A stretch of 64,000 nucleotides of DNA from NCBI GenBank assembly GCA_029862975.1, contig JAOTWP010000001.1, positions 11,676 through 75,675 of the forward strand, written 5' to 3'. The DNA comes from Acidobacteriota bacterium. Lineage in GTDB: Bacteria; Acidobacteriota; Thermoanaerobaculia; Multivoradales; JAHEKO01. Below, in pieces: positions 1 to 64,000 of this stretch. Numbering within the stretch: the stretch's first letter is position 1; every line of letters starts with the position of its first letter. The translations under genes and the position numbers were made by a program. The notes under the pieces are model-generated. The model made no database searches. It was not told the origin of the DNA and saw nothing but the letters and a program-made list of their open reading frames with translations.

Positions 1-1
1 G

Positions 2-1219
2 ACCGCGGGCGATGCCGAGGGCGCGATCGAGGCGCTCGGCCGCGAGTCGTTCGACCTCGTGCTCACCGACCTCAAGCTGCCCCAGGCCTCCGGGCTCGCG
101 GTCGTCGCCGCCAGCCGGCGGACGCAACCGGCTGTCCCGGTGGTGGTTCTCACGGCGTTCGGCACCGTCGAGACCGCGGTCGAGGCGATGAAGCAGGGGG
201 CCTGCGACTTCCTCGAGAAACCGGTCGAAGTGGCCGATCTGCTCGAGCTCGTCGCCGCCCTGGTCGACGGCGTGGCCGCCGAGCACGAGTTCACGAGCCC
301 GGGCGGCACGCGGATCGTCGGCGGTCATCCTCGGCTGCGCGTGGCGCTGCGGCTGCTCGCCCGCGTCGCGCCGACCGAGAGCACGGTGCTTCTGACCGGC
401 GAGAGCGGCACCGGCAAGGAGCTCTTCGCACGGGCGCTGCACGAGCTCTCCGCGCGGCGAACGGGACCCTTCGTGGCGGTGAACTGCGCGGCCATCCCGG
501 AGCCCCTCGTCGAGAACGAGCTGTTCGGGCACGAGCGGGGATCGTTCACGGGAGCGCATCGCCGGCAACCGGGCCGCTTCGAGGTGGCCGCCGGCGGCAC
601 CCTTTTTCTCGACGAGATCGGCGATCTCGGGCTCGCCGTCCAGAGCAAGGTCCTGCGGGCGCTCGACGAGAGGACCTTCGAGCGCGTGGGCGGCCGCCGG
701 ACGCTGGCCGCCGACGTGCGCCTCGTCGCGGCCACCAACCGGGATCTCGCGGCGATGGTGGCCGCGGGCGAGTTCCGGTCGGATCTCTTCTTCCGGCTCG
801 ACGTCTTCCCGATCGAGCTGCCGCCGCTGCGGGAGCGGGGCGGAGACGTCGGCTCGCTGGCCCGCCATCTGCTGGCACGCCTGGCGGCGCGCCAGGGCCG
901 GCCGGCGCCGCGGCTGACCGGCGGAGCCGTCGAGCTGCTCGCGGCCCAGCCCTGGCCGGGCAACGTCCGCCAGCTGGCGAACCTGCTCGAGCGGGCGCTC
1001 ATTCTCGACGACGGGCCCGTCTTGACCGCCGCCGGCCTGCGCGGCCTCCTCGGCCCGGGGGCCGAGGACGAAGAGCGGCGAGCGGTGCGGGAGGCGCTCG
1101 CCGAGACCGGCGGCGACCGGCGCGCGGCGGCCGCCGTCCTGGGCGTCAGCTACCGCACCCTCATGCGGCGGGTACGCACCTACGAGCTCGAGGGCTACCC
1201 GAAGTACCGCAGCGACTAG
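2..1219 (+). CDS. sigma-54-dependent response regulator (NtrC/PilR-like enhancer-binding protein), 5' end outside window
   Basis: The frame is open from the window edge and starts inside a receiver domain (..[11 protein letters not shown]..). AAA+ Walker A GESGTGKE. Sigma-54 contact loop GSFTGA (GAFTGA variant). C-terminal Fis-type HTH ([16 protein letters not shown]). Stop TAG at 1217-1219. Confidence 0.9.
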
Positions 1220-1234
1220 CCGGCTCGGCTCCGC

Positions 1235-1954
1235 TCAGCTGCCGTCCAGCTCCGCTTCGGGTCGCTCTTCGGGACCGCCGACGTCGAGATCGAGGCTCCT
1301 GACGACCATGCGGGTTGCCGCGATGGTGAAGACGTCGCGGAACTGGGCTCGGAACGTCGTGCTCTCGCCGGGCCGTAGCGACGTCGTCGCCGGGGTCACC
1401 GTCTGGGTGCCCGCGAGGGCGCCGCCGTCGGCGAAGACGGAGATCTCGAGCGAGATGCCCGCGGCAAACGAGTTGCCGTCGTTGCGCAGGGTGCCGAAGA
1501 CGACCCGGCCGTCGCCGTCTTCCGGGTCTTCCTCGTCCCAGGCGATCACGCGCACCGGGCTTGCCGCCGGCGCGCCCGCGGCGGCTCCGGCCTCGTCCTC
1601 TTCCGCGTCCCCCGTCGGCTCGTCGAGCGCCGGGTCCGGCGCCGGCTCGACGTGGGCCACGTCGGCGTCCGTGATGACGATCTTCGCCGTGGGCCTCGGG
1701 GCCGCGGGCGCGGTGGTGCCCGAGCCGACGCCAGGGGCCGGAGCGTTGCGCCGCTCGGTGGCCTCGAAGTCGACGTCCTCGGACCGCAAGGCGGACAGCT
1801 GCCCGTTGGCCAGGGTGAACACCACCATCTTCCCCTGCCGCTGCCAGGGTCCGCGGGTCGCGATCTCGGTGCCGTCCACGGTCACGAGGATCTCGGCACC
1901 GGCGGTGAGCGCCGCCGCCCACGCGAGCAGGACATAGGGGTAGATGCGTCGCAT
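1235..1954 (-). CDS. secreted two-domain hypothetical protein, last gene of the minor-pilin operon (non-pilin)
   Basis: ATG at 1954 preceded by AAAGGAG. Signal-peptide-like N-terminus [20 protein letters not shown]. Small N-domain, an Ala/Pro/Asp/Glu-rich linker, and a beta-rich C-domain. No prepilin motif. This is the tail of track ORF 1235..4390; the upstream part of that ORF is antisense noise over pilY1. Confidence 0.7.
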
Positions 1955-1998
1955 GCCTGGCTCCTTTCCCGGAAGGCCTCTGTCCGGCCGTCGCCGCC

Positions 1999-4900
1999 CT
2001 AGAACTCGCGGAAGCTCTTTTCTACCACGCAGATCGGGACCGGCGCGATGAAGTCGATGTTCGTTCCGGAGTTCCTCGTCTTGACGTCGATGCGGTAGCC
2101 CGGCGGGAAGGTGCAGTTCTCGGGGAACTGCTCCTTCAGGCGATCGCGGATGTACTCGAGGTGGGCGGAGAGGTCGTCGATCACGTCCTGGTCGACGTCC
2201 GGCGGCGGGTTCTTGGTCTGCGACTGCTCCGTGAACGGCGACGACACGAGTCCGGACACGCTCACGAAGCGAACGAGGTCGCTCGGGTCGCCGATGTCGG
2301 GGTCGTCCGTCAGGAGCCCGTCGGCGTTGGAGGTGAAGACGCCGTAGATGTTGCTGAGCCCCTTCTCCCGGCACAGGGAGTCCTCCGGAATCACCTCGGG
2401 ACCGTCGGGATCCGGGATGAAGGTCGAGAAGAAGAGGATGCCGGACAGAGCGAAGGGCTCGGTCACGACCCGCTCGTTGACGGCGAGCTCGAGCCACCAG
2501 CCCTCGCCGGGCTGGAGCAGATCCACCTGCTCGAGCCGGGGCGACGTCGGCGTCAGCGCCGTCAGGCCCGAGGACGACTCCGAGAAGGGGACGAACGAGG
2601 GCGACAGGATCTCGGAGTGCTCGACGTCGTCGACGAAGACGAAGAAGCGGCCCGACGGCTCGGTGCGTCCGAAGATGTTCTCGCGGTCCCCGGTGCCGAC
2701 GGCGATGGCGTACTGGTTGAACTTGGGCAGATAAGCGACCGACGGCCGGAAGAAGATCGGCCGGACCACCGGCGGGATCGTCGGCGGGTCGGTCGGCGCG
2801 TCGTTGGCGTCGAGAAGCACCCGGGGCGCGAAATCCGGGTCGACGATCCGCTCGAGATCGCGCGCCACGACGGTGCCGTCGTACGCGGTCTCGGTGATCG
2901 AGACGGTCTCGATCTGCGGGTACTTGGGGGGGGTGACCGCGCCGCCGTCGCCGTCGTCGTCGTAGGCTGCGAGCGTCGCGCGGTAGAGCAGGCCGAGGGA
3001 GGTGCCGACGTAGATGGTGTCGATGTAGCCGTCGAAGTCCTTGTCGACCGCCGCCGGCTCGCCCGCCACCGCGCCGAGGACGTTGAACTTGTAGATGGCC
3101 TCGCCGGTCTCGATGTCGATCATGTAGAGGTAGTTGCCGCGCAGGAACGGGCTCTTCGGATCGTAACCGCCTCCGACGACGGCGACGTAGCGGTCCTCGA
3201 GCGTCGGAGCGGCCGAGGAGCAGGACTCGGTGCACACCTGGATGCGCCCGAGGCTCGGATTCGACCAGGCGAACGCCAGGTCGACGTGCCCGTTGTCGTC
3301 CTCGTCGAGCCGTACCCCCTCGACCGTGTCGCGGAACTCCCACAGCGGGGCCGCGAAGGCGATGGGTCCGCAATCCGGGTCGATCGGGGTCACGCCGTCG
3401 GCCGTCCGGAGGCAGGACGGAGGCTCGACGCCCACCGCCTGGGGGATCGGCGGCCGGGTCTCGCCGGGCGGCACGATCTCGAGGGGATCCGGCAGGGTCA
3501 GGTCGAGGGCGTAGTAGCCGGACGCGGCCTGGTTGGTCGGTAGCACGGAGTCGTTCGGGTTGGCGTCGGCGGGGCTCGTGATGTCGCCGATCCCCTCGGG
3601 CACGAGGTTGCCGCCCTCGCGCAGGCCGCCGACGAGGACGGTGCGCCACTCGCGAGCGTCCGGGTCCGGTCCCAGCGGCGGCGGAACGAGAGCGCCGGCG
3701 TGCACCGGGTCGATGAAGACGTCGGCCGCCTGCGTGCGCCCGTCCGTCGCGTACCGGTGCCGCGGCACCGTGTCGAGGGCGAGCTGGCTCATCGTGGGCA
3801 TCGCCGTCCGCGGCACGAAGCCGAACAGCTCGCGGCCGCTGCCGTTGTCGAACAGACAGGGCCGGGGATCCTCGCGGATGAGATCGCGGCAGACCCCGGC
3901 GTCGATGCCGTGCACGATCCCGGAGTTGGTGGCGAAGAGCAGGACGCGGCGCCGGAACGAGTGGTCGAAGGCGAAGTCCCGATAGCCGTCCAAGTCGGCG
4001 AAGAAGTAGAAGAGGTTGTTCGGCGATCCGAGCAGCAGCGGGTCGGAGTGGAAGATGTCGCCGAGCACGTAGTCGATGGCGACGGGGAAGTCCTCGTTGA
4101 CGGGCGTCGTCTTGACGCTCAACGTGTAGTCGATGATGTCGTTGGCGTCGTCGCGCGCGGCGTCGAACGTCGACGGCTCGAGCGGGTCGAAATCGAGGTC
4201 GAAGCCGCGCCAGAGGTCGAACTCCTGAGCCGGCGGCGTCGTGCCGTCCTCCGTTTCCTCGAGGAAGTGGCGGACCCTGGGCACGCCGATGCCGTTCTCC
4301 CCGTAGTAGATGCGGCGCTGGCTGGCGAGGTCGCCGACCGGGTCCGAGGGGTCGATCTGCTCGGCGAGGATGACCTCTCCGGCCTCCCACAGCAGGCAGG
4401 CCGAGGGATCGTCGTTCGGATCCTCGAGATCGTCAGGCGGGCAGACGATCGAGATGTCGGGCTTGTTCTCGTCGTCGACCGGCAGGGGCTTCAAGAAGGC
4501 GTTGACCCGTCCCCACCAGGTGGAGCGCTCGGGCACCGGAGTGAAGTCGCTCAGGAAGACCTTGTCGGCTGCTTCCGCCTGCACCGACGGCACGGCGGCC
4601 GTCGAGAAGCTGGACGGCGCCGGCTTGATCTGGTCGAGGATGGAGACGAGGGCGTCCACGAGCTCGTCCTGGTTCTGCGGGTAGATGACTCCCGGGCCGT
4701 CCTCGCTGTCGATCTCGCCGTCGAGGTCGTAGTCCTCGTCCCCGGTGCCGCCGGTCGACGCCATGCAGCGCAGCGAGCGGTTCACCCGCGCCGGGTTCGG
4801 GGCCGGCCAGCCGTCGGCCGGAATCGACGGGTCGTCGCTGGGGATGCACAGCGGCTCGCCGTCGCCGGCGCAGCAGTCCACGTTGGGCTGTTCCTCGGGG

Positions 4901-6375
4901 TCTCCGGTGCAGCGCGGCAGGAACGGCGTGTGCGGCGCGACGCCGAACGCGACGACGAAAGTCTTGATCCCGAGATCGTCGAACAGCTCCGCGGTGCCCT
5001 CGTCCGCGCACGGATCGTCGCCGTCGCAGTCGCTCTGGTTGCCGTCCGTGATGATGACGAGGTAGGTGCGGCGGCAGTAGAAGCTGGGATCGTTTTCCGC
5101 CGCCGCCTCGAGCCAGCTCCCGGGACCCGCGACGAAGTCGAAGAACGAACCGACCGACGTGCCGATGGGCGTCGCGCCGAAGGCCATGATGGGCCGGGCC
5201 CTCTCGTCCTTGAGGTGCAGCTCGTCGCTCGGGTTCACGATGTCTTCGAAGTACGTCGCGATCCGGAAATCGGGAACCGTGTCGCCCAGCGCCAGATTGG
5301 GCGCCAGGCGCTCGAGCAGCTTCTGCTGGTTGCTGTCGCGCCAGTCCATCGGGAGCACGTCTCCGACGTCGAGCAGGGGCGAGAAAGAGCCGTCGGGCAC
5401 CGTCGGCCAGCGGGCGTTGTAGCCGCTGTAGATGTCGGCGGGGGTGTCGGTGTTGGCGTCCCAGTTCACGCAGGTGTTGGTGGCGGGGCTGTCGCTCGCC
5501 GTGCCCTGGGTGAAGAAGCCCGCCTGCAGGGGGCCGCGGTCGGTCGTGAACTCCCAGTAGCCGTAGTCCGTCACGAGATCGAAGTCGACGTCCTCGTGAG
5601 TCTCGCCGGTGGTCGAAGAGCAGCTGTCGTTGGTGCACAGGGCCTGGTAGACGCGCACCGTGATGGTCGGCGATCCGAGGTCGGCCGCGCCGCGGTCCTC
5701 GATGCGGATCCGATACCGCGACCCGCCCGCGCGCACGAAGTAGGTCGTGCGCCCGGCGACGCCGTCGTTGTCGCCGTCGCTGGGGAAGGCGTCGCTCTCC
5801 TTGGGCAGGGCGGCGACCCGCTGGTTCTCCCACGGGTCGATCAGATCGGCCGGGGTGTAGCCCGAGCAGCCGATGTTGGCGTCTGCGCCCGAGCCCGTGG
5901 TGCACCGCCAGCCCTGACCGAACGAGTGCAGGTCGCCGACGGCCGGATAGGGCCCCCAGCCGGGGATCGTCGGGCCGCCTTCGGCCGCCGCGTAGAGCCA
6001 GTGCTTGCGCCGCAGCCGCAGGCTGTCCTGGTTGAAGGTCGCAAACCCGACGTTGATGTCCTCGGTCTGGGAGATCACGTTGTAGATCGCTTCTTTGGCC
6101 TGGTAGAACTTGGAGCTCGGGTGGTCGGCGTTGGCGGGGACCCAGCAGTCGCCCGAGGGGCACAGGTAGTCGCACTCGCCGGCGTCGAAGTCCTCCTGCA
6201 GGCATTGCGCGCTCCAGTGCATCGAGCCGGACGTGTCGAAGAGGAAGAAGACGGTCGGGATCTCCTCGAATCCGGTGATGAGGCGGCGGTCGTCGGCCCC
6301 GGCCGTGGCGACCAGTCCGAGCGTCAGGAGGCAGGCGAGGGCGAAGCCCAGGGAGGAGTTCGAGTGTCGGGTCAT
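1999..6375 (-). CDS. pilY1: PilY1-like type IV pilus tip-associated adhesin with N-terminal vWA/MIDAS domain
   Basis: Signal peptide, MIDAS-like FLFDTSGSMHW, and a PilY1-type C-terminal propeller-like region (LLFATNSGIVHGIDAG). Sits after pilX/pilW/pilV-like genes. ATG at 6375 with GGAG 7 nt upstream is preferred over the TTG at 6387 given by the track. Confidence 0.85.
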   Translation of the reverse strand: MTRHSNSSLGFALACLLTLGLVATAGADDRRLITGFEEIPTVFFLFDTSGSMHWSAQCLQEDFDAGECDYLCPSGDCWVPANADHPSSKFYQAKEAIYNVISQTEDINVGFATFNQDSLRLRRKHWLYAAAEGGPTIPGWGPYPAVGDLHSFGQGWRCTTGSGADANIGCSGYTPADLIDPWENQRVAALPKESDAFPSDGDNDGVAGRTTYFVRAGGSRYRIRIEDRGAADLGSPTITVRVYQALCTNDSCSSTTGETHEDVDFDLVTDYGYWEFTTDRGPLQAGFFTQGTASDSPATNTCVNWDANTDTPADIYSGYNARWPTVPDGSFSPLLDVGDVLPMDWRDSNQQKLLERLAPNLALGDTVPDFRIATYFEDIVNPSDELHLKDERARPIMAFGATPIGTSVGSFFDFVAGPGSWLEAAAENDPSFYCRRTYLVIITDGNQSDCDGDDPCADEGTAELFDDLGIKTFVVAFGVAPHTPFLPRCTGDPEEQPNVDCCAGDGEPLCIPSDDPSIPADGWPAPNPARVNRSLRCMASTGGTGDEDYDLDGEIDSEDGPGVIYPQNQDELVDALVSILDQIKPAPSSFSTAAVPSVQAEAADKVFLSDFTPVPERSTWWGRVNAFLKPLPVDDENKPDISIVCPPDDLEDPNDDPSACLLWEAGEVILAEQIDPSDPVGDLASQRRIYYGENGIGVPRVRHFLEETEDGTTPPAQEFDLWRGFDLDFDPLEPSTFDAARDDANDIIDYTLSVKTTPVNEDFPVAIDYVLGDIFHSDPLLLGSPNNLFYFFADLDGYRDFAFDHSFRRRVLLFATNSGIVHGIDAGVCRDLIREDPRPCLFDNGSGRELFGFVPRTAMPTMSQLALDTVPRHRYATDGRTQAADVFIDPVHAGALVPPPLGPDPDAREWRTVLVGGLREGGNLVPEGIGDITSPADANPNDSVLPTNQAASGYYALDLTLPDPLEIVPPGETRPPIPQAVGVEPPSCLRTADGVTPIDPDCGPIAFAAPLWEFRDTVEGVRLDEDDNGHVDLAFAWSNPSLGRIQVCTESCSSAAPTLEDRYVAVVGGGYDPKSPFLRGNYLYMIDIETGEAIYKFNVLGAVAGEPAAVDKDFDGYIDTIYVGTSLGLLYRATLAAYDDDGDGGAVTPPKYPQIETVSITETAYDGTVVARDLERIVDPDFAPRVLLDANDAPTDPPTIPPVVRPIFFRPSVAYLPKFNQYAIAVGTGDRENIFGRTEPSGRFFVFVDDVEHSEILSPSFVPFSESSSGLTALTPTSPRLEQVDLLQPGEGWWLELAVNERVVTEPFALSGILFFSTFIPDPDGPEVIPEDSLCREKGLSNIYGVFTSNADGLLTDDPDIGDPSDLVRFVSVSGLVSSPFTEQSQTKNPPPDVDQDVIDDLSAHLEYIRDRLKEQFPENCTFPPGYRIDVKTRNSGTNIDFIAPVPICVVEKSFREF

Positions 6376-6403
6376 GGGAGTCTCCAAGGTAGCGAGCTGC
6401 AGC

Positions 6404-6970
6404 CTAGAGGGCCGCTTTCTCGGCCAGCTCCTCCGTGGGCATCTGGGCCAGGGGGAAGAGCGAGCTGACGGGCACGCGCCACGGCTGCACGTCCATCGTG
6501 GCCGCCACCCGCCGCAGGGCGATGGCGTTGCCCAGCGTCTGCCGCTGGCCGCGGGTCGGCAGCAGGATGTTGCCGCGCTGGTAGGAGCTGTCGCGGTAGG
6601 AGCCGGCGTTGTTGATCTCGCACAGGTTGCAGGGAGCCACCTGCGTGGGCATCAACGGCCCCACGCTGACGCGGCTGCGGACCAGTGGGCTGGCGGCGCC
6701 CGGCGCCTCGTTGAGGATGTAGCTGTTGTTCTCGTCGTTGCCGACGTCGTAGTAGTAGTCGCTGCTGACGAGGACCCGCGCCGCGGCGATGCCGATGCCG
6801 GCGTCCGTGGCGTAGAAGACCCGCTCGAGGATGCGCTCGTTGGCGCCGATCTGGCTCTCCGTGCCGGTGACCAGGGCGAGGGAGAGACCGAGCAGGGTCA
6901 TGATGACGAGCAGCAGCAGGGTCACGAGGTAGGCGCTGCCCGCTTGGGGGAGTGGTCGGCGTGCCGGCAT
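6404..6970 (-). CDS. PilX-like minor pilin / pilus assembly protein
   Basis: N-terminus MPARRPLPQAGSAYLVTLLLLVIMTLLGLSLAL (hydrophobic pilin-like helix, PilX_N-like). Its start overlaps the stop of the upstream pilW-like gene (TGATG). Position between pilW-like and pilY1-like genes. Confidence 0.7.
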   Translation of the reverse strand: MPARRPLPQAGSAYLVTLLLLVIMTLLGLSLALVTGTESQIGANERILERVFYATDAGIGIAAARVLVSSDYYYDVGNDENNSYILNEAPGAASPLVRSRVSVGPLMPTQVAPCNLCEINNAGSYRDSSYQRGNILLPTRGQRQTLGNAIALRRVAATMDVQPWRVPVSSLFPLAQMPTEELAEKAAL

Positions 6971-8400
6971 CAGAGGTTCCTCAGGTCGATGATCGTGGTC
7001 AGTTGGAGGCGGCGGTACTGCCGGCCCTCGGAGCCGTTGATCGCCTTGGGGTCGCTCGGCGCCGGGGGGTAGGCGCGGTCTTCGATGGCGGTGATCAGCG
7101 GCGCCTGGTAGCCGCGGTCCGCGCTGGCGGTGAGGCTCAAGGTGGTCACCCGGGCGTAGTACAGCCGGGGCCTGGGCTGCGAGGCGGTGAAGGCCGGTGG
7201 GGTCGATCCCGAGGCCGGATTCGGCGTCCAGGGCAGGTTGCCGAGGTTCTCCTCGTCGGCGGGGTCGTTGAAGAGCCAGTCGTCGAGGTCGCTGCTCGTG
7301 CTCGGCACCAGCTCGCCGTCGACGATGAGGTCGTCGTTGCCGATGTTGTCGGGATCGAAGGCGAAGAAGCCGTTGAACGAGTTGGTGCCGTCGAAGCTGG
7401 AGTCGAATCCCAGGGCGACCTGCAGGTCGTAGACGTTGCTGGCCAGATCCTGCCTCCAGCCGCCGTTCGGATGCGGGGCGTCGGTTCCCGGGAAGAACCG
7501 GCCGACGGCGAGGCGGGGCGCGACCTCGCCTTCCAGGCCCTCGGGGTCGCGGATGTAGTAGCGGTACTCCTCGAGCAGGGCGACGGAGCCCACCCCCTCG
7601 AGATCGCGCACCGGCACCCACTCCGGGGGCGTCGGGGGCAGCACGTTGGGGTCCGGGAAGACGCCGTCGGCGGAGAGCAGACCGTACTCGGTGGTATAGG
7701 TGCCGCCGCGGTTCTTGTAGCCGATGACGATGTCGAAGACCGCCGCCGGGTCGGGGTCGAAGAGGCTGACGTCCGAGGTGGTGGGATCGAGCTCGGCGAC
7801 GCCATAGACGAGGTCGCTGAGCGAGCTCGTGATCAGGAGAGCGTCGGGGCGGTCGTCGTCGACGGCGTCGACGAGCGCGCTGAGGTCCTGGGGCACCCCG
7901 CCCGGGCTGCGACTCGAGATGGTGATGGTGCCGCCGTTGCCGGCCACCACGAACGTGGAGGGGTCGGTCGAGTTGACGAAGGCGGGCGGCGACTCGAAGT
8001 GGCCGCGCACCGTCAGGACGTCGGTGTCCAGAGCCACGAGGGGGGAGCTGTCGTCGCCGATCACGAGCCGCTGCTGGGCGGCGGGCACGTTGTTGCGCAC
8101 GGTGATGGCCGGAGTGACGGACGCCGGGCCGGACGTCGCCGTGAAGCCCGCGACGGCAAAGCCGGCGAGACCGCCGCGGCCGGCCATGCGGACCGTTCCG
8201 AGCAGCTCGCGCTGCGCCACGCGCGCCGACTGCTGGAGGTCGGATTGGTGGAGCTGCGCGCGCGACAGCTTGTTGGTGTAGTTGAACAGGGTGAGCGCGC
8301 CGCCCAGCACGAGGGCCACCAGGAGCATCGAGACGAGCAGCTCGACCAGGGAGAAGCCGGCCTGCCGAAGGGCCCTCGGATCGCCGCCGCGGCCGCCCAT
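6970..8400 (-). CDS. PilW-like type IV minor pilin
   Basis: Prepilin N-terminus RQAGFSLVELLVSMLLVALVLGG (G|FSLVE with Glu5). Size of about 476 aa and position are typical of PilW. Confidence 0.8.
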   Translation of the reverse strand: MGGRGGDPRALRQAGFSLVELLVSMLLVALVLGGALTLFNYTNKLSRAQLHQSDLQQSARVAQRELLGTVRMAGRGGLAGFAVAGFTATSGPASVTPAITVRNNVPAAQQRLVIGDDSSPLVALDTDVLTVRGHFESPPAFVNSTDPSTFVVAGNGGTITISSRSPGGVPQDLSALVDAVDDDRPDALLITSSLSDLVYGVAELDPTTSDVSLFDPDPAAVFDIVIGYKNRGGTYTTEYGLLSADGVFPDPNVLPPTPPEWVPVRDLEGVGSVALLEEYRYYIRDPEGLEGEVAPRLAVGRFFPGTDAPHPNGGWRQDLASNVYDLQVALGFDSSFDGTNSFNGFFAFDPDNIGNDDLIVDGELVPSTSSDLDDWLFNDPADEENLGNLPWTPNPASGSTPPAFTASQPRPRLYYARVTTLSLTASADRGYQAPLITAIEDRAYPPAPSDPKAINGSEGRQYRRLQLTTIIDLRNL

Positions 8401-8401
8401 C

Positions 8402-8986
8402 TCAGAAGCCCCTCAGGTTGACGAGATCGACCCGGCGCCCCTTGCCGAGCGGGCTGTCCGGCGTCCGCTGGCCTTCCGTCGTGACGACCAGCTGGCGGAT
8501 GTGGACGAACGCGTCGAGCTGGTCGTCGGCGGCGGCGTAGCCGGGGATCGGGTTCGTGAAGGTCGGAGTCCCGCTCGCCGTGTCCGCGTCGTAGATGTCG
8601 CGAATGCTGAACTGCTGAATGGTCGTCTGCCGGGTCCAGGTCGGCGTCCCGGCCGGATCCGCGCTGCAGGGATCACGGAGGGTCCAGCCCGTCCCCGCCT
8701 CGTAGTCCTCGCAGGTCTCGCGGCTGAGCTCCGAGACCACCGGCCGCAGCGCCTCGCGGTCGAGGGGCAGCGAGATCATCTCCTCCGACGTCGAGCGCGC
8801 GTAGTTGGACGACAGGGTCGACTCCTTGCCCGCCACGTTCTGGATGATCGACCGGGTGAAAAGCGGCATGATCCCCAGGGTGATGACCATCACCAGGGCG
8901 GCCGCGAGGAGACCTTCGAGAAGCGAGAAGCCCGCCTGGCGCAGCGCCGGGCGGTTCCTGCAGGGGTGCGAGTCGTCACGGCTCAT
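8402..8986 (-). CDS. PilV-like type IV minor pilin
   Basis: Prepilin motif RQAGFSLLEGLLAAALVMVITLG. ATGA overlap with the upstream gene. Tail of track ORF 8402..9652. Confidence 0.75.
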   Translation of the reverse strand: MSRDDSHPCRNRPALRQAGFSLLEGLLAAALVMVITLGIMPLFTRSIIQNVAGKESTLSSNYARSTSEEMISLPLDREALRPVVSELSRETCEDYEAGTGWTLRDPCSADPAGTPTWTRQTTIQQFSIRDIYDADTASGTPTFTNPIPGYAAADDQLDAFVHIRQLVVTTEGQRTPDSPLGKGRRVDLVNLRGF

Positions 8987-9567
8987 CCGCCTTCCTCCCA
9001 ATCTGTGTCGACGTCGGGACCCACGAACGTGCGGATCACCATCCTCGCCGTCGTGGCCGGGTCGACCCGGACCTCGACGAAATGCCCGTTCGAGTTGGCC
9101 AGCCGAAAGGCGCCGCGATTGTCCGCGCTGCCGCCGGCGCCGAAGATGACCCAGCCCCCCGTGGCGTCCTCCTGGAAGCCATCGGCGCTGGGATCGCCGC
9201 CATTGCCGTCCACCGCCTCCGGCCCGCCCGGCGCCGGGTCGGTGGGCCCCTGCAGGTCCACGCCGCCCTCGAGCAGGAACCAGTTGACGATCGTCCCGGT
9301 GTTGGGATCGTCGCCCTGGAAGACCTCGATCCGGTTGGGGTAGCGGCCCATGACTCCGTAGTCGCGGGTCTCGGAGATGGCCTTGTAGCGCGCCGCGCGC
9401 ATGGCGGAGATCAGCTCGCGGCCGGCCTGCTTGAGCTTGATCTCCTGGGCGATCTCCCACAACGCCGGCGCGCCGACCGCCGTCAGGATCCCGATGATGG
9501 CCACGATGAGAATGAGCTCGGCGAGGGTGAAGCCGCGGCGATCGTTTCGAATGCGGGCTCGAGGCAT
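8983..9567 (-). CDS. FimT/FimU (GspH)-like type IV minor pilin, first gene of the minor-pilin operon
   Basis: MPRARIRNDRRGFTLAELILIVAIIGILTAVGAP prepilin motif. ATG at 9567 preceded by GGAGGA. GspH-like RELISAMRAARYKAI segment. Confidence 0.8.
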   Translation of the reverse strand: MPRARIRNDRRGFTLAELILIVAIIGILTAVGAPALWEIAQEIKLKQAGRELISAMRAARYKAISETRDYGVMGRYPNRIEVFQGDDPNTGTIVNWFLLEGGVDLQGPTDPAPGGPEAVDGNGGDPSADGFQEDATGGWVIFGAGGSADNRGAFRLANSNGHFVEVRVDPATTARMVIRTFVGPDVDTDWEEGG

Positions 9568-9577
9568 CGTGTCCTCC

Positions 9578-9611
9578 GGTCTTGAGTGGCGGGCGGTCTT
9601 GAGTGGCGGGC
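9578..9611 (-). repeat. perfect 17-bp tandem duplication (GGTCTTGAGTGGCGGGC x2 on + strand) in the 5' leader of the minor-pilin operon
   Basis: Read directly: units at 9578-9594 and 9595-9611. They lie 11-44 nt upstream of the fimT-like ATG and immediately 5' of the SD. Confidence 0.9.
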
Positions 9612-9647
9612 GCCGGGGCGCGGGCGAGCGCCAGCCGTTGGAGATAG

Positions 9648-9663
9648 AGCAAGGCGTGTACCA
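9648..9663 (-). promoter_or_regulatory. candidate sigma-54 (-24/-12) promoter of the minor-pilin operon
   Basis: Minus strand reads TGGTAC-ACGCC-TTGCT, with GG and GC at consensus spacing (consensus TGGCAC-N5-TTGCW). Lies about 80-95 nt upstream of the fimT-like ATG. Confidence 0.55.
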
Positions 9664-9751
9664 GGTTGGCGTCGAATGCGTAACTATCTGCAAGAAATGA
9701 CTTTATCCATGTACCCGAGGCAGGACGGCGGCAGCGGAGCGCGCCCTGATC

Positions 9752-9766
9752 GTTACGTTAGGTAAC
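9752..9766. promoter_or_regulatory. AT-rich inverted repeat GTTAC-N5-GTAAC, candidate enhancer (UAS) site overlapping the kinase stop codon
   Basis: Read directly. About 89 bp upstream of the -24 element at 9663. Same 5-N5-5 geometry as the palindrome upstream of pilA, but different half-sites. Confidence 0.3.
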
Positions 9767-11221
9767 AATCATGCCAAGCGGCAGCGACACCACCGCTTCG
9801 GTGCCTCCCCCGGCGCGGGGCGCGAGCCGCAACGTCGCCCCGTGGAGCTCGAGGATGCGCTGGGCCAGGGGCAGCCCGAGGCCCACGCCCTCGTCCCGGG
9901 TGGTGGCGAAGGGCGCGAACAGCTCCTCGACGCGCTCCGCGGCAACGCCCGGCCCGCGGTCGGCGATGACCAGCGAAAGAGACGCCTCGCCGCGGGTGAC
10001 GGTGAGCTCGAGCGGCTCGGTGGCCGCCGCTTCGCGGGCGGCCTGAGCCGCGTTGAGCAGGAGGTTGCGCAGGGCGCGCTCGAGGAGCTGCCGGTCGGCG
10101 CGGATCCGGACCGGGCCGCCCAGCTCGTCGCGCAGCCGCACCTCCTGGTCGCCGAGTCCCGGATCGGCCGCGACGCGGGCCGCGAGCTCGTTGAGCGACA
10201 GGGTCTCGAGGCGCGCCTCGGGCCGAGCAAACGACAGGAAGTCCTCCAGCACCCGGTGCAGCTGATCGCTCTCGCTGCGCATCTCGCCGAGGTAGTCGGT
10301 GACCGATTCCTCGTCCGGATGACGCTCGATGAGGGTCAGGTAGCCGCGCAGGGCCGCGAGGCTGTTGCGCAGCTCGTGGGCGAGCCCGGCCGACATCCTG
10401 CCGAGCTGGGCGAGGCTCGAGGCCCGGCGCTCCTCCTCCGCGCGCCTTCGCGCCTGGGTCAGGTCGACGAAGAGGGCCAGCACGCCGCGGATCGTGCCGT
10501 CGTCGCGGCGCAGGGGGTGGGCCGTGAGGCCGAGGGTCGCCGACCCGCCCGCGGCGTCGGCGATCTCCAGCTCCTGGCGCGAGACTCCCTGGCCGGCTTC
10601 GTTGGCTTGGAGCAAGATCTCCACGAGCTGCGGGTGGCGGGCGCAGTAGTCGGCCACGGCCGGCGCGGCGAGCGGGGCGGGCGGCAGGCCCAACAGCGCG
10701 GCGCCCACCGCGTTGACGGCGAGGACGCGATTGCCGCTGTCGACGAGCAGGACCCCGCTGTCGAGGCTCGAGCCCAGAGCCCGCCGGAGGCTGGCGATCT
10801 CCCGTTCGTCGGGCTCCTCGCCGCCGCCCCGAGCGAGTGCGGTGATCGCGCGCTCGAACGTCGACACGAGGAAGTCGATCTCGTCGCCGCCGCCGTCCTC
10901 GCCCTCGGCGGCCACCCCCCGGGCCTGGCGCAGCAGCGTCTCGACGGGAGTCACCAGGTGGCGCAGATACAGCAGGACCAGCAGGGTGAGGGCCACGTTG
11001 ACCGAGGTGACGAGCCAGGTCAGCCGGCGCACGAGCACGGACTGGTAGGCGAGCTCGCCGGCCGGCTCCGCCGCCGCCCCCGGCAGCGCCAGCTGAAGCT
11101 CCGCGATGGCGTTGCGATACGCGAGCAGGGTGACCGTCGAAACGAGCACGAGCAGCAAGGTGACGAGCGGCAGCAGGATCGAGACCTCCCGCACCCAGCC
11201 GATGCGCGGCGGCCGCTTCAC
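9758..11221 (-). CDS. sensor histidine kinase (two TM helices with short loop, PAS-like region, HisKA, HATPase_c)
   Basis: H-box SAGLAHELRNSL. N-box LRNLLLNAAQA. G-boxes DRGPGV and GVGLGL. Start is a GTG forming a GTGA overlap with the pilD stop (start uncertain). Tail of track ORF 9758..12067. Confidence 0.85.
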   Translation of the reverse strand: MKRPPRIGWVREVSILLPLVTLLLVLVSTVTLLAYRNAIAELQLALPGAAAEPAGELAYQSVLVRRLTWLVTSVNVALTLLVLLYLRHLVTPVETLLRQARGVAAEGEDGGGDEIDFLVSTFERAITALARGGGEEPDEREIASLRRALGSSLDSGVLLVDSGNRVLAVNAVGAALLGLPPAPLAAPAVADYCARHPQLVEILLQANEAGQGVSRQELEIADAAGGSATLGLTAHPLRRDDGTIRGVLALFVDLTQARRRAEEERRASSLAQLGRMSAGLAHELRNSLAALRGYLTLIERHPDEESVTDYLGEMRSESDQLHRVLEDFLSFARPEARLETLSLNELAARVAADPGLGDQEVRLRDELGGPVRIRADRQLLERALRNLLLNAAQAAREAAATEPLELTVTRGEASLSLVIADRGPGVAAERVEELFAPFATTRDEGVGLGLPLAQRILELHGATLRLAPRAGGGTEAVVSLPLGMIVT

Positions 11222-11988
11222 AGCAGGCCCAGGTAGGCGTCGACGAGGCGGCCGCGGGAGAACAGCGCCGCGAGGGCGCCGAGGGCGAGAAAGGCGCCGA
11301 AGGGCAGCTTCGAGGTGAGGCCGGCACGGCGCAGCGCCAGCAGTGCGAGCCCGACGAGAGCGCCCGCGAGGGCGCCGGCGAAGAGGCTGAGCAGGACGCC
11401 CTTCCAGCCCAGGAAGGCGCCGACGAGGGCCATGAGGTTGACGTCGCCGAGACCCATCCCCTCCTCTTCGCGCAGCCAGTACCAGGCGTTGATGAGGAGG
11501 ATCAGCAGGCCGGCGCCCACCAGCATGCCGAGCACGGCGTCGAGAAGGGTGACGCCGTCGATCCACGGCTGCAGCGCGAGGCCGGCAGCCATTCCCGGGA
11601 ACGTCAGCTTGTCCGGCAGCAGCAGGTGCTCGAGATCGATGAGAGCGAGCGGCAGGAGCAGGGCGCAGAAGACGGCCGCCGCCAGGGCCTGGGGGCGCGG
11701 CCCGAACGTCAGCACGCAGCCGACGAAGAGGGCCGCCGTGGCCAGCTCGACCAGGGGATAGCGCACCGAGATGCGGGCGCCGCACGAGCGGCAGCGGCCG
11801 CGGAGCCACAGGTACGAGGCCACGGGGACGTTGTCGAGGGCCCGTAGCTCGGCGCCGCACGCCGGACAGGCCGAGCGCGGGCTGATGGTGGACAGCCCGC
11901 GGGGGAGGCGGTGGACGACGACGTTCAAGTAGCTGCCGACGACCAGACCGGCGAGTGCGGCCGCGAGCGCGGCCAGCGGAAACGGCAC
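11218..11988 (-). CDS. pilD: prepilin peptidase / N-methyltransferase (A24 family)
   Basis: VVGSYLNVVVHRLP, Cys-pair motif CPACGAEL..CRSCGARIS, polytopic membrane protein, catalytic GLGDVNLM segment. Confidence 0.9.
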   Translation of the reverse strand: MPFPLAALAAALAGLVVGSYLNVVVHRLPRGLSTISPRSACPACGAELRALDNVPVASYLWLRGRCRSCGARISVRYPLVELATAALFVGCVLTFGPRPQALAAAVFCALLLPLALIDLEHLLLPDKLTFPGMAAGLALQPWIDGVTLLDAVLGMLVGAGLLILLINAWYWLREEEGMGLGDVNLMALVGAFLGWKGVLLSLFAGALAGALVGLALLALRRAGLTSKLPFGAFLALGALAALFSRGRLVDAYLGLL

Positions 11989-12015
11989 GGCCGGATTGTA
12001 CGGGAACCCGCGGCG

Positions 12016-12432
12016 CTACCGGGGGTCGGCGCCGGCGCCGTCCGCCGCGTTGCCCGCGGCGCCACACGGGCGCGCCGCGAGGGTCGCCTCGACGTCCGGG
12101 CCGAGGGCGGCGCGCAGCTCGCGCAGGACGGCCTCGGCGTCGCTCCCGTCGCCGTCGAGCGAGACCTCGACGAGCGCCGTGGCCCGCGGCGCGATGACGT
12201 TCACGGCGCCGGCGGCCGTGAGCGCCACGATGCGCTGCCGGCGCGGCGGCTCGGAGGTCCGCGCCCAGGCCGGCAGCCGGTCGAGGGCCCGGATCAGCCG
12301 ATGCGCCGCCGAGTGGGGCACGAGGGTCGCGCCATGGGCGCCGCGCCCCTCGGCGGAGATCTCGACGACGGCGCAGCCGCCCGCGGGGGGCGGCGCGGCG
12401 GTGGCGACGAGGACGAGCAGGGCGGCGATCAA
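12016..12432 (-). CDS. orphan M20-peptidase dimerisation-domain-like ORF (possible gene remnant)
   Basis: ISAEGRGAHGA..PHSAAHRLIRALDRL..LTAAGAVNVIAPRATALVEVSL resembles the M20 dimerisation insert only; no metal-ligand catalytic domain. TTG start with no SD, abutted by tandem repeats. Confidence 0.35.
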   Translation of the reverse strand: MIAALLVLVATAAPPPAGGCAVVEISAEGRGAHGATLVPHSAAHRLIRALDRLPAWARTSEPPRRQRIVALTAAGAVNVIAPRATALVEVSLDGDGSDAEAVLRELRAALGPDVEATLAARPCGAAGNAADGAGADPR

Positions 12433-12440
12433 GGCAGGCT

Positions 12441-12488
12441 CAGTCTATCCATCCGGCAGTCTGTCCATCCGGCAGTCCGTCCATGCGG
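12441..12488. repeat. three tandem 16-bp direct repeats (CAGTCYRTCCATSCGG)
   Basis: Read directly: cagtctatccatccgg / cagtctgtccatccgg / cagtccgtccatgcgg, followed by a degenerate fourth copy. Located between the pilA terminator and the ORF at 12432. Confidence 0.85.
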
Positions 12489-12510
12489 GGAGTCGATCGT
12501 GCCGGAGAGC

Positions 12511-12545
12511 AAGAAAAAGGGCGGCACCGCCGGAGCGATGCCGCC
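12511..12545 (-). terminator. rho-independent terminator downstream of pilA
   Basis: Minus strand: GGCGGCATCGC-TCCG-GCGGTGCCGCC (11-bp stem with one G.U, tetraloop) followed by CTTTTTCTT. Confidence 0.8.
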
Positions 12546-12585
12546 AAGGGGTAGGTCCTACTCCGAAAAGGTTCCGGCCGCGGCC

Positions 12586-13128
12586 CTAGCCGCCGCCGAC
12601 CTTGGCGCCGGCCGGGTAGTTGATGAAGAAGCCGTCGGCCCAGACGATGTCCTCGTCGTAGTCCGTGGCGATGAACGGCCCGACCGGGTACAGGTCGGTC
12701 TCGAACGCGTCGTTGCGGCCGGGGCTGCGGATGCCCATCACCTGGGCGCCGAGCAGCGTCGCGGCCAGGCGGTACTCGTAGAGGTTGCCCCAGCCGTCGA
12801 ACTTGGGCACCGTCTGGATGTAGAAGAAGGTCGTGCTTGGGAACAGGGTGCTCTGCAGCTCTTCCGCCGTGAGCGTGGTGCCGAAGGCGAAGTTGTAGGT
12901 CTGGGCGCCGGCCGCGGCCGCGCCGACCTGGTCGGTCAGCCAGGAGAACCAGGCCGCGCCGACGTTGCGCACGTCGCCTACCGTCCGCTTCTGCTTGGCC
13001 TTCTGCAGGGCGTCGAGCAGGTTGGGGATGAGGATCGCCGCGATGATCCCGATGATCGCCACGACGATGAGCAGCTCGATGAGGGTAAAACCCTTCTGGC
13101 TGCGCTTGCGGTTGAGGTAATTGATCAT
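12586..13128 (-). CDS. pilA: major type IV pilin (PilA-like)
   Basis: MINYLNRKRSQKGFTLIELLIVVAIIGIIAAILIPN, a classical G|FTLIE prepilin N-terminus. 180 aa. Strong SD (GGGAGGAAG). Own sigma-54 promoter and terminator. Locally lower GC. Confidence 0.85.
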   Translation of the reverse strand: MINYLNRKRSQKGFTLIELLIVVAIIGIIAAILIPNLLDALQKAKQKRTVGDVRNVGAAWFSWLTDQVGAAAAGAQTYNFAFGTTLTAEELQSTLFPSTTFFYIQTVPKFDGWGNLYEYRLAATLLGAQVMGIRSPGRNDAFETDLYPVGPFIATDYDEDIVWADGFFINYPAGAKVGGG

Positions 13129-13178
13129 TCTGTCTTCCTCCCTGGGGTTTGTAGGTTCTACCGCTCGCCGCCCTGGTT

Positions 13179-13194
13179 TGCAGGCGGCGTGCCA
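13179..13194 (-). promoter_or_regulatory. sigma-54 (-24/-12) promoter of pilA
   Basis: Minus strand reads TGGCACG-CCGC-CTGCA, a 1-mismatch fit to TGGCACG-N4-TTGCW. About 50 nt upstream of the pilA ATG. Confidence 0.75.
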
Positions 13195-13270
13195 GAGGTC
13201 AAATCCCTGACGACAAGAGACTTGAGGGCTGCCCGCGAGCCCGGATCATGGCATGCAGCGTCAGTCCGCC

Positions 13271-13285
13271 TGACAATATCTGTCA
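13271..13285. promoter_or_regulatory. AT-rich palindrome TGACA-N5-TGTCA, candidate bEBP (PilR-like) enhancer site upstream of pilA
   Basis: Read directly. 77 bp upstream of the -24 element, in the 174-bp intergenic region. Further GACA/TGTC-type motifs nearby. Confidence 0.45.
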
Positions 13286-13302
13286 CAGCCCGGCGACATC
13301 CG

Positions 13303-14754
13303 TCAGCGCGCGGCGGCCTCCGCCGGAGCCGGGCGGGCGGCGTCGGCCAGCCGGCGGACGGTCTCGACGTAGACCTCGACGCCGGCGACGAAGCCGGGCA
13401 GGTTGATCCGCTCGTTGCGCGTGTCGGCGCGGTAGGACTCGATGCTGAAGACGAGGAACGGCGAGAAGCCGTAGGACGCCACCCCGCGCTGGCGGAAGAA
13501 GCGAGCGTCCGTGGCGCTCCAGGACAGGAAGTACGGCCCGACGGGAGTGCCGGCATGGGCCGCGGCGAGGGACTCTTCGAGAATCCGGAAGTCGGCCGAC
13601 GTGGTCGAGCTGCCGCCGGCGGCGCCGAGCGGCTCGTCGAAGCGCACGTCGAGGCCGTGCGTCAACCAGGGTGGCAGGAGCTCGGCGAAGACGCGGTCGG
13701 CGTCGGCGCCCGGCAGCAGATGGGCCATCATCGGCAGCCGGTAGCCGCCGTCGGCGGTGCGCTCGACGGGGAAGGGCACGATCTCGTTGAGAAAGAGCGA
13801 CCGCAGATAGGCCGGGAAGACCTGGAAGTGGGTCGGGTTGGCCTCCCCCTGGAGCAGGGATCCGAGCATGCGGCGGAACCACTTCTCCTCGCGGGTGGGC
13901 GCGTAGGTGCGCAGGAAGTCCCGGACCTCCGGCGTGAGGACCGGCGTGCCGAGCTCGCGCTGCCGGCGATAGAGCTCCTTGAAGAGCCAGTCCAGCGGGG
14001 CGCGGCTGCGGAAGCAGGCCTCGCCGGCCGCGAAGCGCTTCTGCCCGGCCTCGATACCCCAGTACTTGATCTCGGAGACGCTGACCGGCTCGACGACGCC
14101 GCCCTCGGTGAGGACGAGATCGAAGCGCTCGGCGAGCTCGGGATGCTCGCGCAGGATCCAGCGCGTTCCCAGGCGGCTGCCGCTCTCCTCGTCCGCGGTG
14201 GCGAGGAAGATGACCGAGCGCTCCGGCCTTTCGGGTCGCGCCGCCAGCGCGCGCAGCGCCAGGAGCTGCGCGATCGCCAGGCTCTTCATGTCGAAGGCGC
14301 CGCGCCCGTAGAGGAAGGGAGGCTCGATCTCGCCGCCGAACGGCTCGAACGCCCACGCCTCGGGCTCGAGCACCCGGAAGACGTCGATGTGGTTGTGCAG
14401 CACGATCGCCTCGCGGCGGCGGCCCTCGAGGATCGCCCACAGGTTGGCGCGGCCGTCGCCGAGCTCCTCGAGGACCGGCTCGAGACCCATGAGGCGCAGC
14501 TCCTCGGCGAGGAAGCGGGCGCCCTCGATCTCGCGCTCGGTGGTGTCGATGCGGACGTAGCGGCGCAGCAGCTCCACCTCGGGGCGCGCCTCCCACTCCT
14601 CGCGGGTGCCGCTCTGCTCCTCGAGGGTGCCCAGCTTCCGGCTGAAGCTGTGGGTGACGGCGAAGACCGCGAGGCCGCTCAGCGCGAAGCTCGAATAGAG
14701 CGCCCACCGTGCCGCGCGGCGGTGCTGGCGTTGGAATGGCGTGTATCCGGACAC
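13303..14754 (-). CDS. membrane-anchored M20/M25/M40 family metallohydrolase (paralog A)
   Basis: N-terminal TM RWALYSSFALSGLAVFAVTHSF. M20 motifs: LHNHIDV, YGRGAFDMKS, ATADEESGS. GTG start at 14754 is tentative. Tail of track ORF 13303..16164. Confidence 0.75.
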   Translation of the reverse strand: MSGYTPFQRQHRRAARWALYSSFALSGLAVFAVTHSFSRKLGTLEEQSGTREEWEARPEVELLRRYVRIDTTEREIEGARFLAEELRLMGLEPVLEELGDGRANLWAILEGRRREAIVLHNHIDVFRVLEPEAWAFEPFGGEIEPPFLYGRGAFDMKSLAIAQLLALRALAARPERPERSVIFLATADEESGSRLGTRWILREHPELAERFDLVLTEGGVVEPVSVSEIKYWGIEAGQKRFAAGEACFRSRAPLDWLFKELYRRQRELGTPVLTPEVRDFLRTYAPTREEKWFRRMLGSLLQGEANPTHFQVFPAYLRSLFLNEIVPFPVERTADGGYRLPMMAHLLPGADADRVFAELLPPWLTHGLDVRFDEPLGAAGGSSTTSADFRILEESLAAAHAGTPVGPYFLSWSATDARFFRQRGVASYGFSPFLVFSIESYRADTRNERINLPGFVAGVEVYVETVRRLADAARPAPAEAAAR

Positions 14755-14823
14755 GGCGAGGCCGCGGCGGGGCGGGCCGGGAGCGGCCGCGGGCTCCGCG
14801 GTCGGGTATTGTACGGATCCGCC

Positions 14824-16404
14824 ATGACGACAACCAGCGCAGGGCGCGGCGGTGCGCCCGCCGAGGACCGGGCGGCGAGGCTCCTGGCCCTCGCCGGCGC
14901 GGCGCTGGCCATCGCCTACGTCGCGACCGGCTGGCGAGCCCTGCGCCGCCTCGGGCTGCCGCTCGACGACAGCTGGATCCACCTCCAGTTCGCGCGCAGC
15001 CTCGCCGCCGGCCACGGGCTGGCGTTCGAGCCGGGCGAGCTGGTCGCGGGCTCCACCGCGCCGCTGTGGACGGCGCTCGTCTCCCTGCTGGAGCCGTTGC
15101 CGGGCTCGCCCGTGGCCCGGGTGCAGGCGCTGGGCATCGTCGTCTTCGCGGCCGGGATCCCCGTCCTCTACGGCCTCGGTCGCGACCTCGGGCTCGGCCG
15201 CGGGCTCGCGGCGTTCGGCGCGGCGCTCTACGCGCTCACCGGGCCGATGGTGTGGTCGGCCGTCTCCGGTCTCGAGGTGCCCCTCTTCGTGCTGCTCTCG
15301 CTGGCCGCGACGCGATGCCACGTGCAGGACCGCGCGGCCCCGAGGGGCGTCGCGCTCTCGCTGCCGCTTTTCGCGCTCTCGGCGCTCGCGCGCCCGGAGG
15401 GTCTCCTGCTCCTCGCGCTGGCGGTGCTCGACCGGGCCGTGGCGGTGCGCGGCCGCTGGCGCGACGGGCTCGCGGGAGCCTGGGCGGGCCTGGTTCTGGC
15501 GGCGATCGTGCTCGCGCCGGTGGCGCTCTTCAACCTCTCGGTCTCGGGCTCGCTGCTGCCGACGACCTTCGCGGCCAAGAGCGGCGGGGTGCGCGGCCTC
15601 CTGCCCAGCCTGCGGTACCTGCACACGGTTCTCGGGATCCTGTTCCGGGCTCAGCCCTACATGACCCTCCTCGCCGGGGCCGGCGTCGTGGCCCTGGCGC
15701 GGCGGGCGGGGGGCGACCGCGACTCCGGGCTCCTGCCCGCGCTGTGGGTGTGCGGGCTTCCCCTCGCCTACTCCTGCTTTTCCTCCCCGGGCGGCGCTCT
15801 CGTCGGCAACTTCGGGCGCTACCACTATCCGCTCTTCCCCTTCGTGATCCTCCTCGGCTGCCTGGGCCTGTCGCTCGCCGGCGCGGCCCGCGCCACGCCC
15901 CGCGGGCGCGCGGGGCGCCTGGCGCTGGCGGCGGCGGGCCTCGTGATCGCCTGGCCCACCGTCGGACACCTCGTCACGACCGCGGGTCAGTACGTGCGCA
16001 GCGTCCGCGACATCGAGGATGGCGACGTGGCGGCGGCGCGCTGGCTCGCCCCGCGGCTGCCGGCCGGCGCCAGCCTGGCGGTCAACGACATCGGGGCGAT
16101 CAAGTACCTGCTGCCCGAGCACCGGATCTTCGATCTCGCGGGCATCGTCACTCCCGAGGTGCATCGCTACACGAGAGCCGCGGTCGCCGCGGGCGGCCGC
16201 TGGGAGGAGGGGATCCGGGCCTATCTCGACCGCGTGCGGCCGGACTACCTCGTGGTGTTTCCGAGCTGGTTCCCCGGGCTCCTCGCGTCCGACGGCTCGT
16301 TCCGTCCGATCCGGGAGTTCTCCGTCCCCGGCAACATCGCCCTGGGCGGCGACCGGCTGGCGATCTACTCGACCCCGTGGACCCGCGAGGAGGTGCGGCC
16401 GTGA
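14824..16404 (+). CDS. polytopic GT-C-like membrane glycosyltransferase (ArnT/PMT/arabinofuranosyltransferase-like)
   Basis: About 12 hydrophobic segments. Acidic DD motif directly after TM1 (LPLDDSWIHLQFARSLAAGHGLAFEPGE..GSTAPLW). C-terminal soluble domain. ATG at 14824, in frame with track ORF 11911..16404. Confidence 0.6.
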   Translation: MTTTSAGRGGAPAEDRAARLLALAGAALAIAYVATGWRALRRLGLPLDDSWIHLQFARSLAAGHGLAFEPGELVAGSTAPLWTALVSLLEPLPGSPVARVQALGIVVFAAGIPVLYGLGRDLGLGRGLAAFGAALYALTGPMVWSAVSGLEVPLFVLLSLAATRCHVQDRAAPRGVALSLPLFALSALARPEGLLLLALAVLDRAVAVRGRWRDGLAGAWAGLVLAAIVLAPVALFNLSVSGSLLPTTFAAKSGGVRGLLPSLRYLHTVLGILFRAQPYMTLLAGAGVVALARRAGGDRDSGLLPALWVCGLPLAYSCFSSPGGALVGNFGRYHYPLFPFVILLGCLGLSLAGAARATPRGRAGRLALAAAGLVIAWPTVGHLVTTAGQYVRSVRDIEDGDVAAARWLAPRLPAGASLAVNDIGAIKYLLPEHRIFDLAGIVTPEVHRYTRAAVAAGGRWEEGIRAYLDRVRPDYLVVFPSWFPGLLASDGSFRPIREFSVPGNIALGGDRLAIYSTPWTREEVRP

Positions 16405-17516
16405 ACCGCGATGCGCAGCCCGTCCCGATGTTCGACCTCGGCCGCGCGGTAGCGCGCATCGAGAGCGAGCTCGACCGCCGCTGGCGCCGGCTGCTCGCCG
16501 CGACCGCGTTCGTGGGCGGCGAGGAGGTGCGGGAGTTCGAGCGCGCGTTCGCCGAGGACCACGAGGTCGAGCACTGCGTGGGGGTGGCCAACGGCACGGA
16601 CGCGCTGGTCCTGGCCCTGCGCGCTCACTGCGTCGGTCCGGGCGACGAGGTCGTCGTGCCGGGCTTCACCTTCGTCGCGACGGCCGCGGCCGTCCTGCTG
16701 GCCGGCGCGACTCCGGTCTTCGCCGACGTTCGGCCGGACAGCCTCAACCTCGATCTCGAAGACGTCGCGCGCCGGCTGACCAGCCGCACGGTGGGCGTCA
16801 TCGGCGTGCATCTCTACGGCAATCCCTTCGACCTCGACGCGGCCGGCGAGCTGTGCGCCGGCCGCGGGCTCTGGCTGATCGAGGATGCCGCCCAGGCGCA
16901 CGGAGCCCGTTGGCGGGGACGGCCCGTGGGCGGCTTCGGCAGCCTGGCGACCTGGAGCTTCTATCCGTCGAAGAACCTGGGCTGCTTCGGCGACGGCGGC
17001 GCCGTCACCACGAACGATCCGGAGCTGGCGCGGCGGGTGCGGCTGCTGGCCAACCACGGGGCGACGGCGCGCTACCACCACGAGCTCGTAGGCGGCAACA
17101 GCCGGCTCGACGCGCTCCAGGCCGCGGTGCTCAACTGCCGCCTTCCGCTGCTCGCCGGGGACAACGAGCGGCGGCGGCAGGTGGCCGCGCGCTATCGCGA
17201 GCACCTCGCCGGGGCGCGCGAGGTGACGGCCCTGCCGGAGCCCCGGGACGCGACCCCGGTGTGGCATCAGTTCACGGTGCTTTGCGAGCGCCGCGACGCC
17301 CTGCAGGCGTTCCTCGCCGGCCGCGGCATCGGCAGCGCCACGCATTATCCCGAGCCGCTGCACCGCCAGCCGGCGTTCGCCCATCTCGGCGCGCCGCCGG
17401 CCCTCGAAGTCGCCGAGGACGTGGCCCGCCGGGTGCTCTGCCTGCCCATGTTCGCGGAGCTGACCGACGAGGAGGTCGCGGCCGTCGGCCGGGCGCTGGC
17501 CGAGTTCGAGGCCTGA
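16401..17516 (+). CDS. DegT/DnrJ/EryC1/StrS-family PLP-dependent sugar aminotransferase
   Basis: VGVANGTDALVLAL, IEDAAQAHGA, SFYPSKNLGCFGDGGAV (PLP lysine), NHG..RYHHE..GGNSRLDALQAAVL. GTG at 16401 makes a GTGA overlap with the upstream gene; alternative ATG at 16428. Confidence 0.85.
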   Translation: MNRDAQPVPMFDLGRAVARIESELDRRWRRLLAATAFVGGEEVREFERAFAEDHEVEHCVGVANGTDALVLALRAHCVGPGDEVVVPGFTFVATAAAVLLAGATPVFADVRPDSLNLDLEDVARRLTSRTVGVIGVHLYGNPFDLDAAGELCAGRGLWLIEDAAQAHGARWRGRPVGGFGSLATWSFYPSKNLGCFGDGGAVTTNDPELARRVRLLANHGATARYHHELVGGNSRLDALQAAVLNCRLPLLAGDNERRRQVAARYREHLAGAREVTALPEPRDATPVWHQFTVLCERRDALQAFLAGRGIGSATHYPEPLHRQPAFAHLGAPPALEVAEDVARRVLCLPMFAELTDEEVAAVGRALAEFEA

Positions 17517-17522
17517 GGTCGG

Positions 17523-19037
17523 CTAGCGCGACGGCTGCGGAGCGACCACCGCGAGGTCGAAGTCGCGATTCCCCAGCACCACGAGGTGCTCGGCCGGCGC
17601 GTAGTCGTCGGAGAGCTCGACGAGGTCCGCCGTCTCGTAGTCCCACTGCAGGACGTCGCCGGCGATCTCCGCGAGGCGGATCCGCAGTCCGGAGTCGTCG
17701 ATCTCCGTGGCCCGGCGGCGGATCGCTTCCGGCAGCGACGGGCCGCCGGCGCTCGCCAGCACGAGGACGTTGCCGGCGCCGCGGACCCCGATCACGACGG
17801 TGGAGCGGAAGGCGCGGCGCACCGTATGGAGCAGCGAGCGCGAGAAGGGGTCCTCGAGCCCGGCGGCCAGGTTGACGGCCAGCACTCCTCCGGGCTCGAG
17901 GTGCGCGGCCGCGAGGGCGAAGAACTCGCGGGTCGTCAGATGGAAGGGCACGGCGAGGCCGATGTAGGCGTCGACGTAGATCAGATCCCACGATTCGGCG
18001 CTGCGGCGCAGGAACTGCCGGCCGTCGGCGATGTGGACGCGGTCGCGCGGATGGGGGGTCCAGAAACCGTACTGCTGCGCGATCCGCGGCACGACGGCGT
18101 CGATCTCGACGAAATCGACCTCGAGCTCCGGCGCCAGCCGCCGCCACGGCCGGGCGACGAGGCCGCCGCCCATGCCGATCACCAGGGCGCGCCGGGGCGC
18201 CGGGTGCACGAGGAAGGCGGCCGCCGCGTAGTGGGCGTAGGCCGCCGCCACGCTGCCGTCGGCCATGTGGATCGCCGACTGGGTGACGCGATCGCTGCGG
18301 ATCGAGCGCACGCCGGCCCGCTCGACCACCTCGAGCGTCTGGTACGGAGAGCTGTGGACGGCGACGACTTCGCCGCGGCCGAGCGCCGGCGCGCCACGGA
18401 AGGAGAGGCCGGCGACGAGGAGCAGTGCCGCCGCGACGGTCGCGTAGCCCGGCCGTCGCGGCGCGGCGAGGGCCACGAGCGCGGTGCCTGCCGTCCCCGC
18501 CGTCAGTGCCGCCAGGATGGCCGGGACCGGGAAGGCGGGGATCGCGACGAAGGTGCACAGCAGCGTGCCGGCCAGAGAGCCCAGGGTCGAGACCGCGTAG
18601 AGCCGGCCCGCCGTGTCGCCGAGGCGCGCGAAGTCCCGGGCCGCGAGCCGGACGACGAACGGCGACACCGTGCCGAAGAGCAGGCTCGGGGGCCCGAACA
18701 GCAGGCTGGCGGTCACCAGGGTGCCGGCCGGCGACCCGGAGGTCGCGTCGGCGAGCCATTCGGCGGCCCGGGTTCCCCCCAGCCGCAGCGCCAGCAGCCA
18801 GAAGCCGGCGAGCACGATCAGGCGTCCGAGGACCTCGAGATCGGGGTGGCGGTCGGCGATCCTGCCGCCCCAGGCGTAGCCCAGCGCCAGGGCGGCGAGG
18901 AAGACGCTGATGATCGAGCCCCAGATGTAGACGCTGTTGCCGAAGTAGGGAGCGATGATCCGGCTGGCGAGGATCTCGAGCGCCATCAGGAGCCCGCCGC
19001 ACAGCGCCGCCAAGCAGTAGAGCCTGAGTCTCGTCAT
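17523..19037 (-). CDS. fused polytopic membrane domain plus spermidine-synthase-like (class I MTase fold) protein
   Basis: N-terminal half has about 7 TM helices (MTRLRLYCLAALCGGLLMALEILASR..). C-terminal half has LVIGMGGG, VDFVEID and DLIYVDAY motifs typical of the spermidine synthase fold. Confidence 0.7.
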   Translation of the reverse strand: MTRLRLYCLAALCGGLLMALEILASRIIAPYFGNSVYIWGSIISVFLAALALGYAWGGRIADRHPDLEVLGRLIVLAGFWLLALRLGGTRAAEWLADATSGSPAGTLVTASLLFGPPSLLFGTVSPFVVRLAARDFARLGDTAGRLYAVSTLGSLAGTLLCTFVAIPAFPVPAILAALTAGTAGTALVALAAPRRPGYATVAAALLLVAGLSFRGAPALGRGEVVAVHSSPYQTLEVVERAGVRSIRSDRVTQSAIHMADGSVAAAYAHYAAAAFLVHPAPRRALVIGMGGGLVARPWRRLAPELEVDFVEIDAVVPRIAQQYGFWTPHPRDRVHIADGRQFLRRSAESWDLIYVDAYIGLAVPFHLTTREFFALAAAHLEPGGVLAVNLAAGLEDPFSRSLLHTVRRAFRSTVVIGVRGAGNVLVLASAGGPSLPEAIRRRATEIDDSGLRIRLAEIAGDVLQWDYETADLVELSDDYAPAEHLVVLGNRDFDLAVVAPQPSR

Positions 19038-19233
19038 CCTGGGAGTCCCGCGACGGTCTTGCCGGGTGTCCTTCGGCGGTCGCGGCGGGCGCCGGGAGCG
19101 CGCGCGGCCCGCCGGTGGCGTCGGTCCCGCCGCGGCTCCGATGCCGGCGAGGGCGAGGCTTCGAGTAATCTTCTGCCCATCGTCGCCGTGGCATTGTGGG
19201 CGAAATCGATCACCAGCCGCAAGGAAGGTCGAG

Positions 19234-20721
19234 ATGCCGGGGACCGAACGCAGGTGGATCTGGGCCGGCGCCGCGTTGGCGCTCGTCGCCCTGCCGTTCC
19301 TGACGGTCGACTTCGTCCCCAGCACCGATCTGCCGCAGCATCTCGGGCAGCTGCGGCTCTTTGCGCGGGCGTGGGCCGATCCGGACGGCCCGCTGCGCAT
19401 CCAGTGGTGGACGCCCTATGGCCTGGTCTACGGTCTCCTGGCGATCCCGTGGGTGCTGCTGCCGCCGGTCGCCGCCGGCCGGGTGGGCGTGCTCCTGCTG
19501 GTGCTGCTGCAGGCGGCGGCCCTCCATTGGGTCGGCGCCAAGTACGACCGGCCGATCGCGGCGCTCGTCCTGGCGACCGCCTTCCTCTTCCACGGCCAGC
19601 TCTACTGGGGCTTCCTCAACTTCATCTCGGGCTGGATCGCGTTCCTCGTGTGGTTCGTCCTGACCCGGCGGCGGCGGGAGGACGAGCCCGGCCGCTGGCG
19701 GACGGCGGCGCTCTACTTCGCGGCGGCCGCGCTGCTGTATCTGTCGCACGCGCTGTGGTTCGCGCTCGGGGTCGCGTGGCTCGCCGTCGAGGCGGCCATC
19801 AGCCGCCGGTCGCCGCGCGATCTCCTGTGGCGCGCGGTGGGGCTGGCGCCGGTCGTCGTCGCCGCCGCGATCTGGTTCGCGTTCCTGCGCGCGAGCGACT
19901 TCACGAGCCCCCCGGAGTGGACCGTGGCGCCGCCGCTGCGGCTCCATCCCGAGCTCTTCGCGCTCGCCGCGCTCGGCGGCGTGCGGCACCCGATCGAGCC
20001 GATCGTCGTCTTCGGCGCCCTCGCCTGGGCCGCGGCCGCGATCGTCGCGCATCGCAAGAGCCGCGCCTGGGGCTGCGATCCCTACTTCGCGGCGCTCGCC
20101 GTGCTGCTCTTCGGGCTCTACCTGTTCCTGCCGTACAAGTTCTCCAACACGATCCGGTTCAGCACGCGATGGCTGCCCTTCGCCATCACGTCCCTGCTGC
20201 TGGCGGTCGACCGGCCGCTGCTGCGCCGCCCCCTGCGCCGCGCGCTGGCGATCGCCCTGCTCGCCACCCTGATGGTCGTGACGACGGCCACCTGGCGCCG
20301 CTTCGAGCGCACCGAGCTCGGCGGTCTCGCCGCGGCGCTCGCGGCCCTGCCCGAGGAGCCGCGGGTCGTCGGGCTGAGCTACGTCGCCACCAGCAGGCTG
20401 CTCTACGGGCAGCCCTTCATCCAGACCTTTGCCTGGGCCCAGGCCGTGCGCGGCGGCGAGCTGAACTTCTCCTTCGGCTACTTCGCGCCCAGTCTCGTCG
20501 TGTACGAGGATCCCGGGCGCGTGCGGTGGACGTGGGGCCTCGAGTGGTTCCCGAAGAGAGTCCGGCGCCGCGATTTCGCGTTCTTCGACTTCGCCCTCGT
20601 CAGCGGCGACGAGGCGGCGCACGAGCGGATGCGCGCCCTGCCCGAGCTCGAGCCGGTGACGGAGGGGGGCGTGTGGCGACTCTACGAGGTCGCCGACTCG
20701 CCGCCCCTCGCGGCCCGCTGA
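19234..20721 (+). CDS. polytopic membrane protein of unknown function (possible GT-C-like) with C-terminal soluble domain
   Basis: ATG at 19234 preceded by AAGGAAGG. At least 10 hydrophobic segments. Loop after TM1 reads TVDFVPSTDLPQHLGQL. Confidence 0.6.
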   Translation: MPGTERRWIWAGAALALVALPFLTVDFVPSTDLPQHLGQLRLFARAWADPDGPLRIQWWTPYGLVYGLLAIPWVLLPPVAAGRVGVLLLVLLQAAALHWVGAKYDRPIAALVLATAFLFHGQLYWGFLNFISGWIAFLVWFVLTRRRREDEPGRWRTAALYFAAAALLYLSHALWFALGVAWLAVEAAISRRSPRDLLWRAVGLAPVVVAAAIWFAFLRASDFTSPPEWTVAPPLRLHPELFALAALGGVRHPIEPIVVFGALAWAAAAIVAHRKSRAWGCDPYFAALAVLLFGLYLFLPYKFSNTIRFSTRWLPFAITSLLLAVDRPLLRRPLRRALAIALLATLMVVTTATWRRFERTELGGLAAALAALPEEPRVVGLSYVATSRLLYGQPFIQTFAWAQAVRGGELNFSFGYFAPSLVVYEDPGRVRWTWGLEWFPKRVRRRDFAFFDFALVSGDEAAHERMRALPELEPVTEGGVWRLYEVADSPPLAAR

Positions 20722-20777
20722 GCGGCCGTCGGCCGAGCCGCCGTCGGCTGAGCCGCCGTCAGCTGAGCCGCCGTCAA
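20718..20777. repeat. four tandem 15-bp repeats (CTGAGCCGCCGTCRG-like) spanning a convergent gene junction
   Basis: Read directly: ctgagcggccgtcgg / ccgagccgccgtcgg / ctgagccgccgtcag / ctgagccgccgtcaa. Includes the + gene stop (20719-21) and the - gene stop (20774-76). Confidence 0.85.
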
Positions 20778-22108
20778 TGGGCGCCGCGCGCCCACAGCGC
20801 CACGAGCTCGGTCATGCGAGCGGTGCCGCGCTCGAGCTCGGCGAGCGGGATGCGCTCGTCGCGGCCGTGGATGGTGCGCATCAGCTCCCCGTCGAGGATG
20901 AAGGGCGACAGGCCGTAGGCCGGCACGCCGCGCTCGCGGAAGAACCGCGAGTCGGTGATGCCGGCCCCCATCTGCGGCACCACCGGGGCGACGGGGCCGA
21001 GGACGCGGGTGAGAGCGCCGACCCAGGGTCCGTCCCAGGGGCTGGCCTCCACGGCGGGGGCCGAGAGCAGGACCTCGACCTCGATCGCCGGCCCGAGGAG
21101 GCCGCGGATCCGGGGCAGCCACGCACCGGCGTCGCTGTCCGGAAGCAGGCGAACGTCGATCCTCGCCCGCCCGCGGCCGTCCGGGAGGACCTCGAGCTCG
21201 TTGGCCTGAAGCGAGTCGAGGAAGAACGTGGCCATGCCGGGCAGCAGCTGGACCGTCGGCCCGCCCGGGAGCACGAAGCGATCGAGGTCGAGGAAGATCG
21301 CCCGCCAGTGGTCGTTGTAGTGGGGCGCGAGCTCTCCGAACGTGAACCGGACCGCCGGCGAGACGCGCCAGCTCGGAGGCAGGTCGACGAGGCGCCGCAG
21401 GCCGGCGACCAGGGCCGCCGGATCGCCGGCCGTGGCCTCGATCCACAAGGGCCGTTTCTGCGCCACCTCGATACCCCACCAGTGCAGGCGTCCCCCGAAG
21501 CCACGGTTGCTGCCCCCTTCGTTGACGACCGCCGCGACGCCGTCCAGAAGCTCCGGGCGCAGCGTCAGCCAGCGCTCGACGCCGAGGCGGCCGCCGCGCT
21601 CCTCGTCGGCGGCGGCAAACAGGGCGACGCCGCGCCGCCGCGGCCCGCCCTCGCGAGCGAGCGCCACCAGGGCGGCCAGCTGCGCCACGCCGAGGCTCTT
21701 CGCGTCGATCGCGCCGCGCCCCCACAGCTCGCCCTCCCGGACCTCGCCGCCGAAGGGCGGCGCGCGCCAGGACGGGCCGGCGGGCACGACGTCCATGTGG
21801 TGGAGCATGAGCAGGGTCTGCGCCCCCGCCGCGGGCTCGGTCGGCGGCAGGAACGCCCACAGGGAGGGGCGGCCGTCGCCGGCGTCGAGCAGCTCGTGGT
21901 CGACGCCGGCTTCGGCCAGGACTCCCGCCAGCAGCTCGGCGGCCGCACGCTCGCCGCCGGGAGGGTTCGTCGTGTCGAGGCGCAGGTAGGCCTGCAGCCA
22001 GCCCGCGGCCTCCGACAGCGGCGCGGGGGCGGCCGGCCGCTCGGCGCGGCAGGCGAGCAGGAGCAGGAGCAGGAGCGGGCCGCCAGCGAGCGCCCGCGAG
22101 CGCCTCAC
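20774..22108 (-). CDS. M20/M25/M40 family metallohydrolase, probable lipoprotein (paralog B)
   Basis: Lipobox-like LLLLLLAC. LMLHHMDVV, WGRGAIDAKS and AAADEERGG motifs, collinear with paralog A. GTG start in a GTGA overlap with the UbiA-like stop. Confidence 0.75.
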   Translation of the reverse strand: MRRSRALAGGPLLLLLLLACRAERPAAPAPLSEAAGWLQAYLRLDTTNPPGGERAAAELLAGVLAEAGVDHELLDAGDGRPSLWAFLPPTEPAAGAQTLLMLHHMDVVPAGPSWRAPPFGGEVREGELWGRGAIDAKSLGVAQLAALVALAREGGPRRRGVALFAAADEERGGRLGVERWLTLRPELLDGVAAVVNEGGSNRGFGGRLHWWGIEVAQKRPLWIEATAGDPAALVAGLRRLVDLPPSWRVSPAVRFTFGELAPHYNDHWRAIFLDLDRFVLPGGPTVQLLPGMATFFLDSLQANELEVLPDGRGRARIDVRLLPDSDAGAWLPRIRGLLGPAIEVEVLLSAPAVEASPWDGPWVGALTRVLGPVAPVVPQMGAGITDSRFFRERGVPAYGLSPFILDGELMRTIHGRDERIPLAELERGTARMTELVALWARGAH

Positions 22109-22986
22109 GAGACGTAGACGATCCACAGGACCGCCCCCGCCCAGAGCGCCAGATTGGCGAGAAACGGGCCGTCCCGCAAGAGGGCCTCGGTCGGGTTGCG
22201 CGGGGTCCGCTGCTGGTAGATCAGGTAGAGGTAGCGGAAGATCCCGAACAGAACGAACGGCACGGTGTAGACCAGCTCGCGGCCGCCGAAGCGGGCGATC
22301 GTGTCCGGCGCCGCGGCGTAGAGGGCGTAGGAGAGGACGCTCGAAGCCGTCACGACGTTGACCATCTGATCGAGAAACGGGGCGCTGTACTGACCGAGGA
22401 CGGGCCGGTGGTCGGCGGCCTCGCCGGACATCAGGATCAGCTCGTGGCGCCGCTTGGACAGCGCCAGCAGCAGGGAGACGAAGATCGTCGAGGTCAGGAG
22501 CCACGACGAGACCTCGACCTCGATGGCCTCGCCGCCGCCAAGGACCCGGAGCACGAAGCCGACGCTGATGATCAGCACGTCCAGGATGACCACCCGCTTG
22601 AGCCCGACGCTGTAGAGCAGGTTCAGGAAGAGGTAGAGGGCGACGACGAGGGCGACGGATCGGTTGAGCCGGCTCGCAATTAGTAGACTCCCGGCGGCAA
22701 GAGCGAGAGCGGCGAGGACACCGAGGGAGACCGGCACGGTACCGGCGGCGAACGGCCGGCTGCGCTTCAGCGGGTGCTTGCGGTCCTCGGCGCGATCCTG
22801 GATGTCGTTGAAGAGGTACACGGCGCTCGATGCGAGACAGAACGACAGGAAGGCCCAGGCGGTCCGCTTCACCGACGGGAGGTGAGCGAGGGCCTCGGCG
22901 AAGACGAGCGGAGCGAAGACGAACACGTTCTTCGTCCACTGGGCGGGGCGCAGCGCACCGAGCAGGCCGAGCAACATGACGACCAT
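22105..22986 (-). CDS. UbiA-family prenyltransferase, decaprenyl-phosphate phosphoribosyltransferase (Rv3806c/DPPR synthase)-like
   Basis: LRPAQWTKNVFVFAPLVF, SAVYLFNDIQDRAEDRKHPLKRSRPFAAG, SKRRHEL and FRYLYLI..LLRD are collinear with my recollection of Rv3806c. Start is ambiguous: ATG at 22986 or 22977 preferred over the track start at 23100. Confidence 0.75.
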   Translation of the reverse strand: MVVMLLGLLGALRPAQWTKNVFVFAPLVFAEALAHLPSVKRTAWAFLSFCLASSAVYLFNDIQDRAEDRKHPLKRSRPFAAGTVPVSLGVLAALALAAGSLLIASRLNRSVALVVALYLFLNLLYSVGLKRVVILDVLIISVGFVLRVLGGGEAIEVEVSSWLLTSTIFVSLLLALSKRRHELILMSGEAADHRPVLGQYSAPFLDQMVNVVTASSVLSYALYAAAPDTIARFGGRELVYTVPFVLFGIFRYLYLIYQQRTPRNPTEALLRDGPFLANLALWAGAVLWIVYVS

Positions 22987-25384
22987 TCTACGCGGCGCGA
23001 GGGAAGACGAAGGGGCGGGCCGCGCGGCGGGGTGGCGCTTCGCGTTGCTGTGGGTCGCCCCGGTCATGCTCCTGCTCGTGGCGATCGCCCTGCCGCTCAT
23101 CTCGGGCGCCCGGACGCTCTACCTGCGCGACGTCCTCAACACCCATTACGAGATGAAGTGGGCGCAGGCCCAGGCGATGCGGGCCGGCGAGCTGCCGCTC
23201 GTCGACATGTACCGCGGCGGCGGTCAGGCCCATCTCGCCAATCCCAACACGGTGCCGCTCTACCCGGACAACGTCCTGTTCCTCTTCGCCGAGACCCTGT
23301 GGGCCATGAACGCCCACTTCTGGCTCCACTGGCTGGTGGCTCCGTTCGCCGGCTTCTGGCTCGGGCGAGCCCTGGGCATGCGGCGCGAGGCGGCCTGGGC
23401 CGTCGGCGTGGTCTACGTCACGAGCGGCTACTACCTGGCGACGCTCAACCTCTACAACCTGGTCGCTCCCGTGACGCTGGCGCCGGCGCTCGCCGCCGCG
23501 AGCGTCCGGCTCGCCGAGCCCGCCCGCCGCAGGAGGGGCTTCGTGGCGGTGGCGGTGCTCTGGGCGCTGATGATCCTCGGCGGCGACCCGATGACGGCGG
23601 CGGTGAGCCTGGCGGCGGCCGCCGCCCTGGTGCTCCTGCGCCACGGCCGCCGCTATCCCTGGTGGAGCGCCGCCGGCGCGGTGGCCATCGGCACGGGCTT
23701 GAGCGCCCCCCAGTGGGTCGAGTTCGTGCGCATGCTCAGCTTCACCTATCGCGGCTTCTGGGGCTTCGGCGTCGATCTCGCGACGGTGGGAGGCTGGCGC
23801 CCGATCGACGCCCTCGAGCTCCTCGTCCCGTTCTTCTTCGGCCGCCCCGACATGAACTACTGGGGCCAGGCCCACCACGCCAACCAGGTGCCGCTCTTCT
23901 TCACGCTCTACCCCGGGGTGCTCGTCCTCGCCCTCATGGCCGCGGCGCGCGCCGACGGCCGGCGCACGCTGGCGTGGGCCTGGGGCCTGGTCGCGGTGAG
24001 CCTCTTCCTGGCGCTGGGCGAGGTCAACCCCATCGTGGTCGCGCTCTCGAAGCTGCCCGGGGCCTCGCTTCTGCGCATTCCGGCGAAGCTGTGGAGCGCC
24101 ACGGCCCTCGGCTCGGCGGTGCTCTGCGGGCTGGCGTTCGGCCGCCTCTTCGAGGCCGCGGGGCGGCGCCGGCTGCTGCTCCCTCTGGGGCTCCTCGGCG
24201 GGCTCTACTTCGTCGCCTGGGGGGTGATGAGCCTCTTCCCGCAGGCCGTGGACGCCTGGAGCCGCGGATTCGTCCCGGAGACCTTCAAGGACGCCTTCGT
24301 CAGCGCCGAGCGGCTGCGCTGGGCCGGCTCCTGCTTCCTGAGCTTGCTGCTGATCGCTCTCTATCTCCTCACTCTCCGAGCCGGCCGGCGGCGGCCGCGC
24401 CTGGCGGCGCTGTGCCTCCTCGTCGCCCACGCGGCGAGCCAGCTCTTCCTGCTGCGGCCGGCCTTCGCGACCGACGTGCGGGCGGCCTACCTCGAGGTCC
24501 AGGAGCTGCGGGCCTGGGTGCCGCCCGGCTCGCGAGTGGTTCACGGCGGCAACATGCAGCTCTTCGGCCCCGTGAGCATCAAGGTGAGCCTCTATCCGGA
24601 CGCCAGGCTCCTGTGGCGCGAGCGCCAGATGCACGCCGATCTGCACCCGGCCTTCGGCGTCCAGGCCGGGCTGCGCTACGAGCTCAACCTCTCGCCCGAG
24701 GGGCTGGACTCGTTCCTCACCCGGGCCGTGGTCCACCTGATGCCCGGGTACGAGGACGAGCGCCGGATGCGGCTCTTGCAGATCTTCGGGATCGAGTACC
24801 TGCTGCTCGAGCGCGAGCTCGACCCCGCGGCCTTGGCCTACGCCGAGCTCGTGCACCGCCGGCCCACCGTGGGCGGGGAGCTGCACGTCTACAAGGTGGT
24901 CGACCCGACGCCGCACGTCCAGGTCGTCGGCCGGGTCCGCGGCTCGGAGAACCTCAACGTGGCCCTCACCTCGCTGCTCAGCCCGGGCTTCGACCACCGC
25001 TCGGCGGTGGTGCTCGCCGGCGCCCACGAGCCGCTCGAGGGACGCCGCGGCACGGCCCGCCTGATCCGGGAGACGGACGAGTCGCTCGAGATCGCAGTGA
25101 GCGCGCCGGACGAAGGGGTGCTGGTGGTGCAGCGCACCCACCTGCCCATCTACCGCGCCACGATCGACGGCGAGCCCGCGGCGCTCTACGCGGCGAATCT
25201 GTACCGCATGGGGGTGAAGCTGCCGGCCGGCGAGCACACGGTGCGGATCGCCGTCGACCGCCGGCCGTGGCACGCGGCGCTCGGGCTCGCCCTGCTCGCG
25301 GCGGTGGCGCTGGCCTGGCTTGGATTCCGGGATTGGCCCCGGCAGAGGGAGCCGCGCCCCGCCGCCGCCCGCTCCGCCTGCTAG
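22976..25384 (+). CDS. YfhO-like (GT-C fold) large polytopic membrane protein
   Basis: 802 aa, many TM helices. N-terminal loop LYLRDVLNTHYEMKW..GELPLVDMYRGGGQAHLANPNTVPLYPDN resembles the YfhO family. C-terminal extracytoplasmic domain followed by a final TM. Confidence 0.6.
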   Translation: MTTILRGAREDEGAGRAAGWRFALLWVAPVMLLLVAIALPLISGARTLYLRDVLNTHYEMKWAQAQAMRAGELPLVDMYRGGGQAHLANPNTVPLYPDNVLFLFAETLWAMNAHFWLHWLVAPFAGFWLGRALGMRREAAWAVGVVYVTSGYYLATLNLYNLVAPVTLAPALAAASVRLAEPARRRRGFVAVAVLWALMILGGDPMTAAVSLAAAAALVLLRHGRRYPWWSAAGAVAIGTGLSAPQWVEFVRMLSFTYRGFWGFGVDLATVGGWRPIDALELLVPFFFGRPDMNYWGQAHHANQVPLFFTLYPGVLVLALMAAARADGRRTLAWAWGLVAVSLFLALGEVNPIVVALSKLPGASLLRIPAKLWSATALGSAVLCGLAFGRLFEAAGRRRLLLPLGLLGGLYFVAWGVMSLFPQAVDAWSRGFVPETFKDAFVSAERLRWAGSCFLSLLLIALYLLTLRAGRRRPRLAALCLLVAHAASQLFLLRPAFATDVRAAYLEVQELRAWVPPGSRVVHGGNMQLFGPVSIKVSLYPDARLLWRERQMHADLHPAFGVQAGLRYELNLSPEGLDSFLTRAVVHLMPGYEDERRMRLLQIFGIEYLLLERELDPAALAYAELVHRRPTVGGELHVYKVVDPTPHVQVVGRVRGSENLNVALTSLLSPGFDHRSAVVLAGAHEPLEGRRGTARLIRETDESLEIAVSAPDEGVLVVQRTHLPIYRATIDGEPAALYAANLYRMGVKLPAGEHTVRIAVDRRPWHAALGLALLAAVALAWLGFRDWPRQREPRPAAARSAC

Positions 25385-25431
25385 AATCACCGACGTCGTC
25401 CCGCTGGCGGCCGTTCCTGGACAGGGGCCTC

Positions 25432-26958
25432 ATGGCCGACCGACCCAAGGTGCTCGAGAAGGTCCTGATCGCCAATCGCGGCGAGATCGCCGTGCGGGTG
25501 CTGCGCGCCCTGCGCGAGCTCGGCAGGCGCAGCGCCGTCGTCTACTCCGACGCCGACCGCGCGTCGCTGCCGGTGCTGCTGGCCGACGAGGCCCACCGGA
25601 TCGGGCCCGCGCCGTCGGCCGAGAGCTATCTGCGGGCGGAGGCGATCGTCGAGCTGGCCCGCGAGATCGGCGCCGACGCGATCCACCCCGGCTACGGCTT
25701 CCTGGCCGAGAGCGCCCGTTTCGCGGCGCTGTGCGGCGCCGCGGGCGTCAAGTTCATCGGTCCGCCGCCCGCGGCGATGGCGGCGATGGGCTCGAAGATC
25801 GAGAGCCGGCGGCTGATGATCGCGGCCGGCGTGCCCGTCGTGCCGGGCGGCGAGGATCCGCTCGCCTCGCCCGCCGAGGCCGCGGCGGCCGCGGCCGCCA
25901 TCGGCTATCCGGTGATGCTCAAGGCGGCCGCGGGCGGCGGCGGCAAGGGCATGCGGCTGGTGCGCGACGCCGACGGCCTCGCCGCGGCCTACCGGGCGGC
26001 GCGCTCCGAGGCGCGGGCGAGCTTCGGCGACGACGCCGTCTACCTCGAGAAGCTCGTCGAGCGGCCGCGCCACGTGGAGATCCAGATCCTGGCCGACGAG
26101 CACGGCAACGTCGTCTCCCTGGGCGAGCGGGACTGCTCGCTGCAGCGCCGCCATCAGAAGGTCGTCGAGGAGGCCCCGTCGCCCGCCGTCGACGCCCCTC
26201 TCCGGCGTCGGATGAGCGAGGCGGCGGTGCGGGCGGCGGCGGCGGTGGGCTACGCCAACGCCGGGACGGTCGAGTTCCTCCTCGCTCCGGACGGCGACTT
26301 CTTCTTCCTCGAGATGAACACGCGGCTGCAGGTGGAGCACCCGATCACCGAGATGGTCACCGGGATCGATCTCGTGCGCTGGCAGCTGGCCATCGCCGAG
26401 GGCCGGCCGCTGGCCGAGGAGCTCGACGACGTCGAGATCAGGGGCCACGCCTTCGAGGTCCGGCTCTACGCCGAGGACCCGTACCGGAACTTCGCGCCCT
26501 CGCCGGGGCGGATCGAGCGGCTGCGCCTGCCCCAGGGCCCGGGGGTGCGCAACGAGTGCGGGGTCTACGAGGGCGAGGCCGTGACGATCCACTACGATCC
26601 GCTGCTGGCCAAGCTCGTCGTCTGGGGCGCCGATCGCGGCCAGGCGATGGAGCGCCTCGACCGCGCCCTCTCGGAGCTGCGGATCGAAGGGATCCGGACG
26701 ACGGCGCCGCTCTTCCGGGCGCTGCTGGCCGACGCGGATTTCCGGCGCGGCGTGGTCGACAACGACATGCTCGATCGCAAGCTGGCGGCCGGCGAGCTCA
26801 CGCCGACCCGGTCCGCGCTCCAGCGCGAGCTCACGACGATCGCCGCGGCGCTCGAGCATCTCGATCGCCACGGCCGGCGCGCCGCGCGGTCGCTGGCGCG
26901 CGGCCGGCGCGATCACTGGCGCGGAGCCGGGCGCCGCGAGGCTCTTCGGGGGACGTGA
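25432..26958 (+). CDS. accC: biotin carboxylase (acyl-CoA carboxylase alpha, BC component)
   Basis: KVLIANRGEIAVRVLRA, IHPGYGFLAE, MLKAAAGGGGKGMR, EMNTRLQVEHPITE. Confidence 0.9.
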   Translation: MADRPKVLEKVLIANRGEIAVRVLRALRELGRRSAVVYSDADRASLPVLLADEAHRIGPAPSAESYLRAEAIVELAREIGADAIHPGYGFLAESARFAALCGAAGVKFIGPPPAAMAAMGSKIESRRLMIAAGVPVVPGGEDPLASPAEAAAAAAAIGYPVMLKAAAGGGGKGMRLVRDADGLAAAYRAARSEARASFGDDAVYLEKLVERPRHVEIQILADEHGNVVSLGERDCSLQRRHQKVVEEAPSPAVDAPLRRRMSEAAVRAAAAVGYANAGTVEFLLAPDGDFFFLEMNTRLQVEHPITEMVTGIDLVRWQLAIAEGRPLAEELDDVEIRGHAFEVRLYAEDPYRNFAPSPGRIERLRLPQGPGVRNECGVYEGEAVTIHYDPLLAKLVVWGADRGQAMERLDRALSELRIEGIRTTAPLFRALLADADFRRGVVDNDMLDRKLAAGELTPTRSALQRELTTIAAALEHLDRHGRRAARSLARGRRDHWRGAGRREALRGT

Positions 26959-27500
26959 TGGAGCTCATCGTCAAGCACGCCGACGGCGACACCAAGGTCA
27001 AGATCGACCGGCGCGGAGCCGAGTACCAGCTGCAGATCGGCGACCAGAGCTACGTCATCCTGTCCGCCGAGGCGGCCAATGGAGTCCGCAGCCTGCTCGT
27101 CGACGGCGGGCAGTACGAGGTGTCGGTGCGCAGTCTCGGGGAGGACCGCTACGAGGTGACGACCACGGCCGGCGCCGCGACGGTCCAGGTGCAGGACCCG
27201 CTGACCCAACTGGCGGAGGTGGCGCACGAGAAGCAGGGCGGCACCGGACGGCAGCGCGTGGCGGCCTACATGCCGGGCCGGGTGGTCTCGGTCCTCGTCG
27301 CCGAGGGCGAAGCCGTCACGGCCGGCCAGGGGCTCCTGGTGCTCGAGGCCATGAAGATGGAGAACGAGATCCAGGCCGAGCAGGCCGGCGTCATCGCCAA
27401 GCTCCACGTCACCCCCGGCCAGGCCGTCGACCGCGGCGACCCGCTGTTCGAGCTCGAGCCGGCCGGGCAGCCCGATCGCGGTGCCGGCGGGCAGGTCTAA
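26958..27500 (+). CDS. biotin carboxyl carrier-type protein (BT-like N-terminal region plus biotinyl domain)
   Basis: C-terminal LVLEAMKMENEI biotinylation motif. ATG overlaps the accC stop (TGATG). Confidence 0.8.
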   Translation: MELIVKHADGDTKVKIDRRGAEYQLQIGDQSYVILSAEAANGVRSLLVDGGQYEVSVRSLGEDRYEVTTTAGAATVQVQDPLTQLAEVAHEKQGGTGRQRVAAYMPGRVVSVLVAEGEAVTAGQGLLVLEAMKMENEIQAEQAGVIAKLHVTPGQAVDRGDPLFELEPAGQPDRGAGGQV

Positions 27501-28492
27501 AGCCCCGCCTCGACTGCGGCGACTGCGGCGGTGGCGGGCAGGTCGGTCATGCACCGGTGGTGGCCGAGGGGGCAGCGGCGGCGGAAGCAGGGGGAGCACC
27601 AGCGGTGGCCGTAGAGGACCTCGTGGCCGGCGCCGCTCGGCGCGGTGCGGGCGGGGTCGGTGGGACCGAAGAGAGCGGCGCAGTGGACGCCGAGGGCCGC
27701 GGCCAGGTGCATGGGACCCGAGTCGTTGGTCAGGAGCGCGCGGTGGGCGGCGAGCACGGCGGCGAGCTCTCCTAGGTCGAGGTCGGGGCCGATCACGGGG
27801 TGGATCTTGCCGGTCTCCTCGTGCAGGCGGACGGCGAGCCAAACCTCTTTGGGTCCGGCGAGGATCGAGAGCTGCAGGTCGCGATGGCGGCGCCGCAGCT
27901 CCCGCATCGCGTCCGCGAAGTGCTCGCGCGGCCACCGCTTGGAGGCGCCGAACTCGGCGCCCGGGAAGACCCCCACCACGGGTCCCGCGGCCGGGTCGAT
28001 GCCGGCCCGGGCGAGCAGCTGGCGGCCGCGCTCGCGCTCGGTGGCGCCGAGCGCCAGGCGCGGCGTCCAGTCCTCCGGGGAGGGCACGCCCATCGCGGCG
28101 AGCAGCTCGGCATAGTCCGCGGTCTGGTGGCGGACCGCGCCGCCGGCGCGGGGCACGGCGGGCGCGAGCAGCGGGCCGCGGAAGCCGCCGCGGTAGCCGA
28201 AGCGCCGCGGAATGCCGGCCCGGCGGGCGAGCCAGGCCGAGCGGAACGAGTTGGGCAGCAGGACCGCTTCGTCGTAGCCCCCCGCCCGCATCGCCGCCAG
28301 CGTGGTCCGGTCGTCGCCGCGGCTGAGGGCTCCCGCGGCTCCGGCCGCCAGGCCGACGAGCGGCACGAGGTGAGGGCGGGCGAGGACGTCGACGGCCCGG
28401 CCGGCTGCCGCCAGCGCCGCGAGCACCGGCAGCGCCATGACGGTGTCGCCCACCCAGTTGGGCGCGTAGACGAGGCTGCGGGTCGCGCTCAC
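27497..28492 (-). CDS. glycosyltransferase family 9 (LPS heptosyltransferase, WaaF/WaaC-like)
   Basis: APNWVGDTVMALPVL, GASKRWP, LLTNDSGPMHLAAALG. GTG start in a GTGA overlap with the lpxL-like stop. Confidence 0.8.
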   Translation of the reverse strand: MSATRSLVYAPNWVGDTVMALPVLAALAAAGRAVDVLARPHLVPLVGLAAGAAGALSRGDDRTTLAAMRAGGYDEAVLLPNSFRSAWLARRAGIPRRFGYRGGFRGPLLAPAVPRAGGAVRHQTADYAELLAAMGVPSPEDWTPRLALGATERERGRQLLARAGIDPAAGPVVGVFPGAEFGASKRWPREHFADAMRELRRRHRDLQLSILAGPKEVWLAVRLHEETGKIHPVIGPDLDLGELAAVLAAHRALLTNDSGPMHLAAALGVHCAALFGPTDPARTAPSGAGHEVLYGHRWCSPCFRRRCPLGHHRCMTDLPATAAVAAVEAGL

Positions 28493-29370
28493 GTCATCTT
28501 CCACCGGTCGTGCATCCACAGCCACAGATCCGGCCGGCGGCGGATCTCGGTCTCGACCGCGGCGACGCAGCGCCCCGTGAGGTCGCGGACCGGGTCGGCG
28601 GTGTCGCTTTCCGGGGCGATGGCGGGGCGCGCCACGACGCGGTAGCGCCCGCCGGGGGCGGGGTAGGCGTAGACCGGCACGACGGGGGTGCGATGCTTCA
28701 ACGCGAGGCGGGCGATGAGGCTGCTCGTGCGCGCCGGCCGGCCGAAGAAGGGCACGACCACCGCGTCGCGCGGTGCGACCCTCTGGTCGAGCAGAACGAG
28801 CAGCCGGCCGCCGGCCTGCAGGTTGCGCACGAGGCTGCGGGCGGCGCCATGCTTGTGGATGAGCCGCAGGCCGAAGCGGGTCCGCAGGGCGGCCAGCCGG
28901 CGGTCGAGCCGCGGGTTGTCGAGCGGCCGCACGAGCGCGAGGACGGGCGGCGCGTAGAGCCCCGTCGCCTGGCCGACCATCTCCCAGTAGCCGAAGTGGG
29001 CGGTCATGAGGAAGGCGGCCCGCGAGCCCGAGGTGGCGGCCGTCACGTGCTCCCAGCCGTCGAGCGTCCAGCGGCGGCACAGCGCCGCCGCGTCGAACCG
29101 CCCCAGGGAGAGGAGCTCGGTCGCGTGGGCGGTCATCTGCCGGAACGAGCCGCGGGCGACGTCGTGCCGCGAGCGCTCGTCGAGCTCCGGCATGGCGAGC
29201 TCGAGGTTGGCGAGCGCGATCCGCCGGCGGCTCGCGAGGAGAAGGTAGGCGACGCCGCCGAGCGCGCGGCCGAGGCGGCGGGCGCCGGAGTGGGGCAGGA
29301 CGCGGACCAGGCCGTGCAGGAGCTGGAAGAAGGCGAGCTCGCCGGCGTGGAGGACGGGGGCGTCCTTCAT
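28489..29370 (-). CDS. lipid A biosynthesis late acyltransferase (LpxL/HtrB family)
   Basis: HFGYWE (HX4E) motif, size about 293 aa, located within the waaA-lpxK operon. Confidence 0.75.
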   Translation of the reverse strand: MKDAPVLHAGELAFFQLLHGLVRVLPHSGARRLGRALGGVAYLLLASRRRIALANLELAMPELDERSRHDVARGSFRQMTAHATELLSLGRFDAAALCRRWTLDGWEHVTAATSGSRAAFLMTAHFGYWEMVGQATGLYAPPVLALVRPLDNPRLDRRLAALRTRFGLRLIHKHGAARSLVRNLQAGGRLLVLLDQRVAPRDAVVVPFFGRPARTSSLIARLALKHRTPVVPVYAYPAPGGRYRVVARPAIAPESDTADPVRDLTGRCVAAVETEIRRRPDLWLWMHDRWKMT

Positions 29371-30392
29371 CGCGGGGCGAGCTCCGCCAGCGTGTCGCCG
29401 AGCCACTCCCAGAAGCCGGGGCCGGGCGCGGCGCGCAGCGGCAGCTCGGCCAGCGGCAGGTCGAGCCGGCCGAGGAGCTTCACCCGGTCCTTGGCCGTCG
29501 TCAGGACCGTCTCCGCGGAGCTGCCTTCGACGGCCGCGGCGATCTGGCGCAGCGAGGCCTCCGGATAGGCGTGGTGGTCCGGAAAGACGAGGGCGCCGCG
29601 GATCTCGACGTCGAGCTTTCGGACGGCCGCCTCGAAGACTCCCGGCCGGGCGACGGCGCTCACCAGGAAGACGCGGACTCCCGGCTCCAAAGGCTCTCCG
29701 GTCACCCGCCGGGGTGGCCCGAAGGCGCGATCGCAGCCGAAGCCCGGGCCGCGGAAGCCGTGCTCGCGCAGCAGCGCCGCGAGCTCCGCGGCCGCTTCCG
29801 TGGAGCCGCCCATGAGGACGATCGCGTCGGCGTGCGCCGTCGCCGCCAGCGGCTCGCGGAGCCGGCCGCCGGGCCACAGCCGGCCGCCGCCCAGCGGGTC
29901 CTCGACCGGCAGGACGAGCAGGTCCAGGTCGCGGGCCAGCCGCAGATGGGAGAAGCCGTCGTCGAGCAGGAAGACGTCGGGCGGCGGGTCGAGCCGCTCC
30001 ATGGCGTGGCGCCCCGCCAACGCGCGGTCCGGCGCCACGACGACGGCGGCGCCCGGGACCTCGCCGGCCAGCAGCACCGGCTCGTCGCCGGCCAGGCCGG
30101 GCCCCAGCAGCGGTCCCTCGCCGGTGCTGACGACCCGCACCTGGCGATCGCGCCGTCCGTACCCTCGCGACAGGATCGCCACCCGGTAGCCGTCGGCGAC
30201 GAGGCGGGCCGCGAGAGCCGCGGTCAGCGGCGTCTTGCCGCTGCCCCCCCAGTGCAGGTTGCCGACGCTGATCACCGGCCGCGGCAGCCGCGAGCGGCGG
30301 TCGCGGAACCAGCGCCGGCGCCAGCGGTGGGCGCTGCCGTAGAGCCACTGCCAGGGCGAGCCGGACGGTCGCGGCGCCGCGCCGGCGCTCAC
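29367..30392 (-). CDS. lpxK: tetraacyldisaccharide 4'-kinase
   Basis: VISVGNLHWGGSGKTP P-loop, GDEP, LLDDGFSH. GTG start in a GTGA overlap with the waaA stop. Confidence 0.85.
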   Translation of the reverse strand: MSAGAAPRPSGSPWQWLYGSAHRWRRRWFRDRRSRLPRPVISVGNLHWGGSGKTPLTAALAARLVADGYRVAILSRGYGRRDRQVRVVSTGEGPLLGPGLAGDEPVLLAGEVPGAAVVVAPDRALAGRHAMERLDPPPDVFLLDDGFSHLRLARDLDLLVLPVEDPLGGGRLWPGGRLREPLAATAHADAIVLMGGSTEAAAELAALLREHGFRGPGFGCDRAFGPPRRVTGEPLEPGVRVFLVSAVARPGVFEAAVRKLDVEIRGALVFPDHHAYPEASLRQIAAAVEGSSAETVLTTAKDRVKLLGRLDLPLAELPLRAAPGPGFWEWLGDTLAELAPR

Positions 30393-31666
30393 GGCGTCGT
30401 CTCCCGCGGCGGCCCGGACATCGCCGCGGAGAGCAGCGGCGCGATGACGCCGCGGGTCCGCTCGGCGGCGCCGCGGTGGTCGTGCACGAGCTGGCGCCCG
30501 CGGCGCCCCATGGCGGCGACCTCGCCGCTGCCGGCGATCGCCTCCCGGAAGAACTCGGCGAGCTCCGCCTCGTCGGCCACCCGGCGCCACGCGGCCGCCG
30601 CGTCGAACGTCTCCGCCATGTGGCGGAAATTGGCCATCGACGGGCCCGCGGCCACCGCGACGCCGTGCGCGGCCGGCTCGAGGGGATTGTGGCCGCCGCT
30701 CGGAACGAGGCTGCCGCCGACGAACGCCGCGGCGCCCAGGCGGTAGAGGGCCGCGAGCTCGCCGAGACTGTCGAGCAGGACGACGTCGGCGGGCGCGCCG
30801 CCGCGGTCGAGCTGGGAGCGGCGAGCCAGGGTGAGTCCCCGGCGGCGGACCAGCTCCGCGACCTCCGGCCAGCGCTCGGGGTGCCGGGGGGCGAGGACCA
30901 GGAGCGCCGCGCGGCCGCCGCCGGCCGCCGCGAAGGCGGCCAGCACCTGTTCCTCCTCGCCGGCCATGGTCGAGCCGGCAACGAGGATCGGCCGCCGCCC
31001 GGCGCCGGCCGCCAGGAGCGTCTCGACCGCGGGGATGGGCTCGGGCTGGGGGGCGTCGAACTTGAGGTTGCCGGTGACCGAGAGGCGTTCGGGATCGACG
31101 CCGAGGGCGAGCAGCTTGTCGCGGTCCTCGGCCGTCTGCACGGCGAAGTGGTCGACGCGGCCCAAGAGCGCGCGGGCCAGGAGCCGGACCCGCCGCAGGC
31201 GCCGGAAGCTGCGGTCGCCGACGCGGCCGTTCACCACCACCACGGGCAGCCCGCGGCGGCGGACGTGGCGCAGCAGCAGGGGCCAGTAGTCGCCCTCGAC
31301 GAGGACGAGGGCGCGGGGCTCGAAGCGGTCGAGGAACCGGCGGATGGCGAACCCGAGGTCGAAGGGCAGGTAGGCGATCGCCGCGCGATCGCCGCACATC
31401 GCCCGCGCCTGCTGCTGGCCGGTCGGGGTGACCGTGGTGACGAGCAGCGGCCAGGCGGCGGGCAGGCCGCGCGCGAACGCGGCGCCCACCCGGGCCTCGC
31501 CGACCGACACGGCGTGGATCCACAGCGGCCGTTTGACGGCCGCTCCCGCGTGGCGGCCGAGGCGTCCCCCGAGAGTCTCGAGATAGTGCCCGCCGCGCCG
31601 CAGCAGCAGGAACGGTGCGGCCATGGCGAGGGTCAGGGCCAGGGCGGTCTGATAGAGGATCCACAT
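30389..31666 (-). CDS. waaA: 3-deoxy-D-manno-octulosonic acid (Kdo) transferase
   Basis: WIHAVSVGE, TVTPTG, GGHNPLEPA motifs. ATG at 31666. Confidence 0.85.
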   Translation of the reverse strand: MWILYQTALALTLAMAAPFLLLRRGGHYLETLGGRLGRHAGAAVKRPLWIHAVSVGEARVGAAFARGLPAAWPLLVTTVTPTGQQQARAMCGDRAAIAYLPFDLGFAIRRFLDRFEPRALVLVEGDYWPLLLRHVRRRGLPVVVVNGRVGDRSFRRLRRVRLLARALLGRVDHFAVQTAEDRDKLLALGVDPERLSVTGNLKFDAPQPEPIPAVETLLAAGAGRRPILVAGSTMAGEEEQVLAAFAAAGGGRAALLVLAPRHPERWPEVAELVRRRGLTLARRSQLDRGGAPADVVLLDSLGELAALYRLGAAAFVGGSLVPSGGHNPLEPAAHGVAVAAGPSMANFRHMAETFDAAAAWRRVADEAELAEFFREAIAGSGEVAAMGRRGRQLVHDHRGAAERTRGVIAPLLSAAMSGPPRETTP

Positions 31667-31921
31667 CGCCGGGTCGCGGTTCGCGCCGCGAGTATAATCG
31701 CCTGAATCCAGGGAGCTTGCCCGGCGCGCCCGGCGGGCTCGCGGAAAGCGCGGCGACCTGGACGGCCGCCGGAGGAGGCTAGACGCCCGCCGCCTCCGGG
31801 ACGTACAAGAGCCAGGCGCACGAGAGCAAGCCGCAAGCCGCCAACCGCGAGCCGCCCGCGACCGGGACCTGCGAGACCGAGACCCACGAGACAAGACCGA
31901 GACCCCCGAGACCGAGCAGCC

Positions 31922-32572
31922 GTGAAGTCACCGACCCTCGTCCATTCCTCCACGCGGGAGCGCGTCCGCCTCTCCGAGCTCTCGGACCGCGACCTGCTGC
32001 TGGCCCTGGCGGCGGGCGACGAGCCGGCGCTCGACGAGCTGATCGCGCGCAAGAGCGGGGCGCTGCTGCAGCTTGCCTGGCGCCTGGTCGGGGATCGCGA
32101 GGAGGCCCGCGACATCGTGCAGCTGACGTTCCTGCGGGCCTGGGAGCATCGCCTGCGCTACGACGAGCGTTTCAGCCCCAACACCTGGCTCTACCGCATC
32201 GCCACCAATCTCGGAATCGACCTGCTCCGCTCGCGCGGCGCGCGCCAGCGGCAGCTCGAGCCCGTGCGGTCGCACTTCGTCCGCCTGGCCGACTCGCGTC
32301 GCAGCAGCGTCGGCGAGCTCGAGGACCGGGAGGTCACGGCGATCCTCCACGAGCTCGCGGGGGCGTTGAGCGAGCGCCAGCGGGCCGTCTTCGTGCTGCG
32401 CGAGGTGGAGGGACTGGCGTCGGCCGAGGTCGCCGACGTCCTGGGCTGTCAGCCCTCGACCGTCCGCAACCACCTCTTCGCGGCCCGCAAGATCCTGCGC
32501 CGCGAGCTGGCGGCGCGCTATCCCGAATACGCGGTCGGCCGCGGGCCCGAGTCCGGGAAGGCCGCCCCGTGA
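31922..32572 (+). CDS. ECF (group 4) RNA polymerase sigma factor
   Basis: Region 2 (DIVQLTFLRAWEH..F..WLYRIATNLGIDLLR) and region 4 (LSERQRAVFVLREVEGLASAEVADVLGCQPSTVRNHL). GTG start. Confidence 0.85.
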   Translation: MKSPTLVHSSTRERVRLSELSDRDLLLALAAGDEPALDELIARKSGALLQLAWRLVGDREEARDIVQLTFLRAWEHRLRYDERFSPNTWLYRIATNLGIDLLRSRGARQRQLEPVRSHFVRLADSRRSSVGELEDREVTAILHELAGALSERQRAVFVLREVEGLASAEVADVLGCQPSTVRNHLFAARKILRRELAARYPEYAVGRGPESGKAAP

Positions 32573-33093
32573 GCTGCCGCGACTGGCGCCGCCTGCTGGC
32601 GCACCGCTTCGATCCGGAGCTGCCGGTGCCGCGGGAGTGGGAGCGGGCGCGGGAGCACCTGGCCGGCTGCCCGAGCTGCCGCCGGGAGGCCGCGGCGATC
32701 GATCCGACCCTCGCCTTCCAAGGGGCGGCGGCCTGGCCGGCCGGCGGCGAGGAGGTCGAGGCTGTCCGGCTCGCCGTGCGGGCCCTGCGCCGGACCGGCC
32801 GGCTGCGCGCCGGCGGCGCCGGCGCGCGCCCGGGAGCCCGCCGCCGGATGGCGTTCGCGGCCTTCTTCGCGGCCCTCCTCGCGATGCTGCCGGCCGTCGT
32901 GGACCGCCACGCCGGCGAGCTCGTCCGGGCCGCGGCCGTCCGCTCGGGCGGCGGGGAGCGCGCGGCGCCGCGGCCGGCCGGACCGGTGGCCAGCGCCATC
33001 GACGGGCTCGACCGGCCGTTGGCTCGGATCTACGAGTGGGGCGCCGAAGACCTCTCGGTCGTGATGGTCGTGGATGAGTCCCTGGACGTGTAG
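32569..33093 (+). CDS. ZAS-type (zf-HC2) membrane anti-sigma factor
   Basis: H-x3-C-x2-C motif (EHLAGCPSC), one TM (MAFAAFFAALLAMLPAVV), GTGA overlap with the sigma factor gene. Confidence 0.75.
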   Translation: MSCRDWRRLLAHRFDPELPVPREWERAREHLAGCPSCRREAAAIDPTLAFQGAAAWPAGGEEVEAVRLAVRALRRTGRLRAGGAGARPGARRRMAFAAFFAALLAMLPAVVDRHAGELVRAAAVRSGGGERAAPRPAGPVASAIDGLDRPLARIYEWGAEDLSVVMVVDESLDV

Positions 33094-33832
33094 CCACCCG
33101 TGGTCCCGGCTTGCCCCGCCCCATCGCCGCTCCCGGCTCGCCCTCCTGTGGATCTCGGCCTGCGTCGCCGGCCTGGCCGCGCCGTCGGCGGCGCTCCAGG
33201 AGCCCGCGCAGCCGCAGCCGCCGAGCCTCGTGATGCAGATCTACGCGCTCCGGCATCGGGCCGCCGGCGAGGCGATCGGCGAGGTCGAGGATCTGCTCTC
33301 CTCGCGCGGCACCCTGGAGCTCCAGCCCGGCGAGAACACGCTCGTCATCCGCGACACGGCGGCCGTGGTGCGGCGGATCGCGGAGCGGCTGCGGGACTTC
33401 GATCGGCCGCCGCGGCGCGTGCGGTTGGAGATCCAGATCGTGCGCGCCGGGGGAGCGGCCGGGGCCGAAGGGCGGGGCCCGGAGCTGCCGGCGGAGCTGG
33501 TGCGGCGGCTCGGCGAGCTGCTGCGTTTCGAGAGCTTCACCTTGCTGGCCCAGGCCGGGCTCGAGATGATGGAAGGCGAGCGCGTCGCGTATCAGTTCGG
33601 GGGCGACTACCGGGTCGAGTTCGAGCTCGGCGTCCTGAGCGCGTCCCATCAGCTACGGCTGCAGGATTTCATCGTCGGAGCCGGCCCGGCCGATGACCCG
33701 CGACCCTTGATCCACACCAACCTCAACTTGACGATCGAGCGCCCCATGGTGCTCGGGCTGGCCCAGACCGAGGCCAGCGAGCGCGCCCTCATGGTCGTAC
33801 TGACGAGCCATCTCCTGGAGGACGCTCCCTGA
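33074..33832 (+). CDS. small secreted secretin-like protein (one Secretin_N-like domain plus a short degenerate secretin-like C-region)
   Basis: Signal peptide. IYALRHRAAGEAIGEVEDLLSSRGTLELQPGENTLVIRDTAAVVRRIAERLRDFD resembles a secretin N1 domain. This is followed by VRLEIQIVRAG.., TLLAQAGLEMMEGERVAYQFGG, NLNLTIERPMVLG and ALMVVLTSHLL, which are collinear with secretin-domain landmarks. Confidence 0.55.
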   Translation: MSPWTCSHPWSRLAPPHRRSRLALLWISACVAGLAAPSAALQEPAQPQPPSLVMQIYALRHRAAGEAIGEVEDLLSSRGTLELQPGENTLVIRDTAAVVRRIAERLRDFDRPPRRVRLEIQIVRAGGAAGAEGRGPELPAELVRRLGELLRFESFTLLAQAGLEMMEGERVAYQFGGDYRVEFELGVLSASHQLRLQDFIVGAGPADDPRPLIHTNLNLTIERPMVLGLAQTEASERALMVVLTSHLLEDAP

Positions 33833-33848
33833 GCGGGGAGCCGCGGCC

Positions 33849-35066
33849 ATGCGCTTCATCTGTCGAGTCGGCACACCCGAAGGCAGCGTCGTCGAGCAGG
33901 TCCACGAGGGGCGCGACGCCGCCGCCGTGCGCGGCGACCTCGAGAAGAAAGGGCTCTTCGTCTTCGACGTCCGGCGCCGCGGCCTCCTGGGCGCCCTTTC
34001 CCTGGACATCGGCGGCGGCTCCCGCGGCCGCGTGCCGATCCAGCAGCTGCTGGTCTTCAACCAGGAGCTGATCGCGCTCCTGCGCTCCGGCCTGCCGCTG
34101 CTGCAGTCCATCGAGCTGCTGAAGGACCGCCCGGCGGACGAGGGCTTCCGCCAGGTCCTGGGCGAGGTCCGCGACCGGGTCAAGAGCGGCGAGGCGATGT
34201 CCGACGCCTTCGCCGGCTTCGGCCAGCGCTTTCCGGCGCTCTACGCTCCGACGCTGCAGGCCGGCGAGCGCAGCGGCGAGCTCGAGAGCGTGCTGAAGCG
34301 CTTCGTCCGCTACCAGAAGCTGGTGCTCAGCACCCGCAAGAAGGTCATCTCGGCGCTGATGTACCCGGCGGCCCTGATCGGCCTCTCGCTGGTCCTGATC
34401 CTCGTCATGACCGCTTACGTGCTGCCCAACTTCAGCGATTTCTTCGCCGGGCTGGGCGCCGAGCTGCCGCTCCTGACCCGTGGCGTGATGGTGGTCGCGG
34501 ACTTCCTGCGGGCCAACGCGGTGTGGCTCGCCGGGGGCGCGTTGGCGGCGGTCATCGTGCTGCGCCAGTCGGGGCGAACGGCGGCCGGCCGGCGGCGCCT
34601 CGACGGCTGGAAGCTGTCCGTGCCGTTTCTCGGAGTCGTCTTCGAGCGCATGTCGCTGTCCGAGTTCTGCCGCTCGCTCTCGACCCTGCTCGCGGGCGGC
34701 ATCCCGATCGTACCCTCGCTCGAGACGAGCGTCGGCGCCATCGGCAACGCGGCGGTCCGCGAGCGCCTGGCGCCGCTGCCGGCGGCGGTGCGCGAGGGCA
34801 AGGCGATGGCCGAGGCCCTGCGCTCGACCGGCGTCGGCGAGGATCTGATGATCGACATGGTGCAGGTGGGCGAGGAGACGGGAGCGCTCGACCAGATGCT
34901 CTCCGACGTCTCGGACTTCCTCGACGACGAGGTCGACACCCGCATGCAGAGGATCCTCGGGTTGATCGAGCCGGCGATGTTGATCATCATGGCGATCCTG
35001 GTCGCGATCCTGCTGGTCGCCGTCTATCTGCCGATGTACAGCCTGCTGGGAAGCATCGGGGTCTGA
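33849..35066 (+). CDS. pilC: type IV pilus platform protein (GspF/PilC family)
   Basis: Duplicated T2SSF architecture, three TM segments, LPLLQSIELL and GIPIVPSLE motifs. Confidence 0.9.
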   Translation: MRFICRVGTPEGSVVEQVHEGRDAAAVRGDLEKKGLFVFDVRRRGLLGALSLDIGGGSRGRVPIQQLLVFNQELIALLRSGLPLLQSIELLKDRPADEGFRQVLGEVRDRVKSGEAMSDAFAGFGQRFPALYAPTLQAGERSGELESVLKRFVRYQKLVLSTRKKVISALMYPAALIGLSLVLILVMTAYVLPNFSDFFAGLGAELPLLTRGVMVVADFLRANAVWLAGGALAAVIVLRQSGRTAAGRRRLDGWKLSVPFLGVVFERMSLSEFCRSLSTLLAGGIPIVPSLETSVGAIGNAAVRERLAPLPAAVREGKAMAEALRSTGVGEDLMIDMVQVGEETGALDQMLSDVSDFLDDEVDTRMQRILGLIEPAMLIIMAILVAILLVAVYLPMYSLLGSIGV

Positions 35067-35158
35067 GGGTCCGGGAATGAGAGGCGGGAGCCCGGCTAGA
35101 CGTTCTCACCGGAGTGCCGTAAACCAAGGCGGGGGCCCGCCGGAGAAGGGCCCGTGAC

Positions 35159-36796
<1,638 letters not shown>

Positions 36797-37744
36797 GCGC
36801 CTGCTCGGGCTCGACCCACGACCGGTCCCGCCGCACGTCTTCTCCCTCGAGCGCCGCGAGCTCCTCTACGGGCGGTTCGTGCGCGGCGAGAGCGGCTACG
36901 ACGTCGAGGATTTCGTCGGCGTGGAGCTGCCCGCGGGGCTCTTCGCCGCGGGTCCGCTGGGCGGCCCGATGCACGACGCAGGCCTGTTCAAGCCGCTCGT
37001 CCACGAGCTGGTGCGTGGCGTGCGGGGGAGCGTTGCCGAGGCGTCGTTGGTCCTCCCGGACGCCTGGCTGCGGCTGGCCTTCGCGGAGGTCGACGAGCTG
37101 CCGTCGAGAGGCGCCCGCCGCGACGAGGTCCTGCGCTGGAAGCTGAGACGCCAGGTGCCCTTTCGGGTCGAGGACCTGCGCCTCCGAGGCGTCGAGGTGG
37201 CGCCGCTGCCGGCGCAGCAGGAAAAGCACCGCGTGCTCCTCGGGTTCGGAATCGATCAGCTGCTGCGCCAGGTCGAGGAGGCCTTTGCCTCCTGCGGCGT
37301 GCGCCTGGGCCAGGTGCTCAACGCGAGCCTGGCCAGCGTGGACTCCGTGCGGGAGGTCGTCGGCGACGTCGACCTCGCCGCGCTGGTGCTCGTGGCGGCG
37401 GACGGCTACAGCCTCACGTTCACCCGTCGGGGCGAGCCCCTGCTCCACCGCTTTCGGGCCCTCGACACGGAGACCGGGGGAGACACGGTCGCCCGCCTGG
37501 TGCTCAGGGACCTGAAGCTGACCGGGACGTTCCTCGGCGATCAGCTGCCGGACTCTGAGCTGGGGCGCGTGCTGCTCGTCTGCCAGCCGGCTCGGGCGCG
37601 CTTCTGGCTCGACAGCCTCGAGCGAGGCCTGGGGCACAGGGCCGTCGCGCTCGGGCGCGAGCAGCTGCCGCTCCAGGGGCGGCTGCCCGACGCGTCCGCG
37701 GCCGTGCTGGCTCCCATGCTCGGGGCGGTCCGCAGGGAGGTCGC

Positions 37745-38533
37745 TTGATCCGCGGCCCCAACCTCGCGGCGCAGCCGTTCGCCAACCGGCGCCCCGTGCT
37801 GCGGGCGGCGGCGCTCCTCGCGCTTGCCGCGATCGCTTTCTCGGTGGCCAACGTCTGGCTCTACTGGCGCCATTTCGCCGGCCGGGGAGAGCAGGTCACC
37901 GAGCTGGGGGAGCTGGCGGCGAGCACGGCGGAGGAGCGCGCGGCACTCGCCGCGGCGCTCGCCGTGGTCGCCGGCTTCGACGTCGATTGGCAGCAGGCCC
38001 AGATCACCTTCCTCAATGCCAGGATCGCCGAGCGCACCTTCGCCTGGAGCGCGCTCTTCGACGATCTGGCCGAGGTCCTGCCGCGCGCCGTGCGCATCGA
38101 GCGGGTCACGCCCCAGCTCGTCGCCGAAGGCGGCAGCCGGCGCCGCGGCGACCCGCGCTCGGCAACGGACGAGGTGGCCCTCGAGATCACGGGCAAGGCG
38201 GAGCAGGACGACGCGCTGCTCGAGATGCTCGACGCCTTCTTCGCCCACGAGCGCTTCCGCCGGCCGAGCCTCAAGGTCGAGGCCCGGCAGGGACCTGCCG
38301 GCCAGGTCGGCTACTCGATGAGCGTGGTCTACATGCCGACGCTGCCGGCGACCGCGGCAGGGCCACCCGGCGAAGCGGCGCCCGGAGACGCGGTGCCGGA
38401 GGGCGCGGTGCCGGAGGACGCGGTGCCGGAGGGCGCGGCGCCGGAGGAAGCGGCCCCCGGCGGGGAGGCGCGGGAGGCCCGGGCGGGGCGCGGGCCGGAG
38501 GCGCCGGCCGGCGCGGCGGAGGTGTCGCCGTGA
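37745..38533 (+). CDS. pilN: PilN-like pilus assembly protein with repetitive Pro/Glu/Ala C-terminal tail
   Basis: NLAAQPFANRRP followed by a single TM and coiled coil. TTG start in a TTGA overlap. Confidence 0.7.
   Translation: MIRGPNLAAQPFANRRPVLRAAALLALAAIAFSVANVWLYWRHFAGRGEQVTELGELAASTAEERAALAAALAVVAGFDVDWQQAQITFLNARIAERTFAWSALFDDLAEVLPRAVRIERVTPQLVAEGGSRRRGDPRSATDEVALEITGKAEQDDALLEMLDAFFAHERFRRPSLKVEARQGPAGQVGYSMSVVYMPTLPATAAGPPGEAAPGDAVPEGAVPEDAVPEGAAPEEAAPGGEAREARAGRGPEAPAGAAEVSP
38387..38461 (+). repeat. in-frame 15-bp tandem repeat (about 5 copies) encoding (D/G)AVPE pentapeptides in the PilN-like C-terminus
   Basis: Read directly: gacgcggtgccggag / ggcgcggtgccggag / gacgcggtgccggag / ggcgcggcgccggag / gaagcggcccccggc. 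Confidence 0.8.
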
Positions 38534-39141
38534 CCCTCGTGGCCTGGAAGCGCGAGACGCGGCTCTGGCTGCCGGCGCTCGTCCTGCTGCTCGTCAACGT
38601 CGGCGCCTACGTCGCCTATCGCGCCCTCTACGCCGGCGAGGCGCAGAGCCGCAGAACCGAGGTCGCGCGCGCCCGCGCGGAGTACGAACGGGTGGTCGGG
38701 CAGCGCGAGCGGGCGCAGGCGCTGGCGGCGCAGGCGGTCGAGAACCAGGAGCGTCTCGAGGCTCTCTACCGGGATCGTTTCATGACCCAGGAGCAGCGCA
38801 TCACGCGCGTGATCGCGGAGGTCAAGGAGCTCACCCAGAAGGCCGGCCTCGACCCGCCGGCGATCCGCTACCCCGACGAGCCGATCGAGAGCCTCGGCCT
38901 CGTCAAGCGGTCGATCGTGTTCGGCGTCGAGGGCTCCTACCAGGCGTTGCGGACGTTCATCAACCTCCTCGAGCGGACGGAATCGTTCGTCATCCTGGAG
39001 GAGATCCGGCCGGGAGAGCGGGCGGACGGCCGCAGCAGCCGGCTGAGCATCGACCTCAAGGTCGCCACGTTCTTTCTCGACGACGGCGTCGATCCGGCGG
39101 CCCTGGCGCGGAGCCGCGACGCCGTGGGGGCGGCGCGGTGA
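38530..39141 (+). CDS. pilO: PilO-like pilus assembly protein
   Basis: Single TM, coiled coil, C-terminal alpha/beta domain. GTGA overlap with pilN. In frame with track ORF 37987..39141. Confidence 0.65.
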   Translation: MTLVAWKRETRLWLPALVLLLVNVGAYVAYRALYAGEAQSRRTEVARARAEYERVVGQRERAQALAAQAVENQERLEALYRDRFMTQEQRITRVIAEVKELTQKAGLDPPAIRYPDEPIESLGLVKRSIVFGVEGSYQALRTFINLLERTESFVILEEIRPGERADGRSSRLSIDLKVATFFLDDGVDPAALARSRDAVGAAR

Positions 39142-39704
39142 GCGACGCGCAACGGCAGAAGCAGCTGCTGGCCGCGCTCCTCGTGGTGCTCGCCGGCACC
39201 GTCGGGTACCGGGTTCTCGGGGGCGTGGGCGGCGGCGGTCCCGGCGCCCGGGCGGCGCGGCCGGCCGCGATCGAGCGGGACCTGGCGGCGATCGAGATGC
39301 AGCGCCTGGACCTCGAGGCCCTGCAGCGCGAGGGCGCGGCGTACACTCCGGGCCGCGATCCGTTCCGCTACGGTGAAGCCCCGGCGCCGCCGCCGCCGCC
39401 GCCGCCGCCGAAAGCCCCACCGCGGCGCGCCGATGCGCGGCCGAAGGCGCCACCGGCGCGCCCGGCGCGGGCGACGCCGGAGGCGCCGAAGCCGCCCGCG
39501 GTCGATTTCGTCTACCTCGGCAGCTTCGGGCCCCAGGAGCGCCGGATCGCCGTTTTCGCCAAGAACGACGAGATCTACAACGCCTTCGTCGGGGAGGTTC
39601 TGCTGGATCGATTCATCGTGGATAAGATCGGCTTCGAGTCGGCAGACATCAAGTTTGTCGGGTTCCCGGACGCCCCCGAGACGCGCCTCCAGGCGGGCGG
39701 TTGA
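39138..39704 (+). CDS. pilP: PilP-like pilus assembly protein with poly-proline linker
   Basis: TM/signal sequence, RDPFRY motif, P-rich linker, C-terminal beta domain (VYLGSFG..RIAVF..VGEVLLDRFIVDKI). GTGA overlap. Confidence 0.65.
   Translation: MSDAQRQKQLLAALLVVLAGTVGYRVLGGVGGGGPGARAARPAAIERDLAAIEMQRLDLEALQREGAAYTPGRDPFRYGEAPAPPPPPPPPKAPPRRADARPKAPPARPARATPEAPKPPAVDFVYLGSFGPQERRIAVFAKNDEIYNAFVGEVLLDRFIVDKIGFESADIKFVGFPDAPETRLQAGG
39386..39410 (+). repeat. (CCG/GCC)n trinucleotide run encoding poly-Pro in the PilP-like gene
   Basis: Read directly: gccgccgccgccgccgccgccgccg, encoding PPPPPPPP. Confidence 0.85.
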
Positions 39705-39710
39705 GGAAGG

Positions 39711-42257
39711 ATGGAGTGGATGAGAGCTGACCGGAAGATCCTGCTGCTGCTGGTGGTGCTGGCGGCGCTCGGCTGCTCGGGCTATCGCAGCTTCCGCGAG
39801 GCGCAGATCGCGGAGCGCCGCGGCGACTGGGATCAGGCCGTGCTGCACTACCTCGAGCTCGTCGATCAGTACCCCGGCAACATCTCCTACAAGGCGGGGC
39901 TCCTGCGCTCGAGGATCGCGGCGTCGCAGGAGCACTTCGACCGGGCCAAGAAGCTCCATGAGGTCGGCGCCCTCGAGCAGGCCCGCAAGGAGTACCTCCA
40001 GACCCTCCAGCTCGACCCGTCGAATCAGTACGCCCAGGTGGAGTTCGAGAAGGTCCTGGAGTCGTTGGCGGCGGCCGACGGCAGCGGCGCTTCGCTGTCC
40101 ATCGACGACCTCAAGGCGAGGACCAAGGCCGAGAGCGGCGGGCCACCCGTGCTCAATCCGCGGTCGAACGAGCCGATCTCTCTCAACTTCCCGAACAAGG
40201 TCAGCCTGCGCGACATCTACCGCGCGCTCGGCCAGGCCTTCGGCATCAACATCCAGTTCGACTCGCGGCTGCGCGACAAGCAGATGGAGATCGAGCTCGA
40301 GGAGGTCACCGCGCAGGAGGCTCTCGAGTTCGTCATGAAGGCGGCGGGGCACTTCTACAAGGTGCTCAACGAGACGACGATCATCGTCATCGAGGACAAC
40401 ACCCAGAACCGGCGCGAGTACGAGGAGCAGGTCATCCAGACCTTCTTCCTCTCGAACGCCGAGGTGAAGGAGATGCTCACCCTGCTGCGCAGCCTGGTGG
40501 GCACGAAGAACATCGCCTCGAACGACCAGCTCAACGCCATCGTGCTGCGCGACTCGGCGGACGCCGTCAAAGTGGCGGAGCGCATCATCTCGGCCAACGA
40601 CAAGGCGCGCGGCGAGGTCGTCGTCGACGTCGAGCTGCTGCAGATCAACACCAGCAAGATGCGGGAGCTCGGAGTCGAGCTCAGCCAGTACTCGGTGCTC
40701 CAGAACCTGGACCAGGATCCGCCGCTGCGGGTGTCCGATCTCGAGTTCCTGAACCAGCAGAACTGGGAGATCACGCTGCCCGGCTTCATCTACAACTTCG
40801 TCAAGACGAGCTCCGAGGCGCAGCTGCTGGCCAGCCCGCAGATCCGGATCAGCGACGGCGAGCAGGCCAATCTCACGATCGGCGACCGCGTGCCGATCCC
40901 GGTGACCACGTTCAACTCGCAGACCGCCCAGGGTGGCGGGATCGTCCCGATCACCTCGTTCCAGTACCAGGACGTCGGCATCCGCCTGGAGCTCGAGCCG
41001 CGGATCCATCACAACAATGAGATCACGCTCACCATCCAGGTGGAGGTCTCGAGCCTCGCGGGCTTCAACACCGAGGGCCAGCCGACCATCAGCACCCGCA
41101 ACATCCAGTCGACGATCCGGCTCAAGGACGGCGAGACGAACTTCCTCGCGGGCCTCATTCGCAGCGACGAGACCAGCGGCGAGAGCGGCGTTCCCGGTCT
41201 TTCGGACATCCCGATCCTGGGTCGCTTCTTCTCGAAGAAGAGCACCGACAAGCGGCGCACCGACCTCGTGCTGACCTTGACGCCGCACATCATCCGCCGG
41301 CCGGACATCACGGGCGACGACCTGCGGCCGCTGTGGGTCGGCACGGAGGGGAACCTGACGTTCCGGGGCGGCAGCCCGCGGGTCGAGTCCGAGGTCGAGG
41401 GTCCGTTCGACGAGGACGACTCCGTCGAGGAGAACGAGCGCATCCGCGACCTCATCCGGCGGCGCATCGAGTCCCTGCCGCAGGGACTGCGGGACGAGGC
41501 CGAGCCGGAGCTGACCCCGGGCGTGGATCTCGTGCCCGCGACGGCGCCGAGCGATCCGTTCGCCGACGACGACGGCTCCGACGACGACGACGGCAGCCCG
41601 CGCGGGCTGGCGTCGCTTCCCGGGGGCGGCGGCCTCGAGGACCGGGCTCCCGGCCGCGCCGATCCCGGCTCCGGAGAGCTCGGGGCCCGGGTGTGGGGCG
41701 CGTGGGCGGCCTATCCCCAGGCCGGCGACGTCCCCGTCGAGGTCGTCGACGCCGGCGTCGCGGCGGCCACGCCGCCGGTGCGCCTGTCGCTCGCCACGCG
41801 GCGGGCGGAGGTCGAGGTCGGCGCCGAGGTCGAGGTGGTCGTGCGCGCGCAGGCCGCGGCCGCCGTCTCCCACCTGCCGATGACCCTGCGCTTCGACCCC
41901 GGCCGGCTGGAGGTGGTGGCGGTCGACCGCGGCGATTTCCTGGGACCGCAGAGCGTCGCGAGCCTGCTGTCCGACATCACCCGCCCCGGCCACGTGATGC
42001 TGGGTCCGAGCCGCCTGGGCGACCGCCCGGGGGTAGCGGGGGAGGGCGACGTGGCGCGGATCCGCTTCCGGCCGCTGCGCGAGGGAGAGGCACGGATCCG
42101 CTTCGCGGACGCCGCCGCTCTCGACCGCGAGCTCGGCGAGATGGCCGTGGCGCGCGAGGGGCTCGCTCTCCACGTGGTGCCGGCCGGCACGCTGCCGCCC
42201 GACGAGCGCGAATGGGAGCCCCCGGTGGTGGATCGCCCCGGCGTCGATCGGCAGTGA
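39711..42257 (+). CDS. pilQ: type IV pilus/T2SS-family secretin with N-terminal lipoprotein TPR module and C-terminal cohesin-like domain
   Basis: Lipobox-like LAALGC. Two TPR-like repeats (RGDWDQAVLHYLELVDQYPGN; ALEQARKEYLQTLQLDPSN). STN/N0 and Secretin_N domains. Secretin core ending in GVPGLSDIPILGRFFSKK..LVLTLTPHII. This is followed by an acidic linker and about 140 aa of cohesin-like sequence (VGAEVEVVV..LPMTLRFDPGRLEVVAVDRGDFL..GDVARIRFRPLREGEARIRF). Confidence 0.85.
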   Translation: MEWMRADRKILLLLVVLAALGCSGYRSFREAQIAERRGDWDQAVLHYLELVDQYPGNISYKAGLLRSRIAASQEHFDRAKKLHEVGALEQARKEYLQTLQLDPSNQYAQVEFEKVLESLAAADGSGASLSIDDLKARTKAESGGPPVLNPRSNEPISLNFPNKVSLRDIYRALGQAFGINIQFDSRLRDKQMEIELEEVTAQEALEFVMKAAGHFYKVLNETTIIVIEDNTQNRREYEEQVIQTFFLSNAEVKEMLTLLRSLVGTKNIASNDQLNAIVLRDSADAVKVAERIISANDKARGEVVVDVELLQINTSKMRELGVELSQYSVLQNLDQDPPLRVSDLEFLNQQNWEITLPGFIYNFVKTSSEAQLLASPQIRISDGEQANLTIGDRVPIPVTTFNSQTAQGGGIVPITSFQYQDVGIRLELEPRIHHNNEITLTIQVEVSSLAGFNTEGQPTISTRNIQSTIRLKDGETNFLAGLIRSDETSGESGVPGLSDIPILGRFFSKKSTDKRRTDLVLTLTPHIIRRPDITGDDLRPLWVGTEGNLTFRGGSPRVESEVEGPFDEDDSVEENERIRDLIRRRIESLPQGLRDEAEPELTPGVDLVPATAPSDPFADDDGSDDDDGSPRGLASLPGGGGLEDRAPGRADPGSGELGARVWGAWAAYPQAGDVPVEVVDAGVAAATPPVRLSLATRRAEVEVGAEVEVVVRAQAAAAVSHLPMTLRFDPGRLEVVAVDRGDFLGPQSVASLLSDITRPGHVMLGPSRLGDRPGVAGEGDVARIRFRPLREGEARIRFADAAALDRELGEMAVAREGLALHVVPAGTLPPDEREWEPPVVDRPGVDRQ

Positions 42258-42288
42258 CGGCGCGGCGGCGGCACGGGATGGGTCGGAG

Positions 42289-42774
42289 ATGAAACGCACC
42301 TCGGCACGACGCTACCGGCGCCTCCGCCAGGGCGGCTACACGCTCACCGAGATGGTCATCGTGTGCATCCTGCTGGTGTCGCTGACCGCCGCCGCCCTGC
42401 CGATCGGGCGGGTCGCCGCGAAACGGTCGAAGGAAGCCGACCTGAGCCTGGCGCTGCGGCTCATGCGCAACGCGATCGACGAGTACAAGCGCTTCTCCGA
42501 CGCCGGCCTGATCCCCATCGAGCTGGGCTCGGACGGCTATCCTCCCGATCTCGAGACCCTCGTCGAGGGCATCGACGTCGTGGGCCAGATCGACGCTCGA
42601 GTGCGCTTCCTGCGGCGCATCCCCGTCGACCCGATGACGGGCGAGGCCGAGTGGGGCCTGCGCGCCTACGACGACGACTGGGACGACGATTCGTGGGGCG
42701 GCGGCAGCGTCTACGACGTCTACTCGCAGAGCGAGGGCGTGGGCCTCAACGACGTGGAGTACCGCCTGTGGTGA
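42289..42774 (+). CDS. GspG-like pseudopilin 1
   Basis: Prepilin-like RQGGYTLTEMVIVCILLV with Glu5. GspG-type YPPDLETLVEG..RRIPVDPMTGEAEWG. Confidence 0.75.
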   Translation: MKRTSARRYRRLRQGGYTLTEMVIVCILLVSLTAAALPIGRVAAKRSKEADLSLALRLMRNAIDEYKRFSDAGLIPIELGSDGYPPDLETLVEGIDVVGQIDARVRFLRRIPVDPMTGEAEWGLRAYDDDWDDDSWGGGSVYDVYSQSEGVGLNDVEYRLW

Positions 42775-43208
42775 TCGTCGGCGCGCGGCGCGCGGCCCGC
42801 CGGCCCGGGTTCACCCTCCTCGAGCTGATCATCGTCGTGACGATGATCGGCATCCTGGCGACCATCGCGCTGCCGGCGCTCAAGGACTGGCCGCGGCGCG
42901 CCAACGAAGCCGTGCTCAAGAACAACCTGCGCACGATCCGCGACGTCATCGACCAGTACCACGGCGACAAGGGGTACTACCCGCCGGATCTCGAGGAGCT
43001 GGTGGACGAAGGCTACCTGCGGTCGGTTCCGCTCGATCCGATGACCAAGCGCACGGACACCTGGGTGCTCGTCTTCGAGGAGGTGGACGCCGACGCGCCG
43101 CCGGCGGAGACCGAGCTCAACGAGACCGGGGCGCCCGGGGTCCTGGACGTCCACTCGGGCTCGGACGCCGTGAGTCTCAAAGACGAGCAGCCCTACAGCG
43201 AATGGTAG
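42771..43208 (+). CDS. GspG-like pseudopilin 2
   Basis: RRPGFTLLELIIVVTMIGILATIALP. YYPPDLEELVDEGYLRSVPLDPMT. GTGA overlap with the upstream gene. Confidence 0.8.
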   Translation: MIVGARRAARRPGFTLLELIIVVTMIGILATIALPALKDWPRRANEAVLKNNLRTIRDVIDQYHGDKGYYPPDLEELVDEGYLRSVPLDPMTKRTDTWVLVFEEVDADAPPAETELNETGAPGVLDVHSGSDAVSLKDEQPYSEW

Positions 43209-43966
43209 GGCGGACCCCGAGGCGAGAGCGTCCGCGGCCGGCCGCCGAGTCCGGCTACAACCTCGTGTTCCTGGCCGTGCTCTTCAGCCTGATGAGCGTG
43301 ATGCTGGCGGCCGCGCTGCCCGATCTCGAAAAGCAGATCCAGCGCCACAAGGAGAGCGAGCTGATCTTCCGCGGCCTCCAGTACGCGGAGGCGATCCGCG
43401 TCTTCCAGCAGCGCTTCGGGCGCTACCCCAACACCCTCGACGAGCTTCTGGAGGTCGAGCCCCGCTCCATCCGCCAGCTCTGGAAGGACCCGATGAGCCC
43501 CGAGGGTGACTGGGCGCTCGTGCTGGCCGCCGGCACCCCGCAGTCGGGGGGCGAGGGGTCCGAGGACGAGGATGGGGCCGGCCGCGAGCTCACCGGGGCG
43601 GCCGCTCCCACCTCGAACTTCCGGCTCGGGGCCGCAAGCGGCGCGCAGCTCGCCGCGGGGCCGATCCAGGGCGTGGCCACGCGCAAGAAAGGCAAGGCGA
43701 TGCGGACCTTCATGGGCAAGGACCGCTACGAGGAGTGGCGCTTCACCGTCAGCATCCTGCCCAAGCCGCAGGTGGTGCCGGGCACCGACATGATCGTCCG
43801 CGCCAGCGTCGAGAGCCTCGGCAAGCCCTTCCCGTTCGGCCTCGAGGCGCAGCTGCCCGGAGGCACCGGCGGGGGGCAGGAGCTCGGTGGCGGCGGGGGT
43901 CCGCAGAGCCTCTTCGAGGACGAAGAGGACGAAGAGGACGAAGAGGACGAAGAGGACGGCCGGTGA
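43202..43966 (+). CDS. divergent pseudopilin-like protein lacking Glu5, with poly-acidic C-terminal tail
   Basis: [25 protein letters not shown] (Phe at +5). GspG-like [21 protein letters not shown]-terminus [16 protein letters not shown]. Confidence 0.65.
43916..43957 (+). repeat. in-frame 9-bp tandem repeat (GAGGACGAA x4.7) encoding (EDE)n
   Basis: Read directly: gaggacgaagaggacgaagaggacgaagaggacgaagaggac. Confidence 0.9.
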
Positions 43967-44415
43967 GCCGGGGAGTGCGCCTGGGCATCCGGCGCCTCCC
44001 CAACGGCGCCGGCCTCGCCCTGCCGGCGCCGGCGTCGCCGGGGGCGAGCGGTCTCGATCTCCCGGCCGCCGTGACCTCGCCGCTGGTGCTGGGGCCGGGG
44101 CGGCGGGCCCTCGTCGCCTGCGGTCTCGCCCTCGAGATCCCGCCCGGCTGGGAGGGCCAGGTGCGGCCGCGCAGCGGTCTCGCCGCCCGCCACGGAGTCA
44201 CCGTGCTCAACGCCCCGGGGACCATCGACAGCGACTACCGCGGCGAGGTCAAGGTGCTCCTCGTCAACCACGGCGACGCGCCGTTCACGGTCGAGCGCGG
44301 CGACCGCATCGCCCAGCTCGTGCTGTGCGAGGTCGCCCGCGGCGTCGAGGTGCGCGAGCTCGACGCCCTGACCCCCACGGCGCGCGGCGGGGGCGGCTTC
44401 GGGTCGACGGGATAG
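43963..44415 (+). CDS. dut: dUTP diphosphatase
   Basis: [41 protein letters not shown] motifs. GTG start in a GTGA overlap. Confidence 0.9.
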
Positions 44416-44418
44416 CCG

Positions 44419-44643
44419 TCAGGGGGCCTTGGGGCTCGCCCGCGGCCGGCCGGCGATCGCCTGCATGAGCTCGTCGACGATCTCGCGCAGCTCGACGGTG
44501 TAGGCGGCGAGGTCGCGGGCCCGGGCGTCGAGCTCCTCGACCGTCGGGCGGTGCAGGGAGACCTTCGGCCGCACCTTGTAGGTCGAGGTCTCGTCCAGCA
44601 GCTGCAGTCGTTCGTAGACGGCGCGAAAGCGATCGGGATCCAT
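44419..44643 (-). CDS. small hypothetical protein (74 aa)
   Basis: Balanced, helix-rich composition unlike GC-noise ORFs. ATG start. Convergent with dut. Confidence 0.5.
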   Translation of the reverse strand: MDPDRFRAVYERLQLLDETSTYKVRPKVSLHRPTVEELDARARDLAAYTVELREIVDELMQAIAGRPRASPKAP

Positions 44644-44693
44644 GGCGACTCCGTGGGGTGCGGCTCCGTTGGTGGCGGCCCCGTTGGTGGCGG

Positions 44694-45035
44694 CTAGTTC
44701 CGCCGCAGGGCGCGGACGACGACGTTGAAGGCGGTGAGCACCAGGCCGCCGAGGATGGCGGGCAGGCAGCCTGCGACCTCGAGGCCGTCGAGCAGCCCGG
44801 CGGCGAGCCAGAACATGAGGCCGTTGATGACGAGGTAGAAGAGCCCGAACGTCAGGAGCACCGCCGGCAGCGCGAGGATCGTCACGACGGGCTTCACGAG
44901 CACGTTGATGAGGCCGATGACGGCGCCGGCGAGCAGCAGATAGACGAGCCCGCCGTCGTAGGAGACGCCCGGCACGATGCGGGCCGCCAGCAGGAGGCCG
45001 ACGCCGTTCAGAACCACCCGGGCCAGCACGTTCAT
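44694..45035 (-). CDS. small 4-TM membrane protein, YvlD/phage_holin_4_2 (PF04020)-like
   Basis: NGVGLLLAARIVPGV..LLAGAVIGLINVLVKPVVTILALP..GLFYLVINGLMFWLAA pattern. Confidence 0.7.
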   Translation of the reverse strand: MNVLARVVLNGVGLLLAARIVPGVSYDGGLVYLLLAGAVIGLINVLVKPVVTILALPAVLLTFGLFYLVINGLMFWLAAGLLDGLEVAGCLPAILGGLVLTAFNVVVRALRRN

Positions 45036-45101
45036 CGGGTCTCCGTGCGGCCGCTCGGCCGGCGAGTCTCGGGGTGCGGCCGTCTCTTCACGGGCTGCCT
45101 T

Positions 45102-45686
45102 TCAGTTGACGGTCGAGCCGTCGTCCGCCAGCCAGACGCCCAGGTTCTCGAGATCGACCCCGGCGGCCCGCATCGCGGAGCTCCACACGATCCCCGGATC
45201 GGTGGCGAAGAGCAGCTCCTGGGTCGGCGGCGTGAGCAGCCAGTCGTTGCGCTCGATCTCCGCCGTCAGCTGCCCCTCGCCCCAGCCGGCGTAGCCCAGC
45301 ACGAAGCGGAAGAACCCCGGCGGCTCCGCCGCCAGCGCCGCGAGGCTCGCGATGTGCTGCGTCATGAGCAGCCCCGGCAGGAGCTCGGTCACCGTCTCCT
45401 CGTCGACGGCGATCCGGTCGTCGGCGCTGCGGTGGAAGAGCACCGTCCCCAGCTGCGGCTGCACCGGCCCGCCGAAGAACGCGGCCTCGCCCTGGTCGCC
45501 GCGCCACGCGATCTCGAGCCCGTCGAGGATCTCCGCCACCCGGAGCCCGGTCGTGCGATTGATGATGAACCCGATGCTGCCCTCCTCCGAGTGCTGGAGC
45601 AGCAGCACGACGCTCTGGCGAAAGAACGGATCGAGCACCTGCGGCGTGGCCAGGAGCAGCACGGGAGTCTGGAGCTCCGTCGGCAT
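45102..45686 (-). CDS. YqgE/AlgH family protein (UPF0301)
   Basis: LLATPQVLDPFFRQSVVLLLQHSEEGSIGFIINR..FFGGPVQP..GYAGWGEGQL. Confidence 0.85.
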   Translation of the reverse strand: MPTELQTPVLLLATPQVLDPFFRQSVVLLLQHSEEGSIGFIINRTTGLRVAEILDGLEIAWRGDQGEAAFFGGPVQPQLGTVLFHRSADDRIAVDEETVTELLPGLLMTQHIASLAALAAEPPGFFRFVLGYAGWGEGQLTAEIERNDWLLTPPTQELLFATDPGIVWSSAMRAAGVDLENLGVWLADDGSTVN

Positions 45687-45747
45687 GGGCCGATCTTACC
45701 GCTTCGTGCGGCCGGCGAAAGGCGCGGCGCCGCGAGGCCGCCCACGG

Positions 45748-45772
45748 AAAAAGGCCGCGATCGCTCGCGGCC
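45748..45772 (-). terminator. rho-independent terminator downstream of tRNA-fMet
   Basis: Minus strand: GGCCGCGA-GCGA-TCGCGGCC followed by TTTTT. Confidence 0.8.
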
Positions 45773-45782
45773 TTGGGTTCTC

Positions 45783-47676
<1,894 letters not shown>

Positions 47677-48879
47677 ATGCGCAGCGGAATCAAGTTCCTG
47701 CTCGAGAACTCCCTCTTCCTCATCCTCGGCGCCGTGGCCGGCCTCCTCTGGGCCAACCTCGACCACCAGGGCTACGAGGCGCTGCTCCACTTCCCGATCC
47801 TGCACAACGACTGGATCGGGGTGCTGCACGAAGGCCATCGGGTGGTCAACCTGCACTACCTCGTGAACGACTTCCTGATGGCGCTCTTCTTCGCCATCGC
47901 CGGCAAGGAGGTGTGGGAGGCGTTCCTGCCCGGCGGGCCCCTGAGCGAGCCGAAGAAGGCGGCGACGCCGCTCATGGCGACGCTGGGCGGCGTCATCGTC
48001 CCGGCCCTGATCTACCTCGGCGGCGCGGGCTTCATCGGACGGCTGCCGGAGCTGGCGACCGGCTGGGCGGTGCCGTGCGCGACGGACATCGCCTTCAGCT
48101 ACATGGTCGCGCGGTTCATCTTCGGCGCCGGCCACGCGGCCATCCCTTTTCTGCTGCTGCTGGCGATCGCCGACGACGCCATCGGGCTCGTGATCATCGC
48201 CGTGGCCTACCCCCAGGAAGAGCTGCGGCTGGTCTGGCTGCTGCTCGTCGTCACCGGCATCCTCGCGTGCGTCTTCATCCGCAGGCTGCGCATCCACAGC
48301 TTCTGGCCCTACCTGCTCGTCGGCGGAACGCTGTCCTGGCTGGGCTTCGCGCTCTCCGGCCTCCATCCCGCCCTGGGACTGCTGCCGATCATTCCGGTGA
48401 TCCCCCACGCCCACGTCGACCGGGGTCTTTTCGACTGGAGCCGGATCGAGGAAGACGACACCCTGACGCGCTTCGAGCACTGGTGGAAGAACCCGGTCGA
48501 GCTGATCCTGGGAGCCTTCGGCCTGCTCAACGCCGGCGTCGTGGTCAGCTCCGTGGGGGCCGCGACCTGGCTCGTGCTGGCCGGCCTGCTGATCGGCAAG
48601 CCCCTTGGCATCTGGGGCTTCGGCATGATCGCCGCCAAGGGCCTGCGCTTCGGCATGCCGCCCGGCCTGCGGACGCGCGACCTCGTGGTGATCGGGTTCG
48701 CCGCGGCCATCGGCTTCACGGTCGCGCTCTTCGTGGCGACGGTGGCGTTCCCGGCGGGCGCGGCCCAGGACGCGGCGAAGATGGGGGCGCTCGGCTCCTT
48801 CCTCGCGGCCGGCGTGACCTGGCTCGCGGCGCGGATCGTCGGCGTCACCAAGGTCGAGGCTCCAGACTCGCGCTCCTGA
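47677..48879 (+). CDS. nhaA: Na+/H+ antiporter NhaA
   Basis: About 12 TM. GWAVPCATDIAF, FLLLLAIADDAIGLVIIA. Confidence 0.85.
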   Translation: MRSGIKFLLENSLFLILGAVAGLLWANLDHQGYEALLHFPILHNDWIGVLHEGHRVVNLHYLVNDFLMALFFAIAGKEVWEAFLPGGPLSEPKKAATPLMATLGGVIVPALIYLGGAGFIGRLPELATGWAVPCATDIAFSYMVARFIFGAGHAAIPFLLLLAIADDAIGLVIIAVAYPQEELRLVWLLLVVTGILACVFIRRLRIHSFWPYLLVGGTLSWLGFALSGLHPALGLLPIIPVIPHAHVDRGLFDWSRIEEDDTLTRFEHWWKNPVELILGAFGLLNAGVVVSSVGAATWLVLAGLLIGKPLGIWGFGMIAAKGLRFGMPPGLRTRDLVVIGFAAAIGFTVALFVATVAFPAGAAQDAAKMGALGSFLAAGVTWLAARIVGVTKVEAPDSRS

Positions 48880-48885
48880 TGCGGC

Positions 48886-51800
48886 ATGAAGCGTGAGTTC
48901 CTGGGGGCCCTCGAAGAGCGGCTGAGGGGCTCGGCGGAGTATCGCCGGTTGGCCGAGTCGGGCCGCGCGGTGGGGCTGCCGCCGGCCGCCGCCGCCTGGG
49001 TGTGCGGCCTGCGGGCGGCGGATCTCGGCCGGCCGGTGCTGGCCGTCGTGCCGCGCGAGGGCGACGCGCTGGCGTGGGTCGAGGCCGCGAGCTGGCTGGG
49101 AGTCGAAGCCTCCTACTTCCCGCCCCAGGGGCTCACCCCCTATCAGGACGTCGAGGTGGCGGCTTCGATCCGCTCGCGCGAGATCGCGGCGCTCGACGCC
49201 TGGCGTCGCCATCGCCGGGTGCTGGTGGCGACGCCGCGCGCACTCTTCCGGCGCCTGCCGACCGTCGACGGCCTGGAAAGCGGGGTCCTGGAGCTCGTCG
49301 CGGGCCGCGAGCTGCCCATGGCGCGGGCGGCGGCCCACCTGGCGAGATACGGCTACGAGCGCGTCGACCTCGTCAGCGACGTGGGGCAGTACGCGGTGCG
49401 CGGCGGCGTGCTCGACGTCTTCGGCGCCGGCGCCGACGAGCCGCTGCGCCTCGACTACTTCGGCGACACCCTCGACTCGCTGCGCCACTTCAACCTCGAG
49501 GACCAGCGCTCGGGCGAGGAGGTCGAGCGCGCGCGCCTGCTGCCCATGAGCTTCTTTCCGCGCGACGGCGCCGCCCGCGAGCGCTTGGCCGCCGTGCTCC
49601 GCGAGCGGCACGGGCTCCGGGCCGACGATCCGGCCGTCGAGGGGCTGCGGGGGGGCGCCGGCTTCCCGGGCTGGGAGAGCCATCTCTGCGCGTCGGAGGA
49701 GAGCGTCGGGCTCGCGGAGTGGCTCCCGGACTCGTGGCTCGTCGCCTGCGAGCCGAGCGTTCTCGACGTGGAGATCGCGGCCTACGGCCGCCAGCTCGAG
49801 AGCGATTTCAAGCGCTGGGCGCAGGGGGGAAGGTGGGCCCTGCCGCCCGCGTCGCTGGCCGTCGAGCCGGAGGCCGCGCGGGCGGCCCTGGCGAGGGCGG
49901 CGCTGGCCATCGAGACCCTGGCGACCGGCCCCGGCGCCGTCGACTTCCGGTTTCGCAGCACCGAGGTCTTCCACGGTCAGCTGGCGCGCTTCCCGCACGA
50001 GGTGGCCGCGATCGGCGCCCGCGGCGAGCGGCTGGCGCTGGTCGCGGGAGACGGCCAGGAGGGCCGTCTGCGGCGCTGGTGCGAGGAGCGCGAGATCGAG
50101 ATCGACGGAACGCGGATCGTGCTCCTCGGCGGCGATCTCGAGCGCGGCTTCGAGCGGCCCGGCGAGTTCGCGATCTTCAGCGATCGCCAGCTCTTCCCCC
50201 GCCGGGCGCCGCGGCCCAAGTCGCACTTCGGGCCCTTCCTCGCCGGCCTCAGGGACCTGCGAGTCGGCGACTACGTCGTCCACCGCGACCACGGGATCGG
50301 CCAGTTCGTGGCTCTGCGCGGGGTCGCGGGCGAGGGCGACGGCCCGGTCGCGGGCCTGCCGCCGGAGCTTGCCGCCATCGCCGGGGAGACGCCTGCGGCG
50401 GGGATCGAGGTGATGGAGATCGCCTACGGCGGCGGGCAGCAGCTGCTCCTGCCGCTCTCCCGCGTCGACCTGATCGAGCGCTACAGCGGGATCGAGTCGG
50501 TGGCGCCGCGCCTCGATCGGCTGGGTGGATCGTCGTGGCGGCGGCGCCAGGACCGGGTGCGCGGCAGCGTCCGGCGGTTGGCCGTCGACCTGCTCGAGCT
50601 CTACGCCGAGCGGCGCCTGGCGAGGGCCCCGGCGATGCCGCCGGCGACCGATCTCTACGCCCAGTTCGAGGCCGCCTTCCCGTACGAGGAGACCCCGGAT
50701 CAGTCGAGCGCCGTCCGCAGCCTCTTCGAGGACATGGGAGGCGAGCGGCCGATGGACCGCCTGCTGTGCGGCGACGTGGGCTTCGGCAAGACGGAGGTGG
50801 CGATGCGGGCCGCGTTCCGGGCCGTCGAGGGCGGCTACCAGGTCGCCGTGCTCGCGCCGACGACCATCCTGGCGGATCAGCACCTCGAGACCTTCCGCGC
50901 CCGCTTCGCGGGCTTCCCGGTCACCGTCGAGATGGTCTCGCGTTTCCGCTCCCCCCAGGAGATCCGGGAGATCGCCCGCCGCCTGGCCGCGGGCGAGGTC
51001 GACATCCTGATCGGCACCCATCGCCTGCTGAGCCGGGACATCGCCCTGCCCGCGCTCGGACTTCTGATCGTCGACGAGGAGCAGCGGTTCGGCGTCGCCC
51101 AGAAGGAGAAGCTGCGCGAGCTCAAGAAGAACGTGCACGTCCTCGCGATGTCGGCGACGCCGGTGCCGCGAACGCTGCAGCTCTCGCTGGCGGGGGTGCG
51201 CGACCTCTCGGTCATCGAGACCCCGCCGCGCGACCGCATGGCCGTCGAGACGGCGGTCCTGCCGCTCGACGACGAGACCGTGCTCGAAGCCATCGACTTC
51301 GAGCTCGAGCGCGGCGGGCAGGTCTACTTCGTCTACAACCGCGTCGAGGGGATCGAGGAGATCGCGGAGTGGCTGCGAGCGCTCAAGCCGGACCTGCGGC
51401 TGACCATCGGCCACGGCCAGCTGCCCGAGAACGAGCTCATGGAGCGGATGCACGCCTTCAAGCGCGGCGAGCACGACGTCCTGCTGGCGACGACCATCAT
51501 CGAGAACGGCATCGACATCTCGAACGTCAACACGATGCTGATCCACCGCGCCGACCGCTTCGGGCTGTCGCAGCTCTACCAGCTCCGCGGCCGGGTCGGG
51601 CGCGGCGACCGGCTGGCCTACTGCTACCTGCTCGTCGCGTCGGACCGGTCGCCGAGCGAGGAGGCGCGCAAGCGGCTGGCGGCGATTCGCGAGTTCTCCG
51701 AGCTGGGGGCCGGCTTCCGGGTGGCGGCGCGCGACCTCGAGATCCGCGGCGCCGGCAACCTCCTCGGGGCCGAGCAGAGCGGACACATCGCCGCCGTCGG

Positions 51801-52296
51801 GCTCGAGACCTATCTGCGGCTGCTCGAAGAGACCGTTCGCGCGCTCCAGGGGGAGGAGACGGCGGCCCCGCCGTCGGCGATCATCGACCTGCCCGTGACG
51901 ATGACCATTCCCGAGACCTACGTCGCGGACGCCAACCTGCGCATGGAGATCTACCGGCGCGTGGCGCGCGCCCCGGACCGCGAGGAGATCCTCGCGGAGC
52001 TCCGGGACCGCTTCGGCGAGCCGCCCGAGAGCGTGCGGACGCTCGTCGACGTGGCGCAGCTCAAGGCGCTGGCCGAGTCGGTCGGCGTACAATCGGTGGC
52101 GGCGAGAGGCGGCCGGCTGCAGTTCAGGCTGCGGCGCGACAGTCGGATCGATCTCGATCGTCTGGTGCGGTGGATCGGAGAGCGGCAAGACGTCACGTTC
52201 AGCCCGTCGGGCGTGCTCGGCCTGCGGCTGGCCGCCGGCCGGCCGGTCCTCGCGGCCGCCGCCGAGACGCTGCGTGAGATCGTGGGAGACGCGTGA
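48886..52296 (+). CDS. mfd: transcription-repair coupling factor
   Basis: UvrB-homology N-terminus, CarD-like RID (GDYVVHRDHGIGQF), helicase motifs GDVGFGKTEVA / DEEQRFG / SATPVPRTL / QLYQLRGRVGR, TRCF C-terminal domain. Confidence 0.95.
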   Translation: MKREFLGALEERLRGSAEYRRLAESGRAVGLPPAAAAWVCGLRAADLGRPVLAVVPREGDALAWVEAASWLGVEASYFPPQGLTPYQDVEVAASIRSREIAALDAWRRHRRVLVATPRALFRRLPTVDGLESGVLELVAGRELPMARAAAHLARYGYERVDLVSDVGQYAVRGGVLDVFGAGADEPLRLDYFGDTLDSLRHFNLEDQRSGEEVERARLLPMSFFPRDGAARERLAAVLRERHGLRADDPAVEGLRGGAGFPGWESHLCASEESVGLAEWLPDSWLVACEPSVLDVEIAAYGRQLESDFKRWAQGGRWALPPASLAVEPEAARAALARAALAIETLATGPGAVDFRFRSTEVFHGQLARFPHEVAAIGARGERLALVAGDGQEGRLRRWCEEREIEIDGTRIVLLGGDLERGFERPGEFAIFSDRQLFPRRAPRPKSHFGPFLAGLRDLRVGDYVVHRDHGIGQFVALRGVAGEGDGPVAGLPPELAAIAGETPAAGIEVMEIAYGGGQQLLLPLSRVDLIERYSGIESVAPRLDRLGGSSWRRRQDRVRGSVRRLAVDLLELYAERRLARAPAMPPATDLYAQFEAAFPYEETPDQSSAVRSLFEDMGGERPMDRLLCGDVGFGKTEVAMRAAFRAVEGGYQVAVLAPTTILADQHLETFRARFAGFPVTVEMVSRFRSPQEIREIARRLAAGEVDILIGTHRLLSRDIALPALGLLIVDEEQRFGVAQKEKLRELKKNVHVLAMSATPVPRTLQLSLAGVRDLSVIETPPRDRMAVETAVLPLDDETVLEAIDFELERGGQVYFVYNRVEGIEEIAEWLRALKPDLRLTIGHGQLPENELMERMHAFKRGEHDVLLATTIIENGIDISNVNTMLIHRADRFGLSQLYQLRGRVGRGDRLAYCYLLVASDRSPSEEARKRLAAIREFSELGAGFRVAARDLEIRGAGNLLGAEQSGHIAAVGLETYLRLLEETVRALQGEETAAPPSAIIDLPVTMTIPETYVADANLRMEIYRRVARAPDREEILAELRDRFGEPPESVRTLVDVAQLKALAESVGVQSVAARGGRLQFRLRRDSRIDLDRLVRWIGERQDVTFSPSGVLGLRLAAGRPVLAAAAETLREIVGDA

Positions 52297-53123
52297 GACG
52301 GATGCGATGGGAGCTGTGGGCGCTATGCGCGCTGGCCGCCGGATGCGGCCGGCCGGTGGCTCCGGCGCCCGACGTGGTGGCCCACCTGGGCGACCGCGAG
52401 CTCACCTATGCGGATTTCGAGAGCTACCTGCGGCTCAACTCGCTCGACAGCGAGGTCGGGCTCGCGAGCGGCGTGCTGAGCGGGCTCTTCGACCAGTTCC
52501 TGCGCGAGGAGCTGCTGCTCGAGACGGCCCGCGCCGAGGGACTCGAGGGGGCGGACCGCCGCCGCCTCGTGGACCGGCTGATCGGCAAGCGAGCGGCGCA
52601 GGCCGTCACGGAGGCGGACGTGGCCGGATACTACGAGGGCCACGCCGCGGAGTTCGACCTTCCGGAGCGGGTGAGCCTGCGCCAGATACTCCTGGACGAC
52701 CGCCGCCTGGCGGTCGCCGCGTTGGAGCGGCTGCGGGCAGGGGAGCCCTTCGAGGCGGTGGCCCGCAGCGTCGAGCCGGGCGCCGACGTCGGCGGCTGGG
52801 AACAGGCCGACCTGGCCCGCGACGGCGTCCCTCCGGCCTTCGCCGAGGCGATCTTCTCGCTCGCCCCCGGCGCCATCAGTGAAATCGTCGAGGCCGATTA
52901 CGGGTTCTTCATCTTCGAGGTGACCGGGCACCAGCCGGCCGAGCGGCTGCGCCTCGAGCAGGCGGCGCCCAGGATCCGGAGCAAGCTCGAGCGCGAGGCC
53001 GCGGACAAGGCCCTGTCCGAGCTGGTGGGTGAGGCGGAGCGGCGCTACAATGTCGCCGTTTTCGAGCAGAACCTGCCCTTCGACTATCGAGGCAACTACC
53101 GACCGAACGCCGCGTCCCCATGA
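52293..53123 (+). CDS. PpiC/parvulin-type peptidyl-prolyl isomerase, probable lipoprotein
   Basis: Lipobox LAAGC. Parvulin core VSLRQILL..GGWEQADLARDGVPPAFAEAIFSLAPGAISEIVEADYGFFIFEV. Start is either GTG at 52293 (GTGA overlap) or ATG at 52302. Confidence 0.8.
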   Translation: MRRMRWELWALCALAAGCGRPVAPAPDVVAHLGDRELTYADFESYLRLNSLDSEVGLASGVLSGLFDQFLREELLLETARAEGLEGADRRRLVDRLIGKRAAQAVTEADVAGYYEGHAAEFDLPERVSLRQILLDDRRLAVAALERLRAGEPFEAVARSVEPGADVGGWEQADLARDGVPPAFAEAIFSLAPGAISEIVEADYGFFIFEVTGHQPAERLRLEQAAPRIRSKLEREAADKALSELVGEAERRYNVAVFEQNLPFDYRGNYRPNAASP

Positions 53124-54208
53124 ATCGACTCCGTGCTCTCTCGCTCTGCCTGCTGTTCGCGGCCGCGGCCCTGCCGGCCGACACCAACCGCATCGTGCTG
53201 CGGGTCAACGACCACATCGCGACGCTCCACGACTACCGGAGCCGCTACTCGGAGCGGATCCGCGCCTTGCAGCGGGCCGGAATGTCGGAGACCGAGCGCA
53301 GCGAGCGCCTGTCGGAGCTCGGCGAGACCGTCTTCCGCGAGATGTTCGACGAGCTCTTGATGCTCTCGCGGGCGAGCCACCTGGGGATCGAGGTCACCGA
53401 CGAGATGGTGGCGGACTCCGTCATGCGGATGCGCGAGGCGAACGACCTCGCCACGGACGAAGAGTTCGAGGCGGCCCTCGCCCAGGCCGGGATGACGCGG
53501 GCCGTGGTCGAGGAGCAGACGCGGCGCAATCTGCTGCTGCGGCAGGTGACGGCGCAGGAGCTGCAGGAGCGCATCGAGCTCGAGGAAGAAGACCTGCGCC
53601 GTTACTACCAGGGCCACCTCGACGAGTTCGCCGTCGGTCGCCGCACCCGGCTGCGCTCGATCGTGATCCTCGAGTCGAGCGGGCTCGACGAGGCGGCGCG
53701 CGGGGCCCTGGCCGCCGAGGCCGCCGCCACGCTGCGGGACGGCGTCGACGTCGAGGCCTGGGCGAGCCGTCACCTCGAAGCGGGCGAGACGACCGGCCTG
53801 ATCGACCTCGGCTGGGTGGAGAAAGGCGATCTGGCCGCCGAGCTGGAAGAGACCGTGCGCGACCTCGAGCCGGGCGAGGTCGCCGCGCCGACGCCGAGCC
53901 GCAGCGGGCTCCACGTGCTCCAGGTGCTGGAGGTCGAGGAGGCCCACGTGCGGCCTTTCGCCGAGGTGCGCGAGCAGGTCGAGCGGCTCGAGTCGGAGCG
54001 CCTGCAGCAGGAGGCCGTGGAGAAGATGCTCGCCGACTTCGAGAAGACGTCGTACGTCCGGATCGATCCGCCGCCCGAGGCGGCCGGTTTCCGGACGACG
54101 CGAGCGGCCCGCGACCAGGACCTGGGCGAGCTCGAGGCGGCGCCCGACCCGCCCGCCGAGGCGGCGCCGGAGGCGGAAGCGCCGCCCGCCGGCGCCGGCG
54201 CTCGCTAG
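53120..54208 (+). CDS. SurA-like periplasmic chaperone / PpiC-type isomerase
   Basis: Signal peptide. SurA_N-like region (NRIVLRVNDHIATLHDY..). Parvulin core (RLRSIVI..GLIDLGWVEKGDLAAELEETVRDLEPGEVAAPTPSRSGLHVLQV). ATGA overlap. Confidence 0.8.
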   Translation: MNRLRALSLCLLFAAAALPADTNRIVLRVNDHIATLHDYRSRYSERIRALQRAGMSETERSERLSELGETVFREMFDELLMLSRASHLGIEVTDEMVADSVMRMREANDLATDEEFEAALAQAGMTRAVVEEQTRRNLLLRQVTAQELQERIELEEEDLRRYYQGHLDEFAVGRRTRLRSIVILESSGLDEAARGALAAEAAATLRDGVDVEAWASRHLEAGETTGLIDLGWVEKGDLAAELEETVRDLEPGEVAAPTPSRSGLHVLQVLEVEEAHVRPFAEVREQVERLESERLQQEAVEKMLADFEKTSYVRIDPPPEAAGFRTTRAARDQDLGELEAAPDPPAEAAPEAEAPPAGAGAR

Positions 54209-54289
54209 CGGCCGCCCGCCGCCGGAGGAGGGGCCGGCCCACCCCTCGCCGCCGCCGGTCGCGGCGGCGGCGCGAGCGTGCCGTGGGGG

Positions 54290-54328
54290 TGGACAGAAAT
54301 GGACAAAAATGGACCGTGTTGCTAGAGT
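54290..54328 (+). promoter_or_regulatory. dcw-cluster promoter with three 10-bp-phased TGGAC direct repeats (MraZ-operator-like)
   Basis: TGGAC at 54290, 54300 and 54310. TGGACA (54300-05), 17 nt spacer, TAGAGT (54323-28) fits sigma-70 -35/-10. Lies 37 nt upstream of the mraZ start. Confidence 0.6.
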
Positions 54329-54364
54329 GCGTGCGGAAACTTCTGTTCCTGTGGGCGGTGAACG

Positions 54365-54805
54365 GTGTTTCGTGGCAGCTCTGCGACCAAGATCGACGAC
54401 AAGGGAAGGCTGAAACTCCCAACGGGGTTTCGCCGGCAGCTTGAGTCCGAGTACGGCCCGGACGTCTTCATCACGTCGGTCAGCGGGACGTCCGCCCGTC
54501 TCTATCCGCTCCAGATCTGGGAGGAGATCGAGGCGGCGCTGGCCGCGCTGCCAAAGACCGATCAGGTCAAGCAGCGGTTTCTCGAGCGCACGAGCTACTT
54601 CGGCCAGGAGGCGACCCTCGACAAGCAGGGGCGCGTCGTGATGCCCCCCATCCTGCGCGACAGCGCGCTGATGGTGGGCGACGTGGTCGTCAGCGCGCGG
54701 CTCGATCACCTGGAGGTCTGGAACCGGCAGCGCCTGATCGAGCGCTTCGAGGACCAGCCGTTCACGGATGACGACTACGCCTATCTGAGCGAGCGGGGCA
54801 TCTGA
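54365..54805 (+). CDS. mraZ: transcriptional regulator MraZ
   Basis: (V)FRGSSATKIDDKGRLKLP and second SpoVT-AbrB repeat LDKQGRVVMPPILR. GTG start. Confidence 0.9.
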   Translation: MFRGSSATKIDDKGRLKLPTGFRRQLESEYGPDVFITSVSGTSARLYPLQIWEEIEAALAALPKTDQVKQRFLERTSYFGQEATLDKQGRVVMPPILRDSALMVGDVVVSARLDHLEVWNRQRLIERFEDQPFTDDDYAYLSERGI

Positions 54806-54879
54806 CGGCGCCGCCGCGCCGCGAGCGAGAGGCACGTTGAGAGAGGAGCTGCAAGTCGGAGGATCCCGTTCATGTTCCG

Positions 54880-55779
54880 GTGCTGCTGCGCGAGACGCTC
54901 GAGCTGCTCGAGCCCGCGGGCGGCGGCGTCTTCGTGGACTGCACCCTGGGCCTCGGTGGGCACGCGGAGGCCCTGCTGGCGGCCGATCCGGCGGTGCGCC
55001 TCATCGGGATCGATCGCGATCCCGCCGCTCTTGCTCGGGCGCGCCGGCGGCTGGCGGCGAGCGGCGAGCGCGTGTCGTGCCTGGAGGGGCACTTCGGTGA
55101 GATCGGCGAGCTGCTGCGGGACGCGGGAGTCGGCGGGGTGCGCGGCATCCTGGCCGATCTCGGCGTCTCCTCCATGCAGCTGGACACGCCGGAGCGCGGT
55201 TTCAGCTTCCGGTTCGAGGGTCCGCTCGACATGAGGATGGGAACGAGCGGCCCGACTGCCGGAGACATCGTCAACGACTATGCGGAGGCGGATCTGGTGC
55301 GGATCTTCAGCGAGTACGGAGAGGAGAGGCAGGCGCGTCGCGTCGCCCGGGCCATCGCGGCGGCGCGCAAGGAGCATCCGATCGCGACGACGCGCGAGCT
55401 GCGGGACCTCGTCCACCGGGCGAAGCGCCAGTACGGGCGGCGGCGCGTCGATCCGGCCACGCAGGTCTTCCAAGCCCTGCGCATCGAGGTCAATCGCGAG
55501 CTCGCGGGCCTCGAGGAGCTGCTCCGGCAGGTCCCCAACCTGCTGGAGCGCGGCGGCAGGCTGGTCGTCATCTCCTACCAGAGTCTCGAGGATCGGATCG
55601 TCAAGAACACCCTGCGCGACCTCGCCCGCGGCGAGGTCGACGAGGTGACGGGCCGCACCCGCTCCGAGACCCGCCTGCTCGAAGTGCTGACCCGCCGGCC
55701 GGTGCGGCCCGGCGAGGTCGAGATCGCGGCCAATCCGCGCGCCCGCTCCGCACGCCTGCGCGCCGCGAGGAGGCTCTGA
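54880..55779 (+). CDS. rsmH: 16S rRNA (cytosine1402-N4)-methyltransferase
   Basis: VDCTLGLGGHAEA, DLGVSSMQLD, GPLDMRM, ATQVFQALRIEVN, SYQSLEDRIVK. The only in-frame canonical start is GTG at 54880 (see finding on the start anomaly). Confidence 0.85.
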   Translation: MLLRETLELLEPAGGGVFVDCTLGLGGHAEALLAADPAVRLIGIDRDPAALARARRRLAASGERVSCLEGHFGEIGELLRDAGVGGVRGILADLGVSSMQLDTPERGFSFRFEGPLDMRMGTSGPTAGDIVNDYAEADLVRIFSEYGEERQARRVARAIAAARKEHPIATTRELRDLVHRAKRQYGRRRVDPATQVFQALRIEVNRELAGLEELLRQVPNLLERGGRLVVISYQSLEDRIVKNTLRDLARGEVDEVTGRTRSETRLLEVLTRRPVRPGEVEIAANPRARSARLRAARRL

Positions 55780-55783
55780 GAGG

Positions 55784-56128
55784 TTGAAGAGCGCGTACTC
55801 GATCCACCGCCCGGTAGCCAACGTCTACCTCGTGCGCGACCGCGACCGGCGGTTGCGGCGCGAGCTGCTGTCCGTGCTGGCGGTGGCCCTGCCGCTGAGC
55901 GTCGCCGTCCTGGCCTACGTCTGGGTATCGAGCCAGGTGTGGGACAAGGGCTACGAGGTCCTGCGCCTCGAGCGCACCCTCGAGCGCAGCCTCGAGCGCG
56001 AGCGCGTCCTGCGGGTGGAGGCGGCCCGGCTGTCGCGGTACGACCGGGTGGCGCGGCGGGGGCATGACGAGCTCGGCCTCCGGCCGCTGGCGCTCGACCA
56101 GGTGGTGTTCGCCGGAGAGCTGGAGTGA
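55784..56128 (+). CDS. ftsL: cell division protein FtsL-like
   Basis: Small bitopic protein (TM LLSVLAVALPLSVAVLAYVWV) followed by a coiled coil. Located between rsmH and ftsI. TTG start. Confidence 0.7.
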   Translation: MKSAYSIHRPVANVYLVRDRDRRLRRELLSVLAVALPLSVAVLAYVWVSSQVWDKGYEVLRLERTLERSLERERVLRVEAARLSRYDRVARRGHDELGLRPLALDQVVFAGELE

Positions 56129-57891
56129 AGACGAGGCTCCACGTGGTGCTGGCGCTCGCCGCGCTGTGGTTCGCGGGCCTGGCGGCGCGGCTCTGCGACC
56201 TCCAGGTCCGCGAGCACGACCACTACGTCGAGCGGGCCCGCAATCAGCAGCGCACGGAGCTCGTGCTCACGCCGCCCCGGGGCACGATCTACGACGCGAG
56301 CGGCCGCGAGCTGGCGATGTCCATCGAGGCGGCGTCGGCCTACGCGGTGCCGCGCGAGATCGCGGATCCGGCGGGAGCCGCCGCCCGGATCGCCGCGGCG
56401 GTGGGCGCCGACCGCGCCGTCCTCGCGTCGCGCCTCGGCCGCGGCGACCGGGGCTTCGTCTGGGTGGCCCGCCAGCTCGAGCCGGCGGCGGCGGAGCGGC
56501 TGCGCGCCCTCGAGCTGCCGGGCGTCAAGTTCACGACCGAGAGCAAGCGCTCCTATCCGCTGGGCGCTCTGGCGGCGCCGGTCCTGGGCTTCGTCGGGGT
56601 CGATCCCACGGGCCTGGCGGGGATCGAGGCGGCCTACGACGAGACCATCGCGGGCCGGGAGGTTCGCCGCCCCGTCCTGCGGGACGCGCGGCGCGGCAGC
56701 ATCCTCTACGACGATCTCGCCCAGCCGGAAGCGCCGCCGGGCGCCGATCTCTTCCTCACGATCGACAGCTCGATCCAGCACGTGGCGGAGCGCGAGCTCG
56801 CCGCCGCCGTCGCCCGCCACGGGGCCCGGGGGGGCTCGGTCGTGATGCTCGACCCGGGCACCGGCGCCGTGCTCGCGATGGCCTCCTCGCCGAGCTTCGA
56901 TCCCAACGCCTACGGTCAGGCGCCGCCCGCGGACCGGGTCAACATCCCGGTGCAGCACGTGTACGAGCCGGGCTCGACGTTCAAGCTCGTCACCGCCGCC
57001 GCCGCCCTCGAGACCGGCGCCGTCGATCCCCTCGACCGCTTCGACTGCGGCCGGGGCGGGATCGTCTTCCGGGGCAAGCTGATCCGGGACCACAAGAGCT
57101 TCGACGATCTGAGCTTCTCGGAGATCATCGCCTTCTCGAGCAACGTCGGCGCGATCCGGCTGGGGGCGCGGGTCGGCGAGCAGCGCCTCTACGAGACGAT
57201 CCGGGCGTTCGGCTTCGGCAGCAAGACGGGCATCGATCTGGCGGGCGAGAGCGCGGGCCGCGTGTGGCCGGTCGAGGAGTGGCACGCCCGCGACGTCGCC
57301 TACCTTTCGTTCGGCCAGGGCATCTCGGTGACGCCCCTGCAGCTTGCCAACGCCTTCGCGGCCATCGCCAACGGCGGCACCCTGTACCAGCCCTACGTGG
57401 TGTCCGCGGTCTCTCGCGACGGGGTCGTCGAGGCGCCGGCCGACCGGCCGCGAGCTCTCGGCCGCCCGATCTCGGCGCAGACGGCGCAGACGCTCGAGCG
57501 GATGCTCGAGATGGTGGTCGAGGCCGAGGGGGGCACCGGCAGGAAGGCCGCCATTCCGGGCTATCGGGTGGCCGGCAAGACGGGGACGGCAGAGAAGCCC
57601 GAGAACGGGATCTACGTCGCCGGCAAGTACGTCGCGAGCTTCGTCGGCTTCGCCCCGGCGCGCGCCCCCGCCGTCGTCTGCCTGGTGATCATCGACGAGC
57701 CGGCGGGCTCGCGTTTCCACGGCGGCGACATCGCGGCCGGCGTCTTCGCCGAGATCGTGCGGCACGCGCTGCTGCGGCTCGGCGTGCCGCGAGACGAGCC
57801 CCCGGCCGGGGCCGGCGAGAAGCCGCTCGTGGCCGCGCTCGGGGGAGCGCGCCCCACCCCCCCGGCGCCCGGGCGCGTCGCGACGAGATGA
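56125..57891 (+). CDS. ftsI: peptidoglycan D,D-transpeptidase FtsI (class B PBP)
   Basis: N-terminal TM and PBP dimer domain. Motifs STFK, SSN and KTGT. Confidence 0.9.
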   Translation: MKTRLHVVLALAALWFAGLAARLCDLQVREHDHYVERARNQQRTELVLTPPRGTIYDASGRELAMSIEAASAYAVPREIADPAGAAARIAAAVGADRAVLASRLGRGDRGFVWVARQLEPAAAERLRALELPGVKFTTESKRSYPLGALAAPVLGFVGVDPTGLAGIEAAYDETIAGREVRRPVLRDARRGSILYDDLAQPEAPPGADLFLTIDSSIQHVAERELAAAVARHGARGGSVVMLDPGTGAVLAMASSPSFDPNAYGQAPPADRVNIPVQHVYEPGSTFKLVTAAAALETGAVDPLDRFDCGRGGIVFRGKLIRDHKSFDDLSFSEIIAFSSNVGAIRLGARVGEQRLYETIRAFGFGSKTGIDLAGESAGRVWPVEEWHARDVAYLSFGQGISVTPLQLANAFAAIANGGTLYQPYVVSAVSRDGVVEAPADRPRALGRPISAQTAQTLERMLEMVVEAEGGTGRKAAIPGYRVAGKTGTAEKPENGIYVAGKYVASFVGFAPARAPAVVCLVIIDEPAGSRFHGGDIAAGVFAEIVRHALLRLGVPRDEPPAGAGEKPLVAALGGARPTPPAPGRVATR

Positions 57892-59354
57892 GACTCATGG
57901 AGCTCACCCTGGACCTGCCCATCCGCGCCGGCTCCGCGCCCGACGTCGAGATCCTCGGCGTCACCCACGACAGCCGCCGCGTGGCGCCGGGCGATCTGTT
58001 CGTGGCCGTGGCCGGGGCGCGCTGCGACGGCCGCGCCTACGCGTCGCAGGCCGCGGCGCGCGGGGCGGCCGCCGTCCTCGGCGCCGGCGAGGCCCCGGCC
58101 GGTCTCGCGGTGCCCTGGCTGTCGGCCGCGGATCCCCGCGCCCTGCTCGGGCCGCTGGCGGCGCGGGTCTGCCGGCACCCGGATCGCGAGCTCGCGATGA
58201 TCGGGGTGACCGGCACCAACGGCAAGTCGACGGTCGTGGAGCTCGTGCGCGCGATCCTCGAAGCGGCCGGGCGGCCGACCGCCGCGATCGGCACGCTGGG
58301 CTATCGTTTCCGCGAGCTCATCTTCGCGGCCGAGCGCACGACGCCGGAGGCCTCGGATCTCTTCCGGCTGCTGCGGTCGATGCGCGACGCCGGAGCGGAG
58401 GCGGCCGCCATGGAGGTCTCGTCCCACGCGCTGCGGCTTCACCGGGTCGCGGGGGCGAGCTTCGACGTCGCGATCTTCACCAATCTGAGCCGCGACCACT
58501 TCGACTTCCACGCCGATTTCGAGGACTACTTCGCGGTTAAGGCGCGGCTCTTCGACCACCTCAAGACGGGCGGCCGGGCCGTCGTCAACGTCGACGACGC
58601 CTACGGCCGCCGGCTGGCGGACGCCCTGCCCGGAGTGCTCACCTACGGCGCCGCGGGGCAGGTCTCGCCGCTCGAGGTGGAGCTGGACGAGAACGGCATC
58701 CGCGGCGCGCTCGCCACGCCCCGCGGCCGGCTCGCCATCCAGACCGGCCTCCTGGGGGCCTACAACCTCGAGAACGTGCTCGCGGCGGTGGCGGGCGCCG
58801 AGGCGCTCGGCGTCGGCCACGCGGCCGTCCGCAGGGGCCTGGCGGCGGTCCGGCCGCTGCCCGGCCGGCTCGAGCCGGTCGTCGCCGGGCAGCAGTTTCC
58901 CGTCCTCGTCGACTTCGCCCACACCGATGCCGCTCTCGCCGCGGCCCTGCGCTCCGTGCGCCAGCTCACCGGGCGGCGGCTGCTGGTGGTCTTCGGCTGC
59001 GGCGGCGATCGCGATCCGGGCAAGCGGGTTCTCATGGGGCGGGTGGCGGGGCGGCTGGCCGACCGCGCCATCGCGACCTCGGACAACCCGCGCTCGGAGG
59101 ACCCCGAGCGCATTCTCGAAAGCGTCGAGCAGGGGCTGCGCGAGAGCGGGGCGGAAGGCTACGAGATCGTCGTCGATCGGCGGCAGGCGATCCGGCGCGC
59201 CGTCGCCCTGGCCGACAGCGGCTGGGCGGTCCTCGTGGCCGGCAAGGGCCACGAGGAGATGCAGATCGTCGGCGGCCGGACGCTGCCCTTCTCGGATCGC
59301 GCGGAGCTGACGGCGGCGTTGGAGGAGCGCTTCGGTGCAAGGACGGTTGAATGA
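57888..59354 (+). CDS. murE: UDP-N-acetylmuramoyl-L-alanyl-D-glutamate--2,6-diaminopimelate ligase
   Basis: GVTGTNGKSTV, Mur ligase middle domain, DNPR motif (TSDNPRSEDP). ATG at 57888 (ATGA overlap) or 57897. Confidence 0.9.
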   Translation: MRLMELTLDLPIRAGSAPDVEILGVTHDSRRVAPGDLFVAVAGARCDGRAYASQAAARGAAAVLGAGEAPAGLAVPWLSAADPRALLGPLAARVCRHPDRELAMIGVTGTNGKSTVVELVRAILEAAGRPTAAIGTLGYRFRELIFAAERTTPEASDLFRLLRSMRDAGAEAAAMEVSSHALRLHRVAGASFDVAIFTNLSRDHFDFHADFEDYFAVKARLFDHLKTGGRAVVNVDDAYGRRLADALPGVLTYGAAGQVSPLEVELDENGIRGALATPRGRLAIQTGLLGAYNLENVLAAVAGAEALGVGHAAVRRGLAAVRPLPGRLEPVVAGQQFPVLVDFAHTDAALAAALRSVRQLTGRRLLVVFGCGGDRDPGKRVLMGRVAGRLADRAIATSDNPRSEDPERILESVEQGLRESGAEGYEIVVDRRQAIRRAVALADSGWAVLVAGKGHEEMQIVGGRTLPFSDRAELTAALEERFGARTVE

Positions 59355-60714
59355 GGCGGCCGCGGCCATGGGAGGCAGGTTGATCGCGGCGCTCCCGAGC
59401 TCCCGCTGGGAGGGCGCCGTGCTCGATTCCCGCCAGGTCGCGGGGGGCGAGCTGTTCTTCGCGCTGCCCGGCGAGGAGACGGACGGGCACCGCTTCGTCG
59501 CGCAGGCCCTGTCGCGGGGCGCGGCGGCGGCGGTCGTCGCGCGGCCCGTCGCGGCCGAAGGCCCGCTGATCGAGGTGGCCGACACCTTCCGCGCCCTGCA
59601 CGATCTCACCCGCTGGGCGCGGCGCTCGGTGCCCCGCCACCTCGCCGCCGTCACCGGGTCGGCGGGCAAGACGACGACCAAGGAGCTGCTCGCCGCGATG
59701 CTCGAGGAGCGCTACCGCGTGGGGCGCAGCCCGGGCAACCTCAACAACACCTACGGCTTCCCCGTGGCGCTGCTCGGCATCGCCGACGACGCCGAGTGGA
59801 TGGTGGCGGAGATGGGGATGTCCGTCCCCGGCGAGCTCGCCCAGGTGAGCCGTCTCGGCCTGCCGGAGGTCGCCGTCTTCACGAACGTCCGCCCGGCCCA
59901 CCTCGCGGCCTTCGGCACGCTGCGCGCCGTCGCGCGGGCGAAGGCCGAGCTGCTGGAGGGCCTCGACCCGCGGGGGCTCGTCGTCGCCAACGCCGACGAT
60001 CCCGAGGTGCTCTGGATCGCCGGGCTCCACCGGGGGCCGGTCGTGACCTACGGCCTCGAGGCGGACGACGCCGACGTGCGGGCCGTCGACCTGGCGCCGG
60101 CCCACCCGGTCGGCACGCGCTTCCGGCTGCTCGCCCGCCGCTACGAGGTCGAGGAGTGGATCGAGCTGGGGCTTCACGGCCGGTACAACGTGGAGAACTG
60201 CCTCGCCGCCGCCGCCGCCGCCCTGGCGATCGGCATCTCGGCCGAGGAGATCGCCGCCGCGGCCGGCGCCGCGCGGCCGGAACCGGGACGCGGCGAGGTC
60301 CTCGCGCTCGCCGGGGGGGCGACCCTCGTCGACGACAGCTACAACTCCAACCCGGCGGCCGTCGCCCAGGCGCTGGAGGCCGCCGCGGCCCTGCCGGGGA
60401 GCCGGCGCTGGGCGGTGCTCGGCGACATGCTGGAGCTCGGGGCGGACGCGCCCCGCTTCCATCGCGGGGCCGGCCGGGGGGCCGCCGCCGCGGGCTTCGA
60501 TCCGGTCTTCGGCGTGGGCGAGCTGTCCCGGGAGCTGGTGGCGGCCGCCGCCGAGGAAGGCGCGGCCGTCGCCTGGTGGGCCACGGCGGGCGAGGCGGCG
60601 GCGGCGCTTCCGGAGCCGCGCGCCGGCGACGTCATTCTCGTCAAGGGGTCGCGCGGCGTCGGCCTCGAGCGCGTCGCGGCGGCGCTCGTCGCGGCCGGCG
60701 GGGGACGGGGCTGA
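59335..60714 (+). CDS. murF: UDP-N-acetylmuramoyl-tripeptide--D-alanyl-D-alanine ligase
   Basis: VTGSAGKTTTKELL, DDSYNSNP, position after murE. GTG start overlaps the murE 3' end by 20 nt. Confidence 0.9.
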   Translation: MQGRLNEAAAAMGGRLIAALPSSRWEGAVLDSRQVAGGELFFALPGEETDGHRFVAQALSRGAAAAVVARPVAAEGPLIEVADTFRALHDLTRWARRSVPRHLAAVTGSAGKTTTKELLAAMLEERYRVGRSPGNLNNTYGFPVALLGIADDAEWMVAEMGMSVPGELAQVSRLGLPEVAVFTNVRPAHLAAFGTLRAVARAKAELLEGLDPRGLVVANADDPEVLWIAGLHRGPVVTYGLEADDADVRAVDLAPAHPVGTRFRLLARRYEVEEWIELGLHGRYNVENCLAAAAAALAIGISAEEIAAAAGAARPEPGRGEVLALAGGATLVDDSYNSNPAAVAQALEAAAALPGSRRWAVLGDMLELGADAPRFHRGAGRGAAAAGFDPVFGVGELSRELVAAAAEEGAAVAWWATAGEAAAALPEPRAGDVILVKGSRGVGLERVAAALVAAGGGRG

Positions 60715-61799
60715 TGCTCTATCACCTCCTCTTCCCCCTCGCGGACCGGGTGGCGCTCTTCAACGTGTTCCGCTACATCACGTTCCGCACCGCGGGCGCC
60801 GTGCTGACGGCCCTGGTGCTCAGCCTCCTGCTGGGGCCGCGTTTCGTGCGCCTGCTGCGCCGCCTGTCGGTGGGCCAGAGCATTCTCGACGTGGCGCCCG
60901 AGAGCCATCGGATCAAGGCCGGCACCCCGACCATGGGCGGCCTGTTGATCCTCTTCGCGCTGACCCTGCCGACCCTCTTGTGGGCGCGGCTGGACAACCC
61001 CTACGTCTGGCTGGCGATGGGCGTCACCCTGGCGTTCGGCGCCATCGGCTTCGCGGACGACTACCTGAAGGTCCGGCGCAGCCACAACCGGGGCCTGCGC
61101 GCGCGCGCCAAGTTCCTGCTGTCCGCCGCGGTCGCCGTCGGCGCGGGACTGATCCTCCTGTCGCTCCCCGAGGAGTACGCGTTCGCGCCCACCGTCGCGT
61201 TCCCCTTCTTCAAGCGCGCCATCGTCGACCTGGGGCTGCTCTACGTGCCCTTCCTCGTCGTCGTGCTCTTCGGCGCTTCGAGCGCCGTCAACCTGACGGA
61301 CGGCCTCGATGGCCTCGCCATCGGCGCGACCCTGATCGCCGCCTCGACCTACGCGATCTTCACCTACGTCGCCGGCAACTCGGTCGTGGCCGGCTACCTC
61401 CAGGTGCCCTACGTCCGCGGCGTCGGCGAGGTGGCGATCTTCTGCGGCGCCCTCGTCGGGGCCAGCATGGGGTTCCTGTGGTTCAACTCCCACCCCGCCG
61501 AGATGATCATGGGAGACGTCGGCTCGCTCGCTCTCGGCGCCGCCATCGGCACCGTCGCGGTGCTCGCCAAGCAGGAGATCCTGCTGGTGCTGGTCGGCGG
61601 CCTCTTCGTCCTCGAGGCGCTGTCGGTGATCGTCCAGGTGGCGTCGTTCAAGCTGCGGGGCAAGCGCGTGCTGCGCATGGCCCCGCTCCACCATCACTTC
61701 GAGCTCGTCGGCTGGTCGGAGCCGAAGATCATCGTCCGCTTCTGGATCGTGGCGATCGTCTTCGCGCTCATCAGCCTGTCGACGCTGAAACTGCGATGA
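60714..61799 (+). CDS. mraY: phospho-N-acetylmuramoyl-pentapeptide transferase
   Basis: FRYITFRTA, GTPTMGG, NLTDGLDGLA, MGDVGSLALG, APLHHHFE. Confidence 0.95.
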   Translation: MLYHLLFPLADRVALFNVFRYITFRTAGAVLTALVLSLLLGPRFVRLLRRLSVGQSILDVAPESHRIKAGTPTMGGLLILFALTLPTLLWARLDNPYVWLAMGVTLAFGAIGFADDYLKVRRSHNRGLRARAKFLLSAAVAVGAGLILLSLPEEYAFAPTVAFPFFKRAIVDLGLLYVPFLVVVLFGASSAVNLTDGLDGLAIGATLIAASTYAIFTYVAGNSVVAGYLQVPYVRGVGEVAIFCGALVGASMGFLWFNSHPAEMIMGDVGSLALGAAIGTVAVLAKQEILLVLVGGLFVLEALSVIVQVASFKLRGKRVLRMAPLHHHFELVGWSEPKIIVRFWIVAIVFALISLSTLKLR

Positions 61800-63181
61800 A
61801 GGCACCCTGGTCGAACGGCGAGTGGCACCGGGTGCTGGTCTACGGACTGGGCGTCTCGGGGCGGGCGGCGCTACGCTTCCTGCGCCGCCGCGGCGTCGCC
61901 GTGCTGGCCGTCGACGACCGCGACCCGGCGCTGCTCGAGCCGCCGGTGGCGGCGGACGATTCGGGCGTGCGGGTGGCGCGGGCCGGCGACGTCGCACGGC
62001 TGCCGGCGGACGTCGACGGCGTGGTCGTCAGCCCGGGCGTCCCCCCCGACCGCCCCCTGCTGCTGGCGGCCCGGGCGCGCGCCCTGCCGGTCATCGGCGA
62101 GGTGGAGCTCGCCTTCCCGTTCCTCGCGGGGCCGGTGGTGGCGATCACGGGGAGCAACGGCAAGAGCACCACGACGGCGCTGACCGGCCGCATGCTCGCG
62201 GCCGCGGGCCGCGGCGCCGTCGTCTGCGGCAACATCGGCCGCCCGCTCGTCGACTGCGTCGACGACGGCGGCGAGATGTTCGTCGCCGAGCTGTCGAGCT
62301 ACCAGCTGGAGAGCGTCGACACCTTCAGGCCGCGCGCCGCCGCGCTCCTGAACCTCTCGCCGGACCACCTCGACCGGCACGGCACCCTCGCCGCCTACGT
62401 GGCGGCCAAGGCCCGGATCTTCGAGAACCAGCGGGCCGGGGACGTCGCCGTGTTCAACGCCGACGATCCCCTCGTGACGGAGGTGGCCGCCCGCACCGAG
62501 CGCCCCCGCCGCCGCTTCTTCTCGCGCCGCGCCGCTGTCGCCGACGGCTGCTTCGTCGAGTCCGGAGTCGTCGTCGAGGTCGCGCCGGGAGAGGAGGCGC
62601 GGTCTCTCTTCTCCCCGCGCGACGTGCCGGTGCCCGGAGCCCACAACCTCGAGAACGCCATGGCCTCCGCCCTGCTGGCGCGGGCGATGGGGGCGCGGGC
62701 GGAGCACCTGGCGGCCGGGCTGGCCGCCTTCGAGGGACTGCCGCACCGCGTCCAGAAGGTCCTCGAGCGTGGCGGCACGGCGTGGTTCGACGACTCGAAG
62801 GGGACCAACGTCGGCGCCACCTCGAGGTCGCTCGAGGGCTTCGCCGACGGCAGCGTGCACCTGATCCTCGGCGGCCGCGGCAAGGGGGCCGATCTCGGGG
62901 TGCTGCGCGACGTGGTCCGCCGCAAGGCGCGGCGGCTCTACCTCATCGGCGAGTCGGCGCCCGACTTCGCGCGCGCGCTCGGCGGCGTCGTGGAGGCGGA
63001 GACCGCGGGCTCCCTGGATCGGGCCGTGGCGGCGGCGGCGCGGCGGGCCGCGGCGGGCGAGGTCGTGCTCCTGTCACCCGCGTGCTCGAGCTTCGATCAG
63101 TACGACAACTACATGCGCCGCGGCGAGCACTTCCAGCGGCTCGTGCGCGAGCTGGCGGGGACGGAGGCGGCCGATGGCTAA
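61796..63181 (+). CDS. murD: UDP-N-acetylmuramoylalanine--D-glutamate ligase
   Basis: VYGLGVSGRA, ITGSNGKSTTTAL, DDSKGTNVGA. ATGA overlap with mraY. Confidence 0.9.
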   Translation: MKAPWSNGEWHRVLVYGLGVSGRAALRFLRRRGVAVLAVDDRDPALLEPPVAADDSGVRVARAGDVARLPADVDGVVVSPGVPPDRPLLLAARARALPVIGEVELAFPFLAGPVVAITGSNGKSTTTALTGRMLAAAGRGAVVCGNIGRPLVDCVDDGGEMFVAELSSYQLESVDTFRPRAAALLNLSPDHLDRHGTLAAYVAAKARIFENQRAGDVAVFNADDPLVTEVAARTERPRRRFFSRRAAVADGCFVESGVVVEVAPGEEARSLFSPRDVPVPGAHNLENAMASALLARAMGARAEHLAAGLAAFEGLPHRVQKVLERGGTAWFDDSKGTNVGATSRSLEGFADGSVHLILGGRGKGADLGVLRDVVRRKARRLYLIGESAPDFARALGGVVEAETAGSLDRAVAAAARRAAAGEVVLLSPACSSFDQYDNYMRRGEHFQRLVRELAGTEAADG

Positions 63182-64000
63182 GAAGCTCGCCTTCGACAAG
63201 CTGCTCTTCACCGTCGTGATCGTGCTCCTGGGCGTGGGGCTGACGATGGTCTTCTCGGCCAGCTCGGCGCTGGCCCGCGACCGGCACGACGGCCCGAACC
63301 CCTATCTCTTCAAGCAGGCGGGGGCGGCCGCCGTCGGCCTCGTGGGGATGTGGCTGGTGATGCATCTCGACTACCGCCGGCTGCGGCAGATGCCGGCGGC
63401 CTACTTCAGCCTCTTCGCGGTGCTCGCGCTGCTGGTCCTGGCGCTCTTCCAGCCCGCCCTCAACGGCACCAGGCGCTGGGTCTTCGTCGGCGGCATGTCG
63501 CTCCAGCCGTCGGAGCTGGCCAAGATCGCCGTCGTCCTCTACGTCGCCTACCAGGTGGCGCGGCATGAGGAGCGCGCCCACGTCTACGAGCTCCTCGTGC
63601 CGTGCACGGTGGCCGTGGGAGCGCTCGCCGGCCTGATCGTGATGCAGCCCGACCTGGGCACGGCCGGCGTCGTCGCGCTGGTCGGCGCCACGATGCTGTT
63701 CCTCGCCGGAATCCCCTGGCGCTTCTTTGCCGGCGGCCTGGCGGCGCTCGCGCCGCTCGTCTACCTGGCGGTGCGGCTCGAGCCCTACCGCTGGCAACGG
63801 GTCACCGCGTTCCTCGACCCGGAGCGCCATCTGCTCGGCGCCGGCTTCCAGGCGGACCAGTCGCTGGTCGCCGTGGGGTCGGGAGGCATCCTCGGGCTGG
63901 GTCTCGGCGACAGCGTGCAGAAGCTCTACTACCTGCCGCATCCGGAGTCCGACTTCATCTACTCGATCGTGGCCGAGGAGCTGGGCCTCGTCGGCGCCGC
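63174..64000 (+). CDS. ftsW: SEDS-family peptidoglycan polymerase FtsW, 3' end outside window
   Basis: MAKKLAFDKLLFTVVIVLLGVGLTMVFSAS.., QPSELAKI, PESDFIYSIVAEELG. Frame open to the window end; not in the ORF track because there is no stop. Confidence 0.85.
   Translation, partial: MAKKLAFDKLLFTVVIVLLGVGLTMVFSASSALARDRHDGPNPYLFKQAGAAAVGLVGMWLVMHLDYRRLRQMPAAYFSLFAVLALLVLALFQPALNGTRRWVFVGGMSLQPSELAKIAVVLYVAYQVARHEERAHVYELLVPCTVAVGALAGLIVMQPDLGTAGVVALVGATMLFLAGIPWRFFAGGLAALAPLVYLAVRLEPYRWQRVTAFLDPERHLLGAGFQADQSLVAVGSGGILGLGLGDSVQKLYYLPHPESDFIYSIVAEELGLVGA

Follow-up and report, generated by a model that had tools for sequence, protein, structure and literature searches.

The question raised by this locus is whether a row of membrane proteins and enzymes encoded beside the gene for a type IV pilin makes up a glycosylation system. 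The window analysed is the 64,000-nt stretch at positions 11,676 to 75,675 of contig JAOTWP010000001.1 (uncultured Acidobacteriota bacterium, GCA_029862975.1), and the interval of interest, 12016-25384 of the window, holds ten ORFs (Table 1). All ten had been proposed as genes in a preliminary description, and they are genuine coding genes at the coordinates given there; each has the codon-position GC pattern typical of true genes, with a GC3 of 0.91-0.98 in a window of ~72% GC. Pfam and NCBIfam profile searches also bore out the families claimed for the M20, DegT, UbiA and spermidine-synthase-fold ORFs. We favour, at somewhat better than even confidence, the reading that two adjacent gene modules here specify a glycosylation system of the GT-C type that acts outside the cytoplasm. 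Established are the families of the genes, the GT-C folds, the place of the UbiA homolog among DPPR synthases and the conservation of linkage; from the genes alone we infer the donor, the sugar and the acceptor (pilin or LPS), as well as the roles of DegT, the M20 hydrolases and the MFS-SpdSyn protein and a product shared by the two modules.

Table 1. Features of the pilin-associated region and its flanks (window coordinates).
Feature	Coordinates	Strand	Evidence
PilS-like PAS/HisKA/HATPase sensor kinase; left edge of pilin cassette	9758..11221	-	Pfam
PilD, prepilin peptidase (A24)	11218..11928	-	Pfam A24_N_bact and Peptidase_A24
Small lipoprotein-like ORF; M20 lid/dimerisation domain only (M20-lid)	12016..12432	-	PF07687 (M20_dimer) 22 bits, cut-off 21
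Type IV pilin/GspG-like major (pseudo)pilin	12586..13128	-	N_methyl 40 bits
Sigma-54 type -24/-12 promoter-like element	13179..13194	-	TGGCAC-N5-CTGCA, 1 mismatch to consensus
M20a, predicted membrane-anchored extracytoplasmic M20 hydrolase	13303..14754	-	Pfam Peptidase_M20 79 bits; N-terminal signal anchor
TM526, AftB-like GT-C glycosyltransferase	14824..16404	+	Family profiles against PDB
DegT-family PLP sugar aminotransferase	16401..17516	+	PF01041 380 bits
Fused polytopic (MFS-like)/spermidine-synthase-fold protein (MFS-SpdSyn)	17523..19037	-	NCBIfam NF037959 219 bits, cut-off 40
TM495, GT-C fold protein, family without Pfam model	19234..20721	+	AF2 model, Foldseek
M20b, predicted lipoprotein M20 hydrolase	20774..22108	-	Pfam Peptidase_M20 96 bits; lipobox LLAC
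UbiA-family polyprenyl-phosphate 5-phosphoribosyltransferase (DPPR synthase type, predicted)	22105..22986	-	NF008977
TM802, GT-C glycosyltransferase, beta-rich periplasmic domain at C-terminus; paired divergently with UbiA	22976..25384	+	AF2, Foldseek
Biotin carboxylase and BCCP (acc); context, always after TM802	25432..27500	+	Pfam
GT9 heptosyltransferase, lipid A acyltransferase (LpxL), LpxK, WaaA; context	27497..31666	-	Pfam

The three polytopic proteins TM526, TM495 and TM802 gave no above-cut-off Pfam match, and all three are GT-C glycosyltransferases, TM526 by profile homology and the other two by structure models. Searched against the PDB, TM526 family profiles matched solely the arabinosyltransferase AftB (9dlf; E 5.7e-8 and 2.3e-8), in an alignment that pairs the invariant DD (D48, D49), SGLE and RPE motifs; certain JGI homologs are annotated as arabinofuranosyltransferase, and weak LA_3751 and DUF2142 matches were present. 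Its earlier designation as GT-C/YfhO-like is right in the first part, and AftB-like replaces the second. TM495, previously called unknown, is also a GT-C: its AF2 model (pLDDT 95.8, pTM 0.94) had confident Foldseek matches (prob 0.87-1.00) only to GT-C enzymes (ALG12, ArnT, AftA and STT3), with a weaker match to PMT (prob 0.77). The TM802 model (pLDDT 91.9, pTM 0.91) likewise had confident matches to GT-C enzymes only, led by AftD (E 7e-9) and ArnT (E 1.8e-6) and including EmbA/B/C, STT3 and PglB. The GT-C assignment made earlier for TM802 holds; the YfhO label attached to it is weak, the protein itself having no Pfam match and 2 of 49 relatives matching. The acidic first-loop motif expected of such enzymes was found as an invariant Asp just after TM1 in each family, within DD in TM526, within the invariant PxTDLPQH loop (D32) in TM495 and within the invariant R51-D52 in TM802.

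The UbiA homolog scored 291.6 bits against NF008977 (decaprenyl-phosphate phosphoribosyltransferase; cut-off 234) and at most 40 bits against heme/quinone prenyltransferase models. A PDB sequence search retrieved Rv3806c only (8j8j/8j8k; E 3e-37, residues 5-275), and the protein contains an NDIQDRAED motif. These data place it in the DPPR-synthase clade, as had been suggested, and not with the quinone or heme prenyltransferases, and by family membership it is predicted to be a DPPR-synthase-type phosphoribosyltransferase. Since the UbiA and TM802 starts overlap by 11 bp, at least one of them is uncertain.

Linkage was counted across 53 related ortholog-level metagenomic loci (L numbers below), with denominators varying by gene. 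The region, described earlier as one compact island, consists of two separately conserved modules that are neighbours in this genome. Module A, the pilin cassette, comprises PilD, the pilin and M20a, followed by the divergent AftB-like GT-C and DegT. M20a lies upstream of the AftB-like GT-C in divergent orientation in 31/31 loci and DegT downstream of it in 22/27; the pilin is present in 19/20, M20b in 14/16 and PilD in 10 of the 12 loci whose upstream flank reaches 8 kb or more. The pilin's surroundings are conserved in relatives, and the context downstream of the cassette varies. Because all the linkage evidence for module A comes from one class (Thermoanaerobaculia), part of this linkage may be inherited synteny. 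Module B, the donor module, is the pair of UbiA and the 802-aa GT-C, found in relatives beside acc and lipid A/core genes; just 4/53 loci have UbiA close to the pilin cassette. That these envelope genes are unrelated, form no system and came together by chance, a reading already disfavoured, is very improbable given the M20a, pilin and DegT counts despite varying flanks, the 4-bp overlaps of DegT with the TM526 stop codon and of the M20b start with the UbiA end, and the retention of the UbiA-TM802 pair down to 45% identity, even if gene orientation alternates, the MFS-SpdSyn gene is sporadic (just 6/27 loci; missing from L004) and distant TM495 and TM526 homologs are mainly solitary.

At the left edge of the cassette, the sensor kinase is kept with PilD in L004, L007, L089, L091, L109, L126 and L141. 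Pilin orthologs in related cassettes are 50-83% identical and often present in two copies. The sigma-54-type element precedes the pilin ATG by ~50 nt, and a PilR-like sigma-54 activator is encoded at 59-1219; support for the element is positional only, as the window-wide count of such elements is not above chance. The M20-lid ORF (GC3 0.98) has counterparts, 37-41% identical, at the same place in L004, L007 and L089; in the copy of the window and in those of L004 and L089, the N-terminus is hydrophobic and followed by a Cys. Its top match is the lid domain of an M20 located between two pilins in L090/L091 (E ~1e-8).

The description of the M20 hydrolases as extracytoplasmic, unusual accessories agrees with their predicted N-termini (Table 1). 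Their nearest solved structures are DapE and aminoacylase-1. The metal ligands HxD, bridging D, EE and E are conserved in the M20a clade, and the C-terminal His ligand is missing from all 32 sequences covering the site; in M20b, each of the five canonical metal/catalytic positions is retained (18 sequences). M20b lies beside UbiA here, yet in L090, L091, L109, L126 and L141 its orthologs (~50% identity) have a pilin gene on either side, which links the two modules. The M20 enzymes might instead be unrelated to glycans, acting as pilin-processing peptidases or as cargo or partners of a GspG-like pilus akin to type II secretion systems, with the GT-Cs and DegT acting on another envelope substrate. 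We consider this unlikely. It would fit the amidohydrolase nature of the enzymes, the tandem duplication of pilin-M20 units in relatives, the GspG-like pilin body (TIGR01710 50.8 bits, below cut-off; a T2SSG match in one relative) and the T2SS-type F, E and secretin genes at 33-42 kb of the window; PilY1, PilX and minor pilins upstream, however, indicate a type IVa pilus, a literature search yielded no precedent, and the arrangement of M20a and the AftB-like GT-C, invariably divergent with 69 bp in between, suggests shared regulation.

The divergent UbiA-TM802 pair is kept in L004, L086, L087, L088, L099 and L106, with the same TM802-acc order in L004, L086, L087, L088 and L039. In L004 and L086-L088 the order extends through AccC, BCCP, GT9, LpxL, LpxK and WaaA, with TM802 identities of 45-68%. 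This arrangement raises the possibility, to which we give well under even weight, that UbiA-TM802 and TM495 form a three-component pentofuranose-type system for side-chain modification of LPS or another envelope glycan, with the pilin cassette having its own, unrelated chemistry and adjoining them by inherited synteny without shared function. Variable genes upstream of UbiA (sulfatase/EptA-like, LPG_synthase_TM, GT2-DUF2304-GT2 and GT87-like), the rarity of the pilin cassette within its reach and the O antigen as target of characterised systems of this kind (PMC11127046) are in keeping with it. The tie of TM802 to LPS is nevertheless positional only, because the acc genes separate TM802 from the LPS genes, and the window contains no O-antigen genes (Wzx/Wzy/ABC or WaaL). 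In addition to M20b, a TM802 paralog lies in pilin clusters, with PilD on one side and the second pilin gene on the other in L090, L091, L109, L126 and L141, and UbiA directly adjoins the cassette DegT in L092 and L106. In L004, L024, L039 and L088, TM495 homologs accompany UbiA and TM802 homologs; in Aminicenantes/Terriglobales loci they occur with 1-2 same-type pilins, PilR and additional GT-Cs, and in Myxococcus dinghuensis next to PilR/PilS; 69/81 TM495 homolog loci are pilin-free within 8 kb. These pilin-cluster occurrences and the UbiA-DegT adjacency support the proposed two-module system; the mostly pilin-free TM495 homologs and the 4/53 count weigh against it.

In the proposed two-module system, the UbiA homolog would move ribose-5-phosphate from PRPP to polyprenyl phosphate at the cytoplasmic face, like Rv3806c and the Citrobacter PPPRS, and dephosphorylation and flipping of the lipid-linked phosphoribose would then fall to enzymes encoded outside the region. 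TM802, and probably TM495, would transfer the pentofuranose to a periplasmic acceptor. Ribofuranose would be the simplest sugar, because no DprE1/E2 or other epimerase is encoded in cis. In module A, with its sigma-54-type pilin gene flanked by extracytoplasmic M20s and divergent from the AftB-like GT-C and the cytoplasmic DegT, the AftB-like enzyme, at least, may use the pilin or pilus fibre as its acceptor, DegT may supply an amino sugar, and the M20s may be periplasmic deacylases or trimming enzymes acting on lipid-linked sugar, glycan or pilin. The reported lack of GT-A/GT-B, Wzx/Wzy and nucleotide-sugar synthase genes in 12016-25384, and of DprE1/E2 in the window, held in profile searches. 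The lack in the window of an epimerase, a phosphoribose phosphatase (HAD, PAP2) and a flippase (MATE, GtrA, SMR) counts against the proposal, as does that of a GT2 or dehydratase/oxidase partner for DegT in cis; HAD/PAP2, MATE/GtrA/SMR-type or epimerase genes do adjoin the UbiA-type gene in other DPPR-synthase loci.

The gene set looks like a variant of known extracytoplasmic pentose decoration of pili or LPS, and described counterparts do exist, contrary to the initial impression. The Citrobacter youngae O1/O2 pentofuranose systems (PPPRS ORF15, MATE flippase ORF14, GT-C ORF12/GT136; Kelly et al. 2024, PMC11127046) set the precedent of undP-Ribf with GT-Cs for PRPP-derived polyprenyl-phosphate pentofuranose donors. 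The locus here shares a DPPR-synthase-type UbiA next to a GT-C whose C-terminus carries an additional beta-rich domain in the periplasm, and the same implied logic of such a donor used outside the cytoplasm. It differs in that UbiA is a 293-aa protein without a fused HAD phosphoribose phosphatase, no flippase or epimerase is in cis, and a pilin cassette, M20 hydrolases and DegT foreign to the described systems are linked. The three GT-Cs also appear to be of other families, AftB-like, AftD/ArnT-like and unclassified, labels drawn from AftB and Foldseek matches.

Pilin arabinosylation by TfpW with a PPPRS is the second counterpart, its genes being sometimes clustered with pilA; P. indica and Kingella denitrificans have pilA, tfpW and the D-Araf genes in one cluster (10.1101/2020.04.19.049825). 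The Pseudomonas aeruginosa group IV set comprises TfpW, TfpX and PsPA7_6246-6249 (PPPRS, GtrA-like, DprE1 and DprE2). Here too a pilin gene is linked to GT-Cs and a DPPR-synthase homolog, and TM526 has a DDx motif in its first periplasmic loop; however, all GT-Cs here lack the Yx6PFx7P motif and C-terminal TPR domain of TfpW, the nearest is divergent from the pilin with M20a in between, DprE1/E2 and GtrA-like genes are absent, and the phylum is Acidobacteriota. In Aminicenantes-type relatives TPR-bearing GT-Cs adjoin pilins; the window has none of these. From the mycobacterial arabinan pathway (Rv3806c DPPR synthase, Rv3807c, DprE1/E2, AftA-D and EmbA-C), the UbiA homolog aligns to Rv3806c full-length, TM526 is homologous to AftB in sequence and TM802 has AftD as best structural match, with low identities that indicate remote homology only. 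The context is Gram-negative without arabinogalactan/LAM machinery, and decaprenyl-P-arabinose is not inferable because there is no epimerase.

The Arn/Flm/Lgm systems, which modify lipid A with an amino sugar (ArnB aminotransferase, ArnD/NaxD/LgmC deacylase and ArnT/FlmK/LgmB GT-C), resemble the locus in the triad of DegT aminotransferase, deacylase-type hydrolase and GT-C near lipid A genes. The triad here travels with the pilin instead of lipid A genes, ArnA and ArnC/GT2 are missing, and the hydrolases are predicted periplasmic M20 enzymes, not of the ArnD or YdjC family. The nearest solved structures to DegT are 2OGA (322 bits), QdtB 3FRK and WbpE, which makes it closest to sugar C3-aminotransferases and putatively 3-aminotransferase-like; ArnB, at only 139-157 bits, was rejected as its nearest relative. 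Such a DegT and the conserved pilin-M20 pairs set the locus apart from the known systems, as do the three apparently different GT-C families and the absence in cis of a phosphatase, flippase and DprE1/E2. As for the MFS-SpdSyn protein, the PDB entries closest to it are aminopropyltransferases (E 1e-11), and its nucleotide-binding loop reads GMGGGL, not GGGDG.

The locus encodes an enzyme of the decaprenyl-phosphate phosphoribosyltransferase (DPPR synthase) type, a cytoplasmic sugar aminotransferase, two M20 hydrolases predicted to lie outside the cytoplasm and three GT-C proteins, each of which has an invariant Asp following TM1. It is probably a polyprenyl-phosphate/GT-C glycosylation locus. 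The GC content of the window is ∼72%, so that ORF lists made mechanically are full of false frames. The ten ORFs of the preliminary description had GC3 values of 0.91-0.98 and low GC2 values, and the same set was recovered by an independent frame-based gene call; together these confirmed that all ten are coding. Within 12016-25384 we found no GT-A/GT-B glycosyltransferase, Wzx/Wzy or nucleotide-sugar enzyme, as originally described. A gene-by-gene scan of all other window genes gave no DprE1/E2-like oxidoreductase, PAP2/HAD phosphatase or MATE/GtrA flippase, which upholds the reported absence of DprE1/DprE2-type epimerases.

Genes of the locus and its flanks, with positions in the window, family scores and occurrence in related pilin-cassette loci
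Feature	Position (strand)	Family or score	Loci with a homolog
PilR-like activator (upstream flank)	59-1219
PilY1, PilX, minor pilins, PilS-like kinase (upstream flank)	(-)
PilD (upstream flank)	(-)		10/12
M20 dimerisation-domain-only ORF (lid-domain ORF)	12016-12432 (-)	22 bits vs cut-off 21
Prepilin	12586-13128	Pfam/NCBIfam	19/20
M20a, full M20 hydrolase	13303-14754 (-)	Pfam/NCBIfam	31/31, divergently upstream of TM526
TM526, polytopic protein	14824-16404 (+)
DegT aminotransferase	16401-17516 (+)	380 bits (Pfam)	22/27, downstream of TM526
MFS-SpdSyn, fused MFS/spermidine-synthase family	17523-19037 (-)	NF037959, 219 bits vs cut-off 40	6/27
TM495, polytopic protein	19234-20721 (+)
M20b, full M20 hydrolase	20774-22108 (-)	Pfam/NCBIfam	14/16 (ortholog)
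UbiA homolog	22105-22986 (-)		4/53
TM802, polytopic protein	22976-25384 (+)
Biotin carboxylase and BCCP (downstream flank)
GT9, lipid A acyltransferase, LpxK, WaaA (next downstream)	(-)
Pilus/T2SS machinery, dcw cluster (further downstream)

The UbiA homolog scored 291.6 bits on NF008977, the decaprenyl-phosphate phosphoribosyltransferase equivalog model (cut-off 234), versus 40 bits on the model for heme o synthase and 33 bits on that for UbiA (4-hydroxybenzoate prenyltransferase). Its sole match among all PDB sequences was Rv3806c (8j8j/8j8k; E 3e-37). Residues 5-275 align to residues 14-284 of 8j8j, with NDIQDRAED opposite NDVRDVEAD at the NDxxDxxxD motif. Because of the Rv3806c match and the NCBIfam result, the protein is assigned by sequence to the DPPR synthases (Rv3806c type) rather than to the quinone or heme prenyltransferases, in keeping with the preliminary description. 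The 293-residue protein consists of the UbiA domain alone, with no fused HAD/PRP domain. Neither this domain content nor a search for HAD and PAP2 families revealed a phosphoribose phosphatase, fused or separate, in the window; the phosphatase may be encoded elsewhere in the genome. The families of a dedicated flippase (MATE, or GtrA/SMR in related systems) were likewise absent from the window, and the only transporter-like domain found in this check was the N-terminus of MFS-SpdSyn. Neither the window nor about ten related UbiA loci contained DprE1/DprE2. Phosphatase, flippase and epimerase genes do accompany other DPPR-synthase loci; plasmid relatives of UbiA were used solely as a contrast for such typical accessory genes. 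The annotated starts of UbiA (-) and the divergent TM802 (+) overlap by 11 bp (22976-22986). The true TM802 start probably lies further downstream, since the first 11 residues of the model have a pLDDT below 50 and the ortholog in L004, a related locus, is 29 residues shorter.

All three large polytopic proteins are GT-C glycosyltransferases. The family of TM526 is large (more than 900 matches, some named arabinofuranosyltransferase by JGI), and profiles built from 8 and 38 of its members matched a single PDB sequence each (E 5.7e-8 and 2.3e-8), in both cases the arabinosyltransferase AftB. An invariant DD pair falls within the aligned region, as do the motifs SGLE and RPE. Periplasmic loop 1 of TM526 carries PLDDSWIH, in which D48 and D49 are invariant; TM495 and TM802 have one invariant Asp each. 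PDB sequence-profile searches with TM495 and TM802 returned nothing, and matches came from fold comparison alone. For TM495, 82 homologs without names or Pfam domains were found; directly after its first helix the protein carries an invariant PxTDLPQH loop, including the invariant D32. The AlphaFold model of TM495 (pLDDT 95.8, pTM 0.94) gave confident Foldseek matches in the PDB only to GT-C proteins, namely ALG12 (E 8e-5), ArnT (TM-score 0.56), AftA and STT3; a PMT match was weaker and everything else had a probability below 0.15. The product of 19234-20721, previously listed as unknown, thus has a GT-C fold. TM802 has more than 300 unnamed homologs, with R51-D52 invariant after helix 1, and its model (pLDDT 91.9) was closest to mycobacterial AftD (E 7e-9), followed by ArnT (TM-score 0.58), EmbA/B/C, STT3 and PglB. 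Of the GT-C/YfhO-like hallmarks earlier ascribed to this protein, the GT-C part therefore stands, and YfhO is at best a loose label: TM802 had no Pfam match to YfhO (PF09586), only 2 of 49 relatives had weak ones, and the label was rejected. In a distant homolog from Aminicenantes, the YfhO match is confined to the C-terminal 60 residues. The expected GT-C fold and acidic first-loop residue were accordingly found in all three proteins. Comparison of TM526 with TM495 by hhalign detected no relation (probability 3.6%), which argues that the GT-Cs are not recent paralogs; no mutual relation among the three families was detectable at the profile level.

Related loci were collected in three sets: 80 genome loci through a TM495 profile, 80 metagenome loci through a TM526 profile, and eleven contigs through individual homologs. 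Among named genomes, MAGs of Thermoanaerobaculia (Acidobacteriota) are closest; the window itself derives from a metagenome assembly. L004/L005 (without MFS-SpdSyn) and L086/L089 repeat the window's arrangement in full, and L006/L007 repeat part of it. In more distant loci the block divides into two units, a pilin cassette (unit A: PilD, pilin, M20a, TM526 and DegT) and a donor module (unit B: UbiA and TM802). The proposal of one compact pentose or aminosugar modification block is thus supported in its protein families, GT-C folds, DPPR-synthase membership and gene linkage; what did not hold is the single island. The occurrences of unit A genes in the table refer to 53 loci with a TM526 homolog of 40% identity or more, each gene being scored only where the flank was long enough, and they confirm that the neighbourhood beside the pilin is retained in relatives. 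The commonest order (L090, L091, L109, L126 and L141) is HK, PilD, a TM802 paralog (28-30% identical), a second pilin gene (pilin2), M20b, pilin1 and M20a, with TM526-DegT divergent. Beyond DegT follow unrelated, varying genes, among them a 5'-3' exonuclease and acc genes. None of the cassette partners accompanies the TM526 homologs below 40% identity (n = 27). Because the pilin gene is accompanied by those for the AftB-like enzyme, M20a and DegT, its product is the most likely acceptor, an assignment to which we give close to an even chance.

The main rival explanation places the donor module elsewhere: UbiA and TM802 would act on LPS or another envelope glycan, and their adjacency to the pilin cassette would be merely lineage-specific. 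In unit B, UbiA is divergent from TM802, which is followed by AccC, BCCP, GT9, LpxL, LpxK and WaaA (L004, L086, L087, L088), in some loci with two or three tandem TM802 paralogs. The UbiA-TM802 pair is kept in six related loci, and TM495 lies on the other side in L024, L039 and L088. Upstream of UbiA the content varies and includes sulfatase/EptA-like genes, GT2-DUF2304-GT2, a GT87-like protein, methyltransferases and PMT_2-like GT-Cs; no epimerase was present in any of the related unit B loci. The UbiA neighbourhood in this clade is a variable set of envelope glycosylation genes. Ties between the two units were also observed. UbiA adjoins DegT in L092 and L106, the TM802 paralog of the pilin cassette adjoins pilin2, and M20b, which sits between the pilins in most relatives, is beside UbiA in the window. 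As single cases, a GT87-like protein precedes UbiA in L088 (3577-4662), and in L122 (8925-17238) UbiA is followed by a GT2, a methyltransferase, a second GT2 and a PMT_2-like GT-C. L088 also carries a PIN/PhdYeFM toxin-antitoxin pair and a ThrE-family gene (15683-16344) between the acc genes and GT9-LpxL-LpxK-WaaA, which marks this junction as a gene insertion site.

TM495 homologs are linked to pilins in a second setting. In loci of the Aminicenantes/Terriglobales type (L010, L014, L015, L023, L027, L035 and L060) they lie within 5-8 kb of pilin genes of the same type, one or two per locus, with tandem pilin pairs in the first four. These loci, in two different gene orders, also carry a PilR-like regulator, TPR-bearing GT-Cs of TfpW-like architecture, a PMT_2 GT-C, a YfhO-like GT-C, PAP2_3, PlsC and a SIS protein. 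They are without UbiA, and some relatives have GT2 and radical SAM genes instead. In Myxococcus dinghuensis the TM495 homolog adjoins PilR/PilS. Overall, a prepilin gene was present within 8 kb in 12 of the 81 TM495 loci, only modest support since the count is driven by two lineages; around distant homologs (Desulfomonile, Acidobacteriota L001-L003) the island genes are absent.

Both full M20 proteins are predicted to be extracytoplasmic, as proposed earlier: M20a has an N-terminal signal anchor, and the M20b sequence starts with the lipobox LLAC. Both are distantly related to DapE, ArgE and aminoacylase-1 (E about 1e-12). We aligned 51 sequences, 33 of the M20a clade (32 covering the C-terminal His site) and 18 of the M20b clade, and assigned from the alignment and family knowledge what we take to be the five canonical metal/catalytic positions (HxD, bridging D, EE, E and C-terminal H). 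All five are present in 18/18 M20b sequences. In the M20a clade four are retained (HxD, bridging Asp, EE and the Glu ligand), but the C-terminal His is missing from 32/32 covering sequences, with VDx-xNER where IHG-xDER is expected; the loss of this residue with retention of the other four positions suggests a remodelled metal site. The lid-domain ORF is kept at the same position, between PilD and pilin, in the window, L004 (4577-4951), L007 and L089 (7302-7667), and in three of these copies (window, L004 and L089) a Cys follows the hydrophobic N-terminus. The closest match of this ORF is the lid of the M20 protein between the two pilins of relatives (E about 1e-8). The ORF resembles a vestige of a pilin-associated M20 that has been kept, and may be domesticated rather than a pseudogene. 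A literature search found nothing relevant on pilin-linked M20 hydrolases.

The nearest relatives of DegT are 2OGA, QdtB and WbpE (267-322 bits), which we take to be sugar C3-aminotransferases, and ArnB scored 139-157 bits; on the ArnB equivalog model DegT reached 171 bits (cut-off 631). ArnA/C/D-like genes are missing from the locus, and an Arn-like (L-Ara4N) reading is ruled out by this absence and the DegT affinities. The SpdSyn-fold domain of MFS-SpdSyn is a remote relative of aminopropyltransferases. SpeE enzymes have a GGGDG loop of the dcSAM type; the corresponding loop here is GMGGGL, without the Asp.

The preliminary description saw no obvious described counterpart, but the logic of the locus is common to two published systems, whose GT-C families appear to differ from those of the window. 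The three-component systems of Kelly et al. (PMC11127046; commentary PMC11194591) comprise a PPPRS fused to a phosphatase, a flippase of the MATE family and a GT-C of GT136. They put Ribf, Xylf or Araf onto O antigens, and the authors linked them to the mycobacterial arabinan pathway and TfpW. The window likewise has a PPPRS-type UbiA adjoining a GT-C, TM802, but neither a phosphatase (fused HAD/PRP or separate) nor a MATE flippase in cis. The defining features of TfpW are a DDx motif in a loop, the motif Yx6PFx7P and a TPR domain at the C-terminus, and its pilA-tfpW clusters include D-Araf genes in some species (10.1101/2020.04.19.049825). TM526 shares the DDx motif in periplasmic loop 1. By regular-expression and Pfam searches, however, none of the three window GT-Cs has Yx6PFx7P or a C-terminal TPR, and TfpW orthology is ruled out by motifs and domain structure. 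Whereas tfpW lies directly downstream of pilA, TM526 is divergent from the pilin with M20a between them; DprE1/DprE2, which supply D-Araf in the TfpW system, are both missing from the window. The locus belongs to neither system, since it has neither the proline motif nor a TPR, encodes no epimerase, flippase or phosphatase in cis, and appears to use other GT-C families.

In the pathway that we propose, UbiA would use PRPP to form polyprenyl-phosphate 5-phosphoribose, the donor would be finished by a phosphatase and exported by a flippase, both with genes elsewhere, and TM802, probably together with TM495, would transfer the pentofuranose in the periplasm. Ribofuranose would be the simplest sugar, because the epimerases of the Xylf and Araf systems (PMC11127046) are missing here. 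By analogy with ArnB/ArnD/ArnT, an amino-sugar branch with periplasmic deacylation would be a reasonable idea. A more far-reaching and rather improbable possibility is that pilin, extracytoplasmic M20, AftB-like GT-C and 3-aminotransferase make up an undescribed pilin modification pathway. M20 enzymes would then act in the periplasm either on the pilin itself or on an N-acylated amino sugar attached to a lipid or to the pilin, with the M20a metal site remodelled and the third M20 reduced to a lid-domain lipoprotein, and the UbiA/TM802/TM495 ribofuranose branch would add a pentose to the same fibre.

Pilin glycosylation affects phage susceptibility, adhesion and fibre properties and, to our knowledge, has so far been known mainly in Proteobacteria, through PglL/TfpO-type ligases or TfpW. 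If correct, our reading would bring polyprenyl-phosphate-pentofuranose/GT-C chemistry into a new phylum and add new GT-C families to it, one of which has no Pfam model yet a very confident structure prediction, and would provide the first tie of periplasmic M20 hydrolases to pilus biogenesis. Carriers of the cassette belong to an abundant, mostly uncultured class of Acidobacteriota, and their AftB- and AftD-like enzymes offer a comparison of a Gram-negative setting with mycobacterial drug targets.

The pilin start is preceded, at a distance of about 50 nt, by a sigma-54-type element (TGGCAC-N5-CTGCA), and a second -24/-12-like element with 1 mismatch (TGGTAC-N5-TTGCT; 9648-9663 (-)) lies upstream of the minor-pilin/GspH-like operon. 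Across the window the scan gave 15 sites versus 12.7 expected, not above chance; two 1-mismatch sites were upstream of pilin genes and 0 before GT-C genes. Elsewhere in the window, a small Phage_holin_4_2 family membrane protein (44694-45035 (-); 94 bits) is encoded between a dUTPase and an AlgH-like gene; the vicinity holds no further phage genes. The secretin (39720-42257 (+)) combines N-terminal TPR repeats with a C-terminal cohesin domain, an unusual mix for a pilus/T2SS secretin.
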